Virus record (IMG/VR): IMGVR_UViG_3300027816_000051
Location: 124,001 to 188,000 of that record
DNA: 64,000 nucleotides
Reading direction: 5' to 3' (one strand)
Shown here: positions 1 to 64,000 of the stretch, in pieces
Layout of the letters: each line of letters begins with the position of its first letter
Numbering within the stretch: the stretch's first letter is position 1
Notes under the pieces: generated by a model
The model's input: the letters and a program-made list of their open reading frames with translations, nothing else
Told to the model about the DNA's origin: nothing
Database searches by the model: none
Program-made: the position numbers and the translations under genes

Positions 1-1
1 G

Positions 2-367
2 TACCCAGCAAGTGGTACAATTGAGATATGTTCATGTAGTATTCCAAGTGTATTAGGTCCTTATGGTGGGGAGATAACGTATGATGGTGCTTGTGGTGAT
101 TGTTTGTGTACAGACTTTTTTGTTGATATTAATGATTTAACAGCCTCAGATGATAATCAAGTATACTTTGCATACCAATGTTGTGATGGTACATTCACAA
201 CACAAGGTTATAACGCCCCTGGTAATTATAGCGTTTGTCTTATGAGAGTGACAAATGTGTTTATATTGTTTAGAGGAAACTTCGTACCACCAATATATAC
301 TTCGCAATATACATACGGTACTGGTTGTGGTGATTATTGTAACACATTTTGTGGAGAAGCATGTTAA
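2..367 (+). CDS. 5'-truncated Cys-rich putative virion protein (C-terminal part)
   Basis: Frame is open from base 2 (YPASGTIEICSCSIPS...) through the listed 104..367 ORF; carries the YQCCDG module like those in downstream genes. Confidence 0.75.
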   Translation, partial: YPASGTIEICSCSIPSVLGPYGGEITYDGACGDCLCTDFFVDINDLTASDDNQVYFAYQCCDGTFTTQGYNAPGNYSVCLMRVTNVFILFRGNFVPPIYTSQYTYGTGCGDYCNTFCGEAC

Positions 368-411
368 TGATAAAATAATGATTTAAGTATTTATAGAAAG
401 AATAGTAATAA

Positions 412-2976
412 ATGCCAGCACAAATAATAACATTTCAAAATTGTTTAGACCCAGCGTCATACTATGATTTTGTCGTCGATGACAGTTTAGTATTATCGGG
501 TGACACGATTTTTGCTGATTACCAATGTTGGTCTTCAACAGGAAATGTCGGAGGTGGACCGTCAGGTACGGTTATTTTTAGTGGTTATACAACCTGTGAA
601 CAATGTAACGACGATTTTAATGGGTGGCAATTTGAACATTGCCAAATACCAGGGGCATTTGTTTACTTTGGTTTAAAAAATTCAGAAGTTAATCAGTATT
701 TCCAAAGTACAGGTGCAACAATTTCTTATGATGGTACATGTTACAACTATACAGGAGTTTATGAACAAGGCACTGGTAGCACCACTTACAATTATACTGT
801 TGCACAATTAATTTCTGAAAATGCTCTTTTTACAAATTGTATTGACTGTTTAACACCACCAAGTCCAACTCCTACCCCTACTCCAACACCCACACCAACT
901 TTATGTTACTCAGGTATAACCGATTCACCAAATTGGTATTATACGGACTGTTGTGGTGTATATCATAGTGGTTCATTTTCACCAACATATGTTTGTTACG
1001 ACCCGAGTTACCCATATGCAGGGATATCTTTCAATGGTTTCTGTACTGTAGTTTGTCCGAGTGTGACCCCAACTCCAACACCCACATTAACACAAACTCC
1101 TTCCGAAACTCCTTCCGAAACCCCAACCCCAACAAATACTGTAACTCCAACAAAAACTCCAAGTCTAACTCCGACACCTTCGGTTACACCAACAAATACA
1201 CCCACAAATACACCGTCAAGTACGTTAGGTTCGACACCTTCGGTTACACCAACAAATACACCCACAAATACCCCTTCATTAACACCTTCGGTAACTGTTA
1301 GTGTAACACCCACAGTAACCCCATCACCTTCACTAGTACCTACAGGATGTACTCAATATACATTCTCATTACACCCAATTTATTTTTTAACGCAAGCCGG
1401 ACCTTATAATATTTCGGGAACAACAACAGGAGGAACTATAGTATTAATTGCAACTGGTGTGACAACATCTCAATTATTATCTGGGTATACCGCACTTGTG
1501 TGTTATTCAATAACAACATTTACAGTTCAAAGTACTGGTACGTGTACTAATTCTGTGAATTTTACATTACCTGTACCTATTGTATCTCCAACCCCGACCC
1601 CAACAAAAACCCCAACACCAAGTCCATCCGGTAATCCAGTTGCGACCCCAAGTGTAACACCTACTAATACCGTAACCCCGACCCTGACCCCAACACCATC
1701 AGGTGGTTGTAGTGATTCAGTTAGAAATACTCTTGCCGCAACGAATTCATATTCTGCCGTTGGTAGACAAGGTATGGTTTATTCATCATCAAATAACAAA
1801 GCATACGTTCTAAACGCATCAAGTGTTGTACAATCTTTTGTCCCAAATTCAACAAGTTTAACAAATGAATTTACATGGTCAGGAAGTAGTTTATTATTAG
1901 GATATAACTCAACTAACAACAAATTATACAGTTGGGAATCATCATTTCCTGTTAAAATGTTAATAAGAAATTTAAACACAAACACAACATCGTCAATATC
2001 AATTTCGGGAATAACATCAGGTTTAGGAAAAATTGAATATAATTCTGTTTTAAATAAAATTTATGCATTTAGTCAAACAGGTGGAAATTTTTCAGTTTCA
2101 CAAATTAGTGTCATAGATGGTTCAACAGATACTTTTACAAACCAAATTACAGGTATAACTTTATCAAACCCTGAAGCGACTGTTTACAATCCTAATAATA
2201 ATAAATTATATTTCGCTCAGAGTGGTAGAATATATTCTTGTTCTGGTAATACTATTTCGTTAGATGGTACATCACTACCAATCACCTCAGCAAGTTTAAT
2301 TGCTTTGGATGTGACGAACAATATTATTTATTTAGTTAGTGCGTCTACGGTATACAAAATAGATGTTGCAACAAACACCACACTTACTTTAAATTCAATA
2401 TCGGGAGCAACTTGGATTTTTGGCTCAACAAGGTCTATGATATATAATCCTGATAACGGTAAATTATATATTAGCAGATATTCAACATTGTCAGATGGAT
2501 TCTTAGGTGTTCTAGACCCGACAACAGGTATATTTAGTGAAATTATTGGTGACGGTATTTCTAAACCTTTGTATGTACCGACAAATACAATATATGGTAT
2601 AAATGATAATGCTCTATACGAAATTTGTGGTTCATCCTTGGTAGCGGTTTCCCCAACCCCAACCCCTACTTTAACTAAAACCCCAACCCCAACTAAAACT
2701 CCATCAGTTACACCAACACCTAGTCCGACATATCAAGAATGGAATATGGTTGGATGTACAAATTACTGTAGTGGGGTTGTGTTGTGTTCAGGTTCGTATA
2801 GTGTAACATTATACACATTACCAAATGTGGTCAATATTTATGATTCAGGTGTTACCATCTACACGAATAATAACTTAACAACAACATTTGATGGGTTTTT
2901 TCAAATTGGAAGTGTAATTTATGAAGTAGTTTCTGGTTCGGTAACTACTCAGTATACAATTGGTGATGGATGTTAA
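412..2976 (+). CDS. Modular Cys-rich, Pro/Thr-repeat protein with YVTN/YncE-like beta-propeller; putative tail fibre/receptor-binding or decoration protein
   Basis: (TP)n tracts; repeated YN(S/P)xNNK(L/I)Y propeller blades; YYTDCCG module; TATTTAT at 388-394. Confidence 0.7.
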   Translation: MPAQIITFQNCLDPASYYDFVVDDSLVLSGDTIFADYQCWSSTGNVGGGPSGTVIFSGYTTCEQCNDDFNGWQFEHCQIPGAFVYFGLKNSEVNQYFQSTGATISYDGTCYNYTGVYEQGTGSTTYNYTVAQLISENALFTNCIDCLTPPSPTPTPTPTPTPTLCYSGITDSPNWYYTDCCGVYHSGSFSPTYVCYDPSYPYAGISFNGFCTVVCPSVTPTPTPTLTQTPSETPSETPTPTNTVTPTKTPSLTPTPSVTPTNTPTNTPSSTLGSTPSVTPTNTPTNTPSLTPSVTVSVTPTVTPSPSLVPTGCTQYTFSLHPIYFLTQAGPYNISGTTTGGTIVLIATGVTTSQLLSGYTALVCYSITTFTVQSTGTCTNSVNFTLPVPIVSPTPTPTKTPTPSPSGNPVATPSVTPTNTVTPTLTPTPSGGCSDSVRNTLAATNSYSAVGRQGMVYSSSNNKAYVLNASSVVQSFVPNSTSLTNEFTWSGSSLLLGYNSTNNKLYSWESSFPVKMLIRNLNTNTTSSISISGITSGLGKIEYNSVLNKIYAFSQTGGNFSVSQISVIDGSTDTFTNQITGITLSNPEATVYNPNNNKLYFAQSGRIYSCSGNTISLDGTSLPITSASLIALDVTNNIIYLVSASTVYKIDVATNTTLTLNSISGATWIFGSTRSMIYNPDNGKLYISRYSTLSDGFLGVLDPTTGIFSEIIGDGISKPLYVPTNTIYGINDNALYEICGSSLVAVSPTPTPTLTKTPTPTKTPSVTPTPSPTYQEWNMVGCTNYCSGVVLCSGSYSVTLYTLPNVVNIYDSGVTIYTNNNLTTTFDGFFQIGSVIYEVVSGSVTTQYTIGDGC
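1172..1271 (+). repeat. 40-bp exact direct repeat at 60-bp period in a PT tract
   Basis: 1172-1211 equals 1232-1271. Confidence 0.8.
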
Positions 2977-3039
2977 AATAACTTTACTATAAAATAGGAT
3001 TTTTTATATTTATCAAATATAGAAATCAATAATTAAAAA

Positions 3040-3888
3040 ATGGGATTAAATGTTCGTTTATACAATATAATCAATGATGGTACGTACTCAATTAGATACA
3101 AGTCCGGTGATAGCCCGTATCCTGAAACGAACAATTCAACATTTACACTTTACGCAACAGGTTTAACTCTTACAGCTGTTACAATTACAAACTTAAGTTT
3201 TAATACTCAATATTGGGTTAAAATGACAGACGACACTACAGGTCGTTATATAATTAAAAATATTTACACTCACGATAGTAAAGCGTTTCCTTGTTATGAT
3301 ACACTATGTTTTAGTGTTGAGGTACAGTGTGACCCACCAATAAGTCCAACTCCAACACCTACAGTTACAAGAACCCCAACCCCAACACCTACAGTTACAA
3401 AAACACCAACAGTTACCGCTACACCATCTAAGACACCGAACGCTTCAATTACACCAACCCCTACTCCAACAAAAACTCCTGGTTTATCACCAACCCCAAC
3501 AGTTACCAAGACTCCAACTCCTACTCCAACACAAAACACCCCTTCATCATATTGTTTATGGTACAGTATTGAAACGATAGATGAAAATATACAATATGAA
3601 GTTACTTGGACACTAAAAGATAATTTAGGTAGTGTAACAACCGCCACTTCAAATATCCCAATTACTTTTTATAAGGTTAATAGTTCAGGGGTGGTAATTG
3701 CGGTATACACATCACCACAATGGCAAATATTCATTGGTTCATCACAGGATAGTGGAAATATTACACTCAATCCAAGTGCTGGTGAATACTTAGTTGCACA
3801 AACCGGTTTAAGTGGAACCATAACAGACCCTAACTATTGTGGTATTGCATTTATAGATTGTGATTTAAATCCCGATTATTGTAATTAA
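3040..3888 (+). CDS. FN3-like N-domain, Pro/Thr linker and Cys-containing C-domain; putative virion protein
   Basis: [14 protein letters not shown] resembles the FN3 LxPxTxY strand; TPTP tract. Confidence 0.6.
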
Positions 3889-3913
3889 ACATTGAATTTA
3901 TATTTATGAAATA

Positions 3914-4264
3914 ATGCCGTCATTAGTAACATACTCAGTAACAATATCAAATTTTTCAGGACAAACACCTTGTAACGGGTACTATATCTACACAGGGTTA
4001 ACACATAATATTGATGATGCAAATTATATCAATGGGGTTGAAGTTTTAATTCCAATATCAACGGGATATACGTTTAATATAAGTTTATTGGATAACATAC
4101 CACAAATTTTTGTATTTGTGGAACACTGTGACGGACACATAAACCCTGTACCATCATCGGTACCAAAATTGCAAGGTGGTTATCAATTAGCATTAGTTGA
4201 TTTAAGATGTAGTGATTGTTACTACCCATGTGCATTTAATGTTAATGTTGTTCAAATAACGTAA
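3914..4264 (+). CDS. Small Cys-containing beta-rich putative virion protein
   Basis: YYIYTGLT...IFVFVEHCDG resembles the central module of 4268..7189 (CTVYTGLT...IYVRIDCEG). Confidence 0.6.
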   Translation: MPSLVTYSVTISNFSGQTPCNGYYIYTGLTHNIDDANYINGVEVLIPISTGYTFNISLLDNIPQIFVFVEHCDGHINPVPSSVPKLQGGYQLALVDLRCSDCYYPCAFNVNVVQIT

Positions 4265-4267
4265 TAA

Positions 4268-7189
4268 ATGGCTTGTCAATTATATAACGTCACAATAAGT
4301 TCATTGGATACCGGTAATGCCACCGGTAACACTAACCCTGTTAATAATGGTAAGGTGTATGTTGCTTATTACAACTGTAATGGTGTACTTACAACAACAA
4401 GTTTTTCAAATGGTAGTTATACTATTTGTACCGACATACAAAATGGATTACCTAGTTTATATTATTTTAAAAACGATTCTCCATTAACCGCATCGAATAG
4501 TACTGCAAATGATAGTGGTTCACAATGTCAAGAAACCACTTTTTTTGAAAAATGTTGTGAACAAGGAGGCACTATTTATGAAGTACAAAGTGGATTAAAT
4601 TATATAGTAGGTAGTGTATACACTGACAATACGGATTGTTATATTGCGGTTGCGTCGGGCCCTTCAACCGCAACAGTTGACGACACTGGGACGTGGGTTT
4701 CACAACCAAGTTGTACAGCTGGTGAGTGTCCATCATGTCCTTCACCAACCCCGACACCAACTCCAACAGAAACACCCACAGAAACCCCAACTCCAACAGA
4801 AACACCCACAGAAACCCCAACCCCAACACCTTCAGAAACACCCACAGAAACCCCAACCCCAACTCCAACACTTACTAAAACAGTTACACCCACACCAACT
4901 AACACTGTAACACCAACACTATCCCCCACCCCAACACCAACACCATCAATATGTACGGATTGTGTGTGTAAACAAATCATAAGTGAAGATGGAAATACAA
5001 TTACATATTCATATACTGATTGTTATGGTTTGCTTCAAACTTCCGGAACCATCGCACCTTTTGCTACGGTTTATCAATGTGTATGTTTTGACAATCAAAC
5101 AATTACATTCAGTGACCCAACTAATATAGTTGTGAATCCTAATGGTGGTTGTGAGGACTACCAAAATTGTGACTCACTACCGGTCCCAACACCTACATTA
5201 ACTAGTACTCCGACAGTCACACCTACAGTCACTCCTGAACCAACAAGTTCACCAGCTTCAACTGTATCTGTCACACCAACAGTAACACCAACAGTAACAC
5301 CAACAAGTTCGCCGGTTTCAACTGTATCTGTCACACCAACAGTAACTCCTACAAATACAGTTACACCTACAGTCACAACTTCACCTGGCGGTTCACCTAC
5401 ACCAACCAATACATCAACTCCCACAAATACAGTTACACCTACAGTTACTTCATCACCAGGCGATTCACCTACACCCACACCAACTACCTCACCATCAGTA
5501 ACTCCAACCAATACATCAACCCCTACAAATACAGTTACACCTACAGTTACTTCATCACCAGGAGGTTCGCCCACACCAACTACTTCACCATCGGCAACAC
5601 CCTCTAATACACCAAGTGAAACACCTTCAACAACTCCGTCTTTAACACCGACAGTTACACTTACAGTAACATCAACACCGACTCTAACACCTAGCGTTAC
5701 ACCATCAGTTACATCAACACCTGGTGGTTCGCCAACCCCAACACCCACCAACACCCCAACAAAAACCCCTACACCTACTGTTACACCTTCAGGTTGTGTA
5801 AACGATTTGGTCACCCCAAAAGGCGTTAAGATTTCATTTAATTCCGGTTCTAATTATACAAATTGTACGGTCTATACCGGATTAACTTCAACTAACATAA
5901 CAGGTATAACTTCATGTACAAGTATGTCCACAGGAGATATTTGTGATATTACAGGTATAGACCCAACATTAATGGAGATATATGTTAGAATTGATTGTGA
6001 AGGTTGTTGTGAACAAGTTTTTAGAGTTAATTTGGATGATTGTTGTGATAGTTCGTCGACACCGATATCATCACCCACCCCAACAGTAACACCGACTCAG
6101 AGTGCGACTCCTACGAATACACCAACACTTACCCCAACACCAACTGTTAGTAGTACACCATCAACAGGGTATACTTGTAACGATAGCGTTTATGTCCCCT
6201 CGACAGTGAACGGTGTTTCTATAACATCAACATATAGTGGTAGTGTTACCGAAAATACATCTGGATACACGTCATCCTGTGTTGGTGACACTATTGTAAT
6301 GACCGACTATCATAACTTTTTAGGAAATTCAGGACCTTTCTCATATAGATACAATTTTAGTTCACCAGTAAATGATTTAGTTGTTTTTATAACCGGTATG
6401 GGTGGTACTAGTGATGAAGATTTCACATTTACAACAAATACAGGTACCCCCACAATATCTTCACCGTTAAGTTGTTATGTAACAATAACAGGTAACACAA
6501 TTATTGGTGGCTCAACCGCACCACTTTTTGTCAATGGTGGTGGAAAATTCATAATAACAAATTCAACACCATTTATCTCGATGACCATATCAGGTAATGG
6601 TGGTGCCTCAGGTTCTAGGGTGGGTATTTGCTCCGATTCAATCATACCACTTGTAACACCCACACCCACCAATACTTTAACACCAACACCGACCGTAACC
6701 CCAACGAATACTGTAACACCTACTAATACAGTAACTCCAACAATTACAACATCACCCGGTGGTTCGCCCACATCAACACCAACAATAACACCTACTAATA
6801 CAGTTACACCAACTGAAACTGTAACACCAACACCGACCGTAACCCCAACGAATACTGTAACACCTACTAATACAGTTACACCAACTGAAACTGTAACACC
6901 AACACCGACCGTGACTTCTACCAATACAGTAACACCAACAAATACCCCAACACCAACACTCACCCCAACCAGTTCGGCTACTCCATGTGACATACTATGG
7001 GAATTCGATGGAGGAACGACAGGAACAGGAGGTCATACCACATTTAGTTATACTGACTGTACCGGTACCCTTCAATTTATTACTGTTGGGAATGGTACAA
7101 CTGAGACATACTGTGGTTATTTAACACCAACACCTCAAGTTACGAATGATGGTGACGGTACTTTTACAAGCACTGGAACATGTAATTAA
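4268..7189 (+). CDS. 973-aa mucin-like Pro/Thr/Ser-rich protein with several Cys-rich modules; putative virion fibre
   Basis: Four long PT/TVTP tracts separate YYNCNG, YTDCYG, CEGCC and YTDCTG modules. Confidence 0.7.
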   Translation: MACQLYNVTISSLDTGNATGNTNPVNNGKVYVAYYNCNGVLTTTSFSNGSYTICTDIQNGLPSLYYFKNDSPLTASNSTANDSGSQCQETTFFEKCCEQGGTIYEVQSGLNYIVGSVYTDNTDCYIAVASGPSTATVDDTGTWVSQPSCTAGECPSCPSPTPTPTPTETPTETPTPTETPTETPTPTPSETPTETPTPTPTLTKTVTPTPTNTVTPTLSPTPTPTPSICTDCVCKQIISEDGNTITYSYTDCYGLLQTSGTIAPFATVYQCVCFDNQTITFSDPTNIVVNPNGGCEDYQNCDSLPVPTPTLTSTPTVTPTVTPEPTSSPASTVSVTPTVTPTVTPTSSPVSTVSVTPTVTPTNTVTPTVTTSPGGSPTPTNTSTPTNTVTPTVTSSPGDSPTPTPTTSPSVTPTNTSTPTNTVTPTVTSSPGGSPTPTTSPSATPSNTPSETPSTTPSLTPTVTLTVTSTPTLTPSVTPSVTSTPGGSPTPTPTNTPTKTPTPTVTPSGCVNDLVTPKGVKISFNSGSNYTNCTVYTGLTSTNITGITSCTSMSTGDICDITGIDPTLMEIYVRIDCEGCCEQVFRVNLDDCCDSSSTPISSPTPTVTPTQSATPTNTPTLTPTPTVSSTPSTGYTCNDSVYVPSTVNGVSITSTYSGSVTENTSGYTSSCVGDTIVMTDYHNFLGNSGPFSYRYNFSSPVNDLVVFITGMGGTSDEDFTFTTNTGTPTISSPLSCYVTITGNTIIGGSTAPLFVNGGGKFIITNSTPFISMTISGNGGASGSRVGICSDSIIPLVTPTPTNTLTPTPTVTPTNTVTPTNTVTPTITTSPGGSPTSTPTITPTNTVTPTETVTPTPTVTPTNTVTPTNTVTPTETVTPTPTVTSTNTVTPTNTPTPTLTPTSSATPCDILWEFDGGTTGTGGHTTFSYTDCTGTLQFITVGNGTTETYCGYLTPTPQVTNDGDGTFTSTGTCN
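4761..4820 (+). repeat. Exact 30-bp tandem duplication in a PT tract
   Basis: CTCCAACAGAAACACCCACAGAAACCCCAA x2. Confidence 0.85.
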
Positions 7190-7226
7190 AATTGATTATC
7201 TCAACTAAAGTATTTATATTATAACC

Positions 7227-9377
7227 ATGAGTTTTTTAAGTAATAATAATTCAGAATTTTTATCAGTTAGAATCACCCAAAAGGGTAGAAATTCTATTGC
7301 AAAAGGTAGTTTTAACATCGCATATTTTCAAATTGGGGATTCTGAATTTGATTACACATCACCGTTTGATAATTTTACAGGATTAAACTCACAACCATTT
7401 CAAATGGTCTTTGCACCCTTTGATAAAGAAGGGGGTGTAAAATATCCCTATAAATTAGATAGTAGTAACACGGGTTCTACGGTTTATGGTATTCCCGTAC
7501 AATCTTCAACCACCGATACTTTAAGAAACGTTATGGGTCCTGCCGGTTTTGTAACCGAGTATATTGATTATGATAGTAGTAATTGTACAGGAACGAGTGT
7601 TGAGTGTGAAACTCAACAAATATCATTATCCGCGATGACAGGTGATAATAGTGTGACCGTATTAACAGGTGCTAGTTTTAATGACTGTGAGTATATTACA
7701 ATAGTTTATGGTGGATTTTGTGGTAATGACCCAAATCATCCTGTAATCACTGGTGAAACAAACAGTTTAACATATAAAATTACAGGTGTAACAGGAAATA
7801 CACTTTATCTTGATAGAGCGACACCTAATTTTTCAGGATGTACAGGTCCCGCTCAAGTGGTATGTAATTCTTGTGAAAATGAATATCCTGTAAGTGTAAC
7901 ATATAATCCAAACTGTAAACCCGCGGAAATTGACCCAACACAACAATTAAATTCATGGACCATGAATGTCGTTTGGGGTATGAAACCAATCGGTTTTGAC
8001 GTTAATGGTGTGGACGAAAACATAACAGGTTTTACATCAAACAAACACGTATCAACTAAACAATTTTTAGGTTATACAACATCAAGTGGTCAAACATTTA
8101 CAACAAGTTCAGGTACCACGGTAACTAACCCCACTTCTTATAAAAATTCATATAATGAAGTGATTGAAGTTACTCCTGAGGAACAAAGATGTATTGCTGT
8201 AATCCATTATTCAGAACTCGGAGATTTAAAAAATGACCCTGAAAGATTCTATAAGTACGACGATTATATAAGCACAAATAATACGGAATCTCAAGCATTG
8301 TTAGAAGACTCAATTGGTAACACGATAACAGATTTAGAATATTTTGAAGTATATATCCCATTTATTCAATACCATAGAAATACTGGTACAACAATAGGTG
8401 CTTTACTTACTATGGACACAACAGATTACTTTGTTAGTTCGAAGAAAAACGCATACCAAAAAATCAAGTACAGATATCTATTAGATGAGATTGGAAATAG
8501 AGTTGGTAAAATTTTCGTAAACAATAAAGTAGTTGTCATTGACGACCAAGAGTTGGTTGCTGTTATGGATTATAAATCTAACAGAAAGTACACACTACCT
8601 TCACCAAAAATAAACTTATTACCAAGTGATTTACCAGCCGCACAATCTTTTTATTCTGGTTCAACTGAACAGACTATATGGTTAACATACATGTTAAACT
8701 ACACGGGTGATACCCAAATGAATGGATTACCTTGTAACTACTATACTAAATTCGAAACAACAACAGGTAGTACCTATTATACAACTCCCTGTCAGTTATA
8801 TGTCAAGTTCGCAAATGGTTATTTCACAGATATGGTAACAGGTAGTACTTGTAATTTTAAAAATGGGTTTATAGCTAATCAGTTCCAATTATTAATTCAA
8901 GTTACCAATTATGGTGATTTACCTGAACCAAATCTTTGGAAATTATTGGATATGACTCAATATATACCAAATCATACTGTTGGTAACACAATTAACCCTG
9001 CGAACTTAGTTGATTATTCATTTCAAGTTACTTTTGACATGTACGATAATGATACTACAATATTTGATTTAGAATCTTATATTGGTGAGATACCAAATCA
9101 ACCATCAACAGCACCACAGTTTGGTGATGAACAACCTTTTCCTGGTAGTATTAAATTGGTAAGAGCAACGGATATTGAGAAAATGAATTTCTTGGTGAAC
9201 TTACCGGCTAGTCAATTTAATGTTACACAAAATCCAACGTATACTACAGGTCAAGATAAGAGAATTACAGAAGTTGCTTTATTGAACGAAAATAAAGAAG
9301 TGTTGGCAATAGGTAAGACCGCCAATCCTGTAAAAAGAAGCGGAACACAAGTATTCGCAATAAAAATAGATTTCTAA
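7227..9377 (+). CDS. Tail-collar/baseplate-associated structural protein (DUF3751-like termini)
   Basis: N-term ITQKGRNSIAKG...FQIGDSE and C-term ITEVALLNENKEVLAIGKTANPVKR...IKIDF are typical of phage tail-collar fibre-like domains. Confidence 0.55.
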   Translation: MSFLSNNNSEFLSVRITQKGRNSIAKGSFNIAYFQIGDSEFDYTSPFDNFTGLNSQPFQMVFAPFDKEGGVKYPYKLDSSNTGSTVYGIPVQSSTTDTLRNVMGPAGFVTEYIDYDSSNCTGTSVECETQQISLSAMTGDNSVTVLTGASFNDCEYITIVYGGFCGNDPNHPVITGETNSLTYKITGVTGNTLYLDRATPNFSGCTGPAQVVCNSCENEYPVSVTYNPNCKPAEIDPTQQLNSWTMNVVWGMKPIGFDVNGVDENITGFTSNKHVSTKQFLGYTTSSGQTFTTSSGTTVTNPTSYKNSYNEVIEVTPEEQRCIAVIHYSELGDLKNDPERFYKYDDYISTNNTESQALLEDSIGNTITDLEYFEVYIPFIQYHRNTGTTIGALLTMDTTDYFVSSKKNAYQKIKYRYLLDEIGNRVGKIFVNNKVVVIDDQELVAVMDYKSNRKYTLPSPKINLLPSDLPAAQSFYSGSTEQTIWLTYMLNYTGDTQMNGLPCNYYTKFETTTGSTYYTTPCQLYVKFANGYFTDMVTGSTCNFKNGFIANQFQLLIQVTNYGDLPEPNLWKLLDMTQYIPNHTVGNTINPANLVDYSFQVTFDMYDNDTTIFDLESYIGEIPNQPSTAPQFGDEQPFPGSIKLVRATDIEKMNFLVNLPASQFNVTQNPTYTTGQDKRITEVALLNENKEVLAIGKTANPVKRSGTQVFAIKIDF

Positions 9378-9380
9378 CTC

Positions 9381-9409
9381 TTTACAATTTAAATGATATC
9401 TCATATAAT
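9381..9409 (+). promoter_or_regulatory. Host-sigma early promoter TTTACA-N17-TATAAT
   Basis: Near-consensus hexamers with a 17-nt spacer, ending 6 nt before the RuvC-like start. Confidence 0.6.
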
Positions 9410-9415
9410 TTTTAT

Positions 9416-10024
9416 ATGAGTATAAAATTTAAGAATGCACCCAAAATTTTGGGATTAGACATTTCAACCAAGACCATCGGATGGGCGCTATTTGATGTTA
9501 ATTCTTCGCGACTTTTAGAATTGACACACTTTTCTCCTAAAATAAAACCTCAACCTGAAGATAAGATTGAGGAACTTCTAAAGAAGGCACAGGCGTTTAA
9601 AAAACATTTAGAAGATTATAAAGATGTGGGGATAACACGAGTTGTTATTGAGGAACCACTATTAAATTCAAATAACATTTACACTGTTGGAACATTATTG
9701 AGATACAACACAATGATTCTCAAATCGTGTTATGAGATTTTAGGTATTGTACCTACTTTCATTACCACCTACAATGCAAGAAAATATGCATTTCCAAGCT
9801 TAGTTGGTAAAAACGATAAGGGTAAGAATGTTTTATTTGGTGGTTTACCTAAAGATATAGACAAGAAACACATTATATGGGAAAACGTAAATACCGTTTG
9901 TCCTGAGGTAGAGTGGTTGTATGGTAAAAACGGTCAATTGAAAAAAGAAAACTACGATATGAGTGATGCGGCAACAGCGGTGATTGGATTTGTGAACATG
10001 CAAAAATTAGGTATTTCCAATTAA
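9416..10024 (+). CDS. ruvC: RuvC-like Holliday junction resolvase
   Basis: ILGLDISTKTIGW, VVIEEP and DMSDA acidic triad of the RNase H-like fold. Confidence 0.75.
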   Translation: MSIKFKNAPKILGLDISTKTIGWALFDVNSSRLLELTHFSPKIKPQPEDKIEELLKKAQAFKKHLEDYKDVGITRVVIEEPLLNSNNIYTVGTLLRYNTMILKSCYEILGIVPTFITTYNARKYAFPSLVGKNDKGKNVLFGGLPKDIDKKHIIWENVNTVCPEVEWLYGKNGQLKKENYDMSDAATAVIGFVNMQKLGISN

Positions 10025-10114
10025 AATTTGTTTTTATGAAAATGATTGTGTATACTTTGAAAAGAATTTGATTCAATAACTAATAATGTCAAGATAGCAT
10101 TAGTATTTTGACAT

Positions 10115-10153
10115 AAGGTGGGAGGTTTTGGTGTATAACCCCCACCTTTTTTT
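10115..10153 (+). terminator. Rho-independent terminator-like hairpin
   Basis: AAGGTGGG(A)GGTT-loop-AACC CCCACCTT followed by a T run. Confidence 0.6.
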
Positions 10154-10195
10154 ATGCGGTTTGGTTTTACAATTTTTATTTTGTATATTTTATCT

Positions 10196-11134
10196 ATGCC
10201 ATCAGTTGCCATTGAATACAAACCTGTTATTGACATCCTTGAAGATATTCTTGGTGACTGTAGAATGCACAACGAATACAAAGGACAGTTGGCGTTTGAT
10301 TGTCCAGTATGTTCCCACGAAATCAAAGGATTAGACCACGGTGATGGTAAAGGTAACTTGGAAATCAATTACAAAATGTTGGTTTATAAGTGTTGGTCAT
10401 GTTCTGAATTATACAATACCCATGGCTCGGTTTACAAACTCATAAAAAAATATGGAAACGAAAAACATCTAAAAAGATATGAGTTATTAAAACCTGATGA
10501 GGTAGAACTTGTGGTAAAACAATTCAAACAAGTTGAATTACCCAAAGAATTTATTGCACTTAACAATCCAAGTGACGGTGTTAAATTGACTCACCACTAT
10601 AGACAAGCCATGGCGTATCTAAAAAAGAGAAACGTTACTGACAAAATAATAAGAAAACACAATATAGGGTTTGCATTCTCAGGACCATATGAGAATAGAA
10701 TAATAATTCCATCTTATAATGAATGGAGACAAATCAATTACTTTGTTGCACGTTCATTTTTGTCAAAAACTAAATTAAAATATAAAAATCCTGACGTACA
10801 AAAAGAGACAATTATTTTTAATGAAAGTTTGATAGATTGGTCAAAAAAAATTTATTTAGTCGAGGGTGCGTTTGACTCTATTTTTTTAGATAATGCCGTC
10901 CCAATGTTAGGTAAGTACATAAGTGATTTACTCTTTAATAAAATATATGACCTTAGATGTGAAGTGACAATATTGTTAGATGGTGATGCGTGGGACGACG
11001 CAGAAAAATTATATCACAAATTAAATTGTGGTAAACTATTGGGTAAGATAAACATCGTGAAACTACCTAAAGACAAAGACATTGCAGATTTACAAGGAAA
11101 CTTAACCGAATACAAAGAATTTAAATTAGATTAA
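10196..11134 (+). CDS. DnaG-like DNA primase (Zn finger plus TOPRIM)
   Basis: CPVC...CWSC Zn finger; VEGAFD and LDGDA TOPRIM motifs; start moved to MPSVAIEY, downstream of a TTTG-N20-TATATTTT promoter. Confidence 0.85.
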   Translation: MPSVAIEYKPVIDILEDILGDCRMHNEYKGQLAFDCPVCSHEIKGLDHGDGKGNLEINYKMLVYKCWSCSELYNTHGSVYKLIKKYGNEKHLKRYELLKPDEVELVVKQFKQVELPKEFIALNNPSDGVKLTHHYRQAMAYLKKRNVTDKIIRKHNIGFAFSGPYENRIIIPSYNEWRQINYFVARSFLSKTKLKYKNPDVQKETIIFNESLIDWSKKIYLVEGAFDSIFLDNAVPMLGKYISDLLFNKIYDLRCEVTILLDGDAWDDAEKLYHKLNCGKLLGKINIVKLPKDKDIADLQGNLTEYKEFKLD

Positions 11135-11135
11135 A

Positions 11136-11990
11136 ATGAATTTAACAGAAATAGCACAGGAAATCAGAGAGTGTGTTGAAATTAGAAAAAAGGAGTTAGA
11201 ACTTACTTTTTATGAAGATGAACACATTTATTTTATGAGAGATTTAGATGGAAAACATAGAAATAATTTTCCATCCGTATCAAAAGTCATTAAAAAATTT
11301 TACATCCCATTTGATGCAGAATCTAAAGCTTACCAAATGACAGATGGTGACGAGGAAGAAACTCGTTTATTGTTAGAAAAATGGAAGAAAGCGGGTGATT
11401 ACTCTACAAATTTAGGTAGTAGGGTTCATTACATGTTAGAAACTGATTTAGTTGGTAGATATGGTAATTATAAAGATGTGAGACAACCAATTTTTGAATG
11501 TGACAATCAACAAATCATGAAGAGTGACAGTATGATATCAGCGGGTAAAGATTTTTTAACCTTGATGGAAGAAAGAGGTGCGGTACTCTTAGATACTGAA
11601 ATGGTGTTGGGTGACCCTGAACTAGGATATGTTGGTCAACCTGATAAATGCTGGCTGATGATGAACAAACAAAAAGACGGATTTGGAATTGTTGTTACGG
11701 ATTGGAAAACAAACCAAGAAAAGAATTTTCAAATACAACCCTATACTTCAAAAATGTTACACCCTTTTGAAAACTATTATGATACCGCTCTAAGTCACTA
11801 TTATGTTCAACTACCATTGTATGGTAAACTATTATTAAAAATGTTGGAAGGTAGTAAGTTTTCAGATATCAAATTATTAGGTTGTGTCATTACACATCTT
11901 AAAGATAATGGGACGTTTACGGAATACAAAGTCCCATCGGACATGACCAATTCGATTTTACAAATGGATATAAAAAAATACTTAAAATGA
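11136..11990 (+). CDS. PD-(D/E)XK superfamily exonuclease
   Basis: GSRVH, GQPD, DWKT and YYVQLPLY motifs. Confidence 0.75.
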   Translation: MNLTEIAQEIRECVEIRKKELELTFYEDEHIYFMRDLDGKHRNNFPSVSKVIKKFYIPFDAESKAYQMTDGDEEETRLLLEKWKKAGDYSTNLGSRVHYMLETDLVGRYGNYKDVRQPIFECDNQQIMKSDSMISAGKDFLTLMEERGAVLLDTEMVLGDPELGYVGQPDKCWLMMNKQKDGFGIVVTDWKTNQEKNFQIQPYTSKMLHPFENYYDTALSHYYVQLPLYGKLLLKMLEGSKFSDIKLLGCVITHLKDNGTFTEYKVPSDMTNSILQMDIKKYLK

Positions 11991-12793
11991 TAAGAAAAAT
12001 TATACACATATCTGATTTACACATCAGGACCTTTCAATTACATGACATGTATAAGAAACAATTCAAGATGGTAATTGACGATGCGATGAGAAGAGTGGAA
12101 GATTGTAATTACGATGAGATAAGAGTGGTCATTACTGGTGACATTGCTCATCAAAAAATTAATATCTCAAACGAACAAATGATGCTCACATCTTGGTTCC
12201 TAACACAGTTACACGAAAACATCGGACCTGTTATAATAATACCAGGAAACCATGATTTTTTAGAAAATAATGTGAGTAGATTGGATAGTATTACCCCAAT
12301 TGTTGAAATGTTGAATAATGAAAATGTCAAATATTTCAAAAACAGTGGGGTATATGAGGATGAGAACATTAATTGGGTGGTTTACTCTTTATATCAACAC
12401 AATCAAAAACCCGATTTTGAAAAAGAGGATAATAAATTTTATGTTGGTTTATTTCATGGACCAATACAAGGTTTGTCCACTGATTTAGGGTTCGAGTTTG
12501 AAAATGCCTACTCACCATTAAACTTTGTTGGTTTGGATTTATTACTTTGTGGTGATATCCATAAAAGACAAATGTTTGACTTACCCAACGGAGGTAAAGC
12601 TATCATGATTGGTTCTCTGATTCAACAAAATTTTGGTGAGACAGTTAATTATCACGGATACGGTGTTTATGACGTGGTAAACGATGAATACCATACTTAT
12701 GATATAGAGAATGAACAACCTTTTCTACATTTCTCCATATCTGACATATTAGATATTGACAATGAATCAGAAAAACTACTTAATATTAGATAA
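11987..12793 (+). CDS. Mre11/SbcD (T4 gp47-like) nuclease subunit
   Basis: ISDLH, TGD, PGNHD, FHG and GDIH metallophosphoesterase motifs; near the Rad50-like gene. Confidence 0.85.
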   Translation: MIRKIIHISDLHIRTFQLHDMYKKQFKMVIDDAMRRVEDCNYDEIRVVITGDIAHQKINISNEQMMLTSWFLTQLHENIGPVIIIPGNHDFLENNVSRLDSITPIVEMLNNENVKYFKNSGVYEDENINWVVYSLYQHNQKPDFEKEDNKFYVGLFHGPIQGLSTDLGFEFENAYSPLNFVGLDLLLCGDIHKRQMFDLPNGGKAIMIGSLIQQNFGETVNYHGYGVYDVVNDEYHTYDIENEQPFLHFSISDILDIDNESEKLLNIR

Positions 12794-13277
12794 TGAATTC
12801 ATAAAGTATTGTGAATTAAACAAAATTGAGAATCCTCAAGAATTTGCGGAACAAGTTTTTAAAAAAGGTTTCAATATTGTAAAGTACGGTGAAGTACCAT
12901 TTGGATTTTCATCTGGTGAAAAGATAGTAGAGAAGGAAGTAATCAAAGAAATTATTAAAGAGATTCCCGTAGATAGGATAATTGAAAAACCAATTGAAAT
13001 TATTCGAGAAGTTATTAAAGAGGTACCTGTTGAAGTTATTAAAGAGGTACCGGTGGAGATAAAAGGGGATACTCAGATTGTAGTAAGAGAGGTTATAAAA
13101 GAAGTCCCAATTGAAAAGATTATTGAGGTAAAAAATGACGAAGAATTAAACACTTTAAAAGTTGAAAATGAGAAATTAAAGTCTGAATTGGAAAGTCTAA
13201 CAAAATCATTAGAGGGTCTCGGCAGAAAGGGTAAATTTATGAAGGACAGTAACCTCTCATCTTTATATGGTGAATAA
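12756..13277 (+). CDS. Hypothetical protein with EVIKEVP repeats and coiled coil
   Basis: Repeated (V/I)IKE(V/I)P units. Confidence 0.6.
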   Translation: MTMNQKNYLILDNEFIKYCELNKIENPQEFAEQVFKKGFNIVKYGEVPFGFSSGEKIVEKEVIKEIIKEIPVDRIIEKPIEIIREVIKEVPVEVIKEVPVEIKGDTQIVVREVIKEVPIEKIIEVKNDEELNTLKVENEKLKSELESLTKSLEGLGRKGKFMKDSNLSSLYGE

Positions 13278-13325
13278 TTTTTTTATTGATTTTTTTTTCA
13301 TATATTTTATAAAATACATTCAAAC

Positions 13326-13670
13326 ATGACAAACATTTTTATTTGGATTATGGCAGCATATGGAATGAGCACTATAATCGTTTACGGTTCTATTTTTGAC
13401 TCTGTAAGAGATTCCATACATAATTGGGCCAAAAATGAATACGCTCCTTTACAAGGAGTTGGAAATTTTATTTCAGGATTGATTAGTTGTATGTTATGTA
13501 CATCAACATGGGTTGGATTCTTCTTTTCAATCTGTCTCGGGGGAATGACAACTCATTTTGGTATTCATTGGTTACCATCTATTTTCTTTGACGGTATGTT
13601 TACCGCGGGAAGTGTATGGGCTATAAATGGAATAGTTGAATTCTTTGAAGAAAGTAGATTCAATAAATAA
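13326..13670 (+). CDS. Membrane protein, DUF1360-like
   Basis: Three hydrophobic segments; LISCMLCTSTWVG C-x2-C-x3-W motif. Confidence 0.45.
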   Translation: MTNIFIWIMAAYGMSTIIVYGSIFDSVRDSIHNWAKNEYAPLQGVGNFISGLISCMLCTSTWVGFFFSICLGGMTTHFGIHWLPSIFFDGMFTAGSVWAINGIVEFFEESRFNK

Positions 13671-13698
13671 ACCCTGACGGGATGTTCAAAAATTTTAA

Positions 13699-14205
13699 AT
13701 GGGTTACATAAAAAGAAGTTTTGATGACACTGAAGTAAGAAATTTTGCTAAAATTTTCATTAAAGAAGTTTTTAACATTTTGTTCGAGTCACATCCTAAT
13801 TCAAAAGCAATTGATTTAATTTGTGTTGACGATAATTCATTTGGTGTGGAGTTGGAAAGAGGGGGTTGGATTGGTGATTTTTGGGAGAATGAATATTCCT
13901 TGATTAGTGGTTATGATTTTAGGACTGTTAATATTCCAATACGGAAGGTAAAGTATTGGTACGATAAAGTAGGTGATACTATAACCCCAAACAAAAATAA
14001 GCATTGGTTTATTAGAACAAACAGAGATTTTACTCAAGTTATATTAATAAAACCAACCACAATTAAGAATAAAGACAAAATACTTTTCACAGAATTCAAA
14101 CCAAACAATAGTGAAGAGATAGAAAAATGGATGTCATTTAAAAAAGAACACGTTCAAACCTATAACTTAAAGAAGAACAAATGGACACTACAAAGAAAGA
14201 AGTAA
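13699..14205 (+). CDS. Hypothetical protein, possible PD-(D/E)XK-fold nuclease
   Basis: AIDL...GVELE pattern; weak. Confidence 0.4.
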   Translation: MGYIKRSFDDTEVRNFAKIFIKEVFNILFESHPNSKAIDLICVDDNSFGVELERGGWIGDFWENEYSLISGYDFRTVNIPIRKVKYWYDKVGDTITPNKNKHWFIRTNRDFTQVILIKPTTIKNKDKILFTEFKPNNSEEIEKWMSFKKEHVQTYNLKKNKWTLQRKK

Positions 14206-16547
14206 CCAATCTTAAAAATCCCTACATTAAAGTTACATGGCAGGATACACATGAGAACTTCACCTCTGAAAAACTCAATAGAGTTAAATCATATTTTCAA
14301 AAGAAATACAACACAAAGTACGTTCAAATTATAACTAAAGTTATATCCAATGATGACCAAACAAAATTAGCGTCATTAGACATAACAGAAAATATTTCTG
14401 ATTTTCAGTACCAAAAAACTTTGATGAAAGATTTCGTTGAGGAGAATGAAATCAATATATCATTAGAAAGACTTAATAATCTTGACAATAAAGTAAATGA
14501 AGAATTCATCCGTAAAAACGGTGATAGAATCAAATACACTAAATGGTATATCAAAAAGGTTGAATTTTCAAATTTCCTGTCCTATGGGGGAAACAATGAG
14601 ATTGATTTTACCATATTACCCGGCATCACAGTTGTAGAATCTACACCCAAAAATTTTGGTGGTAAGTCAACTGCAACAGTTGATTTAATGATGTTTTTAT
14701 TTTTTAATAAAACCACAAAAACTAAAACCAATTCAGAAATTTTCAATAGGTTCAGTAACAATGACGAAGTAAAAGTTAAGGGATACATAACCATAGACAA
14801 TGAGGACTACATTATTGAGAGAATAAGCTCACGTAAGAAAACAAAAAGTGGTGATTATACCGTCACAAATAAATTGGATTTTTATAAAAAAAATCAAGAT
14901 GGTACGATTGAAAATTTAACAGGTGAACAACGTAGAGAAACTGAAGATTTTATAACAAAGGCAATCGGCACAGAGGAAGATTTTCTATCAACAATATTAA
15001 CAACTGGAAATAATTTAGAAGAACTCATTGAATCAAAACCTACTGCAAGAGGTTTAATACTTACAAAGTTTTTAGGTTTAGAAATTCTTAAAGAAAAAGA
15101 AGAAATCTGTAAAACAATTCAAAGTGAATGGAGTAAAAAATTGATTTCCAATAATCATAATATGAATGATTTGGAAACAGAGATTACTTCTTTTCAAGAA
15201 GGTATCGATGAAAACAAATCAGAAATATCTAGATTAGAAATTGAAACAACAAAAACTCAGTCAACCTTAAAAAATGCGGAAAATAAAAGAGATGATTTGT
15301 TGTCAAAAAGAAACACAGATATTGACCAAGATTTAATTCGTACCAATACAAGTCAAATAAAGGTTGATATTAGTAATTTGGAAAAACAAAAACAAGTTTC
15401 AATTACTAACGCCGATTCTGTTAATGTAAAAGAACCTTCACAGTTTTATCTTGAGGAAAATCATTTGTTACTAAAAGATGAAATGAATGGAATAGTTGTG
15501 GAAGGTAGAGTAAATGCTGACTCCATTAAACGAAACGAAGAACTAATAAAACAATTAGAGGAAGGACAAATATGTCCGACCTGTAAAAGAGCATTAGCTG
15601 AGGTTGACCACACTGATGAAATAAATAAATTAAAAGAATTGGTCGAATCAATTAGGAAAATTCAAACAGATAATCGTAAGAAGTATGATGAATTAACTGA
15701 AAAGGAAAAGGTCTTTATTGATTTGAAAAAAGAGTACGATGGGTACGAAAAAAACAAAATTAAAAAGACAAGGTATGAGTTGGAGGTCGAGCAGAAAAAA
15801 ATAGAAATTGAAAAGTTACAAACAAAACTTGATAACTATGACCGCAACAAACAAAAGTTAGAAGAGAATCAAAGAATAGATGCTGAAATTGTGGGTTTAA
15901 AGTCTCAAATTGAAACCCTCAATGCAAATCTAAGAAGTTATGGCACTACTATTGAAAGATTAAAAAATCAGAATCAAACTTTAACTGAAAAAATTGAAAC
16001 TAATAAGGATTTAATTAGAAAGATAAAAGTTGAAAATGAAACTCAATCTATCTTCAAGGTTTACCTAACCGTTTTCGGTAAGAATGGAATCTCAAAGGTT
16101 ATTTTAAAAAATATGGTCCCACTAATTAACCAAGAGTTGTACAGACTTTTAGTTGATAGTTGTCACTTTATTTTAGAATTGAACATCAACGAGAGAAACG
16201 AGGTTGAATTTATAATGATTGATACTGAAACTAGAGTAGTAAAACCACTCGTTAGTGGTTCGGGTTATGAAAGAACTATTTCATCACTTGCCCTTCGAAG
16301 CGTATTAACCAAGATATCGTCATTACCCAAACCAAATATTGTTGTAATGGATGAAGTATTTGGTAAAATTGCGGATGAGAATTTGGAAATGGTGGGAGAG
16401 TTCTTCAAAAAAATTAAAGATTATTTTGAACACATATTTGTTATTTCCCATAACCCATTAATTAGAAACTGGTCGGACAATTTGGTTATGGTCAAAAAAG
16501 ATAACAACATTAGTTCAATTGATTTTATCACACCAAAAATTTCTTAA
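14181..16547 (+). CDS. Rad50/SbcC (T4 gp46-like) ATPase with N-terminal extension
   Basis: FSNFLSYG, Walker A variant NFGGKST, CPTC Zn hook, coiled coils, Walker B VVMDE, ISH H-loop. Confidence 0.9.
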   Translation: MDTTKKEVTNLKNPYIKVTWQDTHENFTSEKLNRVKSYFQKKYNTKYVQIITKVISNDDQTKLASLDITENISDFQYQKTLMKDFVEENEINISLERLNNLDNKVNEEFIRKNGDRIKYTKWYIKKVEFSNFLSYGGNNEIDFTILPGITVVESTPKNFGGKSTATVDLMMFLFFNKTTKTKTNSEIFNRFSNNDEVKVKGYITIDNEDYIIERISSRKKTKSGDYTVTNKLDFYKKNQDGTIENLTGEQRRETEDFITKAIGTEEDFLSTILTTGNNLEELIESKPTARGLILTKFLGLEILKEKEEICKTIQSEWSKKLISNNHNMNDLETEITSFQEGIDENKSEISRLEIETTKTQSTLKNAENKRDDLLSKRNTDIDQDLIRTNTSQIKVDISNLEKQKQVSITNADSVNVKEPSQFYLEENHLLLKDEMNGIVVEGRVNADSIKRNEELIKQLEEGQICPTCKRALAEVDHTDEINKLKELVESIRKIQTDNRKKYDELTEKEKVFIDLKKEYDGYEKNKIKKTRYELEVEQKKIEIEKLQTKLDNYDRNKQKLEENQRIDAEIVGLKSQIETLNANLRSYGTTIERLKNQNQTLTEKIETNKDLIRKIKVENETQSIFKVYLTVFGKNGISKVILKNMVPLINQELYRLLVDSCHFILELNINERNEVEFIMIDTETRVVKPLVSGSGYERTISSLALRSVLTKISSLPKPNIVVMDEVFGKIADENLEMVGEFFKKIKDYFEHIFVISHNPLIRNWSDNLVMVKKDNNISSIDFITPKIS

Positions 16548-16586
16548 TATCACTTTTTTTTCTTAGATTTAAAAAAAATAATTCAC

Positions 16587-17261
16587 ATGAACAGTAAACT
16601 ATATAAAGACTTCGGACTATTCGCTAAGGACAAAGGGATTAGCGGTTTAAATTTACATCACTACAACAAACAAGTTGAAGACAGTTTAACTCCATACATA
16701 TTGGAAGAGAGACAAATGAACGTAACCGTGATGGATGTATTCTCACGATTGATGATGGAAAGAATCATATGGGTTGCGGGTGTTGTAAACGATAACATGT
16801 CGACAGTGGTTCAAGCTCAACTTATGTTTTTAGACAGTATCGATAATACTGATATCACAATGCACATTGATAGTCCTGGTGGTTCTGTAAAAAGTGGATT
16901 ATCAATGGTGGATGTAATGGATTATATCAACTCGGATATTCGTACAATCAACACTGGAATGGCAGCATCTATGGGTTCGGTTTTACTTGGTGCGGGTACA
17001 AAAGGTAAGAGATGTTCACTAAGATTCAGTAGAACAATGTTACATCAGTCTTCAGGAGGTTTTGAAGGTAATATTCAGGATGCTAAGATTAATATGAAAG
17101 AATGGGAAAAATTAAATAAAATTCTATTTGACCTATTGGGTGAATATTGTAACAAACCATCCGAAGTTGTCATGGAGGATGCGTCGAGAGATTTGTGGTT
17201 ATCATCAGAAGATGCGTTGAGTTATGGCATTATCGATGAGATAATTAGAAAGAAAAAATAA
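16587..17261 (+). CDS. clpP: ATP-dependent Clp protease proteolytic subunit
   Basis: FSRLMMERII, IDSPGG, AASMG (Ser), MLHQ (His), RDLW (Asp). Confidence 0.92.
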   Translation: MNSKLYKDFGLFAKDKGISGLNLHHYNKQVEDSLTPYILEERQMNVTVMDVFSRLMMERIIWVAGVVNDNMSTVVQAQLMFLDSIDNTDITMHIDSPGGSVKSGLSMVDVMDYINSDIRTINTGMAASMGSVLLGAGTKGKRCSLRFSRTMLHQSSGGFEGNIQDAKINMKEWEKLNKILFDLLGEYCNKPSEVVMEDASRDLWLSSEDALSYGIIDEIIRKKK

Positions 17262-17283
17262 TTATTATTAATATTTATATCAT

Positions 17284-17676
17284 ATGGACGAAAGACTTTT
17301 AAACGCAAAAGAAAATACAAATAAAATTGCAGGTTTTCTTGCAAAGAACTATAAAACCGTTTTAATGGTTGTGTTCGGGTTGTTCGTTCTGTATTGGATG
17401 ATTTTCATTTTAACACCTCGAGTGGGTATGTCACCTGAAGATAAGGCGAAGATTGATTCTTTGAATGTTGTAATTAATAACATGTATAAAGAACAAGAAA
17501 TGTTAGACGATAAAATCGACAACATCAATAAAGAAATTGGAGAAGTTGATAATAGTATCGATAAAATTAAAAATCAAAAAACAATAGTAAAGGAAGTATA
17601 TCATGAAAAAATTAATCGTGTTTCTAATTTTACTGAGCCAGAGCTTGATAGCTTTTTCTCAGACAGATACAAATAA
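17284..17676 (+). CDS. Membrane-anchored coiled-coil protein (i-spanin-like topology)
   Basis: One N-terminal TM helix then heptad repeats; TATTTAT at 17272-17278. Confidence 0.5.
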   Translation: MDERLLNAKENTNKIAGFLAKNYKTVLMVVFGLFVLYWMIFILTPRVGMSPEDKAKIDSLNVVINNMYKEQEMLDDKIDNINKEIGEVDNSIDKIKNQKTIVKEVYHEKINRVSNFTEPELDSFFSDRYK

Positions 17677-18031
17677 TAAAAATCGAACCCCCGAACCAGT
17701 AAAATGTTTACCGGTTTCTACATTTAAGTCAATTGCTAAAGACTTATTAAGAGGTGATTCTGCGATTGCTGAATTGAAATTATCAAATGAACAAATCACA
17801 AAATTAGAGGAAAAGGTTTCACTGAAAGATAGTGTAATTGTTACCATGCAGAAGAAAGAGGAAAATTATTTAACAATAATTAAATCTCAAGACGAAAAAT
17901 ATCAAATTTTAGAAAATCACACAAAAAATTTAGAATTACAGTTGAAGAAAGAAAAGGTGAAAAATAAGTTCAAAACCATCGTTGGGGGTGGACTTATTGC
18001 AATTTTATCCGTATTTTTAATCGTACAGTAA
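17603..18031 (+). CDS. Secreted coiled-coil protein with C-terminal TM anchor
   Basis: Signal peptide MKKLIVFLILLSQSLIAFS/Q; overlaps the previous gene by 74 nt. Confidence 0.55.
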   Translation: MKKLIVFLILLSQSLIAFSQTDTNNKNRTPEPVKCLPVSTFKSIAKDLLRGDSAIAELKLSNEQITKLEEKVSLKDSVIVTMQKKEENYLTIIKSQDEKYQILENHTKNLELQLKKEKVKNKFKTIVGGGLIAILSVFLIVQ

Positions 18032-18040
18032 TTTATTTGA

Positions 18041-18502
18041 ATGAAGACATATCTTTTATTTTTATTCGCGAATTTCGAAGACCACGAAGACATTGAATTT
18101 TTTTGTTTGGAAGTTCTTGGAGTTAGTCCAAAAATTGCCAAGGTTAGGTTTGTTATTGAAGATACGTCTAAAAGTATAATAGTTATATTTGAATCCGAAT
18201 CAAATAGAAAAGAGCTCTCTGAAGAACTTCACAATATTATTTCTATGGAGGATGTGAAATTTTACTTCCTCTTCGAAAGAGAAAGTATATATAGTGCCAA
18301 TTTACCTATACAGATGAAGGACTTTATGTTTAAGCCAAGTGAAGAATATAGTTCATTAAGGTTAGAATATAATAAAAAAGAAAACACCGAGAACCCTAAC
18401 GAAACAATGGACCTTGATAATATTTTAGAGAAAATTGAACAGGAGGGGATAGACAGTTTGACTCCTGACGAAAAAAAATTCTTGGATGGCTTCCAAAATT
18501 GA
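18041..18502 (+). CDS. Hypothetical protein with DUF6576-like C-terminal motif
   Basis: LDNILEKIEQEGIDSLTPDEKKFLD. Confidence 0.5.
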   Translation: MKTYLLFLFANFEDHEDIEFFCLEVLGVSPKIAKVRFVIEDTSKSIIVIFESESNRKELSEELHNIISMEDVKFYFLFERESIYSANLPIQMKDFMFKPSEEYSSLRLEYNKKENTENPNETMDLDNILEKIEQEGIDSLTPDEKKFLDGFQN

Positions 18503-18546
18503 TTTTTTTTACATATTTTTACCCATGAACCACAAACCGAACATTC

Positions 18547-19359
18547 ATGGCCAAAACATTACTAATCAACACTGAAGAAATTCAGAACTACATCAAAGAC
18601 ATCCGAAAGATTAAGGTAATTACTCACCAAAGACAGGATGAAGTCTTCGAACTCTTAAAAAATAAAGACCTACCTAAGAAGGAAAGAGTCGATTTGTTAA
18701 ACGAACTCGTAGTGGGTAATCTACGTTTTGTAATCACCGTCGCTAAATCATATCAAAACAATGGTATGGATTTAATTGATTTAATATCCGAAGGTAATAT
18801 CGGTCTCATACGAGCCGCCGAAAGATTTGACCCTAACAGTGGTTACAAATTTATTTCATATGCTGTTTGGTGGATTAAACAATCTATTATGGCTTCTCTA
18901 AACGAGAATTCAAGGATGATAAGACTGCCGTCAAACATTATTCAGGAAAATCAAAAAAGAAAGAAAAATGAACAGTTAAATGTTGATGACCCTTTCTTTA
19001 TCAATTATGAAGATAATGGGGCAGAAATAGTACTACCTCATTGTGTAAACTTGAATGATGAAATAAATGAAGAGGGAGACCAATTAATCGATACCATCAT
19101 TAATGTCAACGCTGATAACCCTGAAGACATTTTAAATACGTCTGAAGAAATTAAAAAAAGAGTTTCTCAAATGCTTTCAATCCTTGACGATAGAGAAAAG
19201 GTCATTATTGAAAAGTCTTATGGGTTGAACGGTATTGAAATGAATTTAGAAGACTTGGGTGATGAATTCGGATGCACTAAAGAACGTATTAGACAACTAC
19301 GTGATAAAGCACTAAAGAAACTTCGTAACGACAGTTATGGATTATTAAACTATTTATAA
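18547..19359 (+). CDS. RpoD/RpoS-family RNA polymerase sigma factor
   Basis: NLRFVITVAKSY, DLISEGNIGLIRAAERFD, FISYAVWWIKQ (region 2); LEDLG...KERIRQL (region 4). Confidence 0.92.
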   Translation: MAKTLLINTEEIQNYIKDIRKIKVITHQRQDEVFELLKNKDLPKKERVDLLNELVVGNLRFVITVAKSYQNNGMDLIDLISEGNIGLIRAAERFDPNSGYKFISYAVWWIKQSIMASLNENSRMIRLPSNIIQENQKRKKNEQLNVDDPFFINYEDNGAEIVLPHCVNLNDEINEEGDQLIDTIINVNADNPEDILNTSEEIKKRVSQMLSILDDREKVIIEKSYGLNGIEMNLEDLGDEFGCTKERIRQLRDKALKKLRNDSYGLLNYL

Positions 19360-19368
19360 ATAAAAAAC

Positions 19369-19656
19369 ATGAAAAATTTTATTCAAAAAAATTTCACAAT
19401 AATCGTTTTGGTTGTTGCACTTTTAGGATTTTTTAAAAGTTGTGGCGACGGAAGAGAACTCTCTAAAATGAGAAAGGAAATTGAGTCAATTAAAGATTCT
19501 ACCTACACCAAAGAAGAATTGGATGTTAGGTTAAGAATTGAAGGATTGAAATCAGAAAAAAGAATGATTCAAGCAACTGATAGAAAAATTTTAGATGTAA
19601 ACCGTCAAACTGAAATTGATAATGAAATAAGCAAGTTGGAAAATAGTGTTAAATGA
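19369..19656 (+). CDS. Small envelope protein, possible lipoprotein, with coiled coil
   Basis: Hydrophobic N-terminus ending FKSCG; TATTTAT at 19351-19357. Confidence 0.5.
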   Translation: MKNFIQKNFTIIVLVVALLGFFKSCGDGRELSKMRKEIESIKDSTYTKEELDVRLRIEGLKSEKRMIQATDRKILDVNRQTEIDNEISKLENSVK

Positions 19657-20762
19657 AAAATTGGATTAATAAAAATTATAAAACATTAATAGTATCTGCG
19701 TTTTTAATACCAATTATAACTGTTGCGTTGGTTTCAATATCACACGTAACTAAATGGTACGGAATTTCAAACCCAATTAGTTGGGCTATCTATTTATCAA
19801 TAGGTATCGAAATTGCCGCATTATCTGCGTTGGCTGCAATATCAGCTGATATGGGTAGAAAAGTATATTTCCCATTTGGTATTGTAACCCTCATTCAATT
19901 TATTGGTAATATTTATTTCGCCTATTCATATATTGATATTACGAGTCAAGCATTTATTTCTTGGGTTGAGTTAGTTTCACCACTTTTAGAATATATTGGT
20001 GTTGACCCTACAGACATGATTGGTCACAAAAGATTTTTAGCGTTTTTCGCTGGAGGTATGTTACCAATCATTTCACTTTCTTTTCTACATATGTTAGTTA
20101 AGTTTACTCAGAGTGAGAAAAATACTGTAGAGGTTGAACAACCAGTGGTAAAAGACGCTCCTGAACCCGTTGGTGAAGAAACACCGGTGGTAGATGCTAA
20201 AGACATTGTTGGTGAAGTCTCTCGAGTTAGAATCTCTCAAGAAGATTTAGATATTTTAGAAAAATTACTTAACAAAACCCCCCAACCAAAAGATGTTGAA
20301 ACTCCTGAGGAAGAAGAGGATAATGACTCATCAGATGTTTTTTTAATTGAGGACCATTTAATTAAAGAAGAACCGGTGGTTGTTAAAGAAACAACTATTA
20401 CTCCTGAACCAATTGTTGAAGAACAACCTGTAATAGTTGAAGAACCAATTGTCACACCTGAACCAACTATTGCACCTGAACCAATTGTTGAAGAACAACC
20501 GATAGTAATTGAAGAAACAACTATTACTCCTGAACCAATTGTTGAAGAACAACCTGTAATAGTTGAAGAACAACCGATAGTAATTGAAGAACCAATTGTT
20601 GAAGAACAACCTGTAATAGTTGAAGAACAACCGATAGTAATTGAAGAACCAATTGTTACACCTGAACCGATTGTTGAGGAAATAATTGAAACACCTGAAC
20701 CGATTGTTGAGGAACCAATACAAGATGAACAACTTCCCATTGAGGAAGAAAAAAAAAATTAG
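19653..20762 (+). CDS. Multi-TM membrane protein with acidic PIVEEQ repeat tail
   Basis: About 4 TM helices in the first ~150 aa; EEQP(V/I)(I/V) repeats; ends EEEKKN at an A10 run. Confidence 0.75.
   Translation: MKNWINKNYKTLIVSAFLIPIITVALVSISHVTKWYGISNPISWAIYLSIGIEIAALSALAAISADMGRKVYFPFGIVTLIQFIGNIYFAYSYIDITSQAFISWVELVSPLLEYIGVDPTDMIGHKRFLAFFAGGMLPIISLSFLHMLVKFTQSEKNTVEVEQPVVKDAPEPVGEETPVVDAKDIVGEVSRVRISQEDLDILEKLLNKTPQPKDVETPEEEEDNDSSDVFLIEDHLIKEEPVVVKETTITPEPIVEEQPVIVEEPIVTPEPTIAPEPIVEEQPIVIEETTITPEPIVEEQPVIVEEQPIVIEEPIVEEQPVIVEEQPIVIEEPIVTPEPIVEEIIETPEPIVEEPIQDEQLPIEEEKKN
20532..20657 (+). repeat. Exact 57-bp in-frame tandem duplication plus partial third copy
   Basis: 20532-20588 is identical to 20589-20645. 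Confidence 0.85.
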
Positions 20763-20911
20763 AAGAGTCCCCACAACAGGAGGAATCGTTGGAAAACTTT
20801 GGTTTGGACAATGGGGAAATAAATAATACAGAAGACAACGACATTTCTTCTGTTATCAGTAAAAGGTTAACTAGAAATGTTGGAAATACACAACGTAGAA
20901 GGTTTAGATGA
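20759..20911 (+). other. -1 frame continuation (50 aa) of 19653..20762
   Basis: Open -1 frame after GAA AAA AAA AAT TAG reads LEESPQQEESLENFGLDNGEINNTEDNDISSVISKRLTRNVGNTQRRRFR*. Confidence 0.55.
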
Positions 20912-21482
20912 TAAAACTTTAAATGTTGTTCGTCGCAGAACGAAAAAAACCCAAATATTACTGTACGACACTAATAGACGTGCGGACGATTTCATTAATA
21001 AATTAAAGTACAGGAAGTGTGGTAAATACGACGAAATACCACACTTTATTGTCACTAAATTAGGTACAATCTACCAACTTTTCGATACCAACTATTATTC
21101 AAATACATTTGACGAACCTTATATTGACAAACAATTTATTAAAATTGCGGTTGAAAATTTAGGATGGTTAAGTAAAAATACCGTAACAGGTTTCATGCAT
21201 AATTGGATTGGAGACCCTTACAGATGTGAACCTTTCGTTAGAAATTGGAGAAACCATTATTTTTGGGATAGGTATAATGATGACCAAGTATTATCAATTT
21301 CATCATTGTGTGAACATATATGTGAATCCCACGGTATACCAAAAAATATAGTACCTTCTCAGGGATATCTTGAAAGCGCTATTAAATTTAATGGTGTAGT
21401 GTGTAAATCTAATTTCTCAAATATTTATACAGATATAAACCCATCATTTAATTTTAGACTAATTTTTAAAAATGAACAATAG
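20877..21482 (+). CDS. Amidase_2 (T7 lysozyme-like) fold protein, apparently lacking Zn ligands
   Basis: PHFIVTKLGTIYQL, IAVENLGW and TDINPSF pattern; the usual HHT and GH His positions read YDT and PSQ. Confidence 0.6.
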   Translation: MLEIHNVEGLDDKTLNVVRRRTKKTQILLYDTNRRADDFINKLKYRKCGKYDEIPHFIVTKLGTIYQLFDTNYYSNTFDEPYIDKQFIKIAVENLGWLSKNTVTGFMHNWIGDPYRCEPFVRNWRNHYFWDRYNDDQVLSISSLCEHICESHGIPKNIVPSQGYLESAIKFNGVVCKSNFSNIYTDINPSFNFRLIFKNEQ

Positions 21483-22017
21483 AAAAACATCGGGGTACGA
21501 CGAGATAAAAGGTATGTTAAAGACGTTAAGGTCTCTTAATGAAACCGTGTACACCAACAAGAATTTGATTAAGGAAGAGGATGAAACTCAACAACCTAAT
21601 ACCAATACACAAAATACCGATAACGAGTTAAACAAAAAACAGTACGATAACGTGGAGGTTGTTAATGATGTGGATGTTAAATTATTGTCTTCTGACCAAG
21701 AGGATATAAAACTTAAACCTGAAGAAAAAACCGCCTTATCACAAATAATTGATTCATTTAGACAACAAGTTTCACAAATTGCAAGTTTAGAACCTGGAAT
21801 TACCATAACCGAGACTGAAATCAGACTTGATGGTGAAATTACAGACTTAGAAATTAATTTTGTTATGATTTCGGGTGAAGGTAGTGGGTTATACATAAAT
21901 GGCGACATGTTATTATTAGACGACGAAACAATGGACATGTTAGAAAAATTGAGAAAATTTGAACCAACTTTCACATCGGCTATGGAGCCATTAATTAGAG
22001 ATAGAATGAACGCATAA
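21472..22017 (+). CDS. Hypothetical late protein
   Basis: ORF track; YDEIKGMLKTLRSLNE N-terminal helix; TATTTAT at 21422-21428. Confidence 0.6.
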   Translation: MNNRKTSGYDEIKGMLKTLRSLNETVYTNKNLIKEEDETQQPNTNTQNTDNELNKKQYDNVEVVNDVDVKLLSSDQEDIKLKPEEKTALSQIIDSFRQQVSQIASLEPGITITETEIRLDGEITDLEINFVMISGEGSGLYINGDMLLLDDETMDMLEKLRKFEPTFTSAMEPLIRDRMNA

Positions 22018-22256
22018 TGGCACTTACAAACACCGATGTTAAAGAAATTGAAAAGATTGCAAGAAAAGAAATGAAAGATTTTCTTGAGACCACTCAAGCA
22101 CATACCATTGTAATGAAAATAATACAAAAAGAGATAGGTGCTAGGTCAGTTGATGAAAGAATCGTTGACCTATCATCTAAAGTTGTTGTGGAACTTTTCA
22201 AAACACTATGGCAACGTAAGTCTTTTTGGGAACAACCCTTAAAAAGTGTTAGATAA
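22017..22256 (+). CDS. Hypothetical protein
   Basis: Coupled TAATG junctions on both sides. Confidence 0.6.
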   Translation: MALTNTDVKEIEKIARKEMKDFLETTQAHTIVMKIIQKEIGARSVDERIVDLSSKVVVELFKTLWQRKSFWEQPLKSVR

Positions 22257-22759
22257 TGTCATATAATTTCGAGAAAATATTGAGAGGGAAAAAATCTTCC
22301 CCAAAAGATACAAATGAAACTTCTGCAGATTCCTCAGGTTCATTTGAGGGAGCTCTGAGCGGTCCATTAGTTAAAAGGAAAATAAAAAAGATTCATAATT
22401 TTGAAGAAGAATTAAGTGAAGTTACAGACTCTTCTTCTTCAGGACAATATGACACTTCTTATAGTGCTGGTAGGTCGAACCCATTAAAAATCAATGGTCC
22501 CAATAGTATCATGAACAGTCGAGCGGTAAAAGATAAAAATTTCCCAAAATGGGGAGGTCCTGGTGGTGTTTATGTAAAGGTAAAAGAAAGATGTAAAAAA
22601 TATCCTTACTGTAATCAGGGTGATATCAAAAGTTTAGATTTTTTTGAAGACCAAGAATTGAAAGAATCCGTTTATAATGTATCAAAAAAATTAGGATTAC
22701 CGTATTCTCAGGTCGAGAAAATTGTAATAAATGAAATAAATAAGATATTTATTAAGTAA
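22256..22759 (+). CDS. Hypothetical protein with CKKYPYC motif
   Basis: ORF track; coupled to its neighbours. Confidence 0.6.
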   Translation: MSYNFEKILRGKKSSPKDTNETSADSSGSFEGALSGPLVKRKIKKIHNFEEELSEVTDSSSSGQYDTSYSAGRSNPLKINGPNSIMNSRAVKDKNFPKWGGPGGVYVKVKERCKKYPYCNQGDIKSLDFFEDQELKESVYNVSKKLGLPYSQVEKIVINEINKIFIK

Positions 22760-24085
22760 ATGAAAAAGAATATATCAAATATCATTTCGGAGTCATTATT
22801 TGACGAAGTAAAAAGAACCATATTAAAAGAAAATAAAAAATCTCAAGATATGTTTCAAATTACTTGCGAGGGAGAACCCGTTGAAACATTTGAATCCGAA
22901 GAAATTGCAATGCAACATTTGGATATTTATAAAAAGAAACATCCTAAAAAGGAGTTCATAATCGAAAAAGTAAAATATAATTCACCAACTGAAATGATTG
23001 ATAAATTAGACCAGATGGGAGAAGAATTAGAAGAAAATAAAGAAACCACAAAAATGAAAAAAATTAAAGTATCGAGCATGGCAGAAGCCATTTTATCCGC
23101 TAAAGAAAAAGGTCTAAAAGAAATTAAATTTAACGGAAAAGTACATAATGTTGAAGAATCATGGAAACAACTTGAAGAAGAGGAAGGTGTTTGTGATGAG
23201 TGTGGACAAGGTTATATGGAAGAAGAAACAAATGTGGAGGAATCAAGCGCGTTTGTTTTGGCTGCTGATAAAGCGAGAGATGCTGGTAAAAAAGAATTCG
23301 AATTCCCTAAAGGAAGTGGTAAAATGCATAAAGTAACAATCACTAAAGATATTGATACAAATGAAGGTGAAATGGGTACGTGTAGTGAGTGTGGTTCACC
23401 CATGAATGAGGAAGGAATGTGTTCAGAGTGTGGTACTGGTATGTATGAATCTAAGAAATCGGTTCTTAGACTTACTGAAAGTGAAATGGTTTCTTTGATT
23501 AAAAAAATGGTAATTGATTCAAAAAAAAATCTAAGTGAGGCGGTACCCGGTATTGCGGTAACTAAGAAAGCTCAGAGTGGTTCTAAAAAAGAAAATGACG
23601 ACGCAATTAAAGATGTTCAGAAAAAACTGAAAAAAGCATCAACATTTGATGGTAATGATAATCCTGAGTTTCCAAAACAAGTTGGTAAAGGTGAAAAAAT
23701 GGCGGTAAACCCAACTGAGAAACAAGAAGAGTATATTGATGATAATATGAAGGGTGGTACCCTTTTAGATTTAAATTATGATTTTGAACCATCAGAATCA
23801 TTCAAAAAAAGATTAAAAATGGCATTAGAAGGTGACTCAAAAATGGGTAACTCACAAAATGCTGCTAACGTTATAAAAACAAAAACAGGAGAGAGATTAA
23901 GTAAATCGGCTGAAAGAAAAAAAGAAAAAGAGAAAGACGCACCTGAAGCATTCCATGGAGCAAGAGGAGTTCAACCTTTAAAAGTAAAGAGTGTGAATGA
24001 ATCTAAAACTACAATGACTTCAATTGTGAATGAGGAAATCTCGAGAATGAAAAAAATCATCGGATACAACGAAAGTACTCAGTAA
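22760..24085 (+). CDS. Charged, Zn-ribbon-containing putative head-internal or scaffold-like protein
   Basis: CDECG, CSECG x2; LTESEMVSLIKK and VNEEISRMKKII helices; TATTTAT at 22746-22752. Confidence 0.55.
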   Translation: MKKNISNIISESLFDEVKRTILKENKKSQDMFQITCEGEPVETFESEEIAMQHLDIYKKKHPKKEFIIEKVKYNSPTEMIDKLDQMGEELEENKETTKMKKIKVSSMAEAILSAKEKGLKEIKFNGKVHNVEESWKQLEEEEGVCDECGQGYMEEETNVEESSAFVLAADKARDAGKKEFEFPKGSGKMHKVTITKDIDTNEGEMGTCSECGSPMNEEGMCSECGTGMYESKKSVLRLTESEMVSLIKKMVIDSKKNLSEAVPGIAVTKKAQSGSKKENDDAIKDVQKKLKKASTFDGNDNPEFPKQVGKGEKMAVNPTEKQEEYIDDNMKGGTLLDLNYDFEPSESFKKRLKMALEGDSKMGNSQNAANVIKTKTGERLSKSAERKKEKEKDAPEAFHGARGVQPLKVKSVNESKTTMTSIVNEEISRMKKIIGYNESTQ

Positions 24086-24126
24086 TCTTCTTTTTTTTGT
24101 TTTCTTTTATCCTTATATTTTAACAG

Positions 24127-24591
24127 ATGAGGATTATGGAAAATAGAGAAGAGTATATTGAGTCAGATATTTCTGAAAAATACAAACATCAAATAGACAT
24201 TTGGTATAGAACCTACAACATTAATAGGGATAAAATAATATTATTTTATGATTTCCTATCTTCTTTATATGATTTAGTAGACGAAACCTTTTTAGGTTCT
24301 GATGTACTTTATGACGAAATAGACCAACGAAACCATTTTAATTGGTGTTGGAATAAAATAATCACCAATTTTGATAAAGAAAAAATATTCTTCAAGGAGA
24401 AAGGAACCCACTATGAATATATGTGGAATTTTTTCTATGAGGCGTACTATTTTGTTAAATTGGAAGAAAAAGAAAATAGAATATCTGAATACTTTTACAA
24501 GTTATTTGATTTTAGATATCAAAAGTCAAGGTCCGAGTTGGACATTCTCACAGAAATTTATAAATTATTCGAACAAAACTTGAAAAAGTAG
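24127..24591 (+). CDS. Hypothetical protein
   Basis: ORF track; aromatic-rich helical sequence. Confidence 0.6.
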   Translation: MRIMENREEYIESDISEKYKHQIDIWYRTYNINRDKIILFYDFLSSLYDLVDETFLGSDVLYDEIDQRNHFNWCWNKIITNFDKEKIFFKEKGTHYEYMWNFFYEAYYFVKLEEKENRISEYFYKLFDFRYQKSRSELDILTEIYKLFEQNLKK

Positions 24592-24608
24592 TTTATTTTC
24601 CGTATACT
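24580..24608 (+). promoter_or_regulatory. Early promoter TTGAAA-N17-TATACT
   Basis: Correct spacing, ending 18 nt before the Hc1-like gene. Confidence 0.5.
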
Positions 24609-24626
24609 ATATATAAAAACGGAAAA

Positions 24627-24809
24627 ATGGACACACTTAAACAAATCAAAGACTTGGTGGAAAAAATGTCTGTTGATACCACCAAGGTATTCGAAAAGGG
24701 TAATAGAAGTGCATCTATTCGAGCTAGAAAATATGCTCAAGAAATAAAAGAGTTAATTCCTCTTTATAGAAAAGAACTATTACAAGAAATAAAAAAACAT
24801 GATGATTAA
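24627..24809 (+). CDS. Histone H1-like (Hc1 family) nucleoid protein
   Basis: FEKGNRSASIRARK matches the Hc1-type GNKAAxxRARK core. Confidence 0.7.
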   Translation: MDTLKQIKDLVEKMSVDTTKVFEKGNRSASIRARKYAQEIKELIPLYRKELLQEIKKHDD

Positions 24810-24981
24810 TTATATCTTTATTTTTTTGATGGTATTGAGTACCATTTACGTACTAAGGTTCTGTGTTGAATTTTTGATAAAATTCTTCTCAGAACAACCC
24901 TCAATATTAAAGTTGACCAAAATAGAATCTGTTTTGTTTTATCTTGCGGTTTCTTACATAATAACATTTTTAATAATATAA
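24799..24981 (+). CDS. Small two-TM membrane protein
   Basis: Two hydrophobic helices. Confidence 0.55.
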   Translation: MMINYIFIFLMVLSTIYVLRFCVEFLIKFFSEQPSILKLTKIESVLFYLAVSYIITFLII

Positions 24982-24985
24982 TTTA

Positions 24986-25441
24986 GTGTTTGACAATATA
25001 AGACATTTAAGACCATATTTTTTCTCTTTGAGAGAAATAGACAATAACGTAAGTTTAGACATTAAACTTCCTGTTACTTGGAAAATCGAATCAATAATTT
25101 CTCAATACAAATCTATCAAATATAAGATACAAGATAAAAATGAGAAATTTACTTTGGTTTCATTAATCAGTAATGCAACCGCTGATGGTTATGATGTTGT
25201 TTTTTCTTGTGCAAAAGAAATAATAACCATGAATAAAGAAATGGAAGAGAAACAAAGACTCTTACAACAAAAGATTAAAGAGTTAGAAGTTTTGTTTCAA
25301 CACCAGACACTTGATAAGTTAAAAGAAATATCATTTATTGAGGATGCAAGACAAGAGAATACAACAGGGATTAAATTGGTTGAATCGGGAAGTGGAGAGG
25401 GACTCCAAGGAGATACAATCCCACAAGAATCAAATGATTGA
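24986..25441 (+). CDS. Hypothetical protein
   Basis: ORF track (GTG start). Confidence 0.6.
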   Translation: MFDNIRHLRPYFFSLREIDNNVSLDIKLPVTWKIESIISQYKSIKYKIQDKNEKFTLVSLISNATADGYDVVFSCAKEIITMNKEMEEKQRLLQQKIKELEVLFQHQTLDKLKEISFIEDARQENTTGIKLVESGSGEGLQGDTIPQESND

Positions 25442-25550
25442 GGAAATCAAAAAATTGGATAAAACCAAAATGTTTGAGACCCCTAAAAAAGAAAAACTTT
25501 CTTTTTTTAAAAGACTTTCTATAATTTTTGGATATGGAAAAAAAAGGTGA
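25338..25550 (+). CDS. Hypothetical protein
   Basis: ORF track; coiled-coil-like; overlaps its neighbours. Confidence 0.5.
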   Translation: MRMQDKRIQQGLNWLNREVERDSKEIQSHKNQMIEEIKKLDKTKMFETPKKEKLSFFKRLSIIFGYGKKR

Positions 25551-25767
25551 CTTGATAAATCAATTGGCAATAATATCAGATTTAATTGAAAAAATTAATT
25601 TGGATACTAAATCGTGCACATTGGTTATTGAGTTAGAAAACGAAAAGTTTCTACAAACTTTTGATTATATCTCAAAAAAACAAAATAGTCGAATGGTTAA
25701 ACCCGACAAAACTTTTACAATTAAAATTGGTCAGGTGGATATCATCTTTAATAAGAGTAGTGTCTAA
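25534..25767 (+). CDS. Hypothetical protein
   Basis: ATG at 25534 (MEKKGDL). Confidence 0.55.
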   Translation: MEKKGDLINQLAIISDLIEKINLDTKSCTLVIELENEKFLQTFDYISKKQNSRMVKPDKTFTIKIGQVDIIFNKSSV

Positions 25768-26386
25768 ATAATTCTGATTTTTTAAATCCTTTGGATTCAA
25801 GTAGTTGATATAACAATTTTCTTTGTGCGGTTGACACGTCTTTTATGAATATGAAATTACCTTTCTTCTTTTTTAGAACGTCCTCTCTTATCAATTCAAA
25901 CAACCTTTTAGCGTCACGGATGTTCTTATTTCCAAACAACAGTATATTATCATCGTTTTGAACAAATAGTTTATTATTCAATGTGAATATTTGACCTATT
26001 TCATTTATAGATGTTATTTGTTCTAACAATTCATGATATCTAATTCTTTCCTTCTTTTGAAAATCGTATATTAGTTCTTCTTTCCAATAAGGAATTATCT
26101 CTTTGATTCTGAATTTATCATCTTCGTACTTAGCCTCAATCAATCTCCCCAAACTATCCTTGACAAATGTTTTAGTCGCCCACCTATTGTTAGGAAAAAT
26201 TAACGCAAGTTCATAAACTACTTCGTTGTTTCTTTTTCTGTTTTGTGTTTTTACAAATCTTGGTTTTTTCTCTGTCTTATATTCATGCCAATACTCGTAC
26301 ACAGTTGTCCTTTTTTGACACCTGTATAGAATTTTAACTCTTTTCTTGTTACAAAAGAGAACTACAAAGTATTTTCCATTTTTCAT
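25748..26386 (-). CDS. Hypothetical basic protein
   Basis: 212-aa ORF, no recognised motif. Confidence 0.65.
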   Translation of the reverse strand: MKNGKYFVVLFCNKKRVKILYRCQKRTTVYEYWHEYKTEKKPRFVKTQNRKRNNEVVYELALIFPNNRWATKTFVKDSLGRLIEAKYEDDKFRIKEIIPYWKEELIYDFQKKERIRYHELLEQITSINEIGQIFTLNNKLFVQNDDNILLFGNKNIRDAKRLFELIREDVLKKKKGNFIFIKDVSTAQRKLLYQLLESKGFKKSELFRHYSY

Positions 26387-26547
26387 AGAAAGTTTTTAAC
26401 AAAGGAGTAGATTCCGTAAACCGCGAAAACACTCCAAATAATAAAAGCACCATACATCACCTTTTCTGTCTTTTGTGCTAATCTTTCCAATGACTCCTTT
26501 GTTGGAGGAGCCATTTCTTTCTTCTGTTTACAATTAGAACATCCCAT
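26383..26547 (-). CDS. Small MGCSNCK membrane protein
   Basis: Start moved to MGCSNCKQKK; C-terminal TM; reverse-strand TATTTAT at 26565-26571. Confidence 0.6.
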   Translation of the reverse strand: MGCSNCKQKKEMAPPTKESLERLAQKTEKVMYGAFIIWSVFAVYGIYSFVKNFL

Positions 26548-26564
26548 AATACAAAAAATAAGTA

Positions 26565-26580
26565 ATAAATAAGTATTTAT
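26565..26580. promoter_or_regulatory. Back-to-back TATTTAT motifs (ATAAATA-AG-TATTTAT) between divergent small genes
   Basis: 7-bp inverted repeat with a 2-nt spacer between starts at 26547(-) and 26585(+). Confidence 0.55.
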
Positions 26581-26584
26581 CAAT

Positions 26585-26752
26585 ATGAAATTGATTGAAT
26601 TGTTGGAAGACATGGTGGTTGAAAAATGGTCAATGAAATATAAAAAGACCATAGATTGTAGCAATCCAAAAGGTTTTTCTCAAAAAGCCCACTGCGCCGC
26701 GAGAAGAAAAAGACAGAAAGGTGGAAAGACCAAATCTCAGCCGGTAAAATAA
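26585..26752 (+). CDS. Small basic protein (KWSMKYKKTIDCSNPKGFSQKAHC), not in the ORF track
   Basis: 55-aa ORF read by hand; motif I recall from uncultured large phages. Confidence 0.7.
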   Translation: MKLIELLEDMVVEKWSMKYKKTIDCSNPKGFSQKAHCAARRKRQKGGKTKSQPVK

Positions 26753-26837
26753 AAGTGCGCACTGATTTCCATTTTTGAAAAAAGTTTCTTATATTTTTAT
26801 AGTTAGAGGACTAATAACGCAAAATATAAAATTATAA

Positions 26838-27728
26838 ATGATATCTTACATTGGAGGAAAAGCTAGAATAGGTAAGTGGATTGTTCCGTTCATACCTAAT
26901 GATATTGAAACCTACGTGGAGGGGTTTTCGGGTATGTTTTGGGTCTTTTTTAATATGGACCTAAAGAAATACCCCAATCTCAAAACAGTCGTTTACAATG
27001 ACTTTAATCGATTGAACGCAAACCTTTTTAAATGTGCTAAACATTACGATAGGTTATGGGATGAACTCGCGAAATACCCATGTCAACAATTAGGTGTGGA
27101 AAACACCCCACCTGAATATGAACAAATGTTCCGTACATACCAAAAAGAAGTATTCAACGAAGAATTAGTCATTGGGGATGAGCCCAATTTTGATGTTGCC
27201 GCAAAATACGTTTACGTATTAACTCAAGTTTTCTCAGGTTCCAAACCCGAAACTTCTAGTTATACTGATTACAAGGGTAAGTACAGATGTAAGGTGTTAA
27301 TCTTTATGGACAAACTCAAACATCCTGAATATAGAGCACATTTAGATAGAATCACGTTTGTCGAAAACATGGATTTCCAAAAAGTTGTTGAAAAGTATGA
27401 TTCGCCAAAAACATATTTTTACATGGACCCCCCTTATTGGAAAACAGAAAATTATTATTCAAATCATGATTTTGATAGTAATGACCATGAAAGGTTGGCA
27501 AACACATTAAAGGGTATACAAGGTAAATTTAGTTTATCTTATTATGAGTTTAAACAACTTCATGATTGGTTCCCCGAAAATGGTGTTGGTATTGGTAAAA
27601 ATGGACAACTTTTGATGTTTCAACCAACTGGTTACAAATGGGCTAAAGAAACTTTCAAAAAGGCGGCTGCCGCTAAAAAAGACGGAACACAAAACGAAGG
27701 TATTGAATTACTGATTATGAATTATTAA
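26838..27728 (+). CDS. Dam-like (D12 class) N6-adenine DNA methyltransferase
   Basis: YIGGK, YVEGFSG (motif I), YNDFN, YMDPPY (motif IV). Confidence 0.85.
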   Translation: MISYIGGKARIGKWIVPFIPNDIETYVEGFSGMFWVFFNMDLKKYPNLKTVVYNDFNRLNANLFKCAKHYDRLWDELAKYPCQQLGVENTPPEYEQMFRTYQKEVFNEELVIGDEPNFDVAAKYVYVLTQVFSGSKPETSSYTDYKGKYRCKVLIFMDKLKHPEYRAHLDRITFVENMDFQKVVEKYDSPKTYFYMDPPYWKTENYYSNHDFDSNDHERLANTLKGIQGKFSLSYYEFKQLHDWFPENGVGIGKNGQLLMFQPTGYKWAKETFKKAAAAKKDGTQNEGIELLIMNY

Positions 27729-27730
27729 AA

Positions 27731-28021
27731 ATGGATTTTTCTCCTGAAAGTTTGATATATTTGCAAACAATTAAAAATTACTTTGAAAGTAATGAGGAAG
27801 CGAGAAAATATTTTTTATCAAACTTGAACGAAGATGAGTTTTATAATAGTATTTTAAAAGTCGCTGAAAATAATTTTAGAAAAACAGGTGAACCTCAATT
27901 AACACAGGAACAACTTGAATTTCTAAGAGTATCTTTGATGATTTTTAAAAAAGTAGAAGATAGTGAATTTAATGGAATTTACTTTTATGAATCAACGGAT
28001 TTAAAATTTTATTACAAATAG
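27731..28021 (+). CDS. Hypothetical protein
   Basis: ORF track. Confidence 0.6.
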   Translation: MDFSPESLIYLQTIKNYFESNEEARKYFLSNLNEDEFYNSILKVAENNFRKTGEPQLTQEQLEFLRVSLMIFKKVEDSEFNGIYFYESTDLKFYYK

Positions 28022-28022
28022 A

Positions 28023-29090
28023 ATGAGAAAAACACCAGACCAATATTTTATTTATGAAACATCGTATGGTACCGACGTACCAACGAATCAATTGTATCTT
28101 CACACCTTTGATGAAATACCATCTGTTTATAAGACGGAGAAGGTGTATACATCAGATGTAATGGATTATTTCATATCAGATGGATATAGACCTATATGTG
28201 AATTAAATTCAACCTCTAAAAGAAGAGTACATAAACCAAATACAGAAATTTTTCTTCTTAATGATAATAATAAAACTGCAATATTATTAAAATCAAAATA
28301 TGAAAAAGAAGAATTATTATTTGAGTTAGAATTTTATTACACATTATCTCATGGTATATTTGATACAAATTTTGATTTGAAAAAAATATCAGGATTTGAG
28401 TTTGAATTAAAAAAGAGTGGTATTAGTTTAGTAAAATCTGAACATGGTCATATGGACACCGAGGAATATGAATTAAATGTACCTGATGTTGACATAAAAT
28501 TAAATTACGGTGATAAGTTTGTAAAACTACACGATACTATTGTCACTCGACTGAACAAGAAAAATGATAAAGGTATTGTGTTATTTCATGGAGACCCCGG
28601 CACGGGCAAAACTTCGTATATAAAGTACCTTACAAGATTGATTGTCGATAAAGAGATACTATTTATTCCACCATCTATGGCCGAATCTCTTTCAGAACCC
28701 TCAATTATTCCATTCTTGATGGAACATAAAAACTCTATTCTGATTATTGAAGATGCCGAGAAAGTAATTTCAGATAGAGAATTAAACGGTTCTTCTGTTG
28801 GTGTTTCTAATATATTAAACATAACAGATGGTATTCTTGGGGATTGTTTGAATATTCAAATCGTTGCTACCTTCAATATGAAAAAAGAAAAAATTGACCA
28901 AGCCCTACTGAGAAAGGGTAGATTAATTTGTGAACATAAATTTGAACCTCTAAGTGTTGAAGAATCTAACAAATTATTAAAACACTTAGGTAAGAAAAAA
29001 ACAGTTGATAAACCAACTACACTTGCGGATATTTATAATATCGATGAAGACGTGGTTCGAGTTGAAAATAAAAAACAAATAGGATTTTAA
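28023..29090 (+). CDS. AAA+ ATPase (BCS1-like)
   Basis: GDPGTGKT Walker A, IIEDAE Walker B, DQALLRKGR second region of homology. Confidence 0.88.
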   Translation: MRKTPDQYFIYETSYGTDVPTNQLYLHTFDEIPSVYKTEKVYTSDVMDYFISDGYRPICELNSTSKRRVHKPNTEIFLLNDNNKTAILLKSKYEKEELLFELEFYYTLSHGIFDTNFDLKKISGFEFELKKSGISLVKSEHGHMDTEEYELNVPDVDIKLNYGDKFVKLHDTIVTRLNKKNDKGIVLFHGDPGTGKTSYIKYLTRLIVDKEILFIPPSMAESLSEPSIIPFLMEHKNSILIIEDAEKVISDRELNGSSVGVSNILNITDGILGDCLNIQIVATFNMKKEKIDQALLRKGRLICEHKFEPLSVEESNKLLKHLGKKKTVDKPTTLADIYNIDEDVVRVENKKQIGF

Positions 29091-29102
29091 AATTAAAGAA
29101 AA

Positions 29103-29408
29103 ATGGAATTAGTAACAGTTGAAAAACTAAATGAAATGAAACAAAACGGTGAGAAAGTTCTTGCCGACTTTTACGCTGAATGGTGTGGACCATGTAAAAT
29201 GTTATTACCAAAATTAGATTTACTACAACACGAATACCCTGATGTTAAATTCGTCAAGGTTAATGTTGATTCTGAAATGTCAGGTTCTCAAGAATATGGG
29301 GTACGTTCAGTACCAACGGTAATGATATTTAATGGTAATAACGAAGTATCAAGAACATCAGGTGTTAGACCCGATTCTTTTTACAAAGAAATATTAAACA
29401 CTTTATAA
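29103..29408 (+). CDS. trxA: Thioredoxin
   Basis: DFYAEWCGPCK, VRSVPT. Confidence 0.92.
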   Translation: MELVTVEKLNEMKQNGEKVLADFYAEWCGPCKMLLPKLDLLQHEYPDVKFVKVNVDSEMSGSQEYGVRSVPTVMIFNGNNEVSRTSGVRPDSFYKEILNTL

Positions 29409-29409
29409 T

Positions 29410-29703
29410 ATGGCGAATGAATTACTTCTATTTACACTTGAGGGTTGTGGAGGTTGTAAAAGATTAAAAGAGAGACTCCAAAAAGAATCATTACCTTACC
29501 GAGAAGTTGAAGTTGGTAAGAATAAAGAGATTTGGAATAAAGTAATTGAACAAACGGGTAATGAATATTTACCCGCCTTTTACATTAAAAAAGACGACAC
29601 TGGTAAAGGACCCTTTTTTTGTCCCGAAAAAGATTTTAATGGGGACGACGAGGCGTTAGCAATTATATTAAAATACATTGAAAAAAAAGAAGGGGGTCAA
29701 TAA
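29410..29703 (+). CDS. Glutaredoxin-like protein
   Basis: FTLEGCGGCK CxxC; YLP cis-Pro region. Confidence 0.7.
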   Translation: MANELLLFTLEGCGGCKRLKERLQKESLPYREVEVGKNKEIWNKVIEQTGNEYLPAFYIKKDDTGKGPFFCPEKDFNGDDEALAIILKYIEKKEGGQ

Positions 29704-29714
29704 CCCCCTTTTTT
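29690..29714. terminator. Bidirectional intrinsic terminator between convergent operons
   Basis: AAGGGGGT-CAATA-ACCCCCTT with an A run before and a T run after. Confidence 0.8.
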
Positions 29715-30774
29715 ATTTAACTAAACTATTAATCCATTTATAGGTTTTTTCCATTCCATAGAACAGAGGTTCACTAACAACCCAACCTATTTTTTCGTGG
29801 TATAATTTATTGTCTGAATTTCTTCCCCTCACACCAACAGGACATTTATATCCATACTTCTGTTTAAATTCTTCCCCACCAATATTTCTGATATAAATTT
29901 CTTTACCTGAAATATCTATAGCCATTTGAGCCAAATCATTAATTGTTACTTTCTCTTCAGAACCAATGTTTACAGGACCCAAAAAAGAGTCTTGTCTCAT
30001 TAGTCTTAAAACCGCTTCAACACATTCATCCACATATAAGAATGAACGAGTCTGTTGACCATCACCCCAAACTTCAATTTCTCCACCGTCTAACATTTCG
30101 GCAACTTTTCTACACATAGCTGCTGGTGCTTTTTCTTTACCACCTTTCCACGTACCATATGGACCAAATATGTTATGAAATCTAGCAATTCGAACATCCA
30201 AACCGTGATTTCTGTGAAAAGCCAAGTACAACCTTTCCGAAAAAAGTTTTTCCCAACCATATTCTGAATCAGGATTCGCGGGATATGCTGATGATTCTTC
30301 ACAATTTGGGTTGTTAGGGTCTAATTGATTGTGTTCAGGATACATACATGCCGATGATGAATAAAAAATCTTCTTAACTTTTGTCTTCACTGATTCATTT
30401 ACAACATTTAAATTTATCATTGCAGAATTGTGCATAACATTCGCGTCATTTTCACCAGTGAAGATGTAACCAGCACCACCCATATCGGCAGCTAATTGAT
30501 AAACCTCATCAAATGGGACCTCAGTTGAATATGGTTGTTTGTAATAATTAAACGGTAATATCGTACCATTTAATTCTTCTAATCTCATTACTGATGATAC
30601 GTTTTTTGGGTCCGTAAGGTCATATATTAAGAATTCGTCACAAAAGTCTTTCTCATCAAAATATTCGTGTCTTTTTATATCAACTACTCTTACGTAGTTT
30701 CCTTCATTTTTTAATCTTTTTGCTAGGTGACCACCAATAAATCCGCCACCACCCAATACTAATACTCGTTTCAT
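29713..30774 (-). CDS. NAD-dependent epimerase, GDP-mannose 3,5-epimerase-like
   Basis: GGGGFIG, QLAADMGGAGYI, SSACMYPE, YGWEK, KAPAAMCRK, VRGRNSDN. Confidence 0.85.
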   Translation of the reverse strand: MKRVLVLGGGGFIGGHLAKRLKNEGNYVRVVDIKRHEYFDEKDFCDEFLIYDLTDPKNVSSVMRLEELNGTILPFNYYKQPYSTEVPFDEVYQLAADMGGAGYIFTGENDANVMHNSAMINLNVVNESVKTKVKKIFYSSSACMYPEHNQLDPNNPNCEESSAYPANPDSEYGWEKLFSERLYLAFHRNHGLDVRIARFHNIFGPYGTWKGGKEKAPAAMCRKVAEMLDGGEIEVWGDGQQTRSFLYVDECVEAVLRLMRQDSFLGPVNIGSEEKVTINDLAQMAIDISGKEIYIRNIGGEEFKQKYGYKCPVGVRGRNSDNKLYHEKIGWVVSEPLFYGMEKTYKWINSLVK

Positions 30775-31388
30775 TTTATTTTTTTAAAAAATCCCTCACC
30801 AAAATTATTACCCCACCAAAATTGTTCAACACAGGTAAACCCATGATGTGTCATCCAATTGTTTATTTCATCAAAGTGTGGACAACCTTTATATAATTCG
30901 GCTCTGTTTATTTCTACAATAACGTAGTCAATGTTGATTAATGTATTCACGGAACCTTTGAGAACCTCTAATTCAAAACCTTGAACATCGATATTCATCA
31001 TGTTGTATTTTGAAAAATCGTAATTTAAATCATCCAATCTATCCATTTCAACTTCTTCTACAGAATCAAAAACGATATGAGGAAATTGAACAGAATGTAA
31101 TTTCGGTTCTAATATTGAGGATGACATACCTTTATTAAAGGATTCTACAAACATAGAAACTTTTCTCTTTTCATTACCTAACGCCAGTTTAACTAAAATT
31201 GCGTCATCATCTATTTTTTCTTTTAAGGTCTCAAAATTAGACGATAGAGGTTCAAAGTATATTCTGTTTGAAATACCCAATTCCTTATAAACTTCATCTT
31301 CTTGACCAAAATGTGCACCAACGTGAATCACACCATGGATATTAACATTATGATTAATCATAAATGTCTTTAGCTCTATATTATTCAT
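30771..31388 (-). CDS. FkbM-family methyltransferase
   Basis: IHVGAHFG, YFEP, IDVQGFELEVLKG. Confidence 0.85.
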   Translation of the reverse strand: MNNIELKTFMINHNVNIHGVIHVGAHFGQEDEVYKELGISNRIYFEPLSSNFETLKEKIDDDAILVKLALGNEKRKVSMFVESFNKGMSSSILEPKLHSVQFPHIVFDSVEEVEMDRLDDLNYDFSKYNMMNIDVQGFELEVLKGSVNTLINIDYVIVEINRAELYKGCPHFDEINNWMTHHGFTCVEQFWWGNNFGEGFFKKIK

Positions 31389-32182
31389 TCTCTATCCTCT
31401 TTATATTTGTCTTTATTATACAATAAATCCCTGTGTTTTTCAAGTATTTTTGCTGCGTTTACGTAAACTAAATTATTATGTAATGATTGATTTTTTTGTC
31501 TAGTGGTCCCCCATCCAGGTTCGGAAATATAATCTATCGTATATAAACCTGACACTTTTCCGAGTTCTTTGAATGCTCTCATGGACATATCCATATCATC
31601 ATAATTTTGGGGTGAAAAATATTCGTCTAAAAAATTTAATTTGACCACGTCATTATAGTTGTACATTAGTGGACCTCTGTTACCATATTCTCTAGCATAA
31701 AAAATATCTCTTGATGAGTTATCTTTATGTGCAATATCGATGTAATTTATTTGTTTTGTTTGTTCATTATAGATGTTATTGTGAGCAACAAAAGATGTTA
31801 CAGCGAACACATCACTATATTTTATGAACGGTTCCAACATCCTCTTATCAAAATCTTTTTCTGTGACAACCATATCATCTTGGATTAAGACCACATAATC
31901 ATTTATAACAGACTTTAGACCAATATTATTTGCTTTGGTTTCAAAAACATTGTCGGCATACAGGTAATCAATTTTTTTATTACTAACTCTCTTTAAATTG
32001 TCACGAACAATACCTTCACTATTATCTGTACAACCATCAAAAACTATTACAATCTGGTCATTCAGTTCTGATAAATTATTTACCAAGTTACTCACCACTT
32101 GGTTCATTAAGAATTCCTTGTTGTGAATTGTCAATACTACTGATGTTTTCATTTTAAAAGATATTTTGATAATTCTATACAA
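31385..32182 (-). CDS. GT2 (GT-A) glycosyltransferase
   Basis: SVVLTIHN, FDGCTD, LIQDD, YDDMDMSMR. Confidence 0.8.
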   Translation of the reverse strand: MYRIIKISFKMKTSVVLTIHNKEFLMNQVVSNLVNNLSELNDQIVIVFDGCTDNSEGIVRDNLKRVSNKKIDYLYADNVFETKANNIGLKSVINDYVVLIQDDMVVTEKDFDKRMLEPFIKYSDVFAVTSFVAHNNIYNEQTKQINYIDIAHKDNSSRDIFYAREYGNRGPLMYNYNDVVKLNFLDEYFSPQNYDDMDMSMRAFKELGKVSGLYTIDYISEPGWGTTRQKNQSLHNNLVYVNAAKILEKHRDLLYNKDKYKEDRE

Positions 32183-32910
32183 TCACCTTTTCTATCAAAC
32201 AGGTGGTCAACATAATTATACGTTTCAATCACGTTATAATTTTCTTTGTGAAAAATCCAATTATTTGCCGTTTGCTCACAACAATGATAAATCTTCGAGT
32301 CTGTATCAGTCACATCTGAAATGTCTACCGATATCATATCTTCCATAATTTTTTTTGCTTGGTGAATATTGTAATCCGCGGGCAACCCAAAAATACCTAA
32401 ATTATAAATTTTAAAATCTAAATCATTTGTAACCTGTTTACATATTTTTATTTCACCCCATCTCGGGTCACCATTCCTAACGATTCTTTCATACTTCCAA
32501 ACCATAATAGAATTATCATCAATTTGTGGTAATTCCGAATGAAAAAATAAATCATTATCGATTTTTACAGTGTACTCAGTTTCTGATTTTGCATAATTAA
32601 TAAAATCATTTAAAACTGTAAAACTATAATTAAGACTTTCATTGTATTTGGTAAGTTGTTCCGTGTAATCAATATAAATAATTCTGTCTTGGTCAATGTT
32701 ATACTTGTTCATTTTTTCTTTCATACCCTCAACATCATCAGTATAAAGATGTAAAATACTTTTTCTATTCTTATCAATAAATGAAGCATAAGATGCTGAT
32801 GAATAATCAGATATAAACTCTTTATTTTTGTAGACATCAAACGCCCATTTCCGACCGATTTGGGACATTTTATTTAAGTCATAATTATAATTTAATGCAA
32901 TAAATTTCAT
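32149..32910 (-). CDS. Putative GT-A-like transferase
   Basis: LHLYTD, VKIDND (DxD), NLGIF, CEQ; operon context. Confidence 0.5.
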   Translation of the reverse strand: MKFIALNYNYDLNKMSQIGRKWAFDVYKNKEFISDYSSASYASFIDKNRKSILHLYTDDVEGMKEKMNKYNIDQDRIIYIDYTEQLTKYNESLNYSFTVLNDFINYAKSETEYTVKIDNDLFFHSELPQIDDNSIMVWKYERIVRNGDPRWGEIKICKQVTNDLDFKIYNLGIFGLPADYNIHQAKKIMEDMISVDISDVTDTDSKIYHCCEQTANNWIFHKENYNVIETYNYVDHLFDRKGDCIELSKYLLK

Positions 32911-33581
32911 GGTATATATACGTTGTATTTTATTCTATAATCGAGACAATAATCAAATTTTAAATTATGTTTCACAACCAAGTTAGTTAATATACTTTGG
33001 TCATTTCTATGGAATTGCCAATTTGGAAAATTCTCACCAATTTGATTTGGTTCATTGTCAACTATCTGTTTAATACTACAATACTTAAAATAATCGTGAA
33101 CAAATTCCATCATTTGTTTGGTTTTTTTAATGATGATAAATCCTGCTTCCATCTGTGGTGTTTCATGAAACTTTTCTTCATCACAATCCATCAAGATAAA
33201 ACAGTCTCTTTTTGTACATATTTTTTGAGGCCAACGATTTCCATTCCAATTTGTAAAATAATAATCATTATCTTTCAAATAATTTGCAATCGTATTATAA
33301 TCAACATCAACTAAATCACCGGCATCGGTATAAATTAATGCATCCCCATCTTCTAATTCATTCAAAATATCTAAAATAATTTTTGGTTTCCACAACCAAA
33401 ATCCATCACCCGTTTCACAATCTAATATTTCTTTATGGTTTTCATAAAAAATACCTTTCTTAACATCTTCAGATTTAAATCCTCGGATATCATTGAAACC
33501 ACGTGAATTATAATATCCGATTAATTTTTGAACGGTGTTACTAAATTTATTGTTGGTGTAAAAAGATAGAACAATTTTCAT
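32907..33581 (-). CDS. Putative glycosyltransferase (GT-A-like)
   Basis: FWLWKP, IYTDAG, HRNDQSIL. Confidence 0.55.
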   Translation of the reverse strand: MKIVLSFYTNNKFSNTVQKLIGYYNSRGFNDIRGFKSEDVKKGIFYENHKEILDCETGDGFWLWKPKIILDILNELEDGDALIYTDAGDLVDVDYNTIANYLKDNDYYFTNWNGNRWPQKICTKRDCFILMDCDEEKFHETPQMEAGFIIIKKTKQMMEFVHDYFKYCSIKQIVDNEPNQIGENFPNWQFHRNDQSILTNLVVKHNLKFDYCLDYRIKYNVYIP

Positions 33582-33583
33582 TA

Positions 33584-34285
33584 TTAATGTATCCCCCGAA
33601 CATTTACGTTTATTTCATATTCATTTATTAATGGAGAGAGTTCATTAGGGTATTCAGATAAATTCCATTTACCTCTAACTAAAGCCGTTGCTATATATGG
33701 ATAAACAGAACTATCAAAATGATTCAACCCCCTTTTGTTTTCACCATCGTAATGATATAAACCTTTGATGTTGTTTTCTATCATAAAATTTCTATATGTT
33801 TCATTCTCTAACCACATATTATTTTTGGTACCTTTCATGATTTTAATGTAATCATCTTTTTTCCAAATAGTTGGTTGCATAGAAAATATATCTTTATTGT
33901 CGGATTCTATTTCATATAAGGTCTCATAAATTTTTTTATCTTTAACAGACCCCGATTTTAACAATCTAATGAACGAATATTCTTGGTTATCATGTAAAAA
34001 ATCGAGGTAATTAAAAATTTTATCATGACTGACATTGTTATAAAGAATAAAGTCTTCTTGTAAGTATATAAAATAGTCATATGGTATTGAAGATAAACAC
34101 TTTAACCATGATTCATAATAAGGTTCTTGATTTTCATATAAAAAACAAATTTGCTCGGGTATCATTACATCTGTAATAAAATACATCGGTAAGTTTGTGT
34201 ACTTTTTTTGTTCTAACAAGAACATATCCAAAATATCTGAACATTTTGAATTTGTATAAGTAACGTAACAAATTTTATTATCCAT
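33584..34285 (-). CDS. Putative glycosyltransferase (GT-A-like)
   Basis: YLQEDF, FSMQPTIW; operon context. Confidence 0.5.
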   Translation of the reverse strand: MDNKICYVTYTNSKCSDILDMFLLEQKKYTNLPMYFITDVMIPEQICFLYENQEPYYESWLKCLSSIPYDYFIYLQEDFILYNNVSHDKIFNYLDFLHDNQEYSFIRLLKSGSVKDKKIYETLYEIESDNKDIFSMQPTIWKKDDYIKIMKGTKNNMWLENETYRNFMIENNIKGLYHYDGENKRGLNHFDSSVYPYIATALVRGKWNLSEYPNELSPLINEYEINVNVRGIH

Positions 34286-35012
34286 AAGGTGTTAAATTTT
34301 TGTTGATATAAACCACATCCATTTCTGTGTTTGAAGATTCTGGCGACTCGTCTATTGGTATAAACCTATTTAGTTTTTCATCTAGTTCAGATTTACTTGT
34401 AGAACCACGATATAATTCCTGTAACCCTACTTCGGTGGTTATTATTTTTACATCATTTAAATATTCTTTTAGAGAGTCTAATACGATATTTTCTGCACCT
34501 TGAACATCCATCCAAATCAAATCAACACTTTTAATATCATTTTCTTTTAACCAATCACTAAGAACAATACAGTCAACCTCAGTTTCCTTTTGGGCCCACT
34601 GAGATGAACGCCAGTGGTTTGTTGTCTGTAATAAAGAACTGGCACCCACATTTCCATTATAAACTTCGTAAAATTTAGTTTTACCGTTGTAATTGTTTAT
34701 TGCGTATTGGTAAACTTTTATGTTATTAATTTTCTCAACGTTCTTAACTGTAAATTCGTAGTTTTCTTTTACTGGTTCAAACGCATATATTTTAGCATGT
34801 GGAAACCATCTATTTAACTCTAAACTTTGGCAACCATCTCTTGACCCAATATCTAATATTGTGTTGACATCATTAAAGTCAATTTTATCTTTTATAACAT
34901 TAATCATTTTTGTTGTCCATAATGGACATCTACCATTCAAATCGGTAAAGGCACCCCTATTTAATTCATCTTGAGTAAATGCGTCGTCAATAAATTTTGA
35001 ATTATCTATCAT
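34278..35012 (-). CDS. FkbM-family methyltransferase
   Basis: LDIGSRDG, YAFEP, WMDVQGAE. Confidence 0.85.
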   Translation of the reverse strand: MIDNSKFIDDAFTQDELNRGAFTDLNGRCPLWTTKMINVIKDKIDFNDVNTILDIGSRDGCQSLELNRWFPHAKIYAFEPVKENYEFTVKNVEKINNIKVYQYAINNYNGKTKFYEVYNGNVGASSLLQTTNHWRSSQWAQKETEVDCIVLSDWLKENDIKSVDLIWMDVQGAENIVLDSLKEYLNDVKIITTEVGLQELYRGSTSKSELDEKLNRFIPIDESPESSNTEMDVVYINKNLTPYG

Positions 35013-35023
35013 TTTTATAATTT

Positions 35024-35614
35024 TTAAATCACCACCATACTATAACATGGTGCGTCTTTATATGTGGACAAATTAATATTTCGTTTTAACCAAAAAATTT
35101 CATTATCATTACTTAATTCGCCACCCATAAAGTTTATATTTTTATAGTTAAGTGATATTATATTTTCCGTGATTATTTTTTCCGAATACTCATCGTGTAT
35201 GGTAGATACATTCCAAATATCAAACACCGTATCTATTTCACCCTCCACAAAATAATCAACAAAATATTTTCCTTCATTATGCCAAGTCAAAAAATTTACA
35301 CACTCTTTTTTAAATGTGGAAACTAATCTATTTGCATTAGATGGTAGTAAATCACTTCTCCATTTAAGGACTCTGTTGTAACCTATTTCTTTGGCTTTCA
35401 TTATTCCATTCAAAGTTGATATTTTTTGTAGTGCTATATTTTGTACACCCCTATCGTGTGGAATACTGTTGAATAAGACAACATCATTAGTATCGTATTT
35501 TGATTCTTCACCTTGCCATGTTGACCAAATCAAATCATAACCAGTCCAAGCGTTTTTTAATTCTTTAACGTAGTCTGAAGGTCCTTGTACTATGACACAA
35601 AAATCATTATTCAT
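35024..35614 (-). CDS. WavE-like glycan biosynthesis protein
   Basis: VIVQGP, QKISTLNG, LKWRSD pattern. Confidence 0.45.
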   Translation of the reverse strand: MNNDFCVIVQGPSDYVKELKNAWTGYDLIWSTWQGEESKYDTNDVVLFNSIPHDRGVQNIALQKISTLNGIMKAKEIGYNRVLKWRSDLLPSNANRLVSTFKKECVNFLTWHNEGKYFVDYFVEGEIDTVFDIWNVSTIHDEYSEKIITENIISLNYKNINFMGGELSNDNEIFWLKRNINLSTYKDAPCYSMVVI

Positions 35615-35620
35615 ACTGAA

Positions 35621-36340
35621 TTAAAATTTTGATATGTGATTATGATATTGTGACCCTTCATACATGTATGGTCTAGTTATTTTATTATGTATGAATACAT
35701 CTAATGCGGAACCAAAATCAATATAAGTGTTATTACTATTATTTGTAAACATATGTTTTATGATAACAGCAGATGTTGGTCCACAACATACGATAAATAA
35801 AGTATCTTTATATTTTGAAGAAACATTGTATATTTTTTCTAAAAACGAATCTCTATGTTCTTCCCAATAGTTTACACAATCATTAGGGAACGGTACAAAT
35901 TCTGATACACTAAATGGTATGTTTTTTAAATCACAATTTTCATTACAAATTAAAACAACATCTCGATTTATATTTCTTATTCTTGATATATTTTCTTTGT
36001 AATTTGCGTTAATCCATAGGTTAGCAAATGTAATGTTTGATTTATTTTGTATTCTATCATATAAAAAATTATAGTCTCTAATACTATCAGTTTTGGAGGA
36101 TATTGCAAAATAAAAATTTGGGTCGTTCAACCCTATACATTCATTTAAATCCACACCTAATTTGGTTTGTCCCCCACTCGAAAACCATTTATCGTTTTGA
36201 TACGCTTGTGTATTCTTTTCTATCGGTGAATTATTCATTAACATCACTTCACCATCGGCATATCTAACAAAAGAAAAGTTAGTTCGACTATCTATCTTTT
36301 CCCAAAACGAATTAAAATCTTCAATATACTTTTCAATCAT
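35621..36340 (-). CDS. GT-D fold (DUF1792-like) glycosyltransferase
   Basis: FSFVRYADGE, CCGPTSAVI, YIDFGSALD correspond to the DUF1792 RFGDGE, GPTA and DIG motifs. Confidence 0.6.
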   Translation of the reverse strand: MIEKYIEDFNSFWEKIDSRTNFSFVRYADGEVMLMNNSPIEKNTQAYQNDKWFSSGGQTKLGVDLNECIGLNDPNFYFAISSKTDSIRDYNFLYDRIQNKSNITFANLWINANYKENISRIRNINRDVVLICNENCDLKNIPFSVSEFVPFPNDCVNYWEEHRDSFLEKIYNVSSKYKDTLFIVCCGPTSAVIIKHMFTNNSNNTYIDFGSALDVFIHNKITRPYMYEGSQYHNHISKF

Positions 36341-37061
36341 TTAATATTGTCTTAAATCCTTTATTTACATACCCACGGTAAACTTCACCCATTAAATTCA
36401 TATTTGAATGATTTACGGAAATTGCGTTGGAATCAGTTCCATGTTCCCATGCATATTCTGGTATACTACCCCACATTTCTCTATTTTCTTTAGGATGGGG
36501 AGGAACGTAAGTTCCGATATTTGCGTATTTCTGTAATGTATATGAAAAGTGCATATCCTCACCAACTAATTTACTCTGATTGATTTCAGGTAATTCTCTC
36601 CAAAATATCGATAACCATTCTCTTTTAAAGAACCACGAGTGACCAACAATGTCGACCTTTTCAATTTCTTCGTTAGGTTGGTCCCAACCGACTCTTGTTG
36701 CTGGCCAATAAGAGTTTTTTGTGTGAAATTTTACACCGATAGTTCCTAATAAACCTTCTTGAATTTTCATGGTGTTTAGACAGTTTTCTAACCATAGTTT
36801 ACCCGGTATTGTGTCATCATCAAAAACACAAATATATTCTGTGTTGGCATTTAAAGCAAATGCAAATCTTGCCCACACACCTAAATTACTATTACAAGAT
36901 GCGTGAATTAAATCTTTGGTTAGTCCCTCATCAAATTGAGAACCAGAATTTTGCCAAAATAAAATTGATTCGGGTTGGACACTTTGATTTCTAATTGATT
37001 CCAATTGTTTTTGGAGAACATGTGGTCTTTTATACCCATTTAATATTACCGTTATACTCAT
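36333..37061 (-). CDS. GT2 glycosyltransferase
   Basis: VILNGYKR, CVFDDD, GEDMHFS. Confidence 0.75.
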   Translation of the reverse strand: MSITVILNGYKRPHVLQKQLESIRNQSVQPESILFWQNSGSQFDEGLTKDLIHASCNSNLGVWARFAFALNANTEYICVFDDDTIPGKLWLENCLNTMKIQEGLLGTIGVKFHTKNSYWPATRVGWDQPNEEIEKVDIVGHSWFFKREWLSIFWRELPEINQSKLVGEDMHFSYTLQKYANIGTYVPPHPKENREMWGSIPEYAWEHGTDSNAISVNHSNMNLMGEVYRGYVNKGFKTILND

Positions 37062-38050
37062 ACAATTTTTCTAAATATTTCAATGATTCTTTCACAAGAA
37101 TTACCATCACCAAAAGGACAATCATATTCTGTTTGGAAATCGTTAATAATATCGTAAAAAATACCTTCTAAGTCAATGGGTTTTTTACATATAAAAGACG
37201 TTTTACCCAAGGACTCAGGTCTCTCAGTTTTTTCTCTACATACAATAACTTTCTTATTTAGGAACGACGCCTCTTCTTGAACACCCCCACTATCTGAAAT
37301 TAGTAATTTACAGGATTTGAATTCCTCAATAAATTTATCATGGGTTAATGGTTCAATAACATCAACATGTGTCAATATATGTTTGTGTTTTATGACGTTT
37401 GGGTTTGGGTGTATTGGAAGAATGAATTTTAATTCAGGATTATTCTTTGCTAATCGATTGATAACATCAAACCACTCCGACATCATCTCATGATTCTCTC
37501 TTCTATGTAAAGTGATTAAGACTTTATTTTCGTATGTAATATTTTCTTTATTAAGATTATCTAATACGGTATTGCCAACTACAAAATTTTTACCCTGAAC
37601 TTTTTCATTTTCTAAGTTCATCTTGTTACTTTCTGTTGGGCAAAGATTATAGTTTGAAATTCTACTAATTAACTGCCGATACATTTCTTCGGGGTAAGGG
37701 TGATTGTAGTCATATGTCCGTAATCCCGCTTCTAAATGAATCACTTCTTTTTTATGGTGTAATCCTATTAGGGATAATGAAAGAGCGGTTGCGGTGTCCC
37801 CTTGGATAAGTATATGTGTAACCCCTTCCAAAAATTCTTTTTTAAAATTTAAAAATACGGATGACATAATACTATCCAATCTATTTTCACACGTATCATC
37901 AATGGATAATTTATAATCAAAATCACCCAATACAATATCTTTGTGTTGGGTAACATATAAAATTTTATGGGGAATACTTTCCCCACACATTTCTATTAAT
38001 TTTTTTATTTTAATATACTCAGGTCTTGTGCCGTAACAAAATAATATCAT
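37058..38050 (-). CDS. wecB: UDP-N-acetylglucosamine 2-epimerase (non-hydrolysing)
   Basis: GTRPE, QGDTATA, HLEAGLR, PEE, GNTVLD, TLHRREN, DSGGVQEEA, ERPE, FGDG. Confidence 0.92.
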   Translation of the reverse strand: MILFCYGTRPEYIKIKKLIEMCGESIPHKILYVTQHKDIVLGDFDYKLSIDDTCENRLDSIMSSVFLNFKKEFLEGVTHILIQGDTATALSLSLIGLHHKKEVIHLEAGLRTYDYNHPYPEEMYRQLISRISNYNLCPTESNKMNLENEKVQGKNFVVGNTVLDNLNKENITYENKVLITLHRRENHEMMSEWFDVINRLAKNNPELKFILPIHPNPNVIKHKHILTHVDVIEPLTHDKFIEEFKSCKLLISDSGGVQEEASFLNKKVIVCREKTERPESLGKTSFICKKPIDLEGIFYDIINDFQTEYDCPFGDGNSCERIIEIFRKIV

Positions 38051-38868
38051 ATATAAGTTGAAATGATTTCTAAATTTTTTAAAGTGTTAGTTTCTAAGAA
38101 ATCAATTAATTCATCACCTGATAACCTATTAAACCATTCTTCTAAACTTGCACCATAATTTTGTGTCGTTATTACTTCCAAACCTAAACATTTTGCCTCA
38201 ACAACCAGTCTACAAAAAGTTTCTCTTGCTATCGGGAAAAACACAATACCTTTACATTTGGCCATATTACTTAAAAATTCAACTCTGTCTTTAGATTCTT
38301 TAAGAATATGGACCGGTAATTTATTTTCAGAACAATACTTCAGACTACCTTGGGTGTTCTTTATCCAATTATTTGTATAGTAAACAGAATATTTGTCGTT
38401 TTTAACATTGTTGGATTTATTTAAATTCCTCAATAATTCTAAGTCCTCATTTGACCATATCGAACTATTCAGATTTATAAAATTAGCAACAACATCGTTT
38501 TTAAGATAAACGTTCATGTGGTCGGTTGTTTGAACAAATACCGCTTTTGCATTCCGGTAAAGAGAATAGTTGGTTCTTTCCTCAATCGGAATTATGTTGT
38601 CGGTATATCTCCATGGGTGTCTACTTGCACATATTTTATAATCGTTTTCAATAATGACGTAGTTCAAATTTTGTATTTGATTAACCAAGTTTGGGTTCAT
38701 CAAAGAAATATTTGATATAATATACAGGGCGTTGTAATCAAATGACTTGACTTGGTTTGAATATTCAAACTCAAGATTAAATCTATCAATTAAAACTTGA
38801 TTCACCCATTCAGAACCACCGTGAGGTACTTCTTTAATGGTAAAATCCGATATAAGTATTTTCCTCAT
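38047..38868 (-). CDS. GT-B (GT4-like) glycosyltransferase
   Basis: GGSE; PIARETFCRLVVEAKCLG matches the E-x7-E motif. Confidence 0.65.
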   Translation of the reverse strand: MRKILISDFTIKEVPHGGSEWVNQVLIDRFNLEFEYSNQVKSFDYNALYIISNISLMNPNLVNQIQNLNYVIIENDYKICASRHPWRYTDNIIPIEERTNYSLYRNAKAVFVQTTDHMNVYLKNDVVANFINLNSSIWSNEDLELLRNLNKSNNVKNDKYSVYYTNNWIKNTQGSLKYCSENKLPVHILKESKDRVEFLSNMAKCKGIVFFPIARETFCRLVVEAKCLGLEVITTQNYGASLEEWFNRLSGDELIDFLETNTLKNLEIISTYI

Positions 38869-39587
38869 ATAACTTGATAATTTTCTTTTAACATGCTGTC
38901 CATGTAATTGAATGGTAAATTAAAATAATGTTCACCGAATTTATGTTGTTTATTGAACGATGACAATCTCTTTGCTCTTGAAATGTAAATGTTCTTCACG
39001 TAGTCTTTACCCAAGAATTTATAGTGAAGAAGTTTTATTTCCCGCTCATCCGAAAATTTACCATCAACAGAATTAAAACTGTGACCACCAATGCCGTATT
39101 TTATATCTAAATCAGGATGAAAAATTATATTTTTACACATTGGTTCATACGTTTGTGAACCTGTTTTAATTTTTGTTGTAATGAATTCACCGTCGTATAT
39201 TGGAAATTCAGTACTAACCATGTCGTGACCGTCTATTCTTGGGACGGTTATACCCATTTCTTTGTACTCTTGAAGTTTATCCATAAGATTTTCATGGTAT
39301 ATAAACTCATCACAGTCACAAACTATAACCCAATCAACACCCTGACCTCTACTTCTTTTTTTATACTCTTCGGATTTAATGTTTACGTAATTAATTTCAT
39401 TTATTTCATTACCACTATCCCATTTAATAACCTCAACTTTTGGGTACCTCTTATAAATCTCATCAGAGGAGTCCGTTGACATATTATCGTATATGAATAT
39501 TTTTTCACAGATTGTACTATAGTAATCCAATGTGAATGGTAATATTTTTTCTTCATTCCATGACAGTATATGTGCGTGTATCTTCAT
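38865..39587 (-). CDS. GT2-like glycosyltransferase
   Basis: WNEE, DNMSTDSS, IVCDCDE, LLHY. Confidence 0.75.
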   Translation of the reverse strand: MKIHAHILSWNEEKILPFTLDYYSTICEKIFIYDNMSTDSSDEIYKRYPKVEVIKWDSGNEINEINYVNIKSEEYKKRSRGQGVDWVIVCDCDEFIYHENLMDKLQEYKEMGITVPRIDGHDMVSTEFPIYDGEFITTKIKTGSQTYEPMCKNIIFHPDLDIKYGIGGHSFNSVDGKFSDEREIKLLHYKFLGKDYVKNIYISRAKRLSSFNKQHKFGEHYFNLPFNYMDSMLKENYQVI

Positions 39588-39588
39588 T

Positions 39589-40368
39589 TTAAAATATGTT
39601 TTTCCAAAGTGTTAATATCTCTTCGTTACTTAATTTAGAAACTTCATTCATAGTCTCTTCATTACCATAAAACTCTGTACCGGTTAAATAACATTCATCT
39701 TTAACCAAACAAGCAACCTCACCCTTTGATGAGTGATATACCTTACCAATCATATCGTACATTTCTTGTTTATTGGTGGTGTGACCGTAATGAATTACTC
39801 TTGGATTCATTAAAGGTTTTACCAATTTGTCAAAATAGTTTTGGTCACCGATGTGACCGAACAAATAGATTTTTTCACACCTGTCTTTTAATGCTCTTTG
39901 TATTGACACATGGGTCTGTTTTCTGTCTTCAATTGTACCAATAATTCCTGCAATATTTCTTACCAGCTCTTTATTTGAAATAATTAAATTTTCTTTGATG
40001 TTTGGTATTATTACATAATCACCCCTGTAATCCGAGTGATATTTTCGATGCTCTTCATGTAAAAACACGCACAGGTCCCAATACTGTTTAATTTTACCAA
40101 CAGGGAACCACCATTTTTCATGACAAGACAAAATAACTTTTTTAACAGGTGGTCTTTCCTGTAGTTGTAAAAAATGGGTAATTACAATATCATCAGATTC
40201 ATACTTTAAATCTTTTTCAATGTTCCCTGATTTACATTTGTCTAAATGGTAATTCTGATTACCGTAAAATGTGCAATCAATACCATTTTCATTTAAGAAA
40301 TTTGTTAAGTTTATAAAAAAAGTGGTAGAACCACCTTTTTCTGTAAATCCCGATACAATTTTTATCAT
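39589..40368 (-). CDS. GT-B-like glycosyltransferase
   Basis: GGSTTFFINL, SCHE, KGEVACLVKDEC (E-x7-E variant). Confidence 0.55.
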   Translation of the reverse strand: MIKIVSGFTEKGGSTTFFINLTNFLNENGIDCTFYGNQNYHLDKCKSGNIEKDLKYESDDIVITHFLQLQERPPVKKVILSCHEKWWFPVGKIKQYWDLCVFLHEEHRKYHSDYRGDYVIIPNIKENLIISNKELVRNIAGIIGTIEDRKQTHVSIQRALKDRCEKIYLFGHIGDQNYFDKLVKPLMNPRVIHYGHTTNKQEMYDMIGKVYHSSKGEVACLVKDECYLTGTEFYGNEETMNEVSKLSNEEILTLWKNIF

Positions 40369-41822
40369 CTTAATTGTTTGATATTTTTTCTAATTTCAGG
40401 TGAGTTTATGTACTGACCTAAGACTTGTTTTAATTCAACATCAACCTTTTCAAATTTTGATGCCATATCAATCATTACCACACTGTTTGTGTCAATGAAT
40501 GTTTTACGTTTTTTAAGTAAAGTTTTCAACGCAAAATCTAAGTTATAAATTGATGTTTCTAAATTAATATCAAACCAATCAATCATTTTTAAATTTGTAG
40601 ATGTAGTGGCAAAAAAGTCACTAATACTACCAAAATTGTTTGGAAAGTGTCCGTGTAAAATATTGAAAAAAGATGATTTGTTTTTAAAAATTAAATTGAA
40701 CTGTTCGTTGTTTTGAACTATATCCAATCCATTTGAAAAAATTGTTCGGTCGTTTTCTAATACTGTAGGAAAGACGCACCCAAAAGTATTTTTTTCACTC
40801 TTAAATATTGAATACATACTTGAGAAAACGTCGTTCAATACGGTAACAGTATCATTACTGAAAAATAACAAATCTGTTTTTGATTCCATAAACGATTCAT
40901 CCCATTTCAGTACTGATAAGTTTTTATTTAATGTATCAAAAAAACCCTCGTAAATTTTAATATTTTCAGATTCAAATTCTCTAATATTGTCTATATTGGT
41001 ATCCGTCGAGATGAGTGAAATCTGTAAACTATCAAACACTGGTAATTTTTTTATGTTTTCAAAAAACTGAATTAAATTTTCATTATCGTTTGATGTTTGA
41101 ACTATTAAATTAAATTTATCTTTAAACTGTTTTGGTTTGGTTATGTCATAATCAATTTTTGGTGTTATATTAATTGGTAGGTTCTCTTTAAATTTTTCAA
41201 TGTAAAATTCCCTATTCTTTTCCCAAGAATCATTGGTCATTCCGATTGATTTGTGAGTGATTCTTATGTTGTATATAACACCGATGTTTACCTCACTTAA
41301 GTGATTGCTAGTACAGAATACCATATCATAAAAATGAAAACCCGGTACTGACTCATCAAAAGTGTGTTTTATTCTGTTTTTGTGGATTCCAATGAATAAA
41401 CCATCCACTAAACAAACTTCGTGAATTGAATTTGGGATTCCATTTGCATATCTCGATTCCCATTTTTTACCCTCATTTTCATGATTAACAATACCAACCA
41501 TTTTGGTATTATCTGTCCACCACCTACCACTCTCATGAATATTGGTTGTACCGGCAACACCGAGAATCCCGTAGTCAGATTCTTCAAAATGTTTGACTAA
41601 TTTTCTACCCCACGAAGTCGTATTAAAGTAAATGTCATCATGACAAAGTACGACAATATCATGAATCGACTCTTGAATAATTTCATTGTAAGTTTGTGAA
41701 AGACTTTTTTCACCATTGTTTACTTTTTCAATAACTTGAACTTTGGGGTGTCCACAAGTTTTTTTTAAATATTCTTGAAATTTTGGGTTGGACTCTCTTG
41801 TACTGTAACCTATTGTAATCAT
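40365..41822 (-). CDS. Two-domain GT2-like glycosyltransferase
   Basis: YN...LCHDD, GVAG, VDGLF, GFHFYD; second, degenerate GT-A-like domain. Confidence 0.7.
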   Translation of the reverse strand: MITIGYSTRESNPKFQEYLKKTCGHPKVQVIEKVNNGEKSLSQTYNEIIQESIHDIVVLCHDDIYFNTTSWGRKLVKHFEESDYGILGVAGTTNIHESGRWWTDNTKMVGIVNHENEGKKWESRYANGIPNSIHEVCLVDGLFIGIHKNRIKHTFDESVPGFHFYDMVFCTSNHLSEVNIGVIYNIRITHKSIGMTNDSWEKNREFYIEKFKENLPINITPKIDYDITKPKQFKDKFNLIVQTSNDNENLIQFFENIKKLPVFDSLQISLISTDTNIDNIREFESENIKIYEGFFDTLNKNLSVLKWDESFMESKTDLLFFSNDTVTVLNDVFSSMYSIFKSEKNTFGCVFPTVLENDRTIFSNGLDIVQNNEQFNLIFKNKSSFFNILHGHFPNNFGSISDFFATTSTNLKMIDWFDINLETSIYNLDFALKTLLKKRKTFIDTNSVVMIDMASKFEKVDVELKQVLGQYINSPEIRKNIKQLR

Positions 41823-41871
41823 TTTTTTGTTTTAAAATATTGATGATAATATAAGAAATAAAATTCACAAC

Positions 41872-42072
41872 TTAAAATTTGGAACCGTTTGGTGCAAGAC
41901 CGTTGTGATTATCAATTTGTTTTCTAAAATCTTCTCTAGTGTTATATAGGTCAAGAGCTCGGTTTACTAATTTTTGTAGATTGATTGAACCATCTACACT
42001 TTTTATCTTAAATCTTTTATAAACATCATCTATGATGTTAACGCTGGTTAGTTTTGTTTGTTGTTTAGGCAT
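41872..42072 (-). CDS. Ribbon-helix-helix DNA-binding protein
   Basis: LTSVNI strand, DDVYKRFK helix, LQKLVNRALDLY helix; start moved to MPKQQ. Confidence 0.6.
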   Translation of the reverse strand: MPKQQTKLTSVNIIDDVYKRFKIKSVDGSINLQKLVNRALDLYNTREDFRKQIDNHNGLAPNGSKF

Positions 42073-42148
42073 AATATAAGTATATAAATTTATATATATT
42101 ATAAAAGACAAAAAATATCGGACAATTTATTAGACTGTCCGATACAAT

Positions 42149-42334
42149 TTATTGTCCTTCTGTGTTTTCTTCGTTAGTTTGATTGTTAATCTCCTCAACC
42201 TTTTTTATGATTTGGTCAAGTTGTTGTTCCATAATTGTAATCTCCTGTGGAGGTGTTGAACCACCTTCGGTTAGTTGAATGTTTACCGTTTGATTACTAA
42301 CAGGTTGGTTTCTTTTTTTACATCCGCATCCCAT
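42149..42334 (-). CDS. Small MGCGCKK protein
   Basis: ORF track; reverse-strand TATTTAT at 42351-42357. Confidence 0.65.
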   Translation of the reverse strand: MGCGCKKRNQPVSNQTVNIQLTEGGSTPPQEITIMEQQLDQIIKKVEEINNQTNEENTEGQ

Positions 42335-42421
42335 GATTTTAAGTTTTTTTATAAATATTTTGGTTTATTGTTTTTTATTCGTTATCTTTTGTAATAATAA
42401 TAAATAGAAAACAATTTGTCA

Positions 42422-43270
42422 ATGGAAATGAATAAAATTTATCAGGGTGACTGCTTAGAACTGTTTAAGGAGTTAAATGACGGTACTGTAGACCTCTTTG
42501 TTACGAGTCCACCGTACAATGTCGGTATTAGTTATGATGTGCACAAAGACGATGCTCCGATGGATGAGTATTTTGAGTGGTGTAAGAAATGGTTATCCGA
42601 AGTTTACCGTACATTAAAAGATGATGGTAGAATTGCCTTGAATATACCATATGAAATAAACGTTAGAGAAAGAGGTGGGAGAATTTTCTTAGTATCTGAA
42701 TATTGGCAGATGATGAAAGAGATTGGTTTTGGATTCTTTGGTGTTGTGGACTTAGAGGAGGATTCTCCACACCGTTCTAAAACAACCGCTTGGGGTTCTT
42801 GGATGTCACCATCATCACCATACATATACAATCCAAAAGAATGTGTAATTCTTGCATATAAGAAAGATTACAAAAAGAAAGAAAAAGGTATATCTCAATG
42901 GTCTTATAATCAGATTGAGGTCGAAAACGAGGAAGGTAATTTTAAAAACAAAAGGGTTTATTCAGATAAAGACAAAAACGAATTCATGGAATTAGTCTTT
43001 GGTCAATGGAAATACTTCAACGACACAAAATCTTTAACTAAAGCCACATTCTCCATGGACATCCCAATGAAAGCAATAAAAATACTTTCCTATCAAAATG
43101 ACCTGATTGTTGATTGTTTTTCAGGAAGTGGAACCACCGCTTTGTCAGCTAAGAAGCTGAATAGAAATTATATTGGTTTTGAGTTATCAGAATCTTACAC
43201 AAAGATATCTCAACAGAGATTGATTGATTATGATAACCAAAAGAAACAACTGGTAATGTTTGAAGAATAA
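42422..43270 (+). CDS. Beta-class N4-C/N6-A DNA methyltransferase
   Basis: GDCLE, TSPPYN (motif IV) before DCFSGSGTT (motif I). Confidence 0.88.
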   Translation: MEMNKIYQGDCLELFKELNDGTVDLFVTSPPYNVGISYDVHKDDAPMDEYFEWCKKWLSEVYRTLKDDGRIALNIPYEINVRERGGRIFLVSEYWQMMKEIGFGFFGVVDLEEDSPHRSKTTAWGSWMSPSSPYIYNPKECVILAYKKDYKKKEKGISQWSYNQIEVENEEGNFKNKRVYSDKDKNEFMELVFGQWKYFNDTKSLTKATFSMDIPMKAIKILSYQNDLIVDCFSGSGTTALSAKKLNRNYIGFELSESYTKISQQRLIDYDNQKKQLVMFEE

Positions 43271-43272
43271 AA

Positions 43273-43641
43273 TTAACGGACAGGATTCATAGGTGTTCCC
43301 AAATACATATTAACTCGGTCACCTTCTTTAAATTTATCAGTAACACCGGCGGGAAACTCAATAACATGGTCACCTATGCCGGTGTATCTTTTTGGGTTCA
43401 ATTCATTTTGACCAGCGGGTTCACAATTTCTATGTATTTTACTGATTCTATTTTTCAATACAAAAACAATATCCAAAGGTATTAAACAGTTTTTCATCCA
43501 AAAAGAATGGTGACCAACACCACCCATATTAAAAACCATACAACCATTTAAATTATCTCTACCCATCATACCTTGACTAATTTCTTCAGGTTCGGATAGG
43601 TATTCCGCAGGGAACTTTGTATTATTAATAATCACTGACAT
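43273..43641 (-). CDS. DUF192 family protein
   Basis: GMMGR, GCMVF, SFWMKNCLIPLDIVF, VIEFPAG; start moved to MSVIIN. Confidence 0.8.
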   Translation of the reverse strand: MSVIINNTKFPAEYLSEPEEISQGMMGRDNLNGCMVFNMGGVGHHSFWMKNCLIPLDIVFVLKNRISKIHRNCEPAGQNELNPKRYTGIGDHVIEFPAGVTDKFKEGDRVNMYLGTPMNPVR

Positions 43642-43654
43642 ATTTTTATAAATA

Positions 43655-43686
43655 TTTGACTTTATCATATTTGTTTACTATATTTT
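43655..43686 (+). promoter_or_regulatory. Early promoter TTTG-N20-TATATTTT (TTGACT-N17-TATATT)
   Basis: Overlaps the divergent reverse TATTTAT motif at 43648-43654. Confidence 0.6.
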
Positions 43687-43692
43687 AATATC

Positions 43693-43938
43693 ATGAAAGG
43701 ACTATTCAACGACCAATTAAATTTTGACAATAATGATGAATTGGAAATGGTTTTAGATAATTTAAACCCACAGATGGCAATTCAAATTATTGAAATGGGT
43801 TTACAACATGGTCATTATTCCGGTGTTTTTAACATGAGGGAAACACACACGTTATATAAAACAATTCAATACTTAAAAACATATGAATATAAGGACAATA
43901 ATTTACGTACTGATGATTCTGACGGGAATCATAATTGA
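43693..43938 (+). CDS. Hypothetical protein
   Basis: ORF track. Confidence 0.55.
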   Translation: MKGLFNDQLNFDNNDELEMVLDNLNPQMAIQIIEMGLQHGHYSGVFNMRETHTLYKTIQYLKTYEYKDNNLRTDDSDGNHN

Positions 43939-44059
43939 AAAATACGGAATGAACACCAGTAATCCCGAGATTGAAAAATATTTTGGATTTGGTATAATTT
44001 CTCTTGGTTCATTCAATATAGTTTTAGATTATTTAAAAAAGAAAAAAAATGTCAAATAA
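43883..44059 (+). CDS. Small membrane protein, not in the ORF track
   Basis: 58-aa MNIRTIIYVLM...; two hydrophobic stretches; fills the gap. Confidence 0.55.
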   Translation: MNIRTIIYVLMILTGIIIEKYGMNTSNPEIEKYFGFGIISLGSFNIVLDYLKKKKNVK

Positions 44060-44258
44060 AGAAAAGAAATACATCACGGATTTTTTTGTAATAAGAAAGA
44101 AATACCATTGGTTTCTTTTACCAACTCCCATATTTTACTACCGTAAAGACACGTTTTTTGAAACCGGTGCAACCTCACCAAGCTGGGGTTTGGCTTTGAG
44201 ATTCTTAATTTTTATGGTCGGTATTCAGATACAGAAAAACATATATTATAAAAAATGA
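44049..44258 (+). CDS. Hypothetical protein
   Basis: ORF track; ATGA junction to GS. Confidence 0.55.
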   Translation: MSNKEKKYITDFFVIRKKYHWFLLPTPIFYYRKDTFFETGATSPSWGLALRFLIFMVGIQIQKNIYYKK

Positions 44259-45379
44259 AAACAAAAGTAGAATACGTATGGCTTGATGGGTATTCCCCTG
44301 AGCCAAATCTCAGAAGTAAAATAAAAATTGTGGACCTACCGGCACCATTTGAATTGAAACACATCCCCAATTGGGGGTTTGACGGAAGCTCAACTAAACA
44401 AGCGGAAGGTAACTTTTCAGATTGTTATCTTAAGCCAGTAAAATTATATCATACAAATAGTTCACTTGATACAGTATATGTATTATGTGAGGTTTTAGAT
44501 GGTAATAATGAAATTCATCCATCAAATCATAGAGCAAAAGTAGGTGAGGAAGATGTAAATTTTTGGGTTGGATTTGAACAGGAATATTTTATTCGTTCTT
44601 CACATAATAATCCAATTCTTGGATTTGAAAGAAATGGTATCATTGACGGTCAAGGAATTTATTATTGTGGTGTAGGTGGACATATTGTTGGTCGAAATAT
44701 TTCTGATGAACATTTGAACATGTGTTTAAAATATGACATCAATGTGGAGGGAACCAATTCAGAGGTTGCATTAGGTCAATGGGAATACCAAATTTTTGCA
44801 ACAGGTAAAATTGCCGCTTCTGATGATTTATGGATGAGTAGATATTTTTTACATAAAATTGCTGAGAAATATGGTCGTTCTATTGAGTTACATCCCAAAC
44901 CGATGACCCACGGAGAATGGAACGGTTCAGGTTTACATACAAATTTCTCAAATCAAAAAATGAGAGAAGAGGGTGGTGAACAATACTTCAATGCAATTTT
45001 TAGGTCTTTTGAATCAAGAACACAAGAACATATTGACTCTTATGGTTCTGATAACCATTTGAGATTAACAGGTCATTTTGAGACACAATCTATTGATAAA
45101 TTTAGTTGGGGTGTCTCAGACAGAGGTGCATCTATCCGTGTACCAAAATCCGTTGGTGAGACATGGAAGGGTTATCTTGAAGACAGGAGACCAGCATCAC
45201 ACGCGGACCCATATAAAATCGTTAAAGTGATTAGTGATAGTTTATCATTAGCCGAAGAATTAAATAATGTTCATCACATGATGAATGTTGAAATAGACAC
45301 CGAAAAAATTGTAAATAAATACGGTACACTTTCAGGGGAGGAACTCTTGGAAAGTTATCGAAAAGATGAAGAAGAATAA
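44255..45379 (+). CDS. glnII: Glutamine synthetase type II
   Basis: EYVWLDG, WGFDGSST, GFEQEY, EVALGQWEYQ, WNGSGLHTNFS, RLTG, RGASIRVP, YLEDRRP. Confidence 0.92.
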   Translation: MKTKVEYVWLDGYSPEPNLRSKIKIVDLPAPFELKHIPNWGFDGSSTKQAEGNFSDCYLKPVKLYHTNSSLDTVYVLCEVLDGNNEIHPSNHRAKVGEEDVNFWVGFEQEYFIRSSHNNPILGFERNGIIDGQGIYYCGVGGHIVGRNISDEHLNMCLKYDINVEGTNSEVALGQWEYQIFATGKIAASDDLWMSRYFLHKIAEKYGRSIELHPKPMTHGEWNGSGLHTNFSNQKMREEGGEQYFNAIFRSFESRTQEHIDSYGSDNHLRLTGHFETQSIDKFSWGVSDRGASIRVPKSVGETWKGYLEDRRPASHADPYKIVKVISDSLSLAEELNNVHHMMNVEIDTEKIVNKYGTLSGEELLESYRKDEEE

Positions 45380-45385
45380 AATACC

Positions 45386-45550
45386 ATGGGAAAAAAAGAC
45401 AAAGAACATAGAAAAAAAGTTCAAGCTCGTAATCAAAGATTAAAGAGAGAAGAGTCCACATTGATGAATTTATTTAAGAAAATGCAAGAGACTAAAAATT
45501 CTGAATCAATAAATCAAGAATCGGAATCAAATAAAAATCAAGAAATATAA
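45386..45550 (+). CDS. Small basic protein, not in the ORF track
   Basis: 54-aa MGKKDKEHRKKVQARN... Confidence 0.55.
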   Translation: MGKKDKEHRKKVQARNQRLKREESTLMNLFKKMQETKNSESINQESESNKNQEI

Positions 45551-45557
45551 ATTAATT

Positions 45558-45728
45558 ATGGTAAGTCAACAAATTTTAGATACGTTCATTTATGAAACAT
45601 TAAACGGACAATTTGGTGTGTCCGACCCAACAGAATTTGACCAAACTATTGGGGTTTTTGCAACTAAAATAGAAGCGGAAAACGCATTAAAAGAATACAT
45701 TATTAGAGAACAAATAACTTTTGAGTAA
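45558..45728 (+). CDS. Small protein, not in the ORF track
   Basis: 56-aa MVSQQILDTF...; TAATG coupling to the next gene. Confidence 0.55.
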   Translation: MVSQQILDTFIYETLNGQFGVSDPTEFDQTIGVFATKIEAENALKEYIIREQITFE

Positions 45729-46156
45729 TGGAATTTTTGAATTCACACCCCATAAAAAAGTCGGATTTAGGATTCCACGGAAATTTATTCGGTGGAAAAC
45801 TTTTAGCGTGGATTGACGCGGCGGCTGCGGGATACTCCATGCAATTGTGTGATTCACCAAGATTAGTTACCGTATCAATTGATAAATGTTTTTTTGAAAA
45901 ACCAGCCAAAGAGGGTCAGTTGATTAAAATTTACGGGTCACCAAGTAAATTAGGGAATACTTCAGTTACCTTGTATATGGAAGCAAGAGCACATAATGTT
46001 TACACAGGTAACCAAATTGTCATCTTGAAAACAAACATAAGGTTTGTTAGGATTGATGAAGAAGGTAATCCGGTACCAATTGGTGAAAAAGGTAGGAGTA
46101 GAATTCAAAAATTAATTGACATAAGAGATTCTGAACAAAACGATGTCAACCCTTAA
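45728..46156 (+). CDS. Acyl-CoA thioesterase (hotdog fold, YciA-like)
   Basis: HGNLFGGKLLAWID, VTVS, GNTS, FVRIDEEG. Confidence 0.85.
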   Translation: MEFLNSHPIKKSDLGFHGNLFGGKLLAWIDAAAAGYSMQLCDSPRLVTVSIDKCFFEKPAKEGQLIKIYGSPSKLGNTSVTLYMEARAHNVYTGNQIVILKTNIRFVRIDEEGNPVPIGEKGRSRIQKLIDIRDSEQNDVNP

Positions 46157-46316
46157 AAGACAATATAAAATTTACATTAAACAAAATCCCAACTCAAATC
46201 TTTCTTATGAGGAATGGGAAAAAAATTTTTTGGAAAATTTGAAATTGGGTATGGAATTAGGTGACGATTTTTCAGATTGGGACGTAACTTTAATGGACGG
46301 TTTGGAGGATGAATAA
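46143..46316 (+). CDS. Small acidic protein, not in the ORF track
   Basis: 57-aa ...DDFSDWDVTLMDGLEDE. Confidence 0.55.
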   Translation: MSTLKRQYKIYIKQNPNSNLSYEEWEKNFLENLKLGMELGDDFSDWDVTLMDGLEDE

Positions 46317-46713
46317 AAAGAAACCTGATATTGTTGTTTGGGATGAAACAAATGGGTACGACGCTAATAGAAAGCATTATCCTACCAGTATCGGTTCGCC
46401 AAAATTTGAATTACCTAATGTGGGTCTCGTAAAAAAAGAGTCCTCAAAAAAAATGATTGATGTCTTTAATCGTCAAAGAGAAGAAATCATTCAATCAATA
46501 GAAAAACTTCAAAGAGAGTATGTGGATTCAATAATGGTTTGGGAATCAAAAATTTCTTTTGACCCAATTGTTGGTGAAACATATTACTTATATAATTTTA
46601 ATGGTGTAAATACATTATCATTATTATCACCAAAAGATTGGAATCGGGGTGACGATTTTATTGGTGCTTTTACATTAAATTCAGATAGAAAATGGGTTAG
46701 AAATGAAAGGTAA
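46309..46713 (+). CDS. DUF2452 family protein
   Basis: YPTSIGSPKF, SFDPIVGETYYLY, LSLLSPKDW. Confidence 0.7.
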   Translation: MNKKKPDIVVWDETNGYDANRKHYPTSIGSPKFELPNVGLVKKESSKKMIDVFNRQREEIIQSIEKLQREYVDSIMVWESKISFDPIVGETYYLYNFNGVNTLSLLSPKDWNRGDDFIGAFTLNSDRKWVRNER

Positions 46714-47317
46714 ATTAATATATCAAAAAAAATCTGACGAACTTATTAACAGTGTCGAAGGATGGTTTATTGTTTCTGAAGATTCATCAAAGAATTTTGA
46801 AGCATCAAAAGAAACTTTAGAAAAAATAAAAAGCGGAAAATATGATGTAAAAGACGGTGATGAAGTCGAGTATGTTTTAAAAACAAATTGTCAAGTAATG
46901 TACGATGATATTTTTCATAGTACAATTGCTGACATCATAATAACGCAAAAAATGGTTAGTCGGGTTTTTCTGATTGATATTGATGGGACAATTTGTGACG
47001 ACATTAAAAATGAAGATTCACATCTTTATCCGACAGCTAACCATTACCCAAACGCGTTGGGTATCATCAACAAATGGTACGATGAGGGAAATGTAATTAC
47101 ATTTTTTACCGCTCGTGAAAGTAAAGACCGTGAAGTAACCGAAACATGGTTAAAAGAAAAAGGTTTTAAATATCACGGATTGGTTATGGACAAACCAAGA
47201 ATCAAAGATGACCAAGAATATGTGTGGATTGATAATAGAAAAGTCAGAGCGATTACGTATCTTGGAACGTGGTCTGAATTAAAAGAAGTAGACGCAAAAA
47301 TTCAAACATTTGAGTAA
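46703..47317 (+). CDS. Unknown N-domain fused to a HAD-superfamily phosphatase
   Basis: LIDIDGT, FTAR, MDKP, WIDN. Confidence 0.7.
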   Translation: MKGKLIYQKKSDELINSVEGWFIVSEDSSKNFEASKETLEKIKSGKYDVKDGDEVEYVLKTNCQVMYDDIFHSTIADIIITQKMVSRVFLIDIDGTICDDIKNEDSHLYPTANHYPNALGIINKWYDEGNVITFFTARESKDREVTETWLKEKGFKYHGLVMDKPRIKDDQEYVWIDNRKVRAITYLGTWSELKEVDAKIQTFE

Positions 47318-48642
47318 TGAACAAATTAGATAAACAATACACAGACTTACTCCAAACTATTATAGATTATGGGGTAGAAAAGAAAGACCGTACAGGTACA
47401 GGAACCAAATCTATTTTTGGTTATACAATCCGTCATAAAATGTCCGATGGGTTTCCATTACTTACAACCAAGAAAATGGCGTGGAAGACGATGGTAACCG
47501 AATTGTTATGGTTCCTTCGTGGTGATACAAACATCAAGTTCCTTGTTGATAACAATTGTCATATTTGGGATGGTGATGCGTATAAGAACTATCTAATTGA
47601 AGATGCCAAAATCTTACCTAATATGTCAAAAGAAAAAATGTTAGAGTTAGGATTTCGATTAACAAAAGAAGAATTCATCAACAAAATAAAAACCGATGAT
47701 GAGTTTGCTAAGAAGTGGGGTGACCTCGGACCTGTGTATGGTAAGCAATGGAGAAGATGGGGTAGAAAGAATGTGACTAATTACGACTTAAAGGATGTAA
47801 AAGGTTCTGACCAACACAGAGTACTAAAAGCAATTGAAATCGGTGAAGATGTTACCAAGTATGGTGTCAAAATAGAATACCAAAACAATTCAATAGACCA
47901 AATCACAAACCTAATCAACGACCTTAAAACAAATCCAGACTCAAGACGATTAATGGTCAATGCTTGGAATGTTGGAGAGCTGGACCAAATGGTTCTTCCA
48001 CCTTGTCATTATGGATTTCAAGTTTATACGAGAGAGTTGAGTTTAGATGAAAGGATTAATTATTATAACTCAACAAAAGACCCTTTAAATCAAAGTAGTG
48101 ATTATCACGATGTTCACATGGATAGTTTAAGAGTTCCTAAACGAGCAATCTCTTTAATGTGGAATCAACGCTCAGTAGACACATTCTTAGGTCTACCATT
48201 CAATATTGCTTCTTACGGTTTGTTACTTGAGATTATTGCTAAAGAAGTAAATATGGTACCTGATGAGTTGATTGGTAATTTAGGTGATACTCATTTGTAT
48301 AGTAACCATGTTGAACAAGCAAGAGAACAAATCGGTAGAAAGTATACACATGAAGAGAGAGAAGGTATGTTAAAAGAGGCGATGGGTCCTAATGGTTATA
48401 AAAGTGCGTTGAAAGACTTAGCACCATTTGGTGGAGGTATGTCTGAATATTATGAGATATATAAAATACCACGATACACAAGAGAACCTTATAAATTACC
48501 CAAACTAAAACATATGAAGACCGATGAATTTTATAAATCATTATCTGAAGACTCATCTTTAATAACTCATTTGGAAAATAAGGATTTTCAAATCGAAAAT
48601 TATCAATCACACCCATCGATTAAAGCACCCTTAAGTAATTAA
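47317..48642 (+). CDS. thyA: Thymidylate synthase with insertions
   Basis: DRTGTGT, ELLWFLRG, LGPVYG, DSRR, LPPCH, QRSVD, GLPFN, HLY. Confidence 0.93.
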   Translation: MNKLDKQYTDLLQTIIDYGVEKKDRTGTGTKSIFGYTIRHKMSDGFPLLTTKKMAWKTMVTELLWFLRGDTNIKFLVDNNCHIWDGDAYKNYLIEDAKILPNMSKEKMLELGFRLTKEEFINKIKTDDEFAKKWGDLGPVYGKQWRRWGRKNVTNYDLKDVKGSDQHRVLKAIEIGEDVTKYGVKIEYQNNSIDQITNLINDLKTNPDSRRLMVNAWNVGELDQMVLPPCHYGFQVYTRELSLDERINYYNSTKDPLNQSSDYHDVHMDSLRVPKRAISLMWNQRSVDTFLGLPFNIASYGLLLEIIAKEVNMVPDELIGNLGDTHLYSNHVEQAREQIGRKYTHEEREGMLKEAMGPNGYKSALKDLAPFGGGMSEYYEIYKIPRYTREPYKLPKLKHMKTDEFYKSLSEDSSLITHLENKDFQIENYQSHPSIKAPLSN

Positions 48643-48645
48643 ACT

Positions 48646-48801
48646 ATGAAAATAAGTATTGACAAAGTTGTATATCAATCTTATATTTTACCATATGTTA
48701 AAATAACATATAACAGTTGGTTAAATGGTGATTATGAATTAATAATTGGTTGGTTTAGTTATCAATTGGTTATTGGTTATACACCAAAACATAACAGATA
48801 A
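48646..48801 (+). CDS. Small protein, not in the ORF track
   Basis: 51-aa MKISIDKVVYQSYILPY... Confidence 0.5.
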   Translation: MKISIDKVVYQSYILPYVKITYNSWLNGDYELIIGWFSYQLVIGYTPKHNR

Positions 48802-48814
48802 TTGAAAAATATAG

Positions 48815-49063
48815 ATGATTAAATTTTTAAAACTGCTATTGATGAAACTTAGGCGTTTAAATTCCCCAACAATAGTTGAACCAGTAAAATGGTCAGTAGA
48901 GGATTTTAATAAAGCCAAAAAATGGGCCCAATCAAGATTACACCCTTCTTATAATGATAGAACAATATGGGACGTGGTTTATAGTGTAAGATATGATACT
49001 GCCGAAGTTCTTCACGAAATAAATAAGTTCATAGTTATAGAAAATAAAAATAAAAACAAATAA
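48815..49063 (+). CDS. Hypothetical protein
   Basis: ORF track. Confidence 0.55.
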   Translation: MIKFLKLLLMKLRRLNSPTIVEPVKWSVEDFNKAKKWAQSRLHPSYNDRTIWDVVYSVRYDTAEVLHEINKFIVIENKNKNK

Positions 49064-49067
49064 AAAA

Positions 49068-50444
49068 ATGAAAATTACAAAAACACTATTATTAATTTTA
49101 GGATTGTTTACAATCGTATACTCATGTTCTGACACGAGTAAAACAATTAAACCACAAGAGTTCCCAACGGACTTAGGTATTTCGGGATTCAATTTTCCTG
49201 AAGACTCTACGAAAATTTACGGATGGTTAGAGAATCAAGATACAACCAGTATTGTAAATCACGCGTGGGGTATTTGGGCTGGACTTACTCAACCAACAAA
49301 ACAAAAATACAATGGTCAAACATTGTTGGTTTTTGAAACTTGGATGGGTGTTCAAGAACTATCTGCAATGTCTGCACAGGGTCAAGTTTCAAGTTCAATG
49401 GAAAAATCAAACAGAACTGAACTTAACATCCCGAAACAATTTGTACATGGTAAACTTTTCGCGGGACAAAAGATTGACACAAACTTCACTGTGTTGGAAA
49501 CAGTTTCTTATGACCCATCTGCGGCACATTTTGCAACATCAAACAAATTATTTAATCAATCGTCATTGAACAAATATTTGGTAAAAGATGGAATTGGTGC
49601 GGTACCTGAATTTCCTAATACTTCAATCACCACCAAACCAACATATTATGCTGGTGTACCAAGTAAAAACGGTTTGATTAGAGTACCTGTTTGGGTATCA
49701 CCAAATCCGGCCAAAGCGTATAGATATAATGAATGGCAACAATGGGTTTACGCCGATGTTAATAATAAACAGGAACCGAATAAAAAGTTAGTACCTGTAA
49801 CAACATCAAATCCCACAGAGGAACAAATTAAAGATGCGACCTGTAACGTAAATGATTTTATTAATTATAAAATTGATAGAGTAGGTGCGGACTATCTCAA
49901 TAGTCACCAAGACGTTGGAACTACACCAAGTAGACAATTTATCGAAGGTGACTATGTGTTGTTGGTAGCCATGCACGTAACAACAAAAGAATTTAAAAAT
50001 TGGACATGGCAAACTTATTTTTGGTGCCCTGACCCGTCTAACCCTCCTTCACCAAGTTCTAAATTTGAAGCAGGTCTTAGACCTAAAGAACTTAAAGGCG
50101 CCGCTTCACACTACGCAGTTAGTACAGCATACGCAATGGTTTGGCCGAATCAACCTGTGAGTGGCGGTTCTGACAACAACGCTAGACCGATACTTGCTTT
50201 CAATCCTTATTTAGAGGGTGGATTTGGTCCAAAAGTTTTCAGTTTACAAAACAAATTCAGACCTGATTTTGTGTATGGAATGCAAACAAACTGTATGTCA
50301 TGTCACGCATTGTCGACTATGACGGGTAAGAATGGATACACCACAAATCAATACATTGATATGATGGACACATCGTTATTTAAGAATGATGTTAAATTAG
50401 ATTTCACATGGTCAATTCAAGGTAACTTGAATTCTGATAAGTAA
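49068..50444 (+). CDS. Lipoprotein with a C-terminal CxxCH haem-c motif
   Basis: Signal peptide ending VYS/C; QTNCMSCHA. Confidence 0.7.
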   Translation: MKITKTLLLILGLFTIVYSCSDTSKTIKPQEFPTDLGISGFNFPEDSTKIYGWLENQDTTSIVNHAWGIWAGLTQPTKQKYNGQTLLVFETWMGVQELSAMSAQGQVSSSMEKSNRTELNIPKQFVHGKLFAGQKIDTNFTVLETVSYDPSAAHFATSNKLFNQSSLNKYLVKDGIGAVPEFPNTSITTKPTYYAGVPSKNGLIRVPVWVSPNPAKAYRYNEWQQWVYADVNNKQEPNKKLVPVTTSNPTEEQIKDATCNVNDFINYKIDRVGADYLNSHQDVGTTPSRQFIEGDYVLLVAMHVTTKEFKNWTWQTYFWCPDPSNPPSPSSKFEAGLRPKELKGAASHYAVSTAYAMVWPNQPVSGGSDNNARPILAFNPYLEGGFGPKVFSLQNKFRPDFVYGMQTNCMSCHALSTMTGKNGYTTNQYIDMMDTSLFKNDVKLDFTWSIQGNLNSDK

Positions 50445-50463
50445 TAACATAAAATAACAACAA

Positions 50464-50775
50464 GTGAAGCTCCGTAAAATCGTAAAAGAATATAAAAATG
50501 CTACAACTTATGAGATATGGGAAGGAATTAGAGACAATTTTACTTTCGGTTTCATCGGAGCGACACTTGTTGTTTTTATTGCAACAAGAACCGACTTTGC
50601 TGTTCTTATCGGTTATATTGTCTACTATTATTACATGGGTCGGATAGTTAATCGACCAAAGTACGTTACAGATTTAGGTAAGTTGATAGTTTTCCCAATC
50701 CCTTCGGCATTGGGTGCGTTCACAGGGTATAAGTTATCTTATACTTTAATTGGGTTATTGGGGAGTATTTTTTAA
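50464..50775 (+). CDS. Small membrane protein
   Basis: GTG start; three hydrophobic segments. Confidence 0.55.
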   Translation: MKLRKIVKEYKNATTYEIWEGIRDNFTFGFIGATLVVFIATRTDFAVLIGYIVYYYYMGRIVNRPKYVTDLGKLIVFPIPSALGAFTGYKLSYTLIGLLGSIF

Positions 50776-50924
50776 TTAGTTCTCCTACCCTGTCCACGGT
50801 AGTTTTTCTCACTTTTATCGTGTTTATTAAAAGATTTTTTAGCTTTACCTAATCTTCTTTTACCAAAATTCACCTTTATAGATGCGTTTGATGATTTACC
50901 TTTTGAACTTTTTCCTGCTGCCAT
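50772..50924 (-). CDS. Small very basic protein (ends YRGQGRRTN), not in the ORF track
   Basis: 50-aa ORF; reverse TATTTAT at 50943-50949; YRGQG tail as in small basic phage proteins I recall. Confidence 0.65.
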   Translation of the reverse strand: MAAGKSSKGKSSNASIKVNFGKRRLGKAKKSFNKHDKSEKNYRGQGRRTN

Positions 50925-50993
50925 GTTAATAATTTTATAAAAATAAATATGGATATCATTAAAAAAGTGGTATATTTGTAAAAAATATCAAAA

Positions 50994-52829
50994 ATGCAAC
51001 TCATCAAACAAAGATTTTCTTATTTCAGAATAGATTTAGTTAGGGATAATTGTATGTTGTCTGAAGATAGACCAATACCAATTGTTGTATCTGATGGTAA
51101 AGAACTGGATGATGATTTTTTATTTACTGAACAGGTTAAGACACTTGAGCCCGTTGTAAATAGGGATACCAAATTTGAAACCATAAAATTGGAACCAAGA
51201 CCATCAAAGGGTGCGAGGACAAAATATTTTTATGGTGAAAAAGAAAAAGAATACGTTTCTTTCATAAAATTGACAAAAGAACCTTGTTACACAACAAGTG
51301 AAAAACATTTAAAAAGACATTATGGGAATCCTTTCTCATCAATACAAATTGTAACATTTGAAAGAACAATAGAACTTAGAGAAGGTAAACTTTACATAAG
51401 GTGTTACAAGAATACCAGATATCGTGATTTTAATTGGAAATATTTCCGTAAATCTTCCAAGGTAATGACGTTAACAATTGATTTACAGAAGGGAGATTTT
51501 ACGATTGGGGATATGAATTTTGGAAAGATAAAATCCAAAAGATTTAGAAAAAATTCATTTACTACGTTAGAAATCTTGTTGGGTTCAAACAGTCTTTTCA
51601 ATTTAAAAAAAGAGTTTAGTAACAATCTTAAAATCGCTAAGGAATTTGATGACACATTTAATGAACACGAATTTGTAAATGTTATTAAAAATCACATTCC
51701 AAACTTACCTACTAACGTTGGAAACTTATTTGATAAACATTTTTTTATAACTAGTTTTATTGAATTCTTTGCGGAAAAGAAAAAAATAAAAACACCAAAC
51801 GACTTTGTACCACTTATTAAAATACATTACCCAACTGAAAAATACCTTAAAAAGAATCAGAGAAAATTAATGCAATCTATTTTGGATAGTTACGGAATAA
51901 ATTCAAAATTTACCTTGAAACTTTTCCATGAAAATCCAAAATTAAATTTACAAGAGTTTTCATGTATGTGTGATTTACTTGGAAAGGATTATCCAAAATA
52001 CCTCGGTTCTTTGAAAAGTGAATGTTTTAATCTTTTTATGGTAGATAATGGTAATGCACATTCTATGGTACCGCTTGAATTGAGAGGTGCTAAAAATCAC
52101 CACCGACACCTGTTTATTGATAATGTTGATAGGGAAAATATCATTAAAATTTTAAATTCCCTGATTCCCAAACCGGCAGGAGACCATTCAGTATCGTCGG
52201 TTACTCGAGGTATATACACTTTGATAAAAGACCACTTCGATATGATTGAAAAGATTCGTGAATTTGACCCTAACATAAAAATGAGGGCAACAAATTACAC
52301 GGACTTTCATACAGAGCACATTGAACTATCCAAGACATGTTCATTAATCAAAAAGGGTTGGTCAATCGAATATCAATATGACAACAGAATGGTGAGATTA
52401 GTGGAGGAACAAATAAAGACTCGATTTGAGAACGACAATCATATTTTTTCTCCTGTGATATTAAAGAGAGAAGAAGAATATTCGGAAGAGGGTACATTTA
52501 TGCACCACTGTGTTGCCAGTTACGCAAACAAAGAATCATCAATGATAATTTCATTGAGGACCAACGGTGGTTCAGATAGAGTAACATGTGAGTTTAACAA
52601 AAAAACAGGTGACTGTATTCAGGAGAGACATTTTTGTAATAAGTTACCACCTGAGTATTTTGGTGAATCATTAGAAATATTAAAACAAAGAGTTAGAAAA
52701 TTTGCGTCACAAAGATTATTGAACCACATTGATATTAAAAAGGTGAAAGTTAAAATAAATGGGAAGGAAGTCAACCAAAGAGAACCTGATTTATTTGAAC
52801 AACTGATGAATGGTGACATAGAGTTTTAA
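50994..52829 (+). CDS. PcfJ-like domain protein
   Basis: ILKREEEYSEEGTFMHHCVASY, RVTCEF; TATATTTG at 50971-50978. Confidence 0.7.
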   Translation: MQLIKQRFSYFRIDLVRDNCMLSEDRPIPIVVSDGKELDDDFLFTEQVKTLEPVVNRDTKFETIKLEPRPSKGARTKYFYGEKEKEYVSFIKLTKEPCYTTSEKHLKRHYGNPFSSIQIVTFERTIELREGKLYIRCYKNTRYRDFNWKYFRKSSKVMTLTIDLQKGDFTIGDMNFGKIKSKRFRKNSFTTLEILLGSNSLFNLKKEFSNNLKIAKEFDDTFNEHEFVNVIKNHIPNLPTNVGNLFDKHFFITSFIEFFAEKKKIKTPNDFVPLIKIHYPTEKYLKKNQRKLMQSILDSYGINSKFTLKLFHENPKLNLQEFSCMCDLLGKDYPKYLGSLKSECFNLFMVDNGNAHSMVPLELRGAKNHHRHLFIDNVDRENIIKILNSLIPKPAGDHSVSSVTRGIYTLIKDHFDMIEKIREFDPNIKMRATNYTDFHTEHIELSKTCSLIKKGWSIEYQYDNRMVRLVEEQIKTRFENDNHIFSPVILKREEEYSEEGTFMHHCVASYANKESSMIISLRTNGGSDRVTCEFNKKTGDCIQERHFCNKLPPEYFGESLEILKQRVRKFASQRLLNHIDIKKVKVKINGKEVNQREPDLFEQLMNGDIEF

Positions 52830-52867
52830 TACTACATAATTAAATTTAGTCCATGTATATTTTATAC

Positions 52868-54256
52868 ATGGATTTGTTACTTAGACATTATCAAAACAAA
52901 AAATCCAAAACGAACAATTCGGTTTCGATTTGTGAATTACAGTTGTATCAATATGATAGTTTGATACACTATATCGCGGATTTTTCTTTCGATTATTTAC
53001 GATACGGAATAAAAAACATCCTTACCATCCATCACGGGTTCACGGTTAATTTAAAAAACGGGGACATAAATACTTACTACCAATTATCAAACTATTCAGT
53101 GAGTGAAGGTGATAAAGGTAGAAGTAAAAATAATAGAAAGAAGAATAATTTTGATTCAATACTTGCACTAATAGAAAACGGCATGTACAAGGGTGAAAAG
53201 AGAAAAGATTATTGGGGTAAAAGGTATAATAAATCAATTCAGGACATTATTAATATTTTAATATCCAAAATACAATCTGAGTCAAATTTTAATATTGAAA
53301 AGAATTATCAAGAGAAATGCTATATTAATCCACTATATGATTTGTTAGTTGATTTTCATTTATCAAAGAAAAATATAAAATACCATGATACTGTTTACAC
53401 CACAATTCAACAAGAGTATCCACAGAAAAAATGGTTAAAATTAAATGATAATAAATTTTTACCTTCTATTTTAGATTCGTATGGAATTAAATCAAAGTAC
53501 TTGATTGCTGAATTAAATAAACCACAAAACTTTGATGTGAATATTAAAAGTCTAAGCTTTCTATGTAAACTTTTTGGTGATGGTTACGTTGATTATTTAA
53601 GACAAACTAAGTGGCACGACATTGTAAAACGTAATTCTAATTTCAGAAAATTCCACACTTTGAAAAATGATAAAGAAAAATCCATGATGGTCAAGGTTAT
53701 TAATGATTGGGAAACCACAAACCTATATAAAGATAATTTTGTTGAGTTGGTGAACAAATTAATGAATCTTCGAGAATTCATAGAATCCAAAAATATCCCC
53801 TGTAAATTTAATGCGAGCGATTCCGACTCTGTAGAATTACTTTTAAATAAATTTGAAAACATAAAAAATCATTTTAAAAGGGGTTACAAAACAAGATATT
53901 CATTTAATGAGGAGTTCATAAATGAAATAGAATCTGACATTATAATTGACAATAAAGTTTTTCAAACCAAAATACTCAAAACCGAAGAGGATTTTTTCAC
54001 TGAAGGATTTATGATGAAAAATTGTATGTCTAAACAATTCAGCAAAGGTGTGGTCTATATCTATCTTTCCATGAAATGTAATCGAACAAAGATTAATTTA
54101 GAATATAAAAAAGGTAGTTTGATAATGTCTTTTGGTAAGGCCAATAGTCCTGTTGAGTCTTATTTCAATCCCGCAATAAATGAAATATCAAAAAAAATGA
54201 TGAAATATTCCAATATGACATGGACTAAAGAAAAATATGAATATATTTCAAAATAA
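52868..54256 (+). CDS. PcfJ-like domain protein, paralog of the preceding gene
   Basis: ILKTEEDFFTEGFMMKNCM; shares YPxxKxLK...SILDSYGIxSK. Confidence 0.65.
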   Translation: MDLLLRHYQNKKSKTNNSVSICELQLYQYDSLIHYIADFSFDYLRYGIKNILTIHHGFTVNLKNGDINTYYQLSNYSVSEGDKGRSKNNRKKNNFDSILALIENGMYKGEKRKDYWGKRYNKSIQDIINILISKIQSESNFNIEKNYQEKCYINPLYDLLVDFHLSKKNIKYHDTVYTTIQQEYPQKKWLKLNDNKFLPSILDSYGIKSKYLIAELNKPQNFDVNIKSLSFLCKLFGDGYVDYLRQTKWHDIVKRNSNFRKFHTLKNDKEKSMMVKVINDWETTNLYKDNFVELVNKLMNLREFIESKNIPCKFNASDSDSVELLLNKFENIKNHFKRGYKTRYSFNEEFINEIESDIIIDNKVFQTKILKTEEDFFTEGFMMKNCMSKQFSKGVVYIYLSMKCNRTKINLEYKKGSLIMSFGKANSPVESYFNPAINEISKKMMKYSNMTWTKEKYEYISK

Positions 54257-54268
54257 TTTTAGGATTTT

Positions 54269-54300
54269 TTTGGAAATCAAATTTTTCTTTTCTATATTTG
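54269..54300 (+). promoter_or_regulatory. Bacteroidota-type promoter TTTG-N20-TATATTTG
   Basis: Exact -33 TTTG and -7 TAnnTTTG with a 20-nt spacer. Confidence 0.7.
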
Positions 54301-54320
54301 GTTGGTAAAACCCCTTAATC

Positions 54321-54485
54321 ATGGAACCAAAAGAATCAAAATCTAATTCTCACTTCAATATAAGTTTGGCCAAGTCAGGTTTGAGAATCGTGGCTTGTTA
54401 TTTCTTATTTTTTACCAATTTAGAAACTGCGGCAATTTTATTTTTTGTGGCGGAGATACTCGGTATCGCGGAAGAAATCTTTTAA
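54321..54485 (+). CDS. Small membrane protein, not in the ORF track
   Basis: 54-aa ...HFNISLAKSGLRI...LGIAEEIF, directly after the promoter. Confidence 0.65.
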   Translation: MEPKESKSNSHFNISLAKSGLRIVACYFLFFTNLETAAILFFVAEILGIAEEIF

Positions 54486-54497
54486 ATTGTATTAACC

Positions 54498-54770
54498 ATG
54501 AAATTCATTCAAGATATCAAATTTTATTTGGTACTCACCATGTTGTTTGCCATCTCTATGGGTATTCTTCTCCAAAAATCCATACATAGAGAAAATAAAT
54601 TAAAAACGGAACTATCAAGAACCAAACAGGAAATGGATAGTTTACAAACCTATCTATTTTTATTTGAAACTGAATATAATAGGTTCGCGATGGCGTATGA
54701 TATGTTCTATGAAAGAAACCCAAAAGCTGCCGAAGAATTTGACCACATATTATCAAATGAGACAGAATAA
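54498..54770 (+). CDS. TM-anchored coiled-coil protein
   Basis: ORF track. Confidence 0.55.
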   Translation: MKFIQDIKFYLVLTMLFAISMGILLQKSIHRENKLKTELSRTKQEMDSLQTYLFLFETEYNRFAMAYDMFYERNPKAAEEFDHILSNETE

Positions 54771-55131
54771 GACAAAACAAAAAGTCGAACCACAAAAAGA
54801 AGAAGAGATGATAGTTGTTGACCCATCAAATGAAAACAATCAGGATATTGGTATTAGTGGTGAATGGATTAATATTAGAAAATCAACAATAATCACCCTA
54901 AATGATTATTTGGTAGTTCAACACGATGAGGGACCAGTTTCTTTACGAGTTGAAATAAAGGCAGACTTTAATACTATACCACCTGAATACCATGAAATAT
55001 TTTTAAATGTTTTATCTTCAAGATATCAAGGAAGAGTAAATTTTGGGGACAATCCGTTCTCAAAATGTAAACCAATCCAAAAGAGAAAATGGTATCAATT
55101 TTGGAGGTCAAAATATTTTGTCGGACCTTAA
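54757..55131 (+). CDS. Hypothetical protein
   Basis: Start moved to MRQNK (ATGA-type overlap); ends RKWYQFW... Confidence 0.55.
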   Translation: MRQNKTKQKVEPQKEEEMIVVDPSNENNQDIGISGEWINIRKSTIITLNDYLVVQHDEGPVSLRVEIKADFNTIPPEYHEIFLNVLSSRYQGRVNFGDNPFSKCKPIQKRKWYQFWRSKYFVGP

Positions 55132-55142
55132 TATTTATTTTC

Positions 55143-55289
55143 ATGAAAAGTCCAAAAGAAATTAATAATCAGGTCATTAAAGAAGATAACCCAATTGTAA
55201 ATGATGAAATAATTCAGGAGAATTATGAATCAGATAATGATTATACTTGGGACGATAATAAACAACATACCGAACAAAATTTCTACTAA
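55143..55289 (+). CDS. Small acidic late protein
   Basis: TATTTAT at 55132-55138, then MKSPKEIN. Confidence 0.5.
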   Translation: MKSPKEINNQVIKEDNPIVNDEIIQENYESDNDYTWDDNKQHTEQNFY

Positions 55290-55753
55290 AACCAAGGAGG
55301 TACATCTCTATTTTTCCATGTTGTGAATTTTGATTTTGCACCCCTGTAGTAGTTTCTGTAAGATTCAATCACACAATCTGTTTTATACTCTATTGGCATT
55401 GCTTTTGGTGGTGTAGTCAAACCTTTGTCACAAATTTTTAATTTATTTGTGACACACCACTCAATAACTTCTTGAGATTTATGACGTTTACCATAACGGT
55501 AAGTGTACTCTTTACAAAGTTCTAAACCCAATTCACAGAGTATTAGATAGTTTGTCAAGGATTCTCTTACCCATATTGAACACGGGTGATTTTTATGTGA
55601 CAACTTGTACGGTACTTGACCGGTTACTTGTTCGGTCATGTGATGAGCCCCACACAAAAGTTGTGCAGTTTCCAATATCATTTTCACAACGTGTTTGTCG
55701 CAATGATATTCGGCACATTTTTTTACATCTTTATCAAGAAAGAATATATTCAC
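55286..55753 (-). CDS. Pyrimidine-dimer DNA glycosylase / DenV-like protein
   Basis: MNIFFLD, CDKHVVKMILETAQLL, HKNHPC, YRNYY. Confidence 0.75.
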   Translation of the reverse strand: MNIFFLDKDVKKCAEYHCDKHVVKMILETAQLLCGAHHMTEQVTGQVPYKLSHKNHPCSIWVRESLTNYLILCELGLELCKEYTYRYGKRHKSQEVIEWCVTNKLKICDKGLTTPPKAMPIEYKTDCVIESYRNYYRGAKSKFTTWKNRDVPPWF

Positions 55754-55811
55754 AAGTCAAATATAGTGATAATTTGAAAAAAAATAGTTATATTTACTAA
55801 AAAATCTTAAA

Positions 55812-56498
55812 ATGATGCGTATTTCAAATTCATTAATTGAAGGTGAAGTGAGAGAAATAAAACCTTTCATATTTGCTGTTATCGTTAAAAACCAATATGA
55901 TAGGTCTAGCTTGTTTTGTAGATACCAAGAATTTTACGAATCTCCATACCCACAGATTAGAGGTAAGTTTTTCACTTTAGAACAATACATGAAGTTGTAC
56001 ATTGATACAAATAAAAAACCTCATTTTACGTATCCAAGCGATTGGACTGGTTATAATATACCCTCGAAAGTTCTTTTAGAGGCAAAAAATACGTTTGGTT
56101 TACCTCGAACCCAATATGATTATACTATGTATGAAATTATTGAATACTGTGAAAGAGAGTGTAGAATAAAGAATCGTGGTGAACAACATTCTTGGTATCT
56201 TATCGGCGCTGATAAAGTAAAAAGTGGTGTAATGAATCATGAAATAGCTCACGGATTTTATTATACAAACCCACAATACAAAGTTGAGGTCGATTATTTA
56301 ATTGGAGATATTAATCATAGAGATTATGAACATTTGAAAAAAGTTTTAATTAAAGGTGGATATTCTGACGACAAAACGATTATTGATGACGAGATTCAAG
56401 CATACATGTCAACAGGTAAACATCATGAATGGAAAGATTCTGTCTATGAAAAATATTCGTCAGACTTTATTAAAATATTTAAAAGATTCAATAAATGA
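55812..56498 (+). CDS. Hypothetical protein with HExxH motif
   Basis: NHEIAH and a downstream DEIQAY. Confidence 0.55.
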   Translation: MMRISNSLIEGEVREIKPFIFAVIVKNQYDRSSLFCRYQEFYESPYPQIRGKFFTLEQYMKLYIDTNKKPHFTYPSDWTGYNIPSKVLLEAKNTFGLPRTQYDYTMYEIIEYCERECRIKNRGEQHSWYLIGADKVKSGVMNHEIAHGFYYTNPQYKVEVDYLIGDINHRDYEHLKKVLIKGGYSDDKTIIDDEIQAYMSTGKHHEWKDSVYEKYSSDFIKIFKRFNK

Positions 56499-57067
56499 AA
56501 GTTATATTTTTAGACCACGACGGTGTAATTTGTTTGTCGTCAGAATGGGGTGGTCGATTCAAGAAACAAGAAAAATGGGGTGGTCGTAAATTATCTATGA
56601 CAACATCAGAAATGCCACTAGAATACCGATTTGATAATTTCAATCAAAAAGCGGTTAAGGTATTAAACCAAATCATCGAAAAAACAGGTGCGGAAATTGT
56701 AACGTCATCTGATTGGAAGAGGTGGGCAAATCTCGAAGAAATGGGTGAATACTACGAATCAAAAGGTATCTCTAAAAAACCAATCGCTCTCACACCTAAT
56801 TTAGGTCAGTGTAATTGGTATAATGATAAAGTATGGGTTTGGTCACCGAGATGGGATTTGGAGATGACTCGCGTTATCGAGATTAAACAATTTTTACACG
56901 ACCACCCTGAAGTTACTCATTGGGTTTCTGTTGATGATTTGGATATGGGTAAAAATGGAGAGGACTGGAAAGATTGGGGTTTAGATAATTTTGTATTAAC
57001 TCCATCATCTACTTTAGGTATCAAACAATCTGGTATAAAACAAAAGATTATCGATTACCTTACTTAA
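56495..57067 (+). CDS. HAD domain protein (Swiss Army Knife RNA repair-like)
   Basis: IFLDHDGV, TSSDWK, VSVDD. Confidence 0.75.
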   Translation: MKVIFLDHDGVICLSSEWGGRFKKQEKWGGRKLSMTTSEMPLEYRFDNFNQKAVKVLNQIIEKTGAEIVTSSDWKRWANLEEMGEYYESKGISKKPIALTPNLGQCNWYNDKVWVWSPRWDLEMTRVIEIKQFLHDHPEVTHWVSVDDLDMGKNGEDWKDWGLDNFVLTPSSTLGIKQSGIKQKIIDYLT

Positions 57068-57118
57068 TTACACCGTTTCTAAACGTAGGGATATTTATTT
57101 AAGTATAGAATTGTTTTA

Positions 57119-58447
57119 ATGAAAAAACCCACACTACAAGAAGAATTACAACGAATCCATGAAATTACCTACGGTAAATCAATGGTAAATGAAAATTTTA
57201 TCGATGATTTATTGGGTAAAATTGGGTTAGGTAAAAAAGACGAAAAAAAAATAGACGACCCCAAAAAGGCGGACTTAGTTTCACCTGACGTTGCAGAATT
57301 TTATAAGACATTAGAAGATACCGCAGCTCAGGGTGGGTTATCAGAACAACCAAGAGGTTCTATGGAATATCAAAAAGGTGTCGAAACTATGCAAATTGGT
57401 TTAATACTCTTGGGTTATGAGTTACCTAAATTTGGTGTTGATGGTTTATTTGGTCCTGAAACCGCAAGTGCTGTTAGAAAATTCAAATCAGATAATTCTG
57501 TAATCAAAGAAAGTGCCGATTCATTAAGAGATAAATTAGATGATTTAGGTTACACCGAAAAAGGTAATGAGTTAACCAGTGGTGGTTCTATTAATGACAA
57601 ACTCACAGATATTGTTAGTCAAATTCTTGACAAGTACAGTCAAAGTAATCCTGATGTTGAGGTTACCATAACCGCAGGTAACGATAAATTCCACCATAAT
57701 TTAAATTACGTAAGTCAACACACCAAAGGAAATGCAATTGATTTGGTTTTAAATCCATATAATTCAAAAAACGCTTCCGATTTTATAAAATTACTCAACT
57801 CAACAAAAAGTAGTGATGGTAATTTTTCATACATAGATGAATACACCAATCCAACCAAAGCCGCAACTGGTGGTCATTTTCATTTACAATATGGTGGTAA
57901 ATCATCTTCTAGTAGTGGTACTTCTGAAAATGCCACACCTGAAATGTTAAATAAGTTATTGGAATTATTAAAAGCTAAAGGTGTTAAATCCGAAGAGTTA
58001 AAACAATACCTTGACCAAGCGGCTAAAAATTCACAAATCAATGTTGACGGTTTAACGGACATCAATTTTTATAAAAAACTACTTGAAAATTTAGGTGCAC
58101 CCGAAAGTGAGGAAAACTTAAAATTCTTATACGCTTGGAGACAGTCAGAAGGTTCGGGTGGAAAATATAATCCATTTAATACCACATGGGATTTACCGGG
58201 TTCCACTAACGCAAATAGTGTTGGTGTTAAAAATTACAAATCTTTAGAAGACGGTATGAAAGCAACCATCAAAACATTGAGAAATGGTCTTTATACTTGT
58301 ATTGTTGATGGTTTGGTAAATGATATTGGTGCTGCGGAAATTGCTAAGTGTGAATCACTTAAGACTTGGGGTACTGGTACTTTGGTTGCCAAAGTTGTAG
58401 ATGGTTACGAAAGAGGTGCCAGTCCAAAAATCAAATCTTTAGCGTAA
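57119..58447 (+). CDS. Multi-domain peptidoglycan hydrolase: PG-binding, M15-like peptidase and lysozyme-like domains
   Basis: GVDGLFGPETASAVRKF; SQHTKGNAID...HFH; AWRQSEG...NPFNTT...YKSLEDG. Confidence 0.7.
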   Translation: MKKPTLQEELQRIHEITYGKSMVNENFIDDLLGKIGLGKKDEKKIDDPKKADLVSPDVAEFYKTLEDTAAQGGLSEQPRGSMEYQKGVETMQIGLILLGYELPKFGVDGLFGPETASAVRKFKSDNSVIKESADSLRDKLDDLGYTEKGNELTSGGSINDKLTDIVSQILDKYSQSNPDVEVTITAGNDKFHHNLNYVSQHTKGNAIDLVLNPYNSKNASDFIKLLNSTKSSDGNFSYIDEYTNPTKAATGGHFHLQYGGKSSSSSGTSENATPEMLNKLLELLKAKGVKSEELKQYLDQAAKNSQINVDGLTDINFYKKLLENLGAPESEENLKFLYAWRQSEGSGGKYNPFNTTWDLPGSTNANSVGVKNYKSLEDGMKATIKTLRNGLYTCIVDGLVNDIGAAEIAKCESLKTWGTGTLVAKVVDGYERGASPKIKSLA

Positions 58448-58502
58448 AAAATTAATTTTACTTTTTCTTTTTCTTTCATATCTTTTCATAAAACAAAAAG
58501 TT

Positions 58503-58727
58503 ATGGCAAAAGATACCTGTGTAATTTGTGGTGTTGAGACACCATATGAATTTGAAACTCATATTGATTTGAGATACGGTTACGTTGAGGGATTAGGTCA
58601 ATTGTGTGAGAAATGTAATCGTTCCGATGAGACTAAAAACTTATGTGTTCCAATTGATTTAATTAGGGATACACCAAACGATATGGAATTGGGTGAAAAA
58701 GTCAGAAGATTGTCCGATAAGTATTAA
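58503..58727 (+). CDS. Small Zn-finger-like protein
   Basis: CVICG ... QLCEKC. Confidence 0.55.
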   Translation: MAKDTCVICGVETPYEFETHIDLRYGYVEGLGQLCEKCNRSDETKNLCVPIDLIRDTPNDMELGEKVRRLSDKY

Positions 58728-58770
58728 CAATTCTGTTTTTGGTTGTATTTATATGTAAAGAATTATTTCT

Positions 58771-59964
58771 ATGGATAAATTAACCGAAAAATATTTAAGA
58801 CGTATCATTTCTGAATCTTATATCTCTGATGTGGAGGAAATGGCATACAAACAAAAGGGTGTCAGGGATGACAAAGGTAAACTAGTAAAATATAAACCTT
58901 TCTTCAAAGAAGATAATGACACAGATATCCCTGATTATTGGATTGCAAACCCCACCTTACAAGAGGGTGGTGAGATATTAGTGGTACCATTAGATTGTCA
59001 GGAACTTGAAGCGTTTAAAAATGCAAACAAAGAATTCTTAGAAAAAATCAAAGAACTCCACAATTTAGAACCACAATTAGCCGCTTGTAAGAGAGGAAAG
59101 TACCATAGACCTATTGAAAAATATGTTGAGGGTGGATATAAACCCACAGGTGACACATATAAAGAACAAGAAACAATTAAGAGAAGACTATTCACAATCA
59201 TTGCAAATACTTTTGAAGACGAATCGTTTGTTCAAGAACTTAACAAAAGAAGTATTCCTGCTGTGGTTGCTAGAGATAGAAAGAATGTCGACCAATATGG
59301 TAAATTTACAAATCAATTAATTGAATACTCAACACATAACTATAATGCTTACCCAACAGTAAGGGATTTTTTATTATCGGCAGTGGCTCGAGTTCAGGGT
59401 AAAGATACTGATGAAATGAAAACATTTTATATGGCTCGTCAGTACAATAAAAATTACAATAACTGGAGAGCAGACAAAAAAATGTTGAAACAATATGCTG
59501 GTAAAACACCAAAATATATGTTAGACGCATATGGTCTTGAGGAAAAAAACATAGACGTTACAGTTAGAATGGATTTTGAACTTAAAGGAGAATTAATTGG
59601 TGAAAATAGTTTTGCGTGGACCGCTAGAGCTCAAACCAAGTTAGGTAAAAAACTTGAAAGCGAAAGTGGATTAAAAGGTGGGTTTCTCGATGATAAATTA
59701 ATTCAATCATCTGCAACCGCACAACTTAGACCTGGAACAACATTCAATGATAATTATACGGTAATGAACGATAAACAAGTTGTGGATGCGTTAATGGAAG
59801 TTATTAATGATTTAAAAACACAGATTTTATCATTAAATCCAAAAGACAATCTTAAAAGCGCAACAGTAAAAAGATACCAAGTTGGGGGTCCAAACCAAAA
59901 TGAACTTAACGAATCAATAAAAAATAAATTGGTGAGTCGAATAGTTCAAAAAGTGGTCAAATAA
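58771..59964 (+). CDS. Hypothetical late protein
   Basis: TATTTAT at 58746-58752; LTEKYLRRIISE N-terminal helix. Confidence 0.6.
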   Translation: MDKLTEKYLRRIISESYISDVEEMAYKQKGVRDDKGKLVKYKPFFKEDNDTDIPDYWIANPTLQEGGEILVVPLDCQELEAFKNANKEFLEKIKELHNLEPQLAACKRGKYHRPIEKYVEGGYKPTGDTYKEQETIKRRLFTIIANTFEDESFVQELNKRSIPAVVARDRKNVDQYGKFTNQLIEYSTHNYNAYPTVRDFLLSAVARVQGKDTDEMKTFYMARQYNKNYNNWRADKKMLKQYAGKTPKYMLDAYGLEEKNIDVTVRMDFELKGELIGENSFAWTARAQTKLGKKLESESGLKGGFLDDKLIQSSATAQLRPGTTFNDNYTVMNDKQVVDALMEVINDLKTQILSLNPKDNLKSATVKRYQVGGPNQNELNESIKNKLVSRIVQKVVK

Positions 59965-59978
59965 ATTAAAACCAAATT

Positions 59979-60006
59979 AAATCCCGAGAAATCGGGATTT
60001 TTTTTT
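59979..60006 (+). terminator. Intrinsic terminator
   Basis: AAATCCCGA-GAAA-TCGGGATTT plus T run. Confidence 0.85.
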
Positions 60007-60013
60007 GCAATAT

Positions 60014-60045
60014 TTTGGTATATCCAAAATTATTTCATATATTTG
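60014..60045 (+). promoter_or_regulatory. Bacteroidota-type promoter TTTG-N20-TATATTTG
   Basis: Exact consensus and spacing, directly after the terminator. Confidence 0.7.
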
Positions 60046-60063
60046 GCCCATATTAATTTTAAA

Positions 60064-60570
60064 ATGGGTACAAATTATTATCGTATACCGACCGCAGAGG
60101 AAATGGAGTCACGTAAATCACGTCTCCAAAGAGATATAGAAAAGATGACAATGTCACCTAGTGATATTGAACGTGGATTTCCCTTTATTGACCCATTTAA
60201 AGAATCTTGGGAGATAGTTAGCCCTTGGGACATATTCAGAGATGGTACATCAATTCATTTAGGTAAAAGAAGTGGTGGGTGGAAGTTTTGTTGGAATTTT
60301 CATAATAATAAACATTATTCAAATAAAGAAGAACTACTTTCATTTATTCGTTCAGGAAGAATTGTGGATGAATATGGTGAAGAATGGAATGTTGAAGAGT
60401 TTATCACCATGGCTCTTGAGTGGGGTCAACCAGATGGTTGGGTTGTAAATGAAGAATACAGGAGAGACCAAAGGTCGAAAGGCCACGGAATGTTTTGGAT
60501 GGACAACGAAAAATATGATGATTTAATAATCGATGGACTTCGTGTGAGTACATCAGTTGATTTTAGTTAA
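60064..60570 (+). CDS. Hypothetical phage protein (MGTNYY; IHLGKRSGGW)
   Basis: Start moved to the ATG at 60064. Confidence 0.65.
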   Translation: MGTNYYRIPTAEEMESRKSRLQRDIEKMTMSPSDIERGFPFIDPFKESWEIVSPWDIFRDGTSIHLGKRSGGWKFCWNFHNNKHYSNKEELLSFIRSGRIVDEYGEEWNVEEFITMALEWGQPDGWVVNEEYRRDQRSKGHGMFWMDNEKYDDLIIDGLRVSTSVDFS

Positions 60571-60571
60571 T

Positions 60572-61228
60572 ATGTTAAGAATAGATAACAATAGAAAAGT
60601 TTGGATAACGTCTGACACGCATTACTCACATACTAATATATGTAGAGGAATTACTAATTGGAGAATGCCTGACGGTAGTATTCCCGTTAATCAAACGAGA
60701 GACTTCGCAACTCTTGATAAGATGAACGCCGCGATTGTAAACAACATCAATGAGGTTGTTGGACAGGATGATGTTTTGATTCACTTGGGTGATTGGTCAT
60801 TCGGTGGGTTTGATAATATAGCGGAATTCAGACATAGAATCGTTTGTCAAGAGATTCACATCCTATTGGGTAACCATGACCATCACATTGAAAGAAACCG
60901 TGAGAATTGTCAGAGTTTATTTACCAGTGTAAGTCATTACAATAGACTTGAATACCAAGGGCATTCATTCGAGATGTTACATTATCCTATCAGTTCGTGG
61001 AACAATCTGAGAAAGGGTAGAATCCATTTACACGGACACTGTCATTTACCTAACCACTTAAAAGTTAGTGGTGGGAGAAGAATGGATGTTGGTATGGATG
61101 GACACCCTGAGTTCAGACCATATGACTTTGTACATGAGGTTTTAAATCCAATGTTGAAGGTTCCGATTGGTTCTGAATTGGGGGATATAGACCATCACAA
61201 TGACGACATGAAAAATGTTGTAGGTTAA
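60572..61228 (+). CDS. Calcineurin-like metallophosphoesterase
   Basis: TSDTH, HLGD, GNHD, HYP, HGHCH. Confidence 0.85.
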   Translation: MLRIDNNRKVWITSDTHYSHTNICRGITNWRMPDGSIPVNQTRDFATLDKMNAAIVNNINEVVGQDDVLIHLGDWSFGGFDNIAEFRHRIVCQEIHILLGNHDHHIERNRENCQSLFTSVSHYNRLEYQGHSFEMLHYPISSWNNLRKGRIHLHGHCHLPNHLKVSGGRRMDVGMDGHPEFRPYDFVHEVLNPMLKVPIGSELGDIDHHNDDMKNVVG

Positions 61229-61266
61229 ATTTTTTACTTTAAAAAATATTTCATATAATTTAATTA

Positions 61267-61611
61267 ATGAACATGTTAAACAAAATCTTCACCAATATTA
61301 TAAAATCCAAAACAACGATTACCTTTTTGGTATTTTTCTTCATTGGAATTTCTTATCAATTTTTAATCTTTCCTGGATTAACCGTTGCAAATACGATAAT
61401 CAACATAATCTCAGCGATTTTTTCGGTGGGTACGGCAATGTTTGCGGTTTTTTATATTAGGTTTATGTACTTTAATGATGAACCTTTTGAACTCTTCACA
61501 CCGGACCCAAATAAAACACCTGAGACGGAATTGGATTATAATCCAAAGAAAGTTACCAAAAAAGAAAGAAAATCTAAAACAACAATTAAAATTAAAAAAC
61601 AAACTAAATAA
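61267..61611 (+). CDS. Two-TM membrane protein
   Basis: Two hydrophobic helices and a basic tail. Confidence 0.55.
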   Translation: MNMLNKIFTNIIKSKTTITFLVFFFIGISYQFLIFPGLTVANTIINIISAIFSVGTAMFAVFYIRFMYFNDEPFELFTPDPNKTPETELDYNPKKVTKKERKSKTTIKIKKQTK

Positions 61612-61614
61612 ATT

Positions 61615-62466
61615 ATGGAACCATTTTTGAAACGATTAATTTTCGGAATTTTAGGATTCATTATCCTAACCTTATTGTTTTTCTCTTGTGAGAGAATTGA
61701 CGCCGGTCACGTCGGTGTAAAAGTAAATCTATATGGTGATGGAAAGGGTGTTGATGATGTCACCGAATGTACAGGTATGGTATTCTACAACCCCTTCACA
61801 ACAAAGATTTATGAATTCCCAACCTATATTCAACACAAAGAGTATAAGAAAACTGAGGAATCTGATAATTCATTTGTTGTAAACTCAAAAGACGGTTCTG
61901 AGTTTCAAGTATCCCCAATTATGAACTATTCGGTTCAAAGAGAAAAAGTACCCACAATATTTTCAAAGTATCGTAGGTCATTACCTGAAATTGAGGAGGG
62001 ATTTTTAAAGACCGCAGTATATGACGCGTTTCGTTTAGCAACAAATAAGTACACTGCTGATGAACTAATCTCGAATAGGGCGGTGTTTGAAGTTGAGGTT
62101 CGTAAACTATTGGAAAGTCAACTTTTAAAAGAAGGGTTTGTGATAAACCAATTCACCTCAAATTTGATTTACCCTGAGACATTTAAGAAGTCCATTGAAG
62201 CCAAGAACAATGCGGTCCAAGCAGCGTTAAGGGCGGAAAATGAGGTAAAAACTGCGGAAGCTCAAGCCAAGATTAAAATTGCAACCGCCAATGGTAATGC
62301 TCAAGCAATGTTGACCGCGGCTAAAGCGGAATCCGAAGCCAATCGGATGAAACAACAAACAATTACACCTTTACTCCTACAACTTGAATGGATTAATAAA
62401 TGGAATGGGAAGTTACCCGAAACCATGTTAGGTGACAAAAATAATACGATGATAGGTATTAAATAA
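61615..62466 (+). CDS. SPFH/Band 7/prohibitin-family membrane protein
   Basis: N-terminal TM, IDAGHVGV, SKDG, A-rich coiled coil, KWNGKLP. Confidence 0.88.
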   Translation: MEPFLKRLIFGILGFIILTLLFFSCERIDAGHVGVKVNLYGDGKGVDDVTECTGMVFYNPFTTKIYEFPTYIQHKEYKKTEESDNSFVVNSKDGSEFQVSPIMNYSVQREKVPTIFSKYRRSLPEIEEGFLKTAVYDAFRLATNKYTADELISNRAVFEVEVRKLLESQLLKEGFVINQFTSNLIYPETFKKSIEAKNNAVQAALRAENEVKTAEAQAKIKIATANGNAQAMLTAAKAESEANRMKQQTITPLLLQLEWINKWNGKLPETMLGDKNNTMIGIK

Positions 62467-62470
62467 AAAG

Positions 62471-62494
62471 AACCCCTCGAAAGAGGGGTTTTTT
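62471..62494 (+). terminator. Intrinsic terminator
   Basis: AACCCCTC-GAAA-GAGGGGTT plus T run. Confidence 0.85.
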
Positions 62495-62527
62495 GTTTAC
62501 ATACGATATTTATAGATAAAAGAAAAA

Positions 62528-62761
62528 ATGAAAAAAGTAGTTAAATTATCAATCAAAGATTTAGAAAATATTGTAAAAAGAACAATCAACGAAGCTGAGT
62601 TTGATGATTTCGATACTCAAGCACAGCCCGAGGAATTACCAGGTGCTCAGGAGTACGAAGATGAACAAGAATTAAAAAGAACTGTGGCTATTGGTAAAGG
62701 TGACGATGGAAAAATATACGTAACTGATGTTGAAACCGGTGAAATAATTGCAACCAAGTAA
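62528..62761 (+). CDS. Small late protein with KLSIKDLENIVKRTINE N-terminus
   Basis: TATTTAT at 62507-62513. Confidence 0.65.
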   Translation: MKKVVKLSIKDLENIVKRTINEAEFDDFDTQAQPEELPGAQEYEDEQELKRTVAIGKGDDGKIYVTDVETGEIIATK

Positions 62762-62762
62762 A

Positions 62763-63263
62763 TTATTGGTCCTTAACTTTTTTCTTCAAGTTCCTTATCA
62801 TCCCAATTAATTTCTCATCCCTTTTATTATTAATAATAGTGGTGGTGTTAGATGATTCAGGAAGCATCGCCATCACTCTTACGGAACTATCATCATTAAT
62901 ATTATAGGTTTTACGAGACATTGAGTTTACTACTCTTGTCTCGTTTTTCATTTTATTGGTATAGTTTTCAATATCACTTATAATAGTTAATATCTCATTT
63001 TCCCTTTTAACCATTTCATTGGTACACTCTCTTTGATTTTCTATTACTTGGTTGTTTAACTCATCAATTCTATTGTTTAGTTGTACAATCTGATTGTTTT
63101 GGGATTCTATCCTTAATTTCAGTTCTTCGTCATTATATGTTAAAGACTCAGTGATTTTGGGTCCAACCGAGATAATTATAATTGAAAATAACAAAATTGA
63201 CAGAGCAACAATTCTTTGTCTCTGTGTGAATTTTGATAATATTTCAGATATATACTTAAACAT
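62763..63263 (-). CDS. TM-anchored coiled-coil protein
   Basis: One TM, heptads; reverse TATTTAT at 63270-63276. Confidence 0.6.
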   Translation of the reverse strand: MFKYISEILSKFTQRQRIVALSILLFSIIIISVGPKITESLTYNDEELKLRIESQNNQIVQLNNRIDELNNQVIENQRECTNEMVKRENEILTIISDIENYTNKMKNETRVVNSMSRKTYNINDDSSVRVMAMLPESSNTTTIINNKRDEKLIGMIRNLKKKVKDQ

Positions 63264-63289
63264 ATAATAATAAATATTTCATAATTAAA

Positions 63290-63628
63290 ATGGCAAACAA
63301 AAAAGGATTAAATACTCGAGTAATTACTGTTTTTCATCCAGACACTGACGAGGAATTTGAATTATTCGTAACCTATGAATACATAAATAAAGATGATTCA
63401 GATGAAGATGATAATTTATTTATGGATAACAATGAGGTTGATATTAAATCATATGAACCAAACAACGAAGTTGATGAATTACCAACTTGGTTAACAGAAG
63501 ATATGGTCTACGAGGCCTTGTACGCTGAATTGGAGATAGATGAATTCGAGGGGGAAGAACTCACAGAAGAAGAGGAAGACACCTACTACAATGATTTTGT
63601 TGAGGATTCTGACAATGATGATTATTAA
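63290..63628 (+). CDS. Highly acidic small protein
   Basis: 40 D/E versus 5 K/R in 112 aa (hand count). Confidence 0.65.
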   Translation: MANKKGLNTRVITVFHPDTDEEFELFVTYEYINKDDSDEDDNLFMDNNEVDIKSYEPNNEVDELPTWLTEDMVYEALYAELEIDEFEGEELTEEEEDTYYNDFVEDSDNDDY

Positions 63629-63692
63629 AATTACTCTTTAAAATTTTTTATTTTAAAAATTTATTCTTATACTTGTCATAGAAGTATTTCAA

Positions 63693-64000
63693 ATGACAAA
63701 GTATACTATTTTTTGTGATTTAGATGGGGTCTTAATAGATTTCAACCAAGGTTATAAAGACCTTACTGGTATTGATTTGAACAAAGACGAACATCGTAAC
63801 GACTCACAATTTTGGGCACCAATAGAAAAGGCGGGATATGATTTTTGGGTCAATTTGAAATGGATTGAACCTGACGGTCACATTTTGTGGGAACACATTT
63901 CCAAGTATAATCCAACCCTTTTATCTGCACCATCAAGACAAGTTGAATCCCGTATTGGGAAAATGGAATGGGTAAACAGGGAGTTACCCGGTGTTGCTTT
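63693..64000 (+). CDS. 5'(3')-deoxyribonucleotidase-like HAD protein, 3'-truncated
   Basis: Read by hand: MTKYTIFCDLDGVLIDF...LSAP...GKMEWV; not in the ORF track. Confidence 0.8.
   Translation, partial: MTKYTIFCDLDGVLIDFNQGYKDLTGIDLNKDEHRNDSQFWAPIEKAGYDFWVNLKWIEPDGHILWEHISKYNPTLLSAPSRQVESRIGKMEWVNRELPGVA

What the first reader, a model, noticed from the sequence alone, without database searches (positions are those of the whole stretch)
1..41822. Candidate virion O-glycosylation system: mucin-like structural proteins plus a soluble glycosyltransferase operon
Seen: at least three late-type genes (412, 3040, 4268) carry hundreds of Thr/Ser residues in Pro/Thr tracts that resemble mucin or cellulase O-glycosylated linkers. 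The same genome has a 15-gene operon of GTs, sugar O-methyltransferases and nucleotide-sugar epimerases in which I see no TM protein, flippase or polymerase. Established: Pro/Thr/Ser-rich tracts are classical O-glycosylation acceptors; chloroviruses and some mycobacteriophages glycosylate capsid or tail proteins with their own GTs. Inference: the operon builds a methylated glycan on these tracts in the cytoplasm, giving the virion a glycan coat for stiffened fibres, protease shielding or adhesion. I am not aware of this being described for Bacteroidota phages.
Basis: partly seen in the sequence, partly recalled or inferred. Interest (0 to 1): 0.85.

Follow-up and report, generated by a model that had tools for sequence, protein, structure and literature searches.

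The report
Mucin-like phage tail fibres, sugar operon
A freshwater jumbo phage encodes tail-fibre-type proteins made largely of threonine/proline tracts (one about 5,470 residues long) and a 15-gene set of soluble sugar-adding enzymes; the enzymes may coat the fibres with sugars, which is plausible but untested.

Summary
ORFs 412, 3040 and 4268 carry Pro/Thr/Ser tracts. Window 1-367 is the tail of a fourth, roughly 5,472-aa ORF with about 4,700 residues of strict (Thr-X)n. These genes lie directly downstream of gp25-like and gp6-like baseplate wedge genes, so they are very probably tail-fibre proteins.

The minus-strand block 29713-41822 has 15 ORFs and no transmembrane segment. It includes at least six glycosyltransferase (GT)-like proteins, one with a confirmed GT-D fold, two FkbM methyltransferases, a WecB-type 2-epimerase and an SDR sugar enzyme.

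The cluster's first two to four genes are conserved across hundreds of uncultured phage contigs, while the other genes vary. In a second, diverse lineage, PT-rich fibre ORFs lie 5-10 kb from the homologous GT cluster in 45 of 47 loci.

The glycosylation link remains an inference. Here the two gene sets lie 22 kb apart on opposite strands. A cultured Flavobacterium phage has an unrelated sugar operon but no PT tracts in the 104 kb scanned. The acceptor could also be another virion protein, host glycans or DNA.

Verdict: partly supported. It is a new variant of phage and giant-virus virion glycosylation.

The parts
1..367 (+). C-terminal end (last ~121 codons plus stop) of a giant PT fibre ORF of about 5,472 aa. 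The ORF starts about 16 kb upstream of the window. Its layout is a 52-aa N-terminal domain, a ~4,700-aa (Thr-X)n tract, then three Cys-rich modules separated by PT linkers.
412..2976 (+). 854-aa PT protein. It has Cys-rich modules, PT linkers (264 tract residues) and a ~300-aa repeat-containing globular region (residues 442-737). A TATTTATA motif lies 24 nt upstream.
3040..3888 (+). 282-aa PT protein. The N-terminal domain (MGLNV(R/K)(I/L)YNI...) is conserved in relatives, followed by an 89-residue PT tract and a C-terminal module.
3914..4264 (+). 116-aa Cys-containing protein kept at constant length (116 aa) between the PT genes in the close relatives (L004, L008, L009, L018), with homologues in more distant ones. 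It has no PT tract.
4268..7189 (+). 973-aa PT protein with five globular modules and 501 PT-tract residues. Its length is hypervariable in relatives (405-1,303 aa at this position in the closer relatives L008, L009 and L018).
7227..9377 (+). 716-aa conserved protein that closes the fibre module. It is 52-100% identical in 19 viral loci and has no known family. A TATTTATA motif lies 16 nt upstream.
40365..41822 (-). First operon gene, 485 aa. The model shows two tandem GT-A domains. The N-domain (PF13712) has an invariant H-D-D motif. The C-domain has no conserved DxD. This gene belongs to the conserved core of the cluster.
39589..40368 (-). 259-aa core protein with no assignable family. It is the most conserved member of the cluster (41-82% identity in relatives).
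38865..39587 (-). 240-aa GT2-type glycosyltransferase (PF13704), a core member.
38047..38868 (-). 273-aa core protein with only a weak GT1 (GT-B C-terminal half) match.
37058..38050 (-). 330-aa WecB-type non-hydrolysing UDP-GlcNAc 2-epimerase (Pfam 204 bits; NCBIfam 209.9 bits against a cut-off of 210.15).
36333..37061 (-). 242-aa GT2 glycosyltransferase.
35621..36340 (-). 239-aa GT-D-fold glycosyltransferase with a conserved R..DGE motif.
35024..35614 (-). 196-aa protein with no assignable family.
34278..35012 (-). 244-aa FkbM-family methyltransferase (PF05050).
32149..34285 (-). Three ORFs (233, 224 and 253 aa) with no assignable family. They are present in some relatives and absent in others.
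31385..32182 (-). 265-aa GT2 glycosyltransferase. The true start is probably the ATG 10 codons downstream of the listed TTG.
30771..31388 (-). 205-aa FkbM-family methyltransferase.
29713..30774 (-). 353-aa NAD-dependent sugar epimerase/reductase (SDR). Its best, sub-threshold match is to GDP-fucose synthase. This is the last gene of the operon.
29690..29710 (-). Intrinsic-terminator-like hairpin with a T run, directly after the last operon gene.
41872..42334 (-). Leader region of the cluster, holding four features. (1) A 61-aa ORF at 42149-42334. (2) A TATTTATA motif 17 nt upstream of it, starting at 42357. (3) A hairpin with a T run at 42145-42115. (4) A ~66-aa ORF at 41872-42072 that looks like a small ribbon-helix-helix regulator; this is a reading of the sequence by eye, not a tool result.

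Best explanation
The window comes from an uncultured freshwater jumbo myovirus-like phage. It is probably of, or near, the 'moraphage' lineage, and its host is probably a member of the Flavobacteriia.

The tail-fibre module ends in a set of 'beads on a string' proteins. Small Cys-rich globular modules are joined by Pro/Thr tracts. One fibre protein has about 4,700 residues of strict (Thr-X)n.

Proposed mechanism (inferred, not shown):
1. During infection, a soluble cytoplasmic pathway makes activated sugars (UDP-ManNAc via the WecB homologue, and a second sugar via the SDR enzyme).
2. The conserved core of the cluster (the 485-aa two-domain GT-A enzyme plus the 259-, 240- and 273-aa proteins) starts O-linked glycans on Thr/Ser of the newly made fibre proteins.
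3. The variable enzymes (GT2s, the GT-D enzyme, two FkbM methyltransferases) extend and methylate those glycans.
4. This happens before virion assembly and without any lipid carrier or export step.
5. The result would be stiff, extended, protease-resistant, mucin-like fibres whose glycan differs between related phages.

Shown here: the gene content, the absence of membrane components, the fibre-module position, the GT-D fold, the conservation pattern and the neighbourhood in relatives.

Inferred: that glycans are made, that the PT tracts are the acceptor, and what the coat does.
For: 1. Fibre assignment.
- In the same phage (288-kb contig) the gene order on one strand is: gp25-like and gp6-like baseplate wedge genes; then 1374-, 586-, 277-, 388-, 305- and 1414-aa genes; then the giant PT ORF; then 412, 3040, 3914, 4268 and 7227.
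- The cultured Flavobacterium phage immuto has the same baseplate-then-fibre/spike order.

2. PT tracts are a lineage-wide fibre feature.
- They occur downstream of the 388-aa gene in most of the related loci that extend past the next fibre gene.
- Many contigs end inside the tracts.

3. The operon is soluble.
- None of the 15 ORFs has a TM segment.
- The PT proteins have no signal peptide, so any modification must be cytoplasmic.

4. GT-D fold.
- The family profile hits DUF1792 structures 4PFX/4PHR at E 7.6e-5, including the DGE motif.
- The model (pLDDT 97.7) has 4PHR/4PFX as its only significant PDB matches.
- DUF1792 acts in the cytoplasmic O-glycosylation of the serine-rich repeat adhesin Fap1 (PMC5063993, PMC5207161).

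5. Conserved core, variable periphery.
- The GT485 family has 2,729 homologues of constant length.
- The core genes recur, while the remaining genes are swapped for fucosyltransferase-like GT10/GT11, acetyltransferase, KAS III and other genes in relatives.

6. Neighbourhood.
- In a second lineage (31 clusters at 90% identity, 8 at 75%), 45 of 47 loci with enough upstream sequence carry PT-rich ORFs 5-10 kb from the GT cluster.
- There are none in 629 kb downstream of the GT gene.
- In at least six of these loci the PT-rich ORF region holds a domain 38-47% identical to the N-terminal domain of the giant protein.
- The same neighbourhood is seen in L232 and L244.

7. Weak evidence: a TATTTAT(A/T/C) motif lies 12-34 nt upstream of baseplate and PT genes and of the small ORF that leads the GT strand.

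8. The ThyA homologue is an equivalog-level thymidylate synthase (305 bits against a cut-off of 108). The window therefore shows no hydroxymethyl-base route for DNA glycosylation.
Against: - No expression, proteomic or glycan data exist; everything comes from sequence.
- In this genome the operon is 22.5 kb from the fibre genes, on the other strand. No GT homologue lies inside any of 99 baseplate/fibre loci of this lineage.
- No initiating peptide O-GT (GtfA/B-like or ppGalNAc-T-like) was identified. The structural similarity of GT485 to GalNAc-T2, LH3 and COLGALT1 is generic GT-A similarity.
- In relatives the cluster follows dUTPase and other metabolic genes on the same strand, which does not look like a late structural unit.
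- The neighbourhood in lineage 2 may reflect one ancestral module arrangement.
- Flavobacterium phage immuto has an unrelated 13-gene soluble sugar operon but no PT tract in the 104 kb scanned. Sugar operons in flavophages therefore do not need PT acceptors.
- PT linkers are not always glycosylated (own knowledge).
- The promoter-motif statistics are weak: 8 of 48 upstream regions, against 4 in the reverse-complement control.
Confidence: 0.45

Rival explanations
1. The cluster glycosylates other virion proteins (capsid, decoration, sheath or tube), as in mycobacteriophages. The PT tracts are plain, unglycosylated flexible spacers between fibre modules.
For: - Known phage virion glycosylation targets capsid and tail-tube C-termini, as summarised in PMC12619734.
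- The operon is not next to the fibre genes here or in any fibre locus of this lineage.
- Phage immuto has a sugar operon without PT tracts in the 104 kb scanned.
Against: - The PT tracts offer about 2,900 Ser/Thr hydroxyls per set of fibres and sit in the same cytoplasm as the enzymes.
- The GT cluster and PT fibre genes are neighbours in 45 of 47 loci of a second lineage.
- A 4,700-residue unglycosylated (Thr-X)n chain would be a compact coil with no obvious use (inference).
Confidence: 0.2
2. The cluster remodels host envelope glycans (LPS, capsule or surface glycoproteins) during infection, for example to block superinfection or to keep progeny from sticking to debris. It would use the host's lipid carrier, initiating transferase and exporters.
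For: - The enzyme types (GT2, WecB, SDR, FkbM) are typical of O-antigen and capsule clusters.
- The variable gene content resembles serotype variation.
- PMC12619734 lists serotype conversion as one role of phage GTs.
Against: - None of the 15 genes encodes a membrane protein, initiating phosphoglycosyl transferase, flippase, polymerase or ABC exporter.
- The core is conserved in hundreds of large, apparently lytic phage contigs.
- Serotype conversion is known mainly from temperate phages (own knowledge).
Confidence: 0.12
3. The cluster hypermodifies phage DNA with sugars to evade restriction.
For: - Phage GTs are best known for DNA glucosylation, and diverse glycans on 5hmC DNA have been reported (10.1101/2023.12.21.572611; PMC13326640).
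- A DNA methyltransferase gene lies divergently next to the cluster.
- dUTPase precedes the cluster in relatives.
Against: - The ThyA homologue is an ordinary thymidylate synthase.
- The adjacent methyltransferase is an N6/N4 type and a Dam-type methyltransferase is also present. No C5-methyltransferase or TET-like enzyme was seen in the window.
- Six or more GTs plus two sugar methyltransferases exceed known DNA glycan pathways (own knowledge).
- Only 64 kb of a genome of at least 288 kb was examined, so this is not excluded.
Confidence: 0.08

Closest known systems
Mycobacteriophage virion glycosylation (Che8, Corndog, Myrna; Freeman et al. 2023, as cited in PMC12619734)
   Same: Phage-encoded soluble glycosyltransferases are thought to add O-linked glycans to virion proteins in the cytoplasm.
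   Different: - There the acceptors are short C-terminal extensions of capsid and tail-tube subunits.
- Here the candidates are fibre proteins with hundreds to thousands of Thr.
- The 485-aa GT and the GT-D protein have no detectable homologue in any of 50,697 deposited phage genomes.
- The host phylum differs.
- Nothing has been shown experimentally here.
Serine-rich repeat adhesin glycosylation in Gram-positive bacteria (Fap1/GspB; GtfA/B, Gtf3, the DUF1792 GT-D enzyme; PMC5063993, PMC5207161, PMC6973325)
   Same: - A very long Ser/Thr-rich repeat protein is built up stepwise by several soluble cytoplasmic GTs, including a GT-D-fold enzyme, without a lipid carrier.
- The product is a fibrillar surface adhesin.
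   Different: - The repeats here are Thr-Pro/Asn/Val, not Ser-rich.
- No GtfA/GtfB pair was recognised.
- There is no accessory Sec system; release would be by lysis as part of a virion.
- The relation to DUF1792 is at fold and profile level only (13-14% identity).
Giant-virus fibril glycosylation (Mimivirus and relatives; chlorovirus capsid glycans; PMC9614988, PMC5408694)
   Same: - The virus encodes its own nucleotide-sugar enzymes, many soluble GTs and sugar methyltransferases.
- The clusters vary between related viruses.
- The glycans decorate external fibrils or the capsid.
   Different: - Those viruses have eukaryotic hosts and unrelated acceptor proteins.
- The only link here is generic GT-A fold similarity to giant-virus GTs.
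Pro/Thr linkers of bacterial cellulases and mucin domains of animals (own knowledge)
   Same: Extended Pro/Thr/Ser tracts join globular modules and are classical O-glycosylation sites.
   Different: - Those proteins are secreted and glycosylated outside the cytoplasm or in the Golgi.
- These proteins have no signal peptide.
- The strict (Thr-X)n alternation over about 4,700 residues has no parallel that I know of.
Glycosyltransferase orthogroups of 'moraphages' (PMC12619734)
   Same: - These are large freshwater phages with predicted Bacteroidota hosts.
- They carry glutamine synthetase, a sigma factor, gp6/gp25 baseplate genes and four core GT orthogroups.
- The authors list DNA, host serotype and virion glycosylation as possible roles.
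   Different: - That paper does not mention Pro/Thr-rich proteins (no occurrence of 'threonine' or 'proline') and assigns no acceptor.
- Membership of this window in that lineage was not tested phylogenetically.

Membership tests
Phage-encoded virion protein glycosylation (mycobacteriophage type) | Phage genome encodes soluble glycosyltransferases | tested here: met
   At least six GT-like ORFs, none with a TM segment.
Phage-encoded virion protein glycosylation (mycobacteriophage type) | Glycans demonstrably attached to virion proteins | not testable with these tools
   This needs virions and mass spectrometry.
Phage-encoded virion protein glycosylation (mycobacteriophage type) | Homology of the GTs to those of known glycosylated phages | tested here: not met
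   tblastn of the 485-aa GT and the GT-D protein against 50,697 phage records gave no match at E 1e-3. The tool itself worked, as one search shows.
Serine-rich repeat protein (SRRP) cytoplasmic O-glycosylation | Long Ser/Thr-rich repeat acceptor protein | tested here: met
   About 5,900 tract residues with 2,882 Ser/Thr across four proteins. The repeats are Thr-rich, not Ser-rich.
Serine-rich repeat protein (SRRP) cytoplasmic O-glycosylation | GT-D (DUF1792) elongating enzyme | tested here: met
   Profile hit to 4PFX/4PHR at E 7.6e-5, including the DGE motif. These two entries are the only significant fold matches, with TM 0.55-0.57. Pfam and NCBIfam hits are below their cut-offs.
Serine-rich repeat protein (SRRP) cytoplasmic O-glycosylation | GtfA/GtfB initiating pair (GT4, GT-B fold) | tested here: inconclusive
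   There is only a weak GT1 match in the 273-aa ORF, and the 259-aa core ORF has no family. In a relative the first GT is fused to a GT4 N-terminal domain.
Serine-rich repeat protein (SRRP) cytoplasmic O-glycosylation | Accessory Sec (SecA2/SecY2) export genes | tested here: not met
   No such genes occur in the operon or beside the fibre genes, and no membrane proteins occur in the operon.
Lipid-carrier-dependent polysaccharide cluster (Wzx/Wzy or ABC type) | Initiating phosphoglycosyl transferase, flippase, polymerase or exporter | tested here: not met
   The highest 19-residue hydropathy in the 15 ORFs is 1.51, and there are no such Pfam families.
DNA base glycosylation (T4-like or 5hmC-glycan systems) | Pathway to a hydroxymethylated or hydroxylated base | tested here: not met
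   The only ThyA homologue in the window scores as a thymidylate synthase equivalog. The methyltransferases are N6/N4 and Dam types. The rest of the genome was not examined.
T4-like contractile-tail baseplate/fibre module | gp25-like and gp6-like wedge genes followed by peripheral baseplate and fibre genes on one strand | tested here: met
   phrog_261/43 and phrog_6/219 hits, then nine large genes ending in the PT genes. The order is the same in phage immuto. The PT genes themselves match no fibre family.
Moraphage lineage (PMC12619734) | Marker genes and phylogenetic placement (TerL, MCP, PolB) | not tested
   The shared gene types (glutamine synthetase, sigma factor, SbcCD-like exonuclease, primase, GT core) fit. 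The marker genes lie outside the window.

The most novel reading that the evidence does not exclude
A widespread group of freshwater jumbo phages carries micrometre-scale, mucin-like glycoprotein tentacles. A single ~5,500-residue fibre protein, with Thr at every second position over ~4,700 residues, would be turned into a stiff bottle-brush. The brush would be built in the host cytoplasm by a conserved, lipid-carrier-independent O-glycosylation core. Its glycan would be diversified between phages by swapping tailoring enzymes. Fully extended, the chain would span roughly 1.2-1.6 µm, several times the virion's size. That would greatly enlarge the capture radius for hosts or particles.
Probability: 0.25. 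Interest if true: 0.85.

Novelty: new variant of a known kind. Interest (0 to 1): 0.62.

Why it matters
If the link holds, it would be the first virion glycosylation system proposed for phages of Bacteroidota. It would also be the first phage case in which the acceptors are mucin-like tracts rather than short tails on capsid proteins.

It would give a function to a GT core conserved in hundreds of uncultured large phage contigs. A recent survey left the role of such core GTs in large freshwater phages open.

It would also explain why these phages invest in a roughly 16-kb gene made almost entirely of Thr-X repeats.

A glycan-coated fibre several times longer than the virion would change how adsorption of large aquatic phages is modelled.

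There is also a practical point. The PT genes break metagenome assemblies in this lineage, so fibre genes are systematically missing or truncated in its published genomes.

Tried and rejected
- Cultured relatives: megablast of 23 kb and tblastn of the 716-, 1414- and 305-aa proteins, the 485-aa GT and the GT-D protein against 50,697 phage genomes all gave no match.
- Families for the PT and neighbouring fibre proteins: Pfam found nothing. PHROGs found only phrog_15511 (unknown function), over the low-complexity tract. The PDB sequence search found nothing for the 716- and 1414-aa proteins. The ESM Atlas gave only sub-threshold fibre and baseplate leads.
- Families for five operon ORFs: Pfam up to E 5, NCBIfam and PDB phmmer all found nothing usable.
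- Cross-matching contig names between fibre-module hits and GT-cluster hits, to test co-occurrence on single contigs: only contigs of the same phage overlapped. Each search keeps the best 80 loci and single-protein queries reach only close relatives.
- GT485 as a bifunctional glycan polymerase like K4CP, PmHS2 or LARGE1: the fold matches two-GT-A enzymes, but the C-domain has no conserved DxD, so I do not adopt this reading.
- DNA glycosylation: considered and ranked low, but not excluded.
- tRNA genes that might support Thr/Pro demand: none in the window.
- Generic sigma-70 promoter scan: no better than shuffles.
- Minus-strand ORFs inside the PT genes (1008-1313, 3294-3647, 4639-4980, 5158-5814, 6475-6993): where translated, they are the Gly/Val-rich antisense reading of the PT repeats, so I take all of them for artefacts and not genes.


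Full report
**What the window is**

The 64-kb window (about 31% G+C) is part of a large uncultured phage.
- Identical copies lie on IMG/VR contigs of up to 288 kb from several freshwater samples. Relatives of 52-96% protein identity lie on contigs of up to 335 kb.
- The window encodes RuvC-like, primase, SbcCD-like, ClpP, sigma-70-type, Dam, N6/N4 methyltransferase, glutamine-synthetase-like and thymidylate-synthase genes.
- There is no nucleotide match to any deposited phage.
- The best cultured matches are to Flavobacterium phage vB_FspM_immuto: 54% for the unusual 441-aa ThyA and 26% for the gp6-like wedge protein.
- The gene set fits the recently described 'moraphages'. These are large freshwater phages with predicted Bacteroidota hosts, glutamine synthetases and four core glycosyltransferase orthogroups (PMC12619734).
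- I did not test membership of that lineage phylogenetically.

ORFs 412-2976, 3040-3888 and 4268-7189 have P+T+S fractions of 0.38-0.51, against 0.24 or less for every other ORF. They have no signal peptide or hydrophobic segment. PT tracts (264, 89 and 501 residues) alternate with Cys-rich globular modules.

Window 1-367 is the end of an ORF that begins about 16 kb upstream.
- Joined from overlapping loci, and consistent with contig coordinates, the ORF is 16,419 nt, or about 5,472 aa. It is 45% Thr, 20% Pro, 14.5% Asn and 8.6% Val.
- In a 4,720-residue stretch, Thr occupies every second position (2,222 TxT against one TT). X is Pro, Asn or Val in 93% of cases.
- The underlying DNA repeats are only 65-80% alike and all four Thr codons are used. 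The composition is therefore maintained by selection on the protein.
- Independent assemblies differ by about 253 nt in this region, and many related contigs end inside it.
- Together the four proteins offer about 2,900 Ser/Thr in tracts.

**Are these virion proteins?**

No family search recognises them, but their position is informative.
- In the same phage the order on one strand is as follows. First come a gp25-like and a gp6-like baseplate wedge gene. Six large genes follow (1374, 586, 277, 388, 305 and 1414 aa). Next is the giant PT ORF. The three PT ORFs with the 116-aa ORF between them come after that. The conserved 716-aa ORF closes the module, and replication genes begin after it.
- Phage immuto has the same baseplate-then-fibre/spike order in its deposited annotation.
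- In 80 related loci, PT tracts recur at this position wherever the sequence reaches far enough. They sometimes lie inside the 1414-aa homologue itself. Lengths are hypervariable, but the N-terminal domains are conserved.
- One 51%-identity relative instead has a collagen-like (G-T/S-S)n fibre.

I conclude that the PT genes are the distal fibre part of the baseplate module. This rests on synteny, not on proteomics.

**The operon**

Fifteen tightly packed minus-strand ORFs (29713-41822) end at a strong terminator. Two small ORFs and a hairpin precede them.
- Pfam gives three GT2-type proteins, one GT2_5, two FkbM methyltransferases, a UDP-GlcNAc 2-epimerase and an SDR sugar enzyme. NCBIfam places the epimerase at the WecB cut-off and finds nothing specific for the SDR enzyme.
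- None of the 15 has a transmembrane segment. There is no initiating phosphoglycosyl transferase, flippase, polymerase or exporter.
- The 239-aa ORF belongs to a family with 675 representative clusters. Its profile hits the DUF1792 structures 4PFX/4PHR, including the DGE motif. Its model (pLDDT 97.7) has those two entries as its only significant fold matches. It is therefore a GT-D-fold enzyme. The founding member of that fold extends the O-glycan of the serine-rich adhesin Fap1 in the cytoplasm (PMC5063993).
- The first gene (485 aa) models confidently (pLDDT 92.8) as two tandem GT-A domains. It resembles two-GT-A enzymes (K4CP, PmHS2, LH3, LARGE1, COLGALT1) and, for the N-domain, GalNAc-T2. 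Only the N-domain keeps an invariant H-D-D motif, so I treat the C-domain as accessory.
- Five ORFs remain without a family.

**Conservation pattern**

- The 485-aa GT has 2,729 homologues of constant length on contigs of up to 366 kb. More than 527 IMG/VR stretches encode a relative.
- In relatives the first two to four genes recur at 41-82% identity.
- The other genes come and go. They are replaced by GT10/GT11 fucosyltransferase-like genes, an acetyltransferase, KAS III, other methyltransferases and a WavE-like gene.
- A fixed core with a changeable periphery is what one expects of a pathway that makes an exposed, diversifying glycan. That reading is an inference.

**Evidence bearing on the link**

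For the link:
- Both sets are cytoplasmic. The enzyme set needs no lipid carrier. A GT-D enzyme is present.
- In a second, diverse lineage, 45 loci fall into 31 clusters at 90% identity and 8 at 75%. There the homologous GT, fused to a GT4 domain in L178, heads a similar cluster. PT-rich fibre-like ORFs lie 5-10 kb upstream on the opposite strand in 45 of 47 loci that reach that far. There are none in 629 kb downstream.
- In at least six of those loci the PT-rich ORF region holds a domain 38-47% identical to the N-terminal domain of the giant protein.
- L232 and L244 show the same neighbourhood.
- A TATTTAT(A/T/C) motif lies 12-34 nt before the start codons of baseplate and PT genes, and of the small ORF that leads the GT strand. 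Its statistics are weak.

Against the link:
- In this genome the two sets are 22.5 kb apart on opposite strands.
- No GT homologue lies in any of 99 fibre loci of this lineage.
- In relatives the cluster follows dUTPase and other metabolic genes on the same strand.
- The lineage-2 neighbourhood could be one inherited arrangement.
- Phage immuto carries an unrelated 13-gene soluble sugar operon but no PT tract in the 104 kb I scanned.
- I could not cross-match fibre and GT markers on single distant contigs, because each search keeps only the best 80 loci.

**Rivals**

- Other virion proteins as acceptors (0.20). This fits the known mycobacteriophage cases and the immuto observation.
- Host envelope remodelling (0.12). 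This fits the enzyme types but not the complete absence of membrane components.
- DNA glycosylation (0.08). This is disfavoured by the ordinary thymidylate synthase and by the size and methyltransferase content of the cluster. Three quarters of the genome is outside the window, so it is not excluded.
- Best explanation (0.45): cytoplasmic O-glycosylation of the PT fibre tracts by the conserved core, with variable elongation and methylation.

**Comparison with what is known, and novelty**

Virion glycosylation by virus-encoded enzymes is established in mycobacteriophages and giant viruses. Cytoplasmic stepwise O-glycosylation of very long Ser/Thr repeats is established for Gram-positive SRRP adhesins.

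The candidate system would work like the SRRP pathway but end in a virion fibre. It shares a GT-D-fold enzyme with that pathway. It lacks a recognisable GtfA/B pair and any export system. The 485-aa GT and the GT-D protein, the two operon enzymes searched, have no detectable homologue in deposited phage genomes.

The moraphage paper noted core GTs and listed virion glycosylation as one of three possibilities. It did not mention the PT proteins.

I rate this a new variant of a known kind. The giant (Thr-X)n fibre gene is the most striking concrete finding, and the glycosylation link is plausible but untested.

Noticed in passing
window 1-367, continuing upstream (L061:6828 onward; L044:2-11977): Giant ORF of about 5,472 aa with Thr at every second position over ~4,700 residues. 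Related metagenome contigs often end inside it. Its length differs by ~253 nt between samples.
   Followed up: yes
window 1008-1313, 3294-3647, 4639-4980, 5158-5814, 6475-6993 (minus strand): ORFs listed on the minus strand inside the PT genes. The ones whose translation was seen are the Gly/Val-rich antisense reading of the PT repeats, so all five are almost certainly not genes.
   Followed up: partly
window 388, 3006, 3900, 7211, 17271, 22745, 57091, 58746, 63277(-), 42357(-); L084 upstream of 943, 3282, 11192: TATTTAT(A/T/C) motif 12-34 nt upstream of start codons of baseplate, fibre and some other genes. It may be a late-promoter element, but the statistics are weak.
   Followed up: partly
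window 41872-42334 (minus strand): Two small ORFs lead the GT strand. One is 61 aa and starts MGCGCKK, followed by a hairpin terminator. The other is ~66 aa and looks by eye like a ribbon-helix-helix regulator.
   Followed up: no
window 47317-48642: Thymidylate synthase of 441 aa, with large insertions relative to the family model. Full-length 54%-identity homologues occur in the Flavobacterium immuto phages.
   Followed up: partly
window 44255-45379: Glutamine-synthetase-like gene, a feature noted for moraphages.
   Followed up: no
window 10154-11134: The listed primase ORF starts with a hydrophobic 14-residue extension that relatives lack. The true start is probably the second Met, near 10196.
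   Followed up: no
L138:16528-21125: In a 51%-identity relative, the fibre gene after the 1476-aa protein is a collagen-like (G-T/S-S)n protein (30% Ser, 16% Thr) instead of a PT protein.
   Followed up: partly
L217 (MW353176.1:49128-59944): The cultured Flavobacterium phage immuto has a 13-gene block of soluble sugar enzymes (GTs, aminotransferases, a methyltransferase, an epimerase and a 'pilin glycosylation protein'). It is unrelated in sequence to the window's operon. No PT tracts were found in the 104 kb scanned.
   Followed up: partly
L178:677-4606 (minus strand): 1,309-aa PT-rich protein next to the GT cluster in a second phage lineage (321-kb contig). Read by eye, its globular regions on either side of the PT tracts look like lectin-type (LamG-like) domains.
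   Followed up: no
window 16587-19359: ClpP protease and a sigma-70-family factor with regions 2 and 4 are encoded close together, with three small ORFs between them, two of which have hydrophobic segments.
   Followed up: no
window 49068-50444 and 61615-62466: Two ORFs have lipoprotein-like signal peptides ending in Cys. One matches phrog_200 'lipoprotein'.
   Followed up: no

What the first reader, a model, noticed from the sequence alone, without database searches (positions are those of the whole stretch)
2..7189. Array of shuffled Cys-rich modules on Pro/Thr stalks
Five consecutive genes reuse short Cys modules (YQCCDG, YYTDCCG, YYNCNG, YTDCYG, YTDCTG) and a YTGLT...C beta module, separated by PT linkers, like beads on a string. 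Such Cys density is unusual for proteins made in a reducing bacterial cytoplasm. It implies metal binding, or disulfides forming after lysis. There are no signal peptides, so these are not host-secreted adhesins.
Basis: partly seen in the sequence, partly recalled or inferred. Interest (0 to 1): 0.65.

Follow-up and report, generated by a model that had tools for sequence, protein, structure and literature searches.

The report
Cys-module fibre genes of a jumbo phage
An uncultured freshwater jumbo phage carries, right after its baseplate genes, a fast-evolving set of genes that string three new kinds of small cysteine-braced domains on proline/threonine stalks, one stalk being about 4,700 residues long. 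They are most likely long, possibly sugar-coated, host-catching fibres.

Summary
The motif h-x-[YF]-x-x-C-x-G occurs 7 times in the 155.7-kb contig, and all 7 are in these genes. Cys makes up 5.4% of the array's folded domains against 1.08% elsewhere.

Three corrections apply:
- "Gene 1" (window 2-367) is only the tail of a 5,472-aa ORF that starts 16 kb upstream. Its residues 66-4810 are a (Pro/Asn/Val)-Thr dipeptide stalk.
- There are three module families. t2 has the pattern C...C...CxxC and is a small beta-barrel plus helix (pLDDT 84). t3 is the YTGLT module.
- The record is a contractile-tailed jumbo phage of about 290 kb. The array sits between baseplate-region genes and a conserved 716-aa gene.

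Relatives keep the array in the same place but reshuffle the modules and the stalk lengths. pN/pS is 0.27-0.64 in the array against 0.04-0.07 in the flanking gene. No module matches Pfam, NCBIfam, an annotated PHROG or the PDB. The t1 module is found in only 89 of 1.84 billion protein clusters, and every genomic context examined was phage.

A 15-gene glycan-synthesis cluster lies 22 kb downstream, and similar enzymes adjoin distant t1 proteins.

Best reading: a hypervariable adhesin or tail-fibre cassette, probably braced by disulfides and possibly O-glycosylated. Presence in the virion, the state of the Cys and glycosylation are all untested.

The parts
2..367 (+). 3' end (last 121 codons plus stop) of gA. 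gA is a 5,472-aa ORF that starts at contig 43073, which is 16 kb upstream of the window. Its layout is a 65-aa N-terminal domain, a 4,745-aa (P/N/V)-Thr stalk, three t2 modules and two t1 modules.
   Evidence: The spacing to gF is identical (23,951 bp) in 4 assemblies, counting this one.
101..352 (+). t1 module (gA aa 5385-5468, motif YQCCDG). The preceding t1 copy ends at window 106.
   Evidence: i-E 1.4e-10 with the relatives-only HMM
412..2976 (+). gB, 854 aa. Layout: t2, t2, PT linker, weak t1, PT linker, partial t3-like piece, PT linker, 315-aa repeat-rich domain, PT linker, 83-aa C-terminal domain.
427..861 (+). Two tandem t2 modules (427-615 and 625-861) with the Cys pattern C...C...CxxC.
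   Evidence: i-E 8e-14 and 5e-14. AF2 model of the first copy: pLDDT 84.
886..1059 (+). Short t1-like module (YYTDCCG), a weak member of the family.
   Evidence: 18 bits; not recovered
1702..2646 (+). 315-aa domain with recurring NNKLY-like repeats. It looks propeller-like by eye only. No family match.
   Evidence: The same domain sits in different array genes in relatives.
3040..3888 (+). gC, 282 aa. Layout: t3 module (3064-3330), PT linker, 115-aa C-terminal domain.
   Evidence: i-E 5e-29
3914..4264 (+). gD, 116 aa. A stand-alone t3 (YTGLT) module and the most conserved gene of the array.
   Evidence: 33 clusters, all hypothetical proteins
4268..7189 (+). gE, 973 aa. Layout: t1 (4268-4528), t2 (4538-4729), PT linker, t1 (4961-5170), PT linker, t3 (5804-6046), PT linker, unknown domain (6161-6649), PT linker, t1 (6980-7186).
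   Evidence: AF2 model of aa 1-87: pLDDT 94.8.
7227..9377 (+). gF, 716 aa. A conserved gene with no PT linker that always follows the array in relatives. Function unknown.
   Evidence: pN/pS 0.04-0.07
29713..41822 (-). 15-gene glycan-synthesis cluster and candidate modifier of the Thr-rich stalks. It encodes an NAD epimerase/dehydratase, two FkbM methyltransferases, at least four GT2-type glycosyltransferases, a weak GT-D-like protein and a UDP-GlcNAc 2-epimerase.
   Evidence: GT2 genes are present in relatives. Giant GT/FkbM enzymes adjoin distant t1 proteins.

Best explanation
The locus is the hypervariable distal-fibre or adhesin cassette of an uncultured freshwater jumbo myophage. The genome is about 290 kb and may belong to the 'moraphages'.

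Five co-transcribed genes encode strings of small beta-rich domains from three previously unnamed families (t1, t2, t3), plus a few larger domains. Extended Pro/Thr stalks join the domains. One protein, gA, has a 65-aa N-terminal domain, a 4,745-residue (Pro/Asn/Val)-Thr stalk that would reach roughly 1.4 um if extended, and five Cys modules at its far end.

Inferred mechanism:
- The proteins are made in the cytoplasm without signal peptides.
- They attach to the baseplate or tail-fibre apparatus encoded just upstream.
- The terminal modules bind host-surface structures, probably glycans, while the stalks widen the capture radius.
- The four conserved Cys of each t1 and t2 module most likely form two intradomain disulfides once the particle meets oxic water. 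These would brace tiny exposed domains.
- The Thr-rich stalks are probably O-glycosylated by the phage's own glycan cluster, which would make them mucin-like.
- Host range is retuned by shuffling modules among the genes and by changing stalk length.

Shown here: the genes, the module families, the predicted folds, the synteny, the hypervariability and the glycan genes.
Inferred only: virion attachment, binding function, disulfides and glycosylation.
For: Phage tail context:
- The contig encodes a tail sheath (3e-59), tail tube and baseplate hub, and gp25-like and Baseplate_J-like proteins. Six unknown large ORFs follow, then the array.
- In a 52%-identity relative, the ORF homologous to the one just upstream of gA is fused at residue ~1005 to PT-linked modules.
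- A distant t1 protein lies near a Peptidase_S74 fibre gene.
- The order 1386-aa ORF, array, gF-sized ORF (727 aa), 201-aa ORF at the resolvase position, primase recurs in a distant relative; only the primase is matched (faintly) to a family, the rest by size and order.

Real, selected coding sequence:
- Thr fills 97% of alternate stalk positions while its codons are mixed.
- The 5,472-aa ORF is intact, with identical spacing, in four assemblies (G000, the window's own, and G001, G002, G004).

Hypervariability:
- Relatives whose gF is 69-96% identical have different gene lengths and module orders.
- The gA orthologue is 2,940 aa in a relative whose gF is 96% identical.
- pN/pS is 0.27-0.64 in the array against 0.04-0.07 in gF.

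Modules and folds:
- The t1 model has pLDDT 94.8 and the t2 model 84.
- The ESM-Atlas shapes nearest to t1 are almost all phage proteins, from clusters carrying crAss_MUZ_C, collagen-fibre, Phage_tail_2 and SprB domains, at TM 0.58-0.66.
- 25 of the 30 t1 proteins of at least 300 aa found elsewhere also have P/T/S linkers.

Cys:
- Each module has four conserved Cys. t1 has no CxxC knuckle.

Glycosylation:
- The window holds a 15-gene glycan cluster.
- Multi-domain GT/FkbM enzymes lie immediately beside t1/PT proteins in two other contigs.
- GT2 genes occur in all sufficiently large related records.
Against: - No array protein, and neither immediate neighbour (the 1,414-aa ORF and gF), matches any known fibre, RBP, CBM or Ig family in Pfam, PHROGs, NCBIfam or PDB sequences. 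Virion membership therefore rests on synteny alone.
- RNR genes and other non-structural genes (contig ~18-27 kb) separate the sheath, tube and hub genes from the gp25/J wedge genes; the array lies downstream of the wedge genes.
- Cys parity is mixed. 25 of 53 t1 modules have an odd count, so not every Cys can sit in an intradomain disulfide.
- No sulfhydryl oxidase was found, although the control for that search was silent. The thioredoxin and glutaredoxin genes present are reductants, and are probably there for the phage's RNR.
- The glycan cluster lies 22 kb away on the other strand. It could equally serve host-surface or DNA modification.
- Structure matches to the PDB are weak (best Z 4.6 and 4.3).
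Confidence: 0.55

Rival explanations
1. The Cys modules are metal-binding domains, each using its four Cys to bind Zn, rather than disulfide-braced domains. They would fold in the reducing cytoplasm around a structural Zn ion, and that is what stabilises the small domains.
For: Both t1 and t2 have exactly four conserved Cys. t2 has a CxxC that lies in the modelled C-terminal helix. In one t2 subtype the CxxC is replaced by a CxxxxC, a perfectly anticorrelated swap that keeps the count at four. The proteins are made in the cytoplasm with no export signal.
Against: t1 has no CxxC or CxxH knuckle. Its four Cys are spread over 85 residues, at the first strand, the loop after the second strand, the fourth strand and the last residue, which is more like disulfide staples in a sandwich. 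No His or Asp is co-conserved. Extra Cys come and go freely.
Confidence: 0.25
2. The proteins are not tail-attached host adhesins. They could instead be capsid or other virion decoration fibres that bind particles or mucus-like matrices. Or they could be non-virion products released at lysis, acting as decoys or matrix-forming glycoproteins.
For: There is no homology to any fibre or RBP anchor domain. The stalk would be far longer than any phage tail. Phage Ig-like decoration domains are known to bind weakly to carbohydrates (general knowledge).
Against: The array sits directly after the baseplate-wedge and large unknown ORFs. A relative fuses PT modules onto the conserved upstream ORF. A Peptidase_S74 fibre gene neighbours a distant t1 protein. 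The RBP-like elevated pN/pS and the module shuffling also point to host binding.
Confidence: 0.2
3. The glycan cluster has nothing to do with the stalks. It would remodel the host envelope or polysaccharide, or modify phage DNA, and the PT stalks would be bare flexible linkers.
For: The cluster lies 22 kb from the array on the opposite strand. GT2 and FkbM enzymes and UDP-GlcNAc 2-epimerase are typical of O-antigen or capsule pathways. The moraphage paper lists DNA glucosylation and serotype conversion as possible roles for phage glycosyltransferases (PMC12619734).
Against: Giant GT/FkbM fusion enzymes lie immediately beside t1/PT proteins in two unrelated contigs. The phage encodes more than 5,000 Thr in stalk context. 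Virion glycosylation by phage-encoded glycosyltransferases is known in mycobacteriophages (cited in PMC12619734).
Confidence: 0.4
4. The ORFs are artefacts. They would be non-coding low-complexity DNA or a misassembled repeat that happens to stay open.
For: The DNA is repetitive. Mirror ORFs of 100-218 aa are open on the opposite strand. One assembly (G003) has a 253-bp deletion that truncates gA to 4,267 aa.
Against: Four assemblies (G000, the window's own, and G001, G002, G004) give the identical 23,951-bp spacing, and the contig itself carries the intact ORF. All 12 near-identical viral contigs found (gF 100% identical) give the same four downstream genes. The repeats are only 64-89% identical at the DNA level. 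Thr is kept at 97% of alternate positions through mixed codons. pN/pS is below 1. The modules fold with high confidence.
Confidence: 0.03

Closest known systems
Modular phage tail-fibre and receptor-binding-protein loci (T4 gp37/38-type, Peptidase_S74 fibres)
   Same: The position after the baseplate genes, the many co-oriented genes, domain shuffling between relatives, and faster protein evolution than in the flanking genes.
   Different: There is no sequence or profile match to any fibre or RBP family. The architecture is small monomer-like domains on disordered PT stalks, not trimeric coiled or beta-helical shafts. Trimerisation was not examined. The stalk reaches 4,745 aa.
O-glycosylated Pro/Thr linkers joining carbohydrate-binding modules in bacterial glycoside hydrolases, and mucin-like domains generally
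   Same: Pro/Thr-rich extended linkers separating small beta-sandwich modules. Thr density like that of mucins.
   Different: These linkers are encoded by a phage, have no signal peptide, and join no catalytic domain. The register is a strict x-Thr dipeptide (97%) and the length is 10-100 times that of enzyme linkers. The Pfam scan gave no PT-repeat or CBM hit.
Virus-encoded virion glycosylation: mycobacteriophage capsid and tail-tube glycans (Freeman et al. 2023, as cited in PMC12619734); mimivirus fibril glycosylation (own knowledge)
   Same: The virus carries its own glycosyltransferase and sugar-nucleotide genes together with Ser/Thr-rich surface proteins.
   Different: Glycosylation is not demonstrated here. 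The cluster is not adjacent to the array in this genome. The putative substrate is a dedicated giant stalk protein rather than a short C-terminal tail on a capsid or tube protein.
Ig-like, FN3 and C2-like beta-sandwich decoration domains on phage structural proteins
   Same: t1 models as a seven-strand, largely beta domain, and the t3 sequence looks FN3-like. The Atlas shapes nearest to t1 are almost all phage proteins (crAss_MUZ_C, Phage_tail_2, collagen-fibre, He_PIG).
   Different: No Pfam Ig or FN3 match. The PDB matches are only generic (Z at most 4.6). Four conserved Cys per module are unusual for phage Ig-like domains.
'Moraphages', aquatic jumbo phages of predicted Bacteroidota hosts (PMC12619734)
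   Same: An aquatic metagenomic jumbo phage (a related record is 288 kb and 92% complete), a glutamine-synthetase gene, several glycosyltransferases and a contractile tail.
   Different: No DnaK. No phylogenetic placement was done. The paper does not mention PT stalks, Cys modules or a giant ORF: 'threonine' and 'cysteine' each gave 0 hits.

Membership tests
Phage tail fibre / receptor-binding protein | Encoded within or next to the tail and baseplate gene module | tested here: met
   Sheath, tube, hub, gp25-like and Baseplate_J-like genes lie upstream on the same strand. The synteny is conserved in relatives.
Phage tail fibre / receptor-binding protein | Homology to a known fibre, spike or RBP domain | tested here: not met
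   No hit in Pfam, NCBIfam, PDB sequences or GenBank phages. The only PHROG hits are phrog_15511, on the linkers, and a weak one to phrog_38031 (E 0.0038), both of unknown function.
Phage tail fibre / receptor-binding protein | Physical presence on the virion and a role in adsorption | not testable with these tools
   Needs virion mass spectrometry, EM and adsorption assays.
Phage tail fibre / receptor-binding protein | Hypervariable, mosaic evolution relative to the flanking genes | tested here: met
   Module orders and gene lengths differ between relatives. pN/pS is 0.27-0.64 against 0.04-0.07.
Zinc-ribbon / zinc-knuckle domains | Two CxxC(H) knuckles supplying four ligands | tested here: not met
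   t1 has no conserved knuckle (a CxC N-terminal start occurs in 62% of copies). t2 has a single CxxC plus two isolated Cys. A four-Cys Zn site is still not excluded.
Cystine-knot / knottin mini-proteins | Six conserved Cys forming a knotted three-disulfide core in about 30-50 aa | tested here: not met
   Four conserved Cys in beta-rich domains of 63-87 aa.
Carbohydrate-binding modules / lectins | Sequence or clear structural match to a CBM or lectin family | tested here: inconclusive
   No sequence match. The t1 model aligns to the PA-IIL lectin at Z 4.4, tied with C2 domains at Z 4.6. These values are below a meaningful level.
Mucin-like O-glycosylated stalk | Long Pro/Thr/Ser-rich tracts of low complexity | tested here: met
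   The gA stalk is 4,745 aa with 48.5% Thr and 21% Pro. The linkers in gB, gC and gE are 16-195 aa.
Mucin-like O-glycosylated stalk | Dense O-glycans on the Thr/Ser | not testable with these tools
   Only indirect evidence: the phage glycan cluster and GT/FkbM enzymes beside distant t1 proteins.
Moraphages (PMC12619734) | Aquatic jumbo phage over 200 kb encoding glycosyltransferase core genes and often glutamine synthetase | tested here: met
   A related record is 288,260 bp and 92% complete.
Moraphages (PMC12619734) | Placement inside the moraphage clade in marker-gene trees | not tested

The most novel reading that the evidence does not exclude
A bacteriophage builds a micron-scale, mucin-like 'fishing line'. 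A single 5,472-aa protein carries a 4,745-residue x-Thr stalk that the phage's own 15-gene glycan pathway O-glycosylates in the host cytoplasm. The stalk is tipped with disulfide-braced domains of two folds that have no solved relatives, and the phage uses it to snare hosts from far beyond the reach of its tail. This would be a phage counterpart of glycosylated giant-virus fibrils and of eukaryotic mucins.
Probability: 0.25. Interest if true: 0.85.

Novelty: new variant of a known kind. Interest (0 to 1): 0.62.

Why it matters
Host recognition is the least understood part of uncultured jumbo phages. This locus supplies several things:
- Three sequence-defined, well-modelled domain families that current databases do not name.
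- A clear case of module shuffling and stalk-length change as a route to new specificity.
- One of the longest low-complexity stalks I know of in a phage (own knowledge; not surveyed).
- A testable link between phage-encoded glycan synthesis and a dedicated Thr-rich substrate.

If the stalks are glycosylated and the modules are disulfide-braced, that would show that phages can make mucin-like, oxidatively matured surface appendages without any secretion pathway. The small stable modules could also serve as binding scaffolds.

Tried and rejected
Searches that gave nothing useful:
- Pfam, PHROGs and NCBIfam on all array proteins and single domains. The only hits were to PHROGs of unknown function: phrog_15511 on the linkers and a weak one to phrog_38031.
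- megablast and tblastn against 50,697 GenBank phages: no match.
- Word-index protein search of gE 1-155: none. The same search with the t2 profile gave 3 short hits.
- PDB sequence searches with the 1,414-aa ORF, gF, and the t1 and t2 profiles: none.
- Foldseek against the PDB for both models, and against BFVD for t1: nothing at E <= 0.001.
- VIA-align wide search: best Z 4.3 for t2 and 4.6 for t1, which are generic small-barrel and sandwich matches.
- Atlas feature search of gF returned only viral hypothetical proteins. For the 1,414-aa ORF it returned nothing.
- gF in 185,579 prokaryote genomes: none, so no host clue.
- tRNA scans of the window and of loci covering the rest of the contig: none found.
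- Four literature searches found no earlier description.

Tests that were inconclusive or negative:
- Erv1/ALR sulfhydryl oxidase: not found, but the control genomes were silent too, so this is uninformative.
- DnaK: absent.
- Cys parity and covariation tests did not settle disulfide against metal.

Only genetic code 11 was used.

Rejected ideas:
- A host-secreted adhesin, because there is no signal peptide and the context is a phage.
- A knottin or zinc-ribbon identity, because the Cys patterns do not fit.


Full report
WHAT THE WINDOW IS. The window is bases 59125-123124 of a 155,713-bp IMG/VR virus record with about 31% GC, estimated to be about 50% complete. Near-identical records reach 288 kb at 92% completeness. 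The contig encodes a tail sheath (PHROG E 3e-59), a tail tube and a baseplate hub, and a gp25-like wedge protein and a Baseplate_J-like protein. It is therefore a jumbo contractile-tailed phage. Its size, aquatic origin, glutamine-synthetase gene and many glycosyltransferases resemble the recently named 'moraphages', whose predicted hosts are Bacteroidota (PMC12619734). I did not test clade membership, and no DnaK was found.

OBSERVATION. The five co-oriented ORFs exist as described, with gaps of 3-63 nt. The quoted motifs are all present. The generalised motif h-x-[YF]-x-x-C-x-G occurs seven times among the contig's ORFs of at least 150 aa. All seven are in gA, gB or gE, and none is in the other 34,705 aa. 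Cys is 5.4% of the array's folded parts against 1.08% elsewhere. None of the proteins has a signal-peptide-like or membrane-spanning segment.

THE MAIN CORRECTION. 'Gene 1' (window 2-367) is the last 121 codons of a 5,472-aa ORF, gA, at contig 43073-59491.
- Residues 66-4810 are a stalk with 48.5% Thr, 21% Pro, 16% Asn and 9% Val.
- Thr fills 97% of alternate positions, so the stalk is a (P/N/V)-Thr dipeptide polymer.
- The underlying DNA repeats are only 64-89% identical, and Thr is encoded by a mix of ACT, ACC and ACA. Selection therefore acts on the protein, not on a DNA repeat.
- Three further near-identical assemblies show exactly the same 23,951-bp spacing from the gA start region to gF as this contig. 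A fourth has a 253-bp deletion inside the repeat that frameshifts gA.
- A relative whose gF is 96% identical has an intact orthologue of 2,940 aa.
- If extended at about 0.3 nm per residue, the stalk would span roughly 1.4 um. This length is an inference.

MODULES. Pairwise BLAST between the domains is weak, but alignments and iterated HMMs define three families.
Strong copies are in gA (two) and gE (three). Weak copies are in gB and at the gA N-terminus.
There are three copies in gA, two in gB and one in gE.
- t3 is the YTGLT module. It forms the gC N-terminus, all of gD, and gE 513-593. A partial copy is in gB.

HMMs built from relatives only hit just the array ORFs (gA-gE) among 746 six-frame ORFs of the contig, apart from one marginal t3 hit. 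They gave 0, 0 and 1 hits on 1,700 composition-matched shuffles.

FOLDS.
- t2 (gB 6-68) models at pLDDT 84 as five strands and a C-terminal helix that carries the CxxC, which I read as a small barrel-like sheet.
- Neither model has a convincing solved relative. Foldseek against the PDB gave nothing at E <= 0.001, the best Z values were 4.6 and 4.3, and the profiles found nothing in PDB sequences.
- The ESM-Atlas shapes nearest to t1 are almost all phage proteins. They come from clusters carrying crAss_MUZ_C, collagen-repeat fibres, Phage_tail_2, SprB and He_PIG domains, at TM 0.58-0.66. This is a lead that t1 is a surface domain typical of phages.

DISTRIBUTION.
- The t1 profile found only 89 clusters at E <= 1e-3 among 1.84 billion representatives.
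- Of the 30 hits of at least 300 aa, 25 also carry P/T/S linkers, and some also carry t2 or t3.
- Every context I examined was a phage. One t1 protein is followed by a 701-aa ORF at the gF position. One contig repeats the gene order 1386-aa ORF, array, gF-sized 727-aa ORF, 201-aa ORF at the resolvase position, primase (sizes and order; only the primase has a faint family match). One t1 protein lies beside a Peptidase_S74 fibre gene.
- gD has 33 related clusters, all annotated as hypothetical.
- Nothing related was found in GenBank phages or in prokaryote genomes.

HYPERVARIABILITY.
- All 12 near-identical viral contigs found (gF 100% identical) keep the same four downstream genes.
- Relatives with 52-96% gF identity keep the array between the same flanking genes, but the gene lengths differ. 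The gE position, for example, holds 405, 763, 821, 973, 1,303 or 1,872 aa.
- Modules also change order and move between genes, including the 315-aa gB domain.
- At similar synonymous divergence, pN/pS is 0.04-0.07 for gF, 0.27-0.30 for gD, 0.45 for gB 1-148 and 0.64 for gE 1-155. The Cys are retained.
- In the most distant relative, the ORF homologous to the 1,414-aa gene just upstream of gA (52% identity over about 1,000 aa) continues directly into PT-linked modules. This fusion suggests that such module strings hang from that conserved protein.

CYS CHEMISTRY. This is unresolved.
- Four conserved Cys per module fit either two disulfides or one Zn site.
- t1 lacks any knuckle. Its Cys sit at the first strand, the loop after strand 2, strand 4 and the C-terminal residue, which looks like staples.
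- t2 has one CxxC on a helix facing the sheet. A subtype moves one of those Cys five residues downstream and still keeps four.
- Many t1 copies add a fifth Cys through a CxC start. That Cys could be free, could link modules, or could pair with a Cys outside my module boundaries.
- The phage encodes a thioredoxin and a glutaredoxin (window 29133-29601). These are probably there for its RNR.
- No Erv1-type oxidase was detected, but the control for that search was silent.
- I favour disulfides that form after release into oxic water, at about 0.5.

GLYCAN LINK.
- Window 29713-41822 (minus strand) is a 15-gene cluster. It encodes an NAD epimerase/dehydratase, a UDP-GlcNAc 2-epimerase (4e-60), two FkbM methyltransferases, at least four GT2-type transferases and a weak GT-D-like protein.
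- GT2 genes occur in every related record large enough to judge.
- In two other contigs, a t1/PT protein sits head-to-head with a giant multi-domain GT/FkbM enzyme.
- Together with more than 2,000 stalk Thr, this makes phage-directed O-glycosylation of the stalks a reasonable hypothesis, at about 0.4. Host-envelope or DNA modification remain open alternatives.

VERDICT.
- The best reading is a hypervariable fibre or adhesin cassette of a jumbo myophage, built from three unnamed domain families on PT stalks and including one giant stalk protein.
- It is a new variant of a known kind, namely modular phage host-recognition loci.
- Virion location, binding targets, Cys state and glycosylation all need experiments.

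Noticed in passing
contig G000:C1:43073-59491 (L011:3073-19491); only the last 366 nt are in window 2-367: A giant 5,472-aa ORF, of which 4,745 aa are a strict (Pro/Asn/Val)-Thr dipeptide stalk. The orthologue in a close relative (gF 96% identical) is 2,940 aa, so stalk length changes quickly in evolution.
   Followed up: yes
window 29713-41822 (-): A 15-gene glycan-synthesis cluster: an epimerase/dehydratase, a UDP-GlcNAc 2-epimerase, two FkbM methyltransferases, several GT2-type enzymes, and several ORFs with no family hit.
   Followed up: partly
window 29133-29387 and 29422-29601 (+): Adjacent thioredoxin (2e-24) and glutaredoxin (2e-9) genes. The contig also carries RNR-like ORFs at about 24.0-27.4 kb, identified by eye from their N-termini only.
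   Followed up: partly
window 26838-27728 (+), 42416-43270 (+), 44255-45379 (+): A Dam-like D12 DNA methyltransferase, an N6/N4 DNA methylase, and a glutamine-synthetase-like gene. The last is a trait reported for 'moraphages'.
   Followed up: no
window 1008-1313, 3294-3647, 4639-4980, 5158-5814, 6475-6993 (-): Open 'GVGV...' frames of 100-218 aa on the opposite strand. They are mirror images of the PT-linker codons and are almost certainly not genes.
   Followed up: partly
L047 (G003:C1:53800-70500), at gA nt ~12,741: One near-identical assembly has a 253-bp deletion inside the stalk repeat that frameshifts gA to 4,267 aa. I could not tell whether this is a repeat-collapse artefact or a real variant.
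   Followed up: partly
L031:1216-6903: In the most distant relative (gF 52% identical; 335,630-bp record rated 100% complete), the homologue of the 1,414-aa upstream ORF is a 1,895-aa fusion. From about residue 1005 it continues into PT linkers and small domains.
   Followed up: yes
L037:1937-5521 and L040:3304-8321: Giant multi-domain enzymes of 1,194 and 1,450 aa (FkbM or Methyltransf_23, GT1/GT4, GT9, Gly_transf_sug) lie directly beside t1/PT-linker proteins, in divergent orientation, in two unrelated metagenomic contigs.
   Followed up: partly
window 9416-10024 and 10154-11134 (+): A RuvC-like resolvase and a DnaG-type primase follow gF. A similar gene order by size and position (array, 727-aa ORF, 201-aa ORF, primase; only the primase has a faint family match) recurs in a distant contig (L050).
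   Followed up: partly
P0029 and P0059 (hits): P0029 has five t1-like stretches joined by short Pro-rich spacers (by eye) rather than PT stalks. P0059 is a 10-fold tandem repeat that matches only the YxYTDCDG core and is probably an unrelated repeat family. The stricter local HMM did not recover either.
   Followed up: no

Follow-up and report, generated by a model that had tools for sequence, protein, structure and literature searches.

Does a gene that appears to stop directly after a run of ten A's encode one protein or two? The question is raised by a locus in a 155.7-kb IMG/VR virus record (IMGVR_UViG_3300027816_000051; ~50% complete, GC ~31%), of which we analyzed a stretch of 64,000 nucleotides, referred to here as the window. 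The original prediction, made from the sequence alone, was that a programmed −1 frameshift or transcriptional slippage at this A10 run gives two isoforms of a membrane protein, one of them with an added basic tail. We found every detail of the sequence description to be correct, and the interpretation is supported by comparison with related phage loci, although no isoform has been observed directly. The features of the locus are as follows.

19653..20762 (+), the zero-frame ORF, encoding the short isoform (369 aa): a predicted N-terminal helical membrane domain (about residues 1-160), then an acidic Glu/Pro/Val/Ile-rich repeat linker ending ...EEEKKN.
20388..20714 (+), tandem repeats (periods 18-75 nt, e.g., 57 nt) encoding the PEPIVEEQPVIVEE-type linker.
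20733..20748 (+), an RNA hairpin, CUUCC-CAUUGA-GGAAG, abutting the 5' end of the A run; a proposed stimulator of slippage.
20749..20758 (+), the A10 run, the slippage or shift site.
20760..20762 (+), the TAG stop codon of the zero frame.
20759..20911 (+), the −1 frame extension, 50 codons plus TGA; added to the short form it gives a predicted 419-aa long isoform with the junction ...EEKKK-LEESPQ and the basic end KRLTRNVGNTQRRRFR.
20877..21482 (+), the downstream gene (201 aa), N-acetylmuramoyl-L-alanine amidase-like (Pfam PF01510, Amidase_2; E 5.4e-07, 30.4 bits against a cut-off of 26), whose first 35 nt overlap the end of the extension.

A conserved A10 run with an open −1 frame

The upstream gene ends GAA GAA AAA AAA AAT TAG. 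The −1 frame is closed by a TGA at 20741-20743, so any shift must occur between 20744 and 20762, that is, on the run. From 20759 to 20908 the −1 frame reads LEESPQQ...RNVGNTQRRRFR, with a TGA at 20909-20911. The next ATG, at 20877, lies 114 nt after the TAG. Taken alone, these features are only weakly significant. A10 runs are not rare in this AT-rich genome, with two seen in 155.7 kb against 3.8 expected from composition, and the other long A runs in the window (A9 at 23521 and at 57243) are ordinary in-frame Lys runs. Similarly, a 50-codon open off-frame stretch is only moderately unusual, since the +1 control frame reaches 3-39 codons in 38 relatives.

The significance comes from conservation. 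A search for related loci returned 80, of which 59 (38 distinct sequences) carry an uninterrupted run, A10 in 55 of the 59 loci and A11 in 4 (four of the 38 distinct sequences), followed by a zero-frame stop 0-4 codons later. In these loci, the longest continuation is always in the −1 frame, at 50-151 codons, and the −1 frame is closed 3-27 codons upstream of the run. The zero-frame stop is TAG or TAA, sometimes in tandem, and the continuation is in another frame, so stop-codon reassignment does not explain the arrangement. Of the 120 nearest 90%-identity protein clusters, drawn from ENA, JGI, NCBI and Logan assemblies, 109 end immediately after the run (...EKKN or ...EKKK) and two are fused; about 28 of the 42 most similar 50%-identity representatives also end right after the run. 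The family is large, with 643 clusters at 50% identity (E up to 0.001), and has no cultured representative. Indeed, a nucleotide search of GenBank phages found nothing, and a protein search found only one distant uncultured 462-kb phage.

The run length is unlikely to be an assembly error. The window's own sequence recurs with A10 in 12 IMG/VR contigs from 12 different metagenomes. A Logan DNA contig also spans the run with no gap, although that sequencing run may be the window's own sample. Assemblers do resolve these lengths: two of the related loci, L019 and L025, each carry two in-frame A10 runs in the same gene, and two others, L082 and L083, carry an in-frame A11. Thus, both tests that could have refuted the original prediction, for an A11 run and for homologs lacking the extension, came out in its favor.

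The extension evolves as coding sequence in the −1 frame. The extensions are very divergent (mean identity 23%), yet they share the motifs DxLYWE and NPNQVIYDLENNKTIIP, both far from the amidase overlap, and in 37 of 38 (all but locus L044) they end in the same basic motif (RNVGNTQRRRFR; RNVGN(T/S)QRRRFR). Among alignable pairs, single-nucleotide differences fall 82/165/324 on codon positions 1/2/3, and 296 of 571 (52%) are synonymous. The end of the basic motif overlaps the start of the amidase-like gene, so part of its conservation may be due to that gene; however, the upstream half of the tail motif, (K/R)(K/R)-hydrophobic-x-(R/Y), lies outside the overlap and is shared with short, unshifted relatives that end ...RLSYLRRDG. 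Independent initiation is implausible, because 25 of 38 sequences have no ATG in the extension and four have no ATG, GTG or TTG at all.

Naturally fused relatives, which lay beyond the reach of the original prediction, provide a further line of evidence. In a tree of the N-terminal domain, all shifted loci form one clade (support 99/99), four fused forms sit as separate nested tips, and the short unshifted forms lie outside the clade. At the DNA level, the fusions that could be checked against shifted relatives carry exactly one extra base at the site: A10 followed by C in L025, L085 and L086, and A11 in L082 and L083. The product expected from a +1-nt mRNA has therefore been repeatedly hard-wired, showing that the long form is functional. 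Roughly 2% of near clusters and about 15% of deeper clusters are fused, meaning that the shifted state is dominant but not obligatory; a global count of fused forms using the tail as query gave no result, because the extension is too variable. A relative with only 42% N-terminal identity (locus L084) again has A10, TAA and a 66-codon −1 ORF that reaches the next gene.

A hairpin beside the run and the mechanism of the shift

Three observations favor RNA polymerase slippage over the ribosome. First, the conserved feature is the length and purity of the run, not a heptamer. The run is never shorter than 10 and, in 38 sequences, is never interrupted by a synonymous AAG, although 19.5% of Lys codons elsewhere in these genes are AAG. 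Second, no 3' stimulatory structure is conserved: the 60 nt downstream have a mean z of −0.5, several lineages fold at 0 to −1.3 kcal/mol, and the sequences cannot be aligned. Third, an RNA hairpin, also not visible to the original prediction, abuts the 5' side of the run.

We compared this hairpin with those at every other anchor position in the same gene's linker. In 27 of 38 lineages, the run-abutting hairpin is in the best 5%, and in 17 it is in the best 1%, with a median percentile of 0.013; the remaining 11 lineages lack a clear hairpin. The stems differ between lineages, and include CAUCAUC/GAUGAUG, CUUCGUCA/UGACGAAG and CAAUUAACUC/GAGUUAGUUG. On a covariance-model alignment of 17 sites, 97% of cells pair, compared with 79% in shuffles and 29-80% in slid registers; there are 18 double-change cells against 6.6 expected, and the covariation score of 0.405 (0.122 in shuffles) is reached by 0 of 500 shuffles. 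Since that alignment is fitted to the structure, the comparison of anchor positions is the independent test. The hairpin is weak or absent at 8 of 9 runs in fused or distant loci.

We therefore favor, with moderate confidence, a programmed recoding site in a gene for a conserved phage inner-membrane protein. Standard decoding stops at the TAG and gives the 369-aa isoform ending in the acidic linker. In a fraction of transcripts, RNA polymerase is inferred to slip on the T10 template run and add one A, helped by a nascent-RNA hairpin directly behind the run, an architecture like that of an intrinsic terminator but with A's in place of U's. Normal translation of the A11 mRNA would then continue for 50 more codons, giving the 419-aa isoform with its conserved basic C-terminal motif. 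The polymerase is probably the host core enzyme, directed by the phage sigma factor, since no phage RNA polymerase was found in the 155.7-kb record and a sigma-70 family gene lies two genes upstream.

Bacterial RNA polymerase slips efficiently on runs of 9 or more A/T, and a 5'-adjacent nascent hairpin enables slippage in Roseiflexus IS630 (PMC5009743). However, in that one characterized hairpin-dependent case the hairpin drives a deletion rather than an insertion, and reporter assays found E. coli RNA polymerase to slip more on T runs than on A runs (PMC6260861). Direct RNA evidence is also lacking. Metatranscriptome contigs cover the gene body, the extension and the amidase start, so the region occurs in RNA libraries, but none spans the run: one contig ends at 20737 and another begins at 20753, both at ~2.4-2.5x depth, and the raw-read DNA run that was searched held no reads of this phage. 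The break in the RNA contigs is compatible with run-length heterogeneity but equally with low coverage.

Alternative explanations for the two frames

The alternative that survives best, although we consider it unlikely, is that the shift is translational, through −1 programmed ribosomal frameshifting or ribosome sliding on the poly(A) stretch, with the nearby zero-frame stop helping. This would yield the same 419-aa product and is not excluded. An in-phase heptamer (A_AAA_AAA at 20750-20756 in the window) is present in every lineage, whichever phase the run starts in, and some lineages have A_AAA_AAG followed directly by a stop. In addition, ribosomes are reported to slide on iterated AAA codons (PMC4363877), and a GAGGA-like purine tract precedes the run in many lineages. 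By contrast, a heptamer would suffice for such a shift, yet the run is never shorter than 10 and never carries AAG. Moreover, the conserved structure lies 5' of the site, where it would probably attenuate rather than stimulate −1 frameshifting, and the purine tract is simply Glu codons, is too close to act as a −1 stimulator, and is absent in several lineages.

DNA-level phase variation, with the run switching between A10 (off) and A11 (on) during phage replication, is very unlikely. Homopolymers of this length are mutable, a hairpin next to a run could also promote replication slippage, and L082 and L083 carry an in-frame A11 at the homologous site. However, the 12 contigs from 12 metagenomes are all A10, and 109 of the 120 nearest clusters stop after the run, against two fused. 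The out-of-frame state is kept across a deep clade while the downstream ORF stays under purifying selection, which requires the ORF to be expressed in ordinary infections; rare DNA switching would not provide this. Three of the stable fusions examined at the DNA level are A10 plus C rather than A11. Lastly, an artefact or the absence of any recoding is largely refuted: although homopolymers are error-prone, a single 50-codon open frame is not very improbable, and a TTG at 20789 could start a 40-aa ORF, independent assemblers and sources agree on A10, most lineages have no ATG in the extension, the −1 ORF always opens at the run, and fused relatives join exactly these two parts.

Related systems and the biology of the locus

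Programmed transcriptional slippage is well documented in a handful of bacterial genes, in IS elements and in RNA viruses, but in literature searches we found no report of it in a gene of a DNA phage or in this protein family. The closest analogue is Citrobacter rodentium tssM1, a membrane protein gene interrupted by a stop a few bases after a run of 11 A's, without Shine-Dalgarno-like or 3' structure signals. There, slippage adds A's and gives a short and a full-length variant (20-25% full-length), both of which are needed. In Yersinia pseudotuberculosis tssM3 the arrangement is inverted, with an in-frame run and slippage giving the shorter form (PMC4256274), which parallels the fused phage lineages that keep an in-frame A10. 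The tssM case is a bacterial secretion-system gene reported in only two species and without a hairpin, whereas the phage gene, for which nothing has been shown experimentally, is conserved over dozens of sampled lineages in a family of several hundred protein clusters, with a covarying 5' hairpin. Slippage on an A run also adds C-terminal extensions in Shigella flexneri spa13, mxiE, mxiA and spa33, a different organism and protein family; in spa13, the end of the extension overlaps the start of the next gene, spa32, and affects its expression (PMC5009743). Roseiflexus IS630 shares the terminator-like arrangement of hairpin and slippage motif (Penno et al. 2015, as described in PMC5009743), but there the motif is T5C5, the stem is GC-rich and the result is a specific one-base deletion, while here a long A run could slip unaided, the stems are AU-rich (about −5 to −11 kcal/mol) and an insertion is needed. 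Finally, Thermus thermophilus dnaX slippage, and −1 ribosomal frameshifting in E. coli dnaX and the phage tail chaperone G/GT, give, as inferred here, two products that share an N-terminus, in a set ratio from one gene, using an A-rich shift site.

The function of the membrane protein cannot be read from known families. Its N-terminal domain averages 76% identity over 25 diverse relatives, compared with 74% for the amidase-like protein, and the AlphaFold model is all-helical (pLDDT 78). Proteins with an identical N-terminus have lengths of 308, 327, 350 and 369 aa, indicating repeat copy-number variation in the linker. Searches of Pfam (including a per-member scan) and PHROGs, Foldseek comparisons of the model with PDB and AFDB clusters, and the ESM Atlas gave no convincing family; DUF2637 (PF10935) is only a weak lead (Atlas feature score 0.75 and TM 0.49; Foldseek E about 1; no Pfam hit). 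Synteny is conserved, with ClpP ... the sigma factor, a 95-aa membrane/coiled-coil protein, this gene, and the amidase-like gene. A lysis (holin-like) role is a reasonable guess from position only: there is no holin family hit in Pfam or PHROGs, and the protein seems much larger, and its membrane domain far more conserved, than would be expected of holins. A profile of the amidase-like family against PDB sequences gave no hit, and a complex prediction of the tail with the amidase-like protein returned no answer (score 0.00), which counts neither for nor against binding.

The fixed length of the extension's overlap with the next gene, a third feature beyond the original prediction, hints at a link to the downstream gene. 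In 35 of 37 shift lineages the stop lies 32-35 nt inside the amidase-like gene, whereas in most of the short unshifted relatives the gene's own stop overlaps the amidase start by 8 nt (ATGnnTAA). Only ribosomes on slipped messages would therefore reach the amidase start, suggesting that translation of the amidase-like gene may be coupled to the slippage rate, as for spa13/spa32. A bolder possibility, which we regard as unlikely although not excluded, is that the hairpin-plus-A10 cassette is a dedicated, evolvable device that uses RNA polymerase infidelity to set the ratio of tail-less to tailed isoforms of a lysis-associated membrane protein. Through the fixed overlap it would also gate translation of the amidase-like gene, acting as a transcription-fidelity-based timer or rheostat for late functions, and lineages would tune it by keeping, weakening or fusing the cassette.

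What is new here is the phage protein family, the depth of conservation, the natural fused series, and the pairing of a long A run with a covarying 5' hairpin; the mechanism class is known. The many lineages and natural fusions give a ready natural series for testing how hairpins and run length set slippage efficiency. The arrangement also matters for annotation, since gene callers truncate this protein in most of the assemblies sampled here and leave a 114-417 nt "empty" gap. If the two isoforms and the coupling to the amidase-like gene are real, the locus points to a new way in which phages, here a large family of uncultured freshwater giant phages, regulate a membrane or lysis module.

A10 runs in fused and distant relatives

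Fused relatives keep A10 runs in frame, with two runs each in the related loci L019 (positions 4794 and 5353) and L025 (positions 4767 and 5046), and one each listed for L085 (position 2789) and L086 (position 2858). In those cases that we worked through by eye from their sequence contexts, the addition of one A leads to a stop codon within 0–2 codons. Slippage at these sites would make the truncated isoform, with the ratio inverted, as in Yersinia tssM3. A distant homolog from another assembly (locus L084, positions 1501–2560), with 42% identity in the membrane domain, has the same arrangement of A10 run, stop codon, and −1 ORF (66 codons), reaching the next gene. The device is therefore either very old or arose more than once. 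One shifted lineage with an A11 run (locus L044, positions 4940–5400) has an extension that stops before the amidase-like gene and lacks the basic RNVGN..RR end; this is the only exception among 38 sequences.

There is only one other A10 run in the record, at positions 146337–146346 of the record's contig, outside the window. A 36-codon open stretch ends two codons after this run, and another frame is open for 63 codons downstream. The region looks intergenic or weakly coding. Within the window, metatranscriptome contigs from two runs end and begin on either side of the A run (positions 20737 and 20753), with none crossing it. This could reflect run-length heterogeneity in the RNA, or simply low depth.

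Neighboring genes

The following features lie upstream or downstream of the gene containing the A10 run:

17284–18031, upstream; an overlapping pair of genes for small membrane proteins, one of 130 aa with an N-terminal TM, and one of 142 aa with a signal-like N-terminus and a C-terminal TM
19369–19656, upstream; a 95-aa TM plus coiled-coil protein (phrog_25409)
20877–21482, downstream; the amidase-like protein

The architectures of the small membrane/coiled-coil proteins encoded upstream recall spanin-like or lysis accessory genes, although this resemblance is only suggestive. The amidase-like protein matches only positions 20–113 of the 131-position Amidase_2 profile, and a family profile finds no solved structure by sequence. 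It might be a non-catalytic binding protein.

The acidic linker and the membrane domain

Two regions of the protein lie upstream of the A10 run:

19653–20147; the membrane domain
20388–20714; tandem repeats encoding the acidic linker

The acidic linker is built of tandem repeats with periods of 18–75 nt. Proteins with a 100% identical N-terminal domain and the same C-terminal end have lengths of 308, 327, 350, and 369 aa, indicating that repeat copy number varies between near-identical phage strains. The membrane domain has 54 invariant positions among 25 diverse relatives (e.g., SISHV, QFIGN, and GG-LP-ISL). This is far more conservation than is seen in the rest of the protein, and it suggests that the membrane domain has a specific conserved partner or activity.
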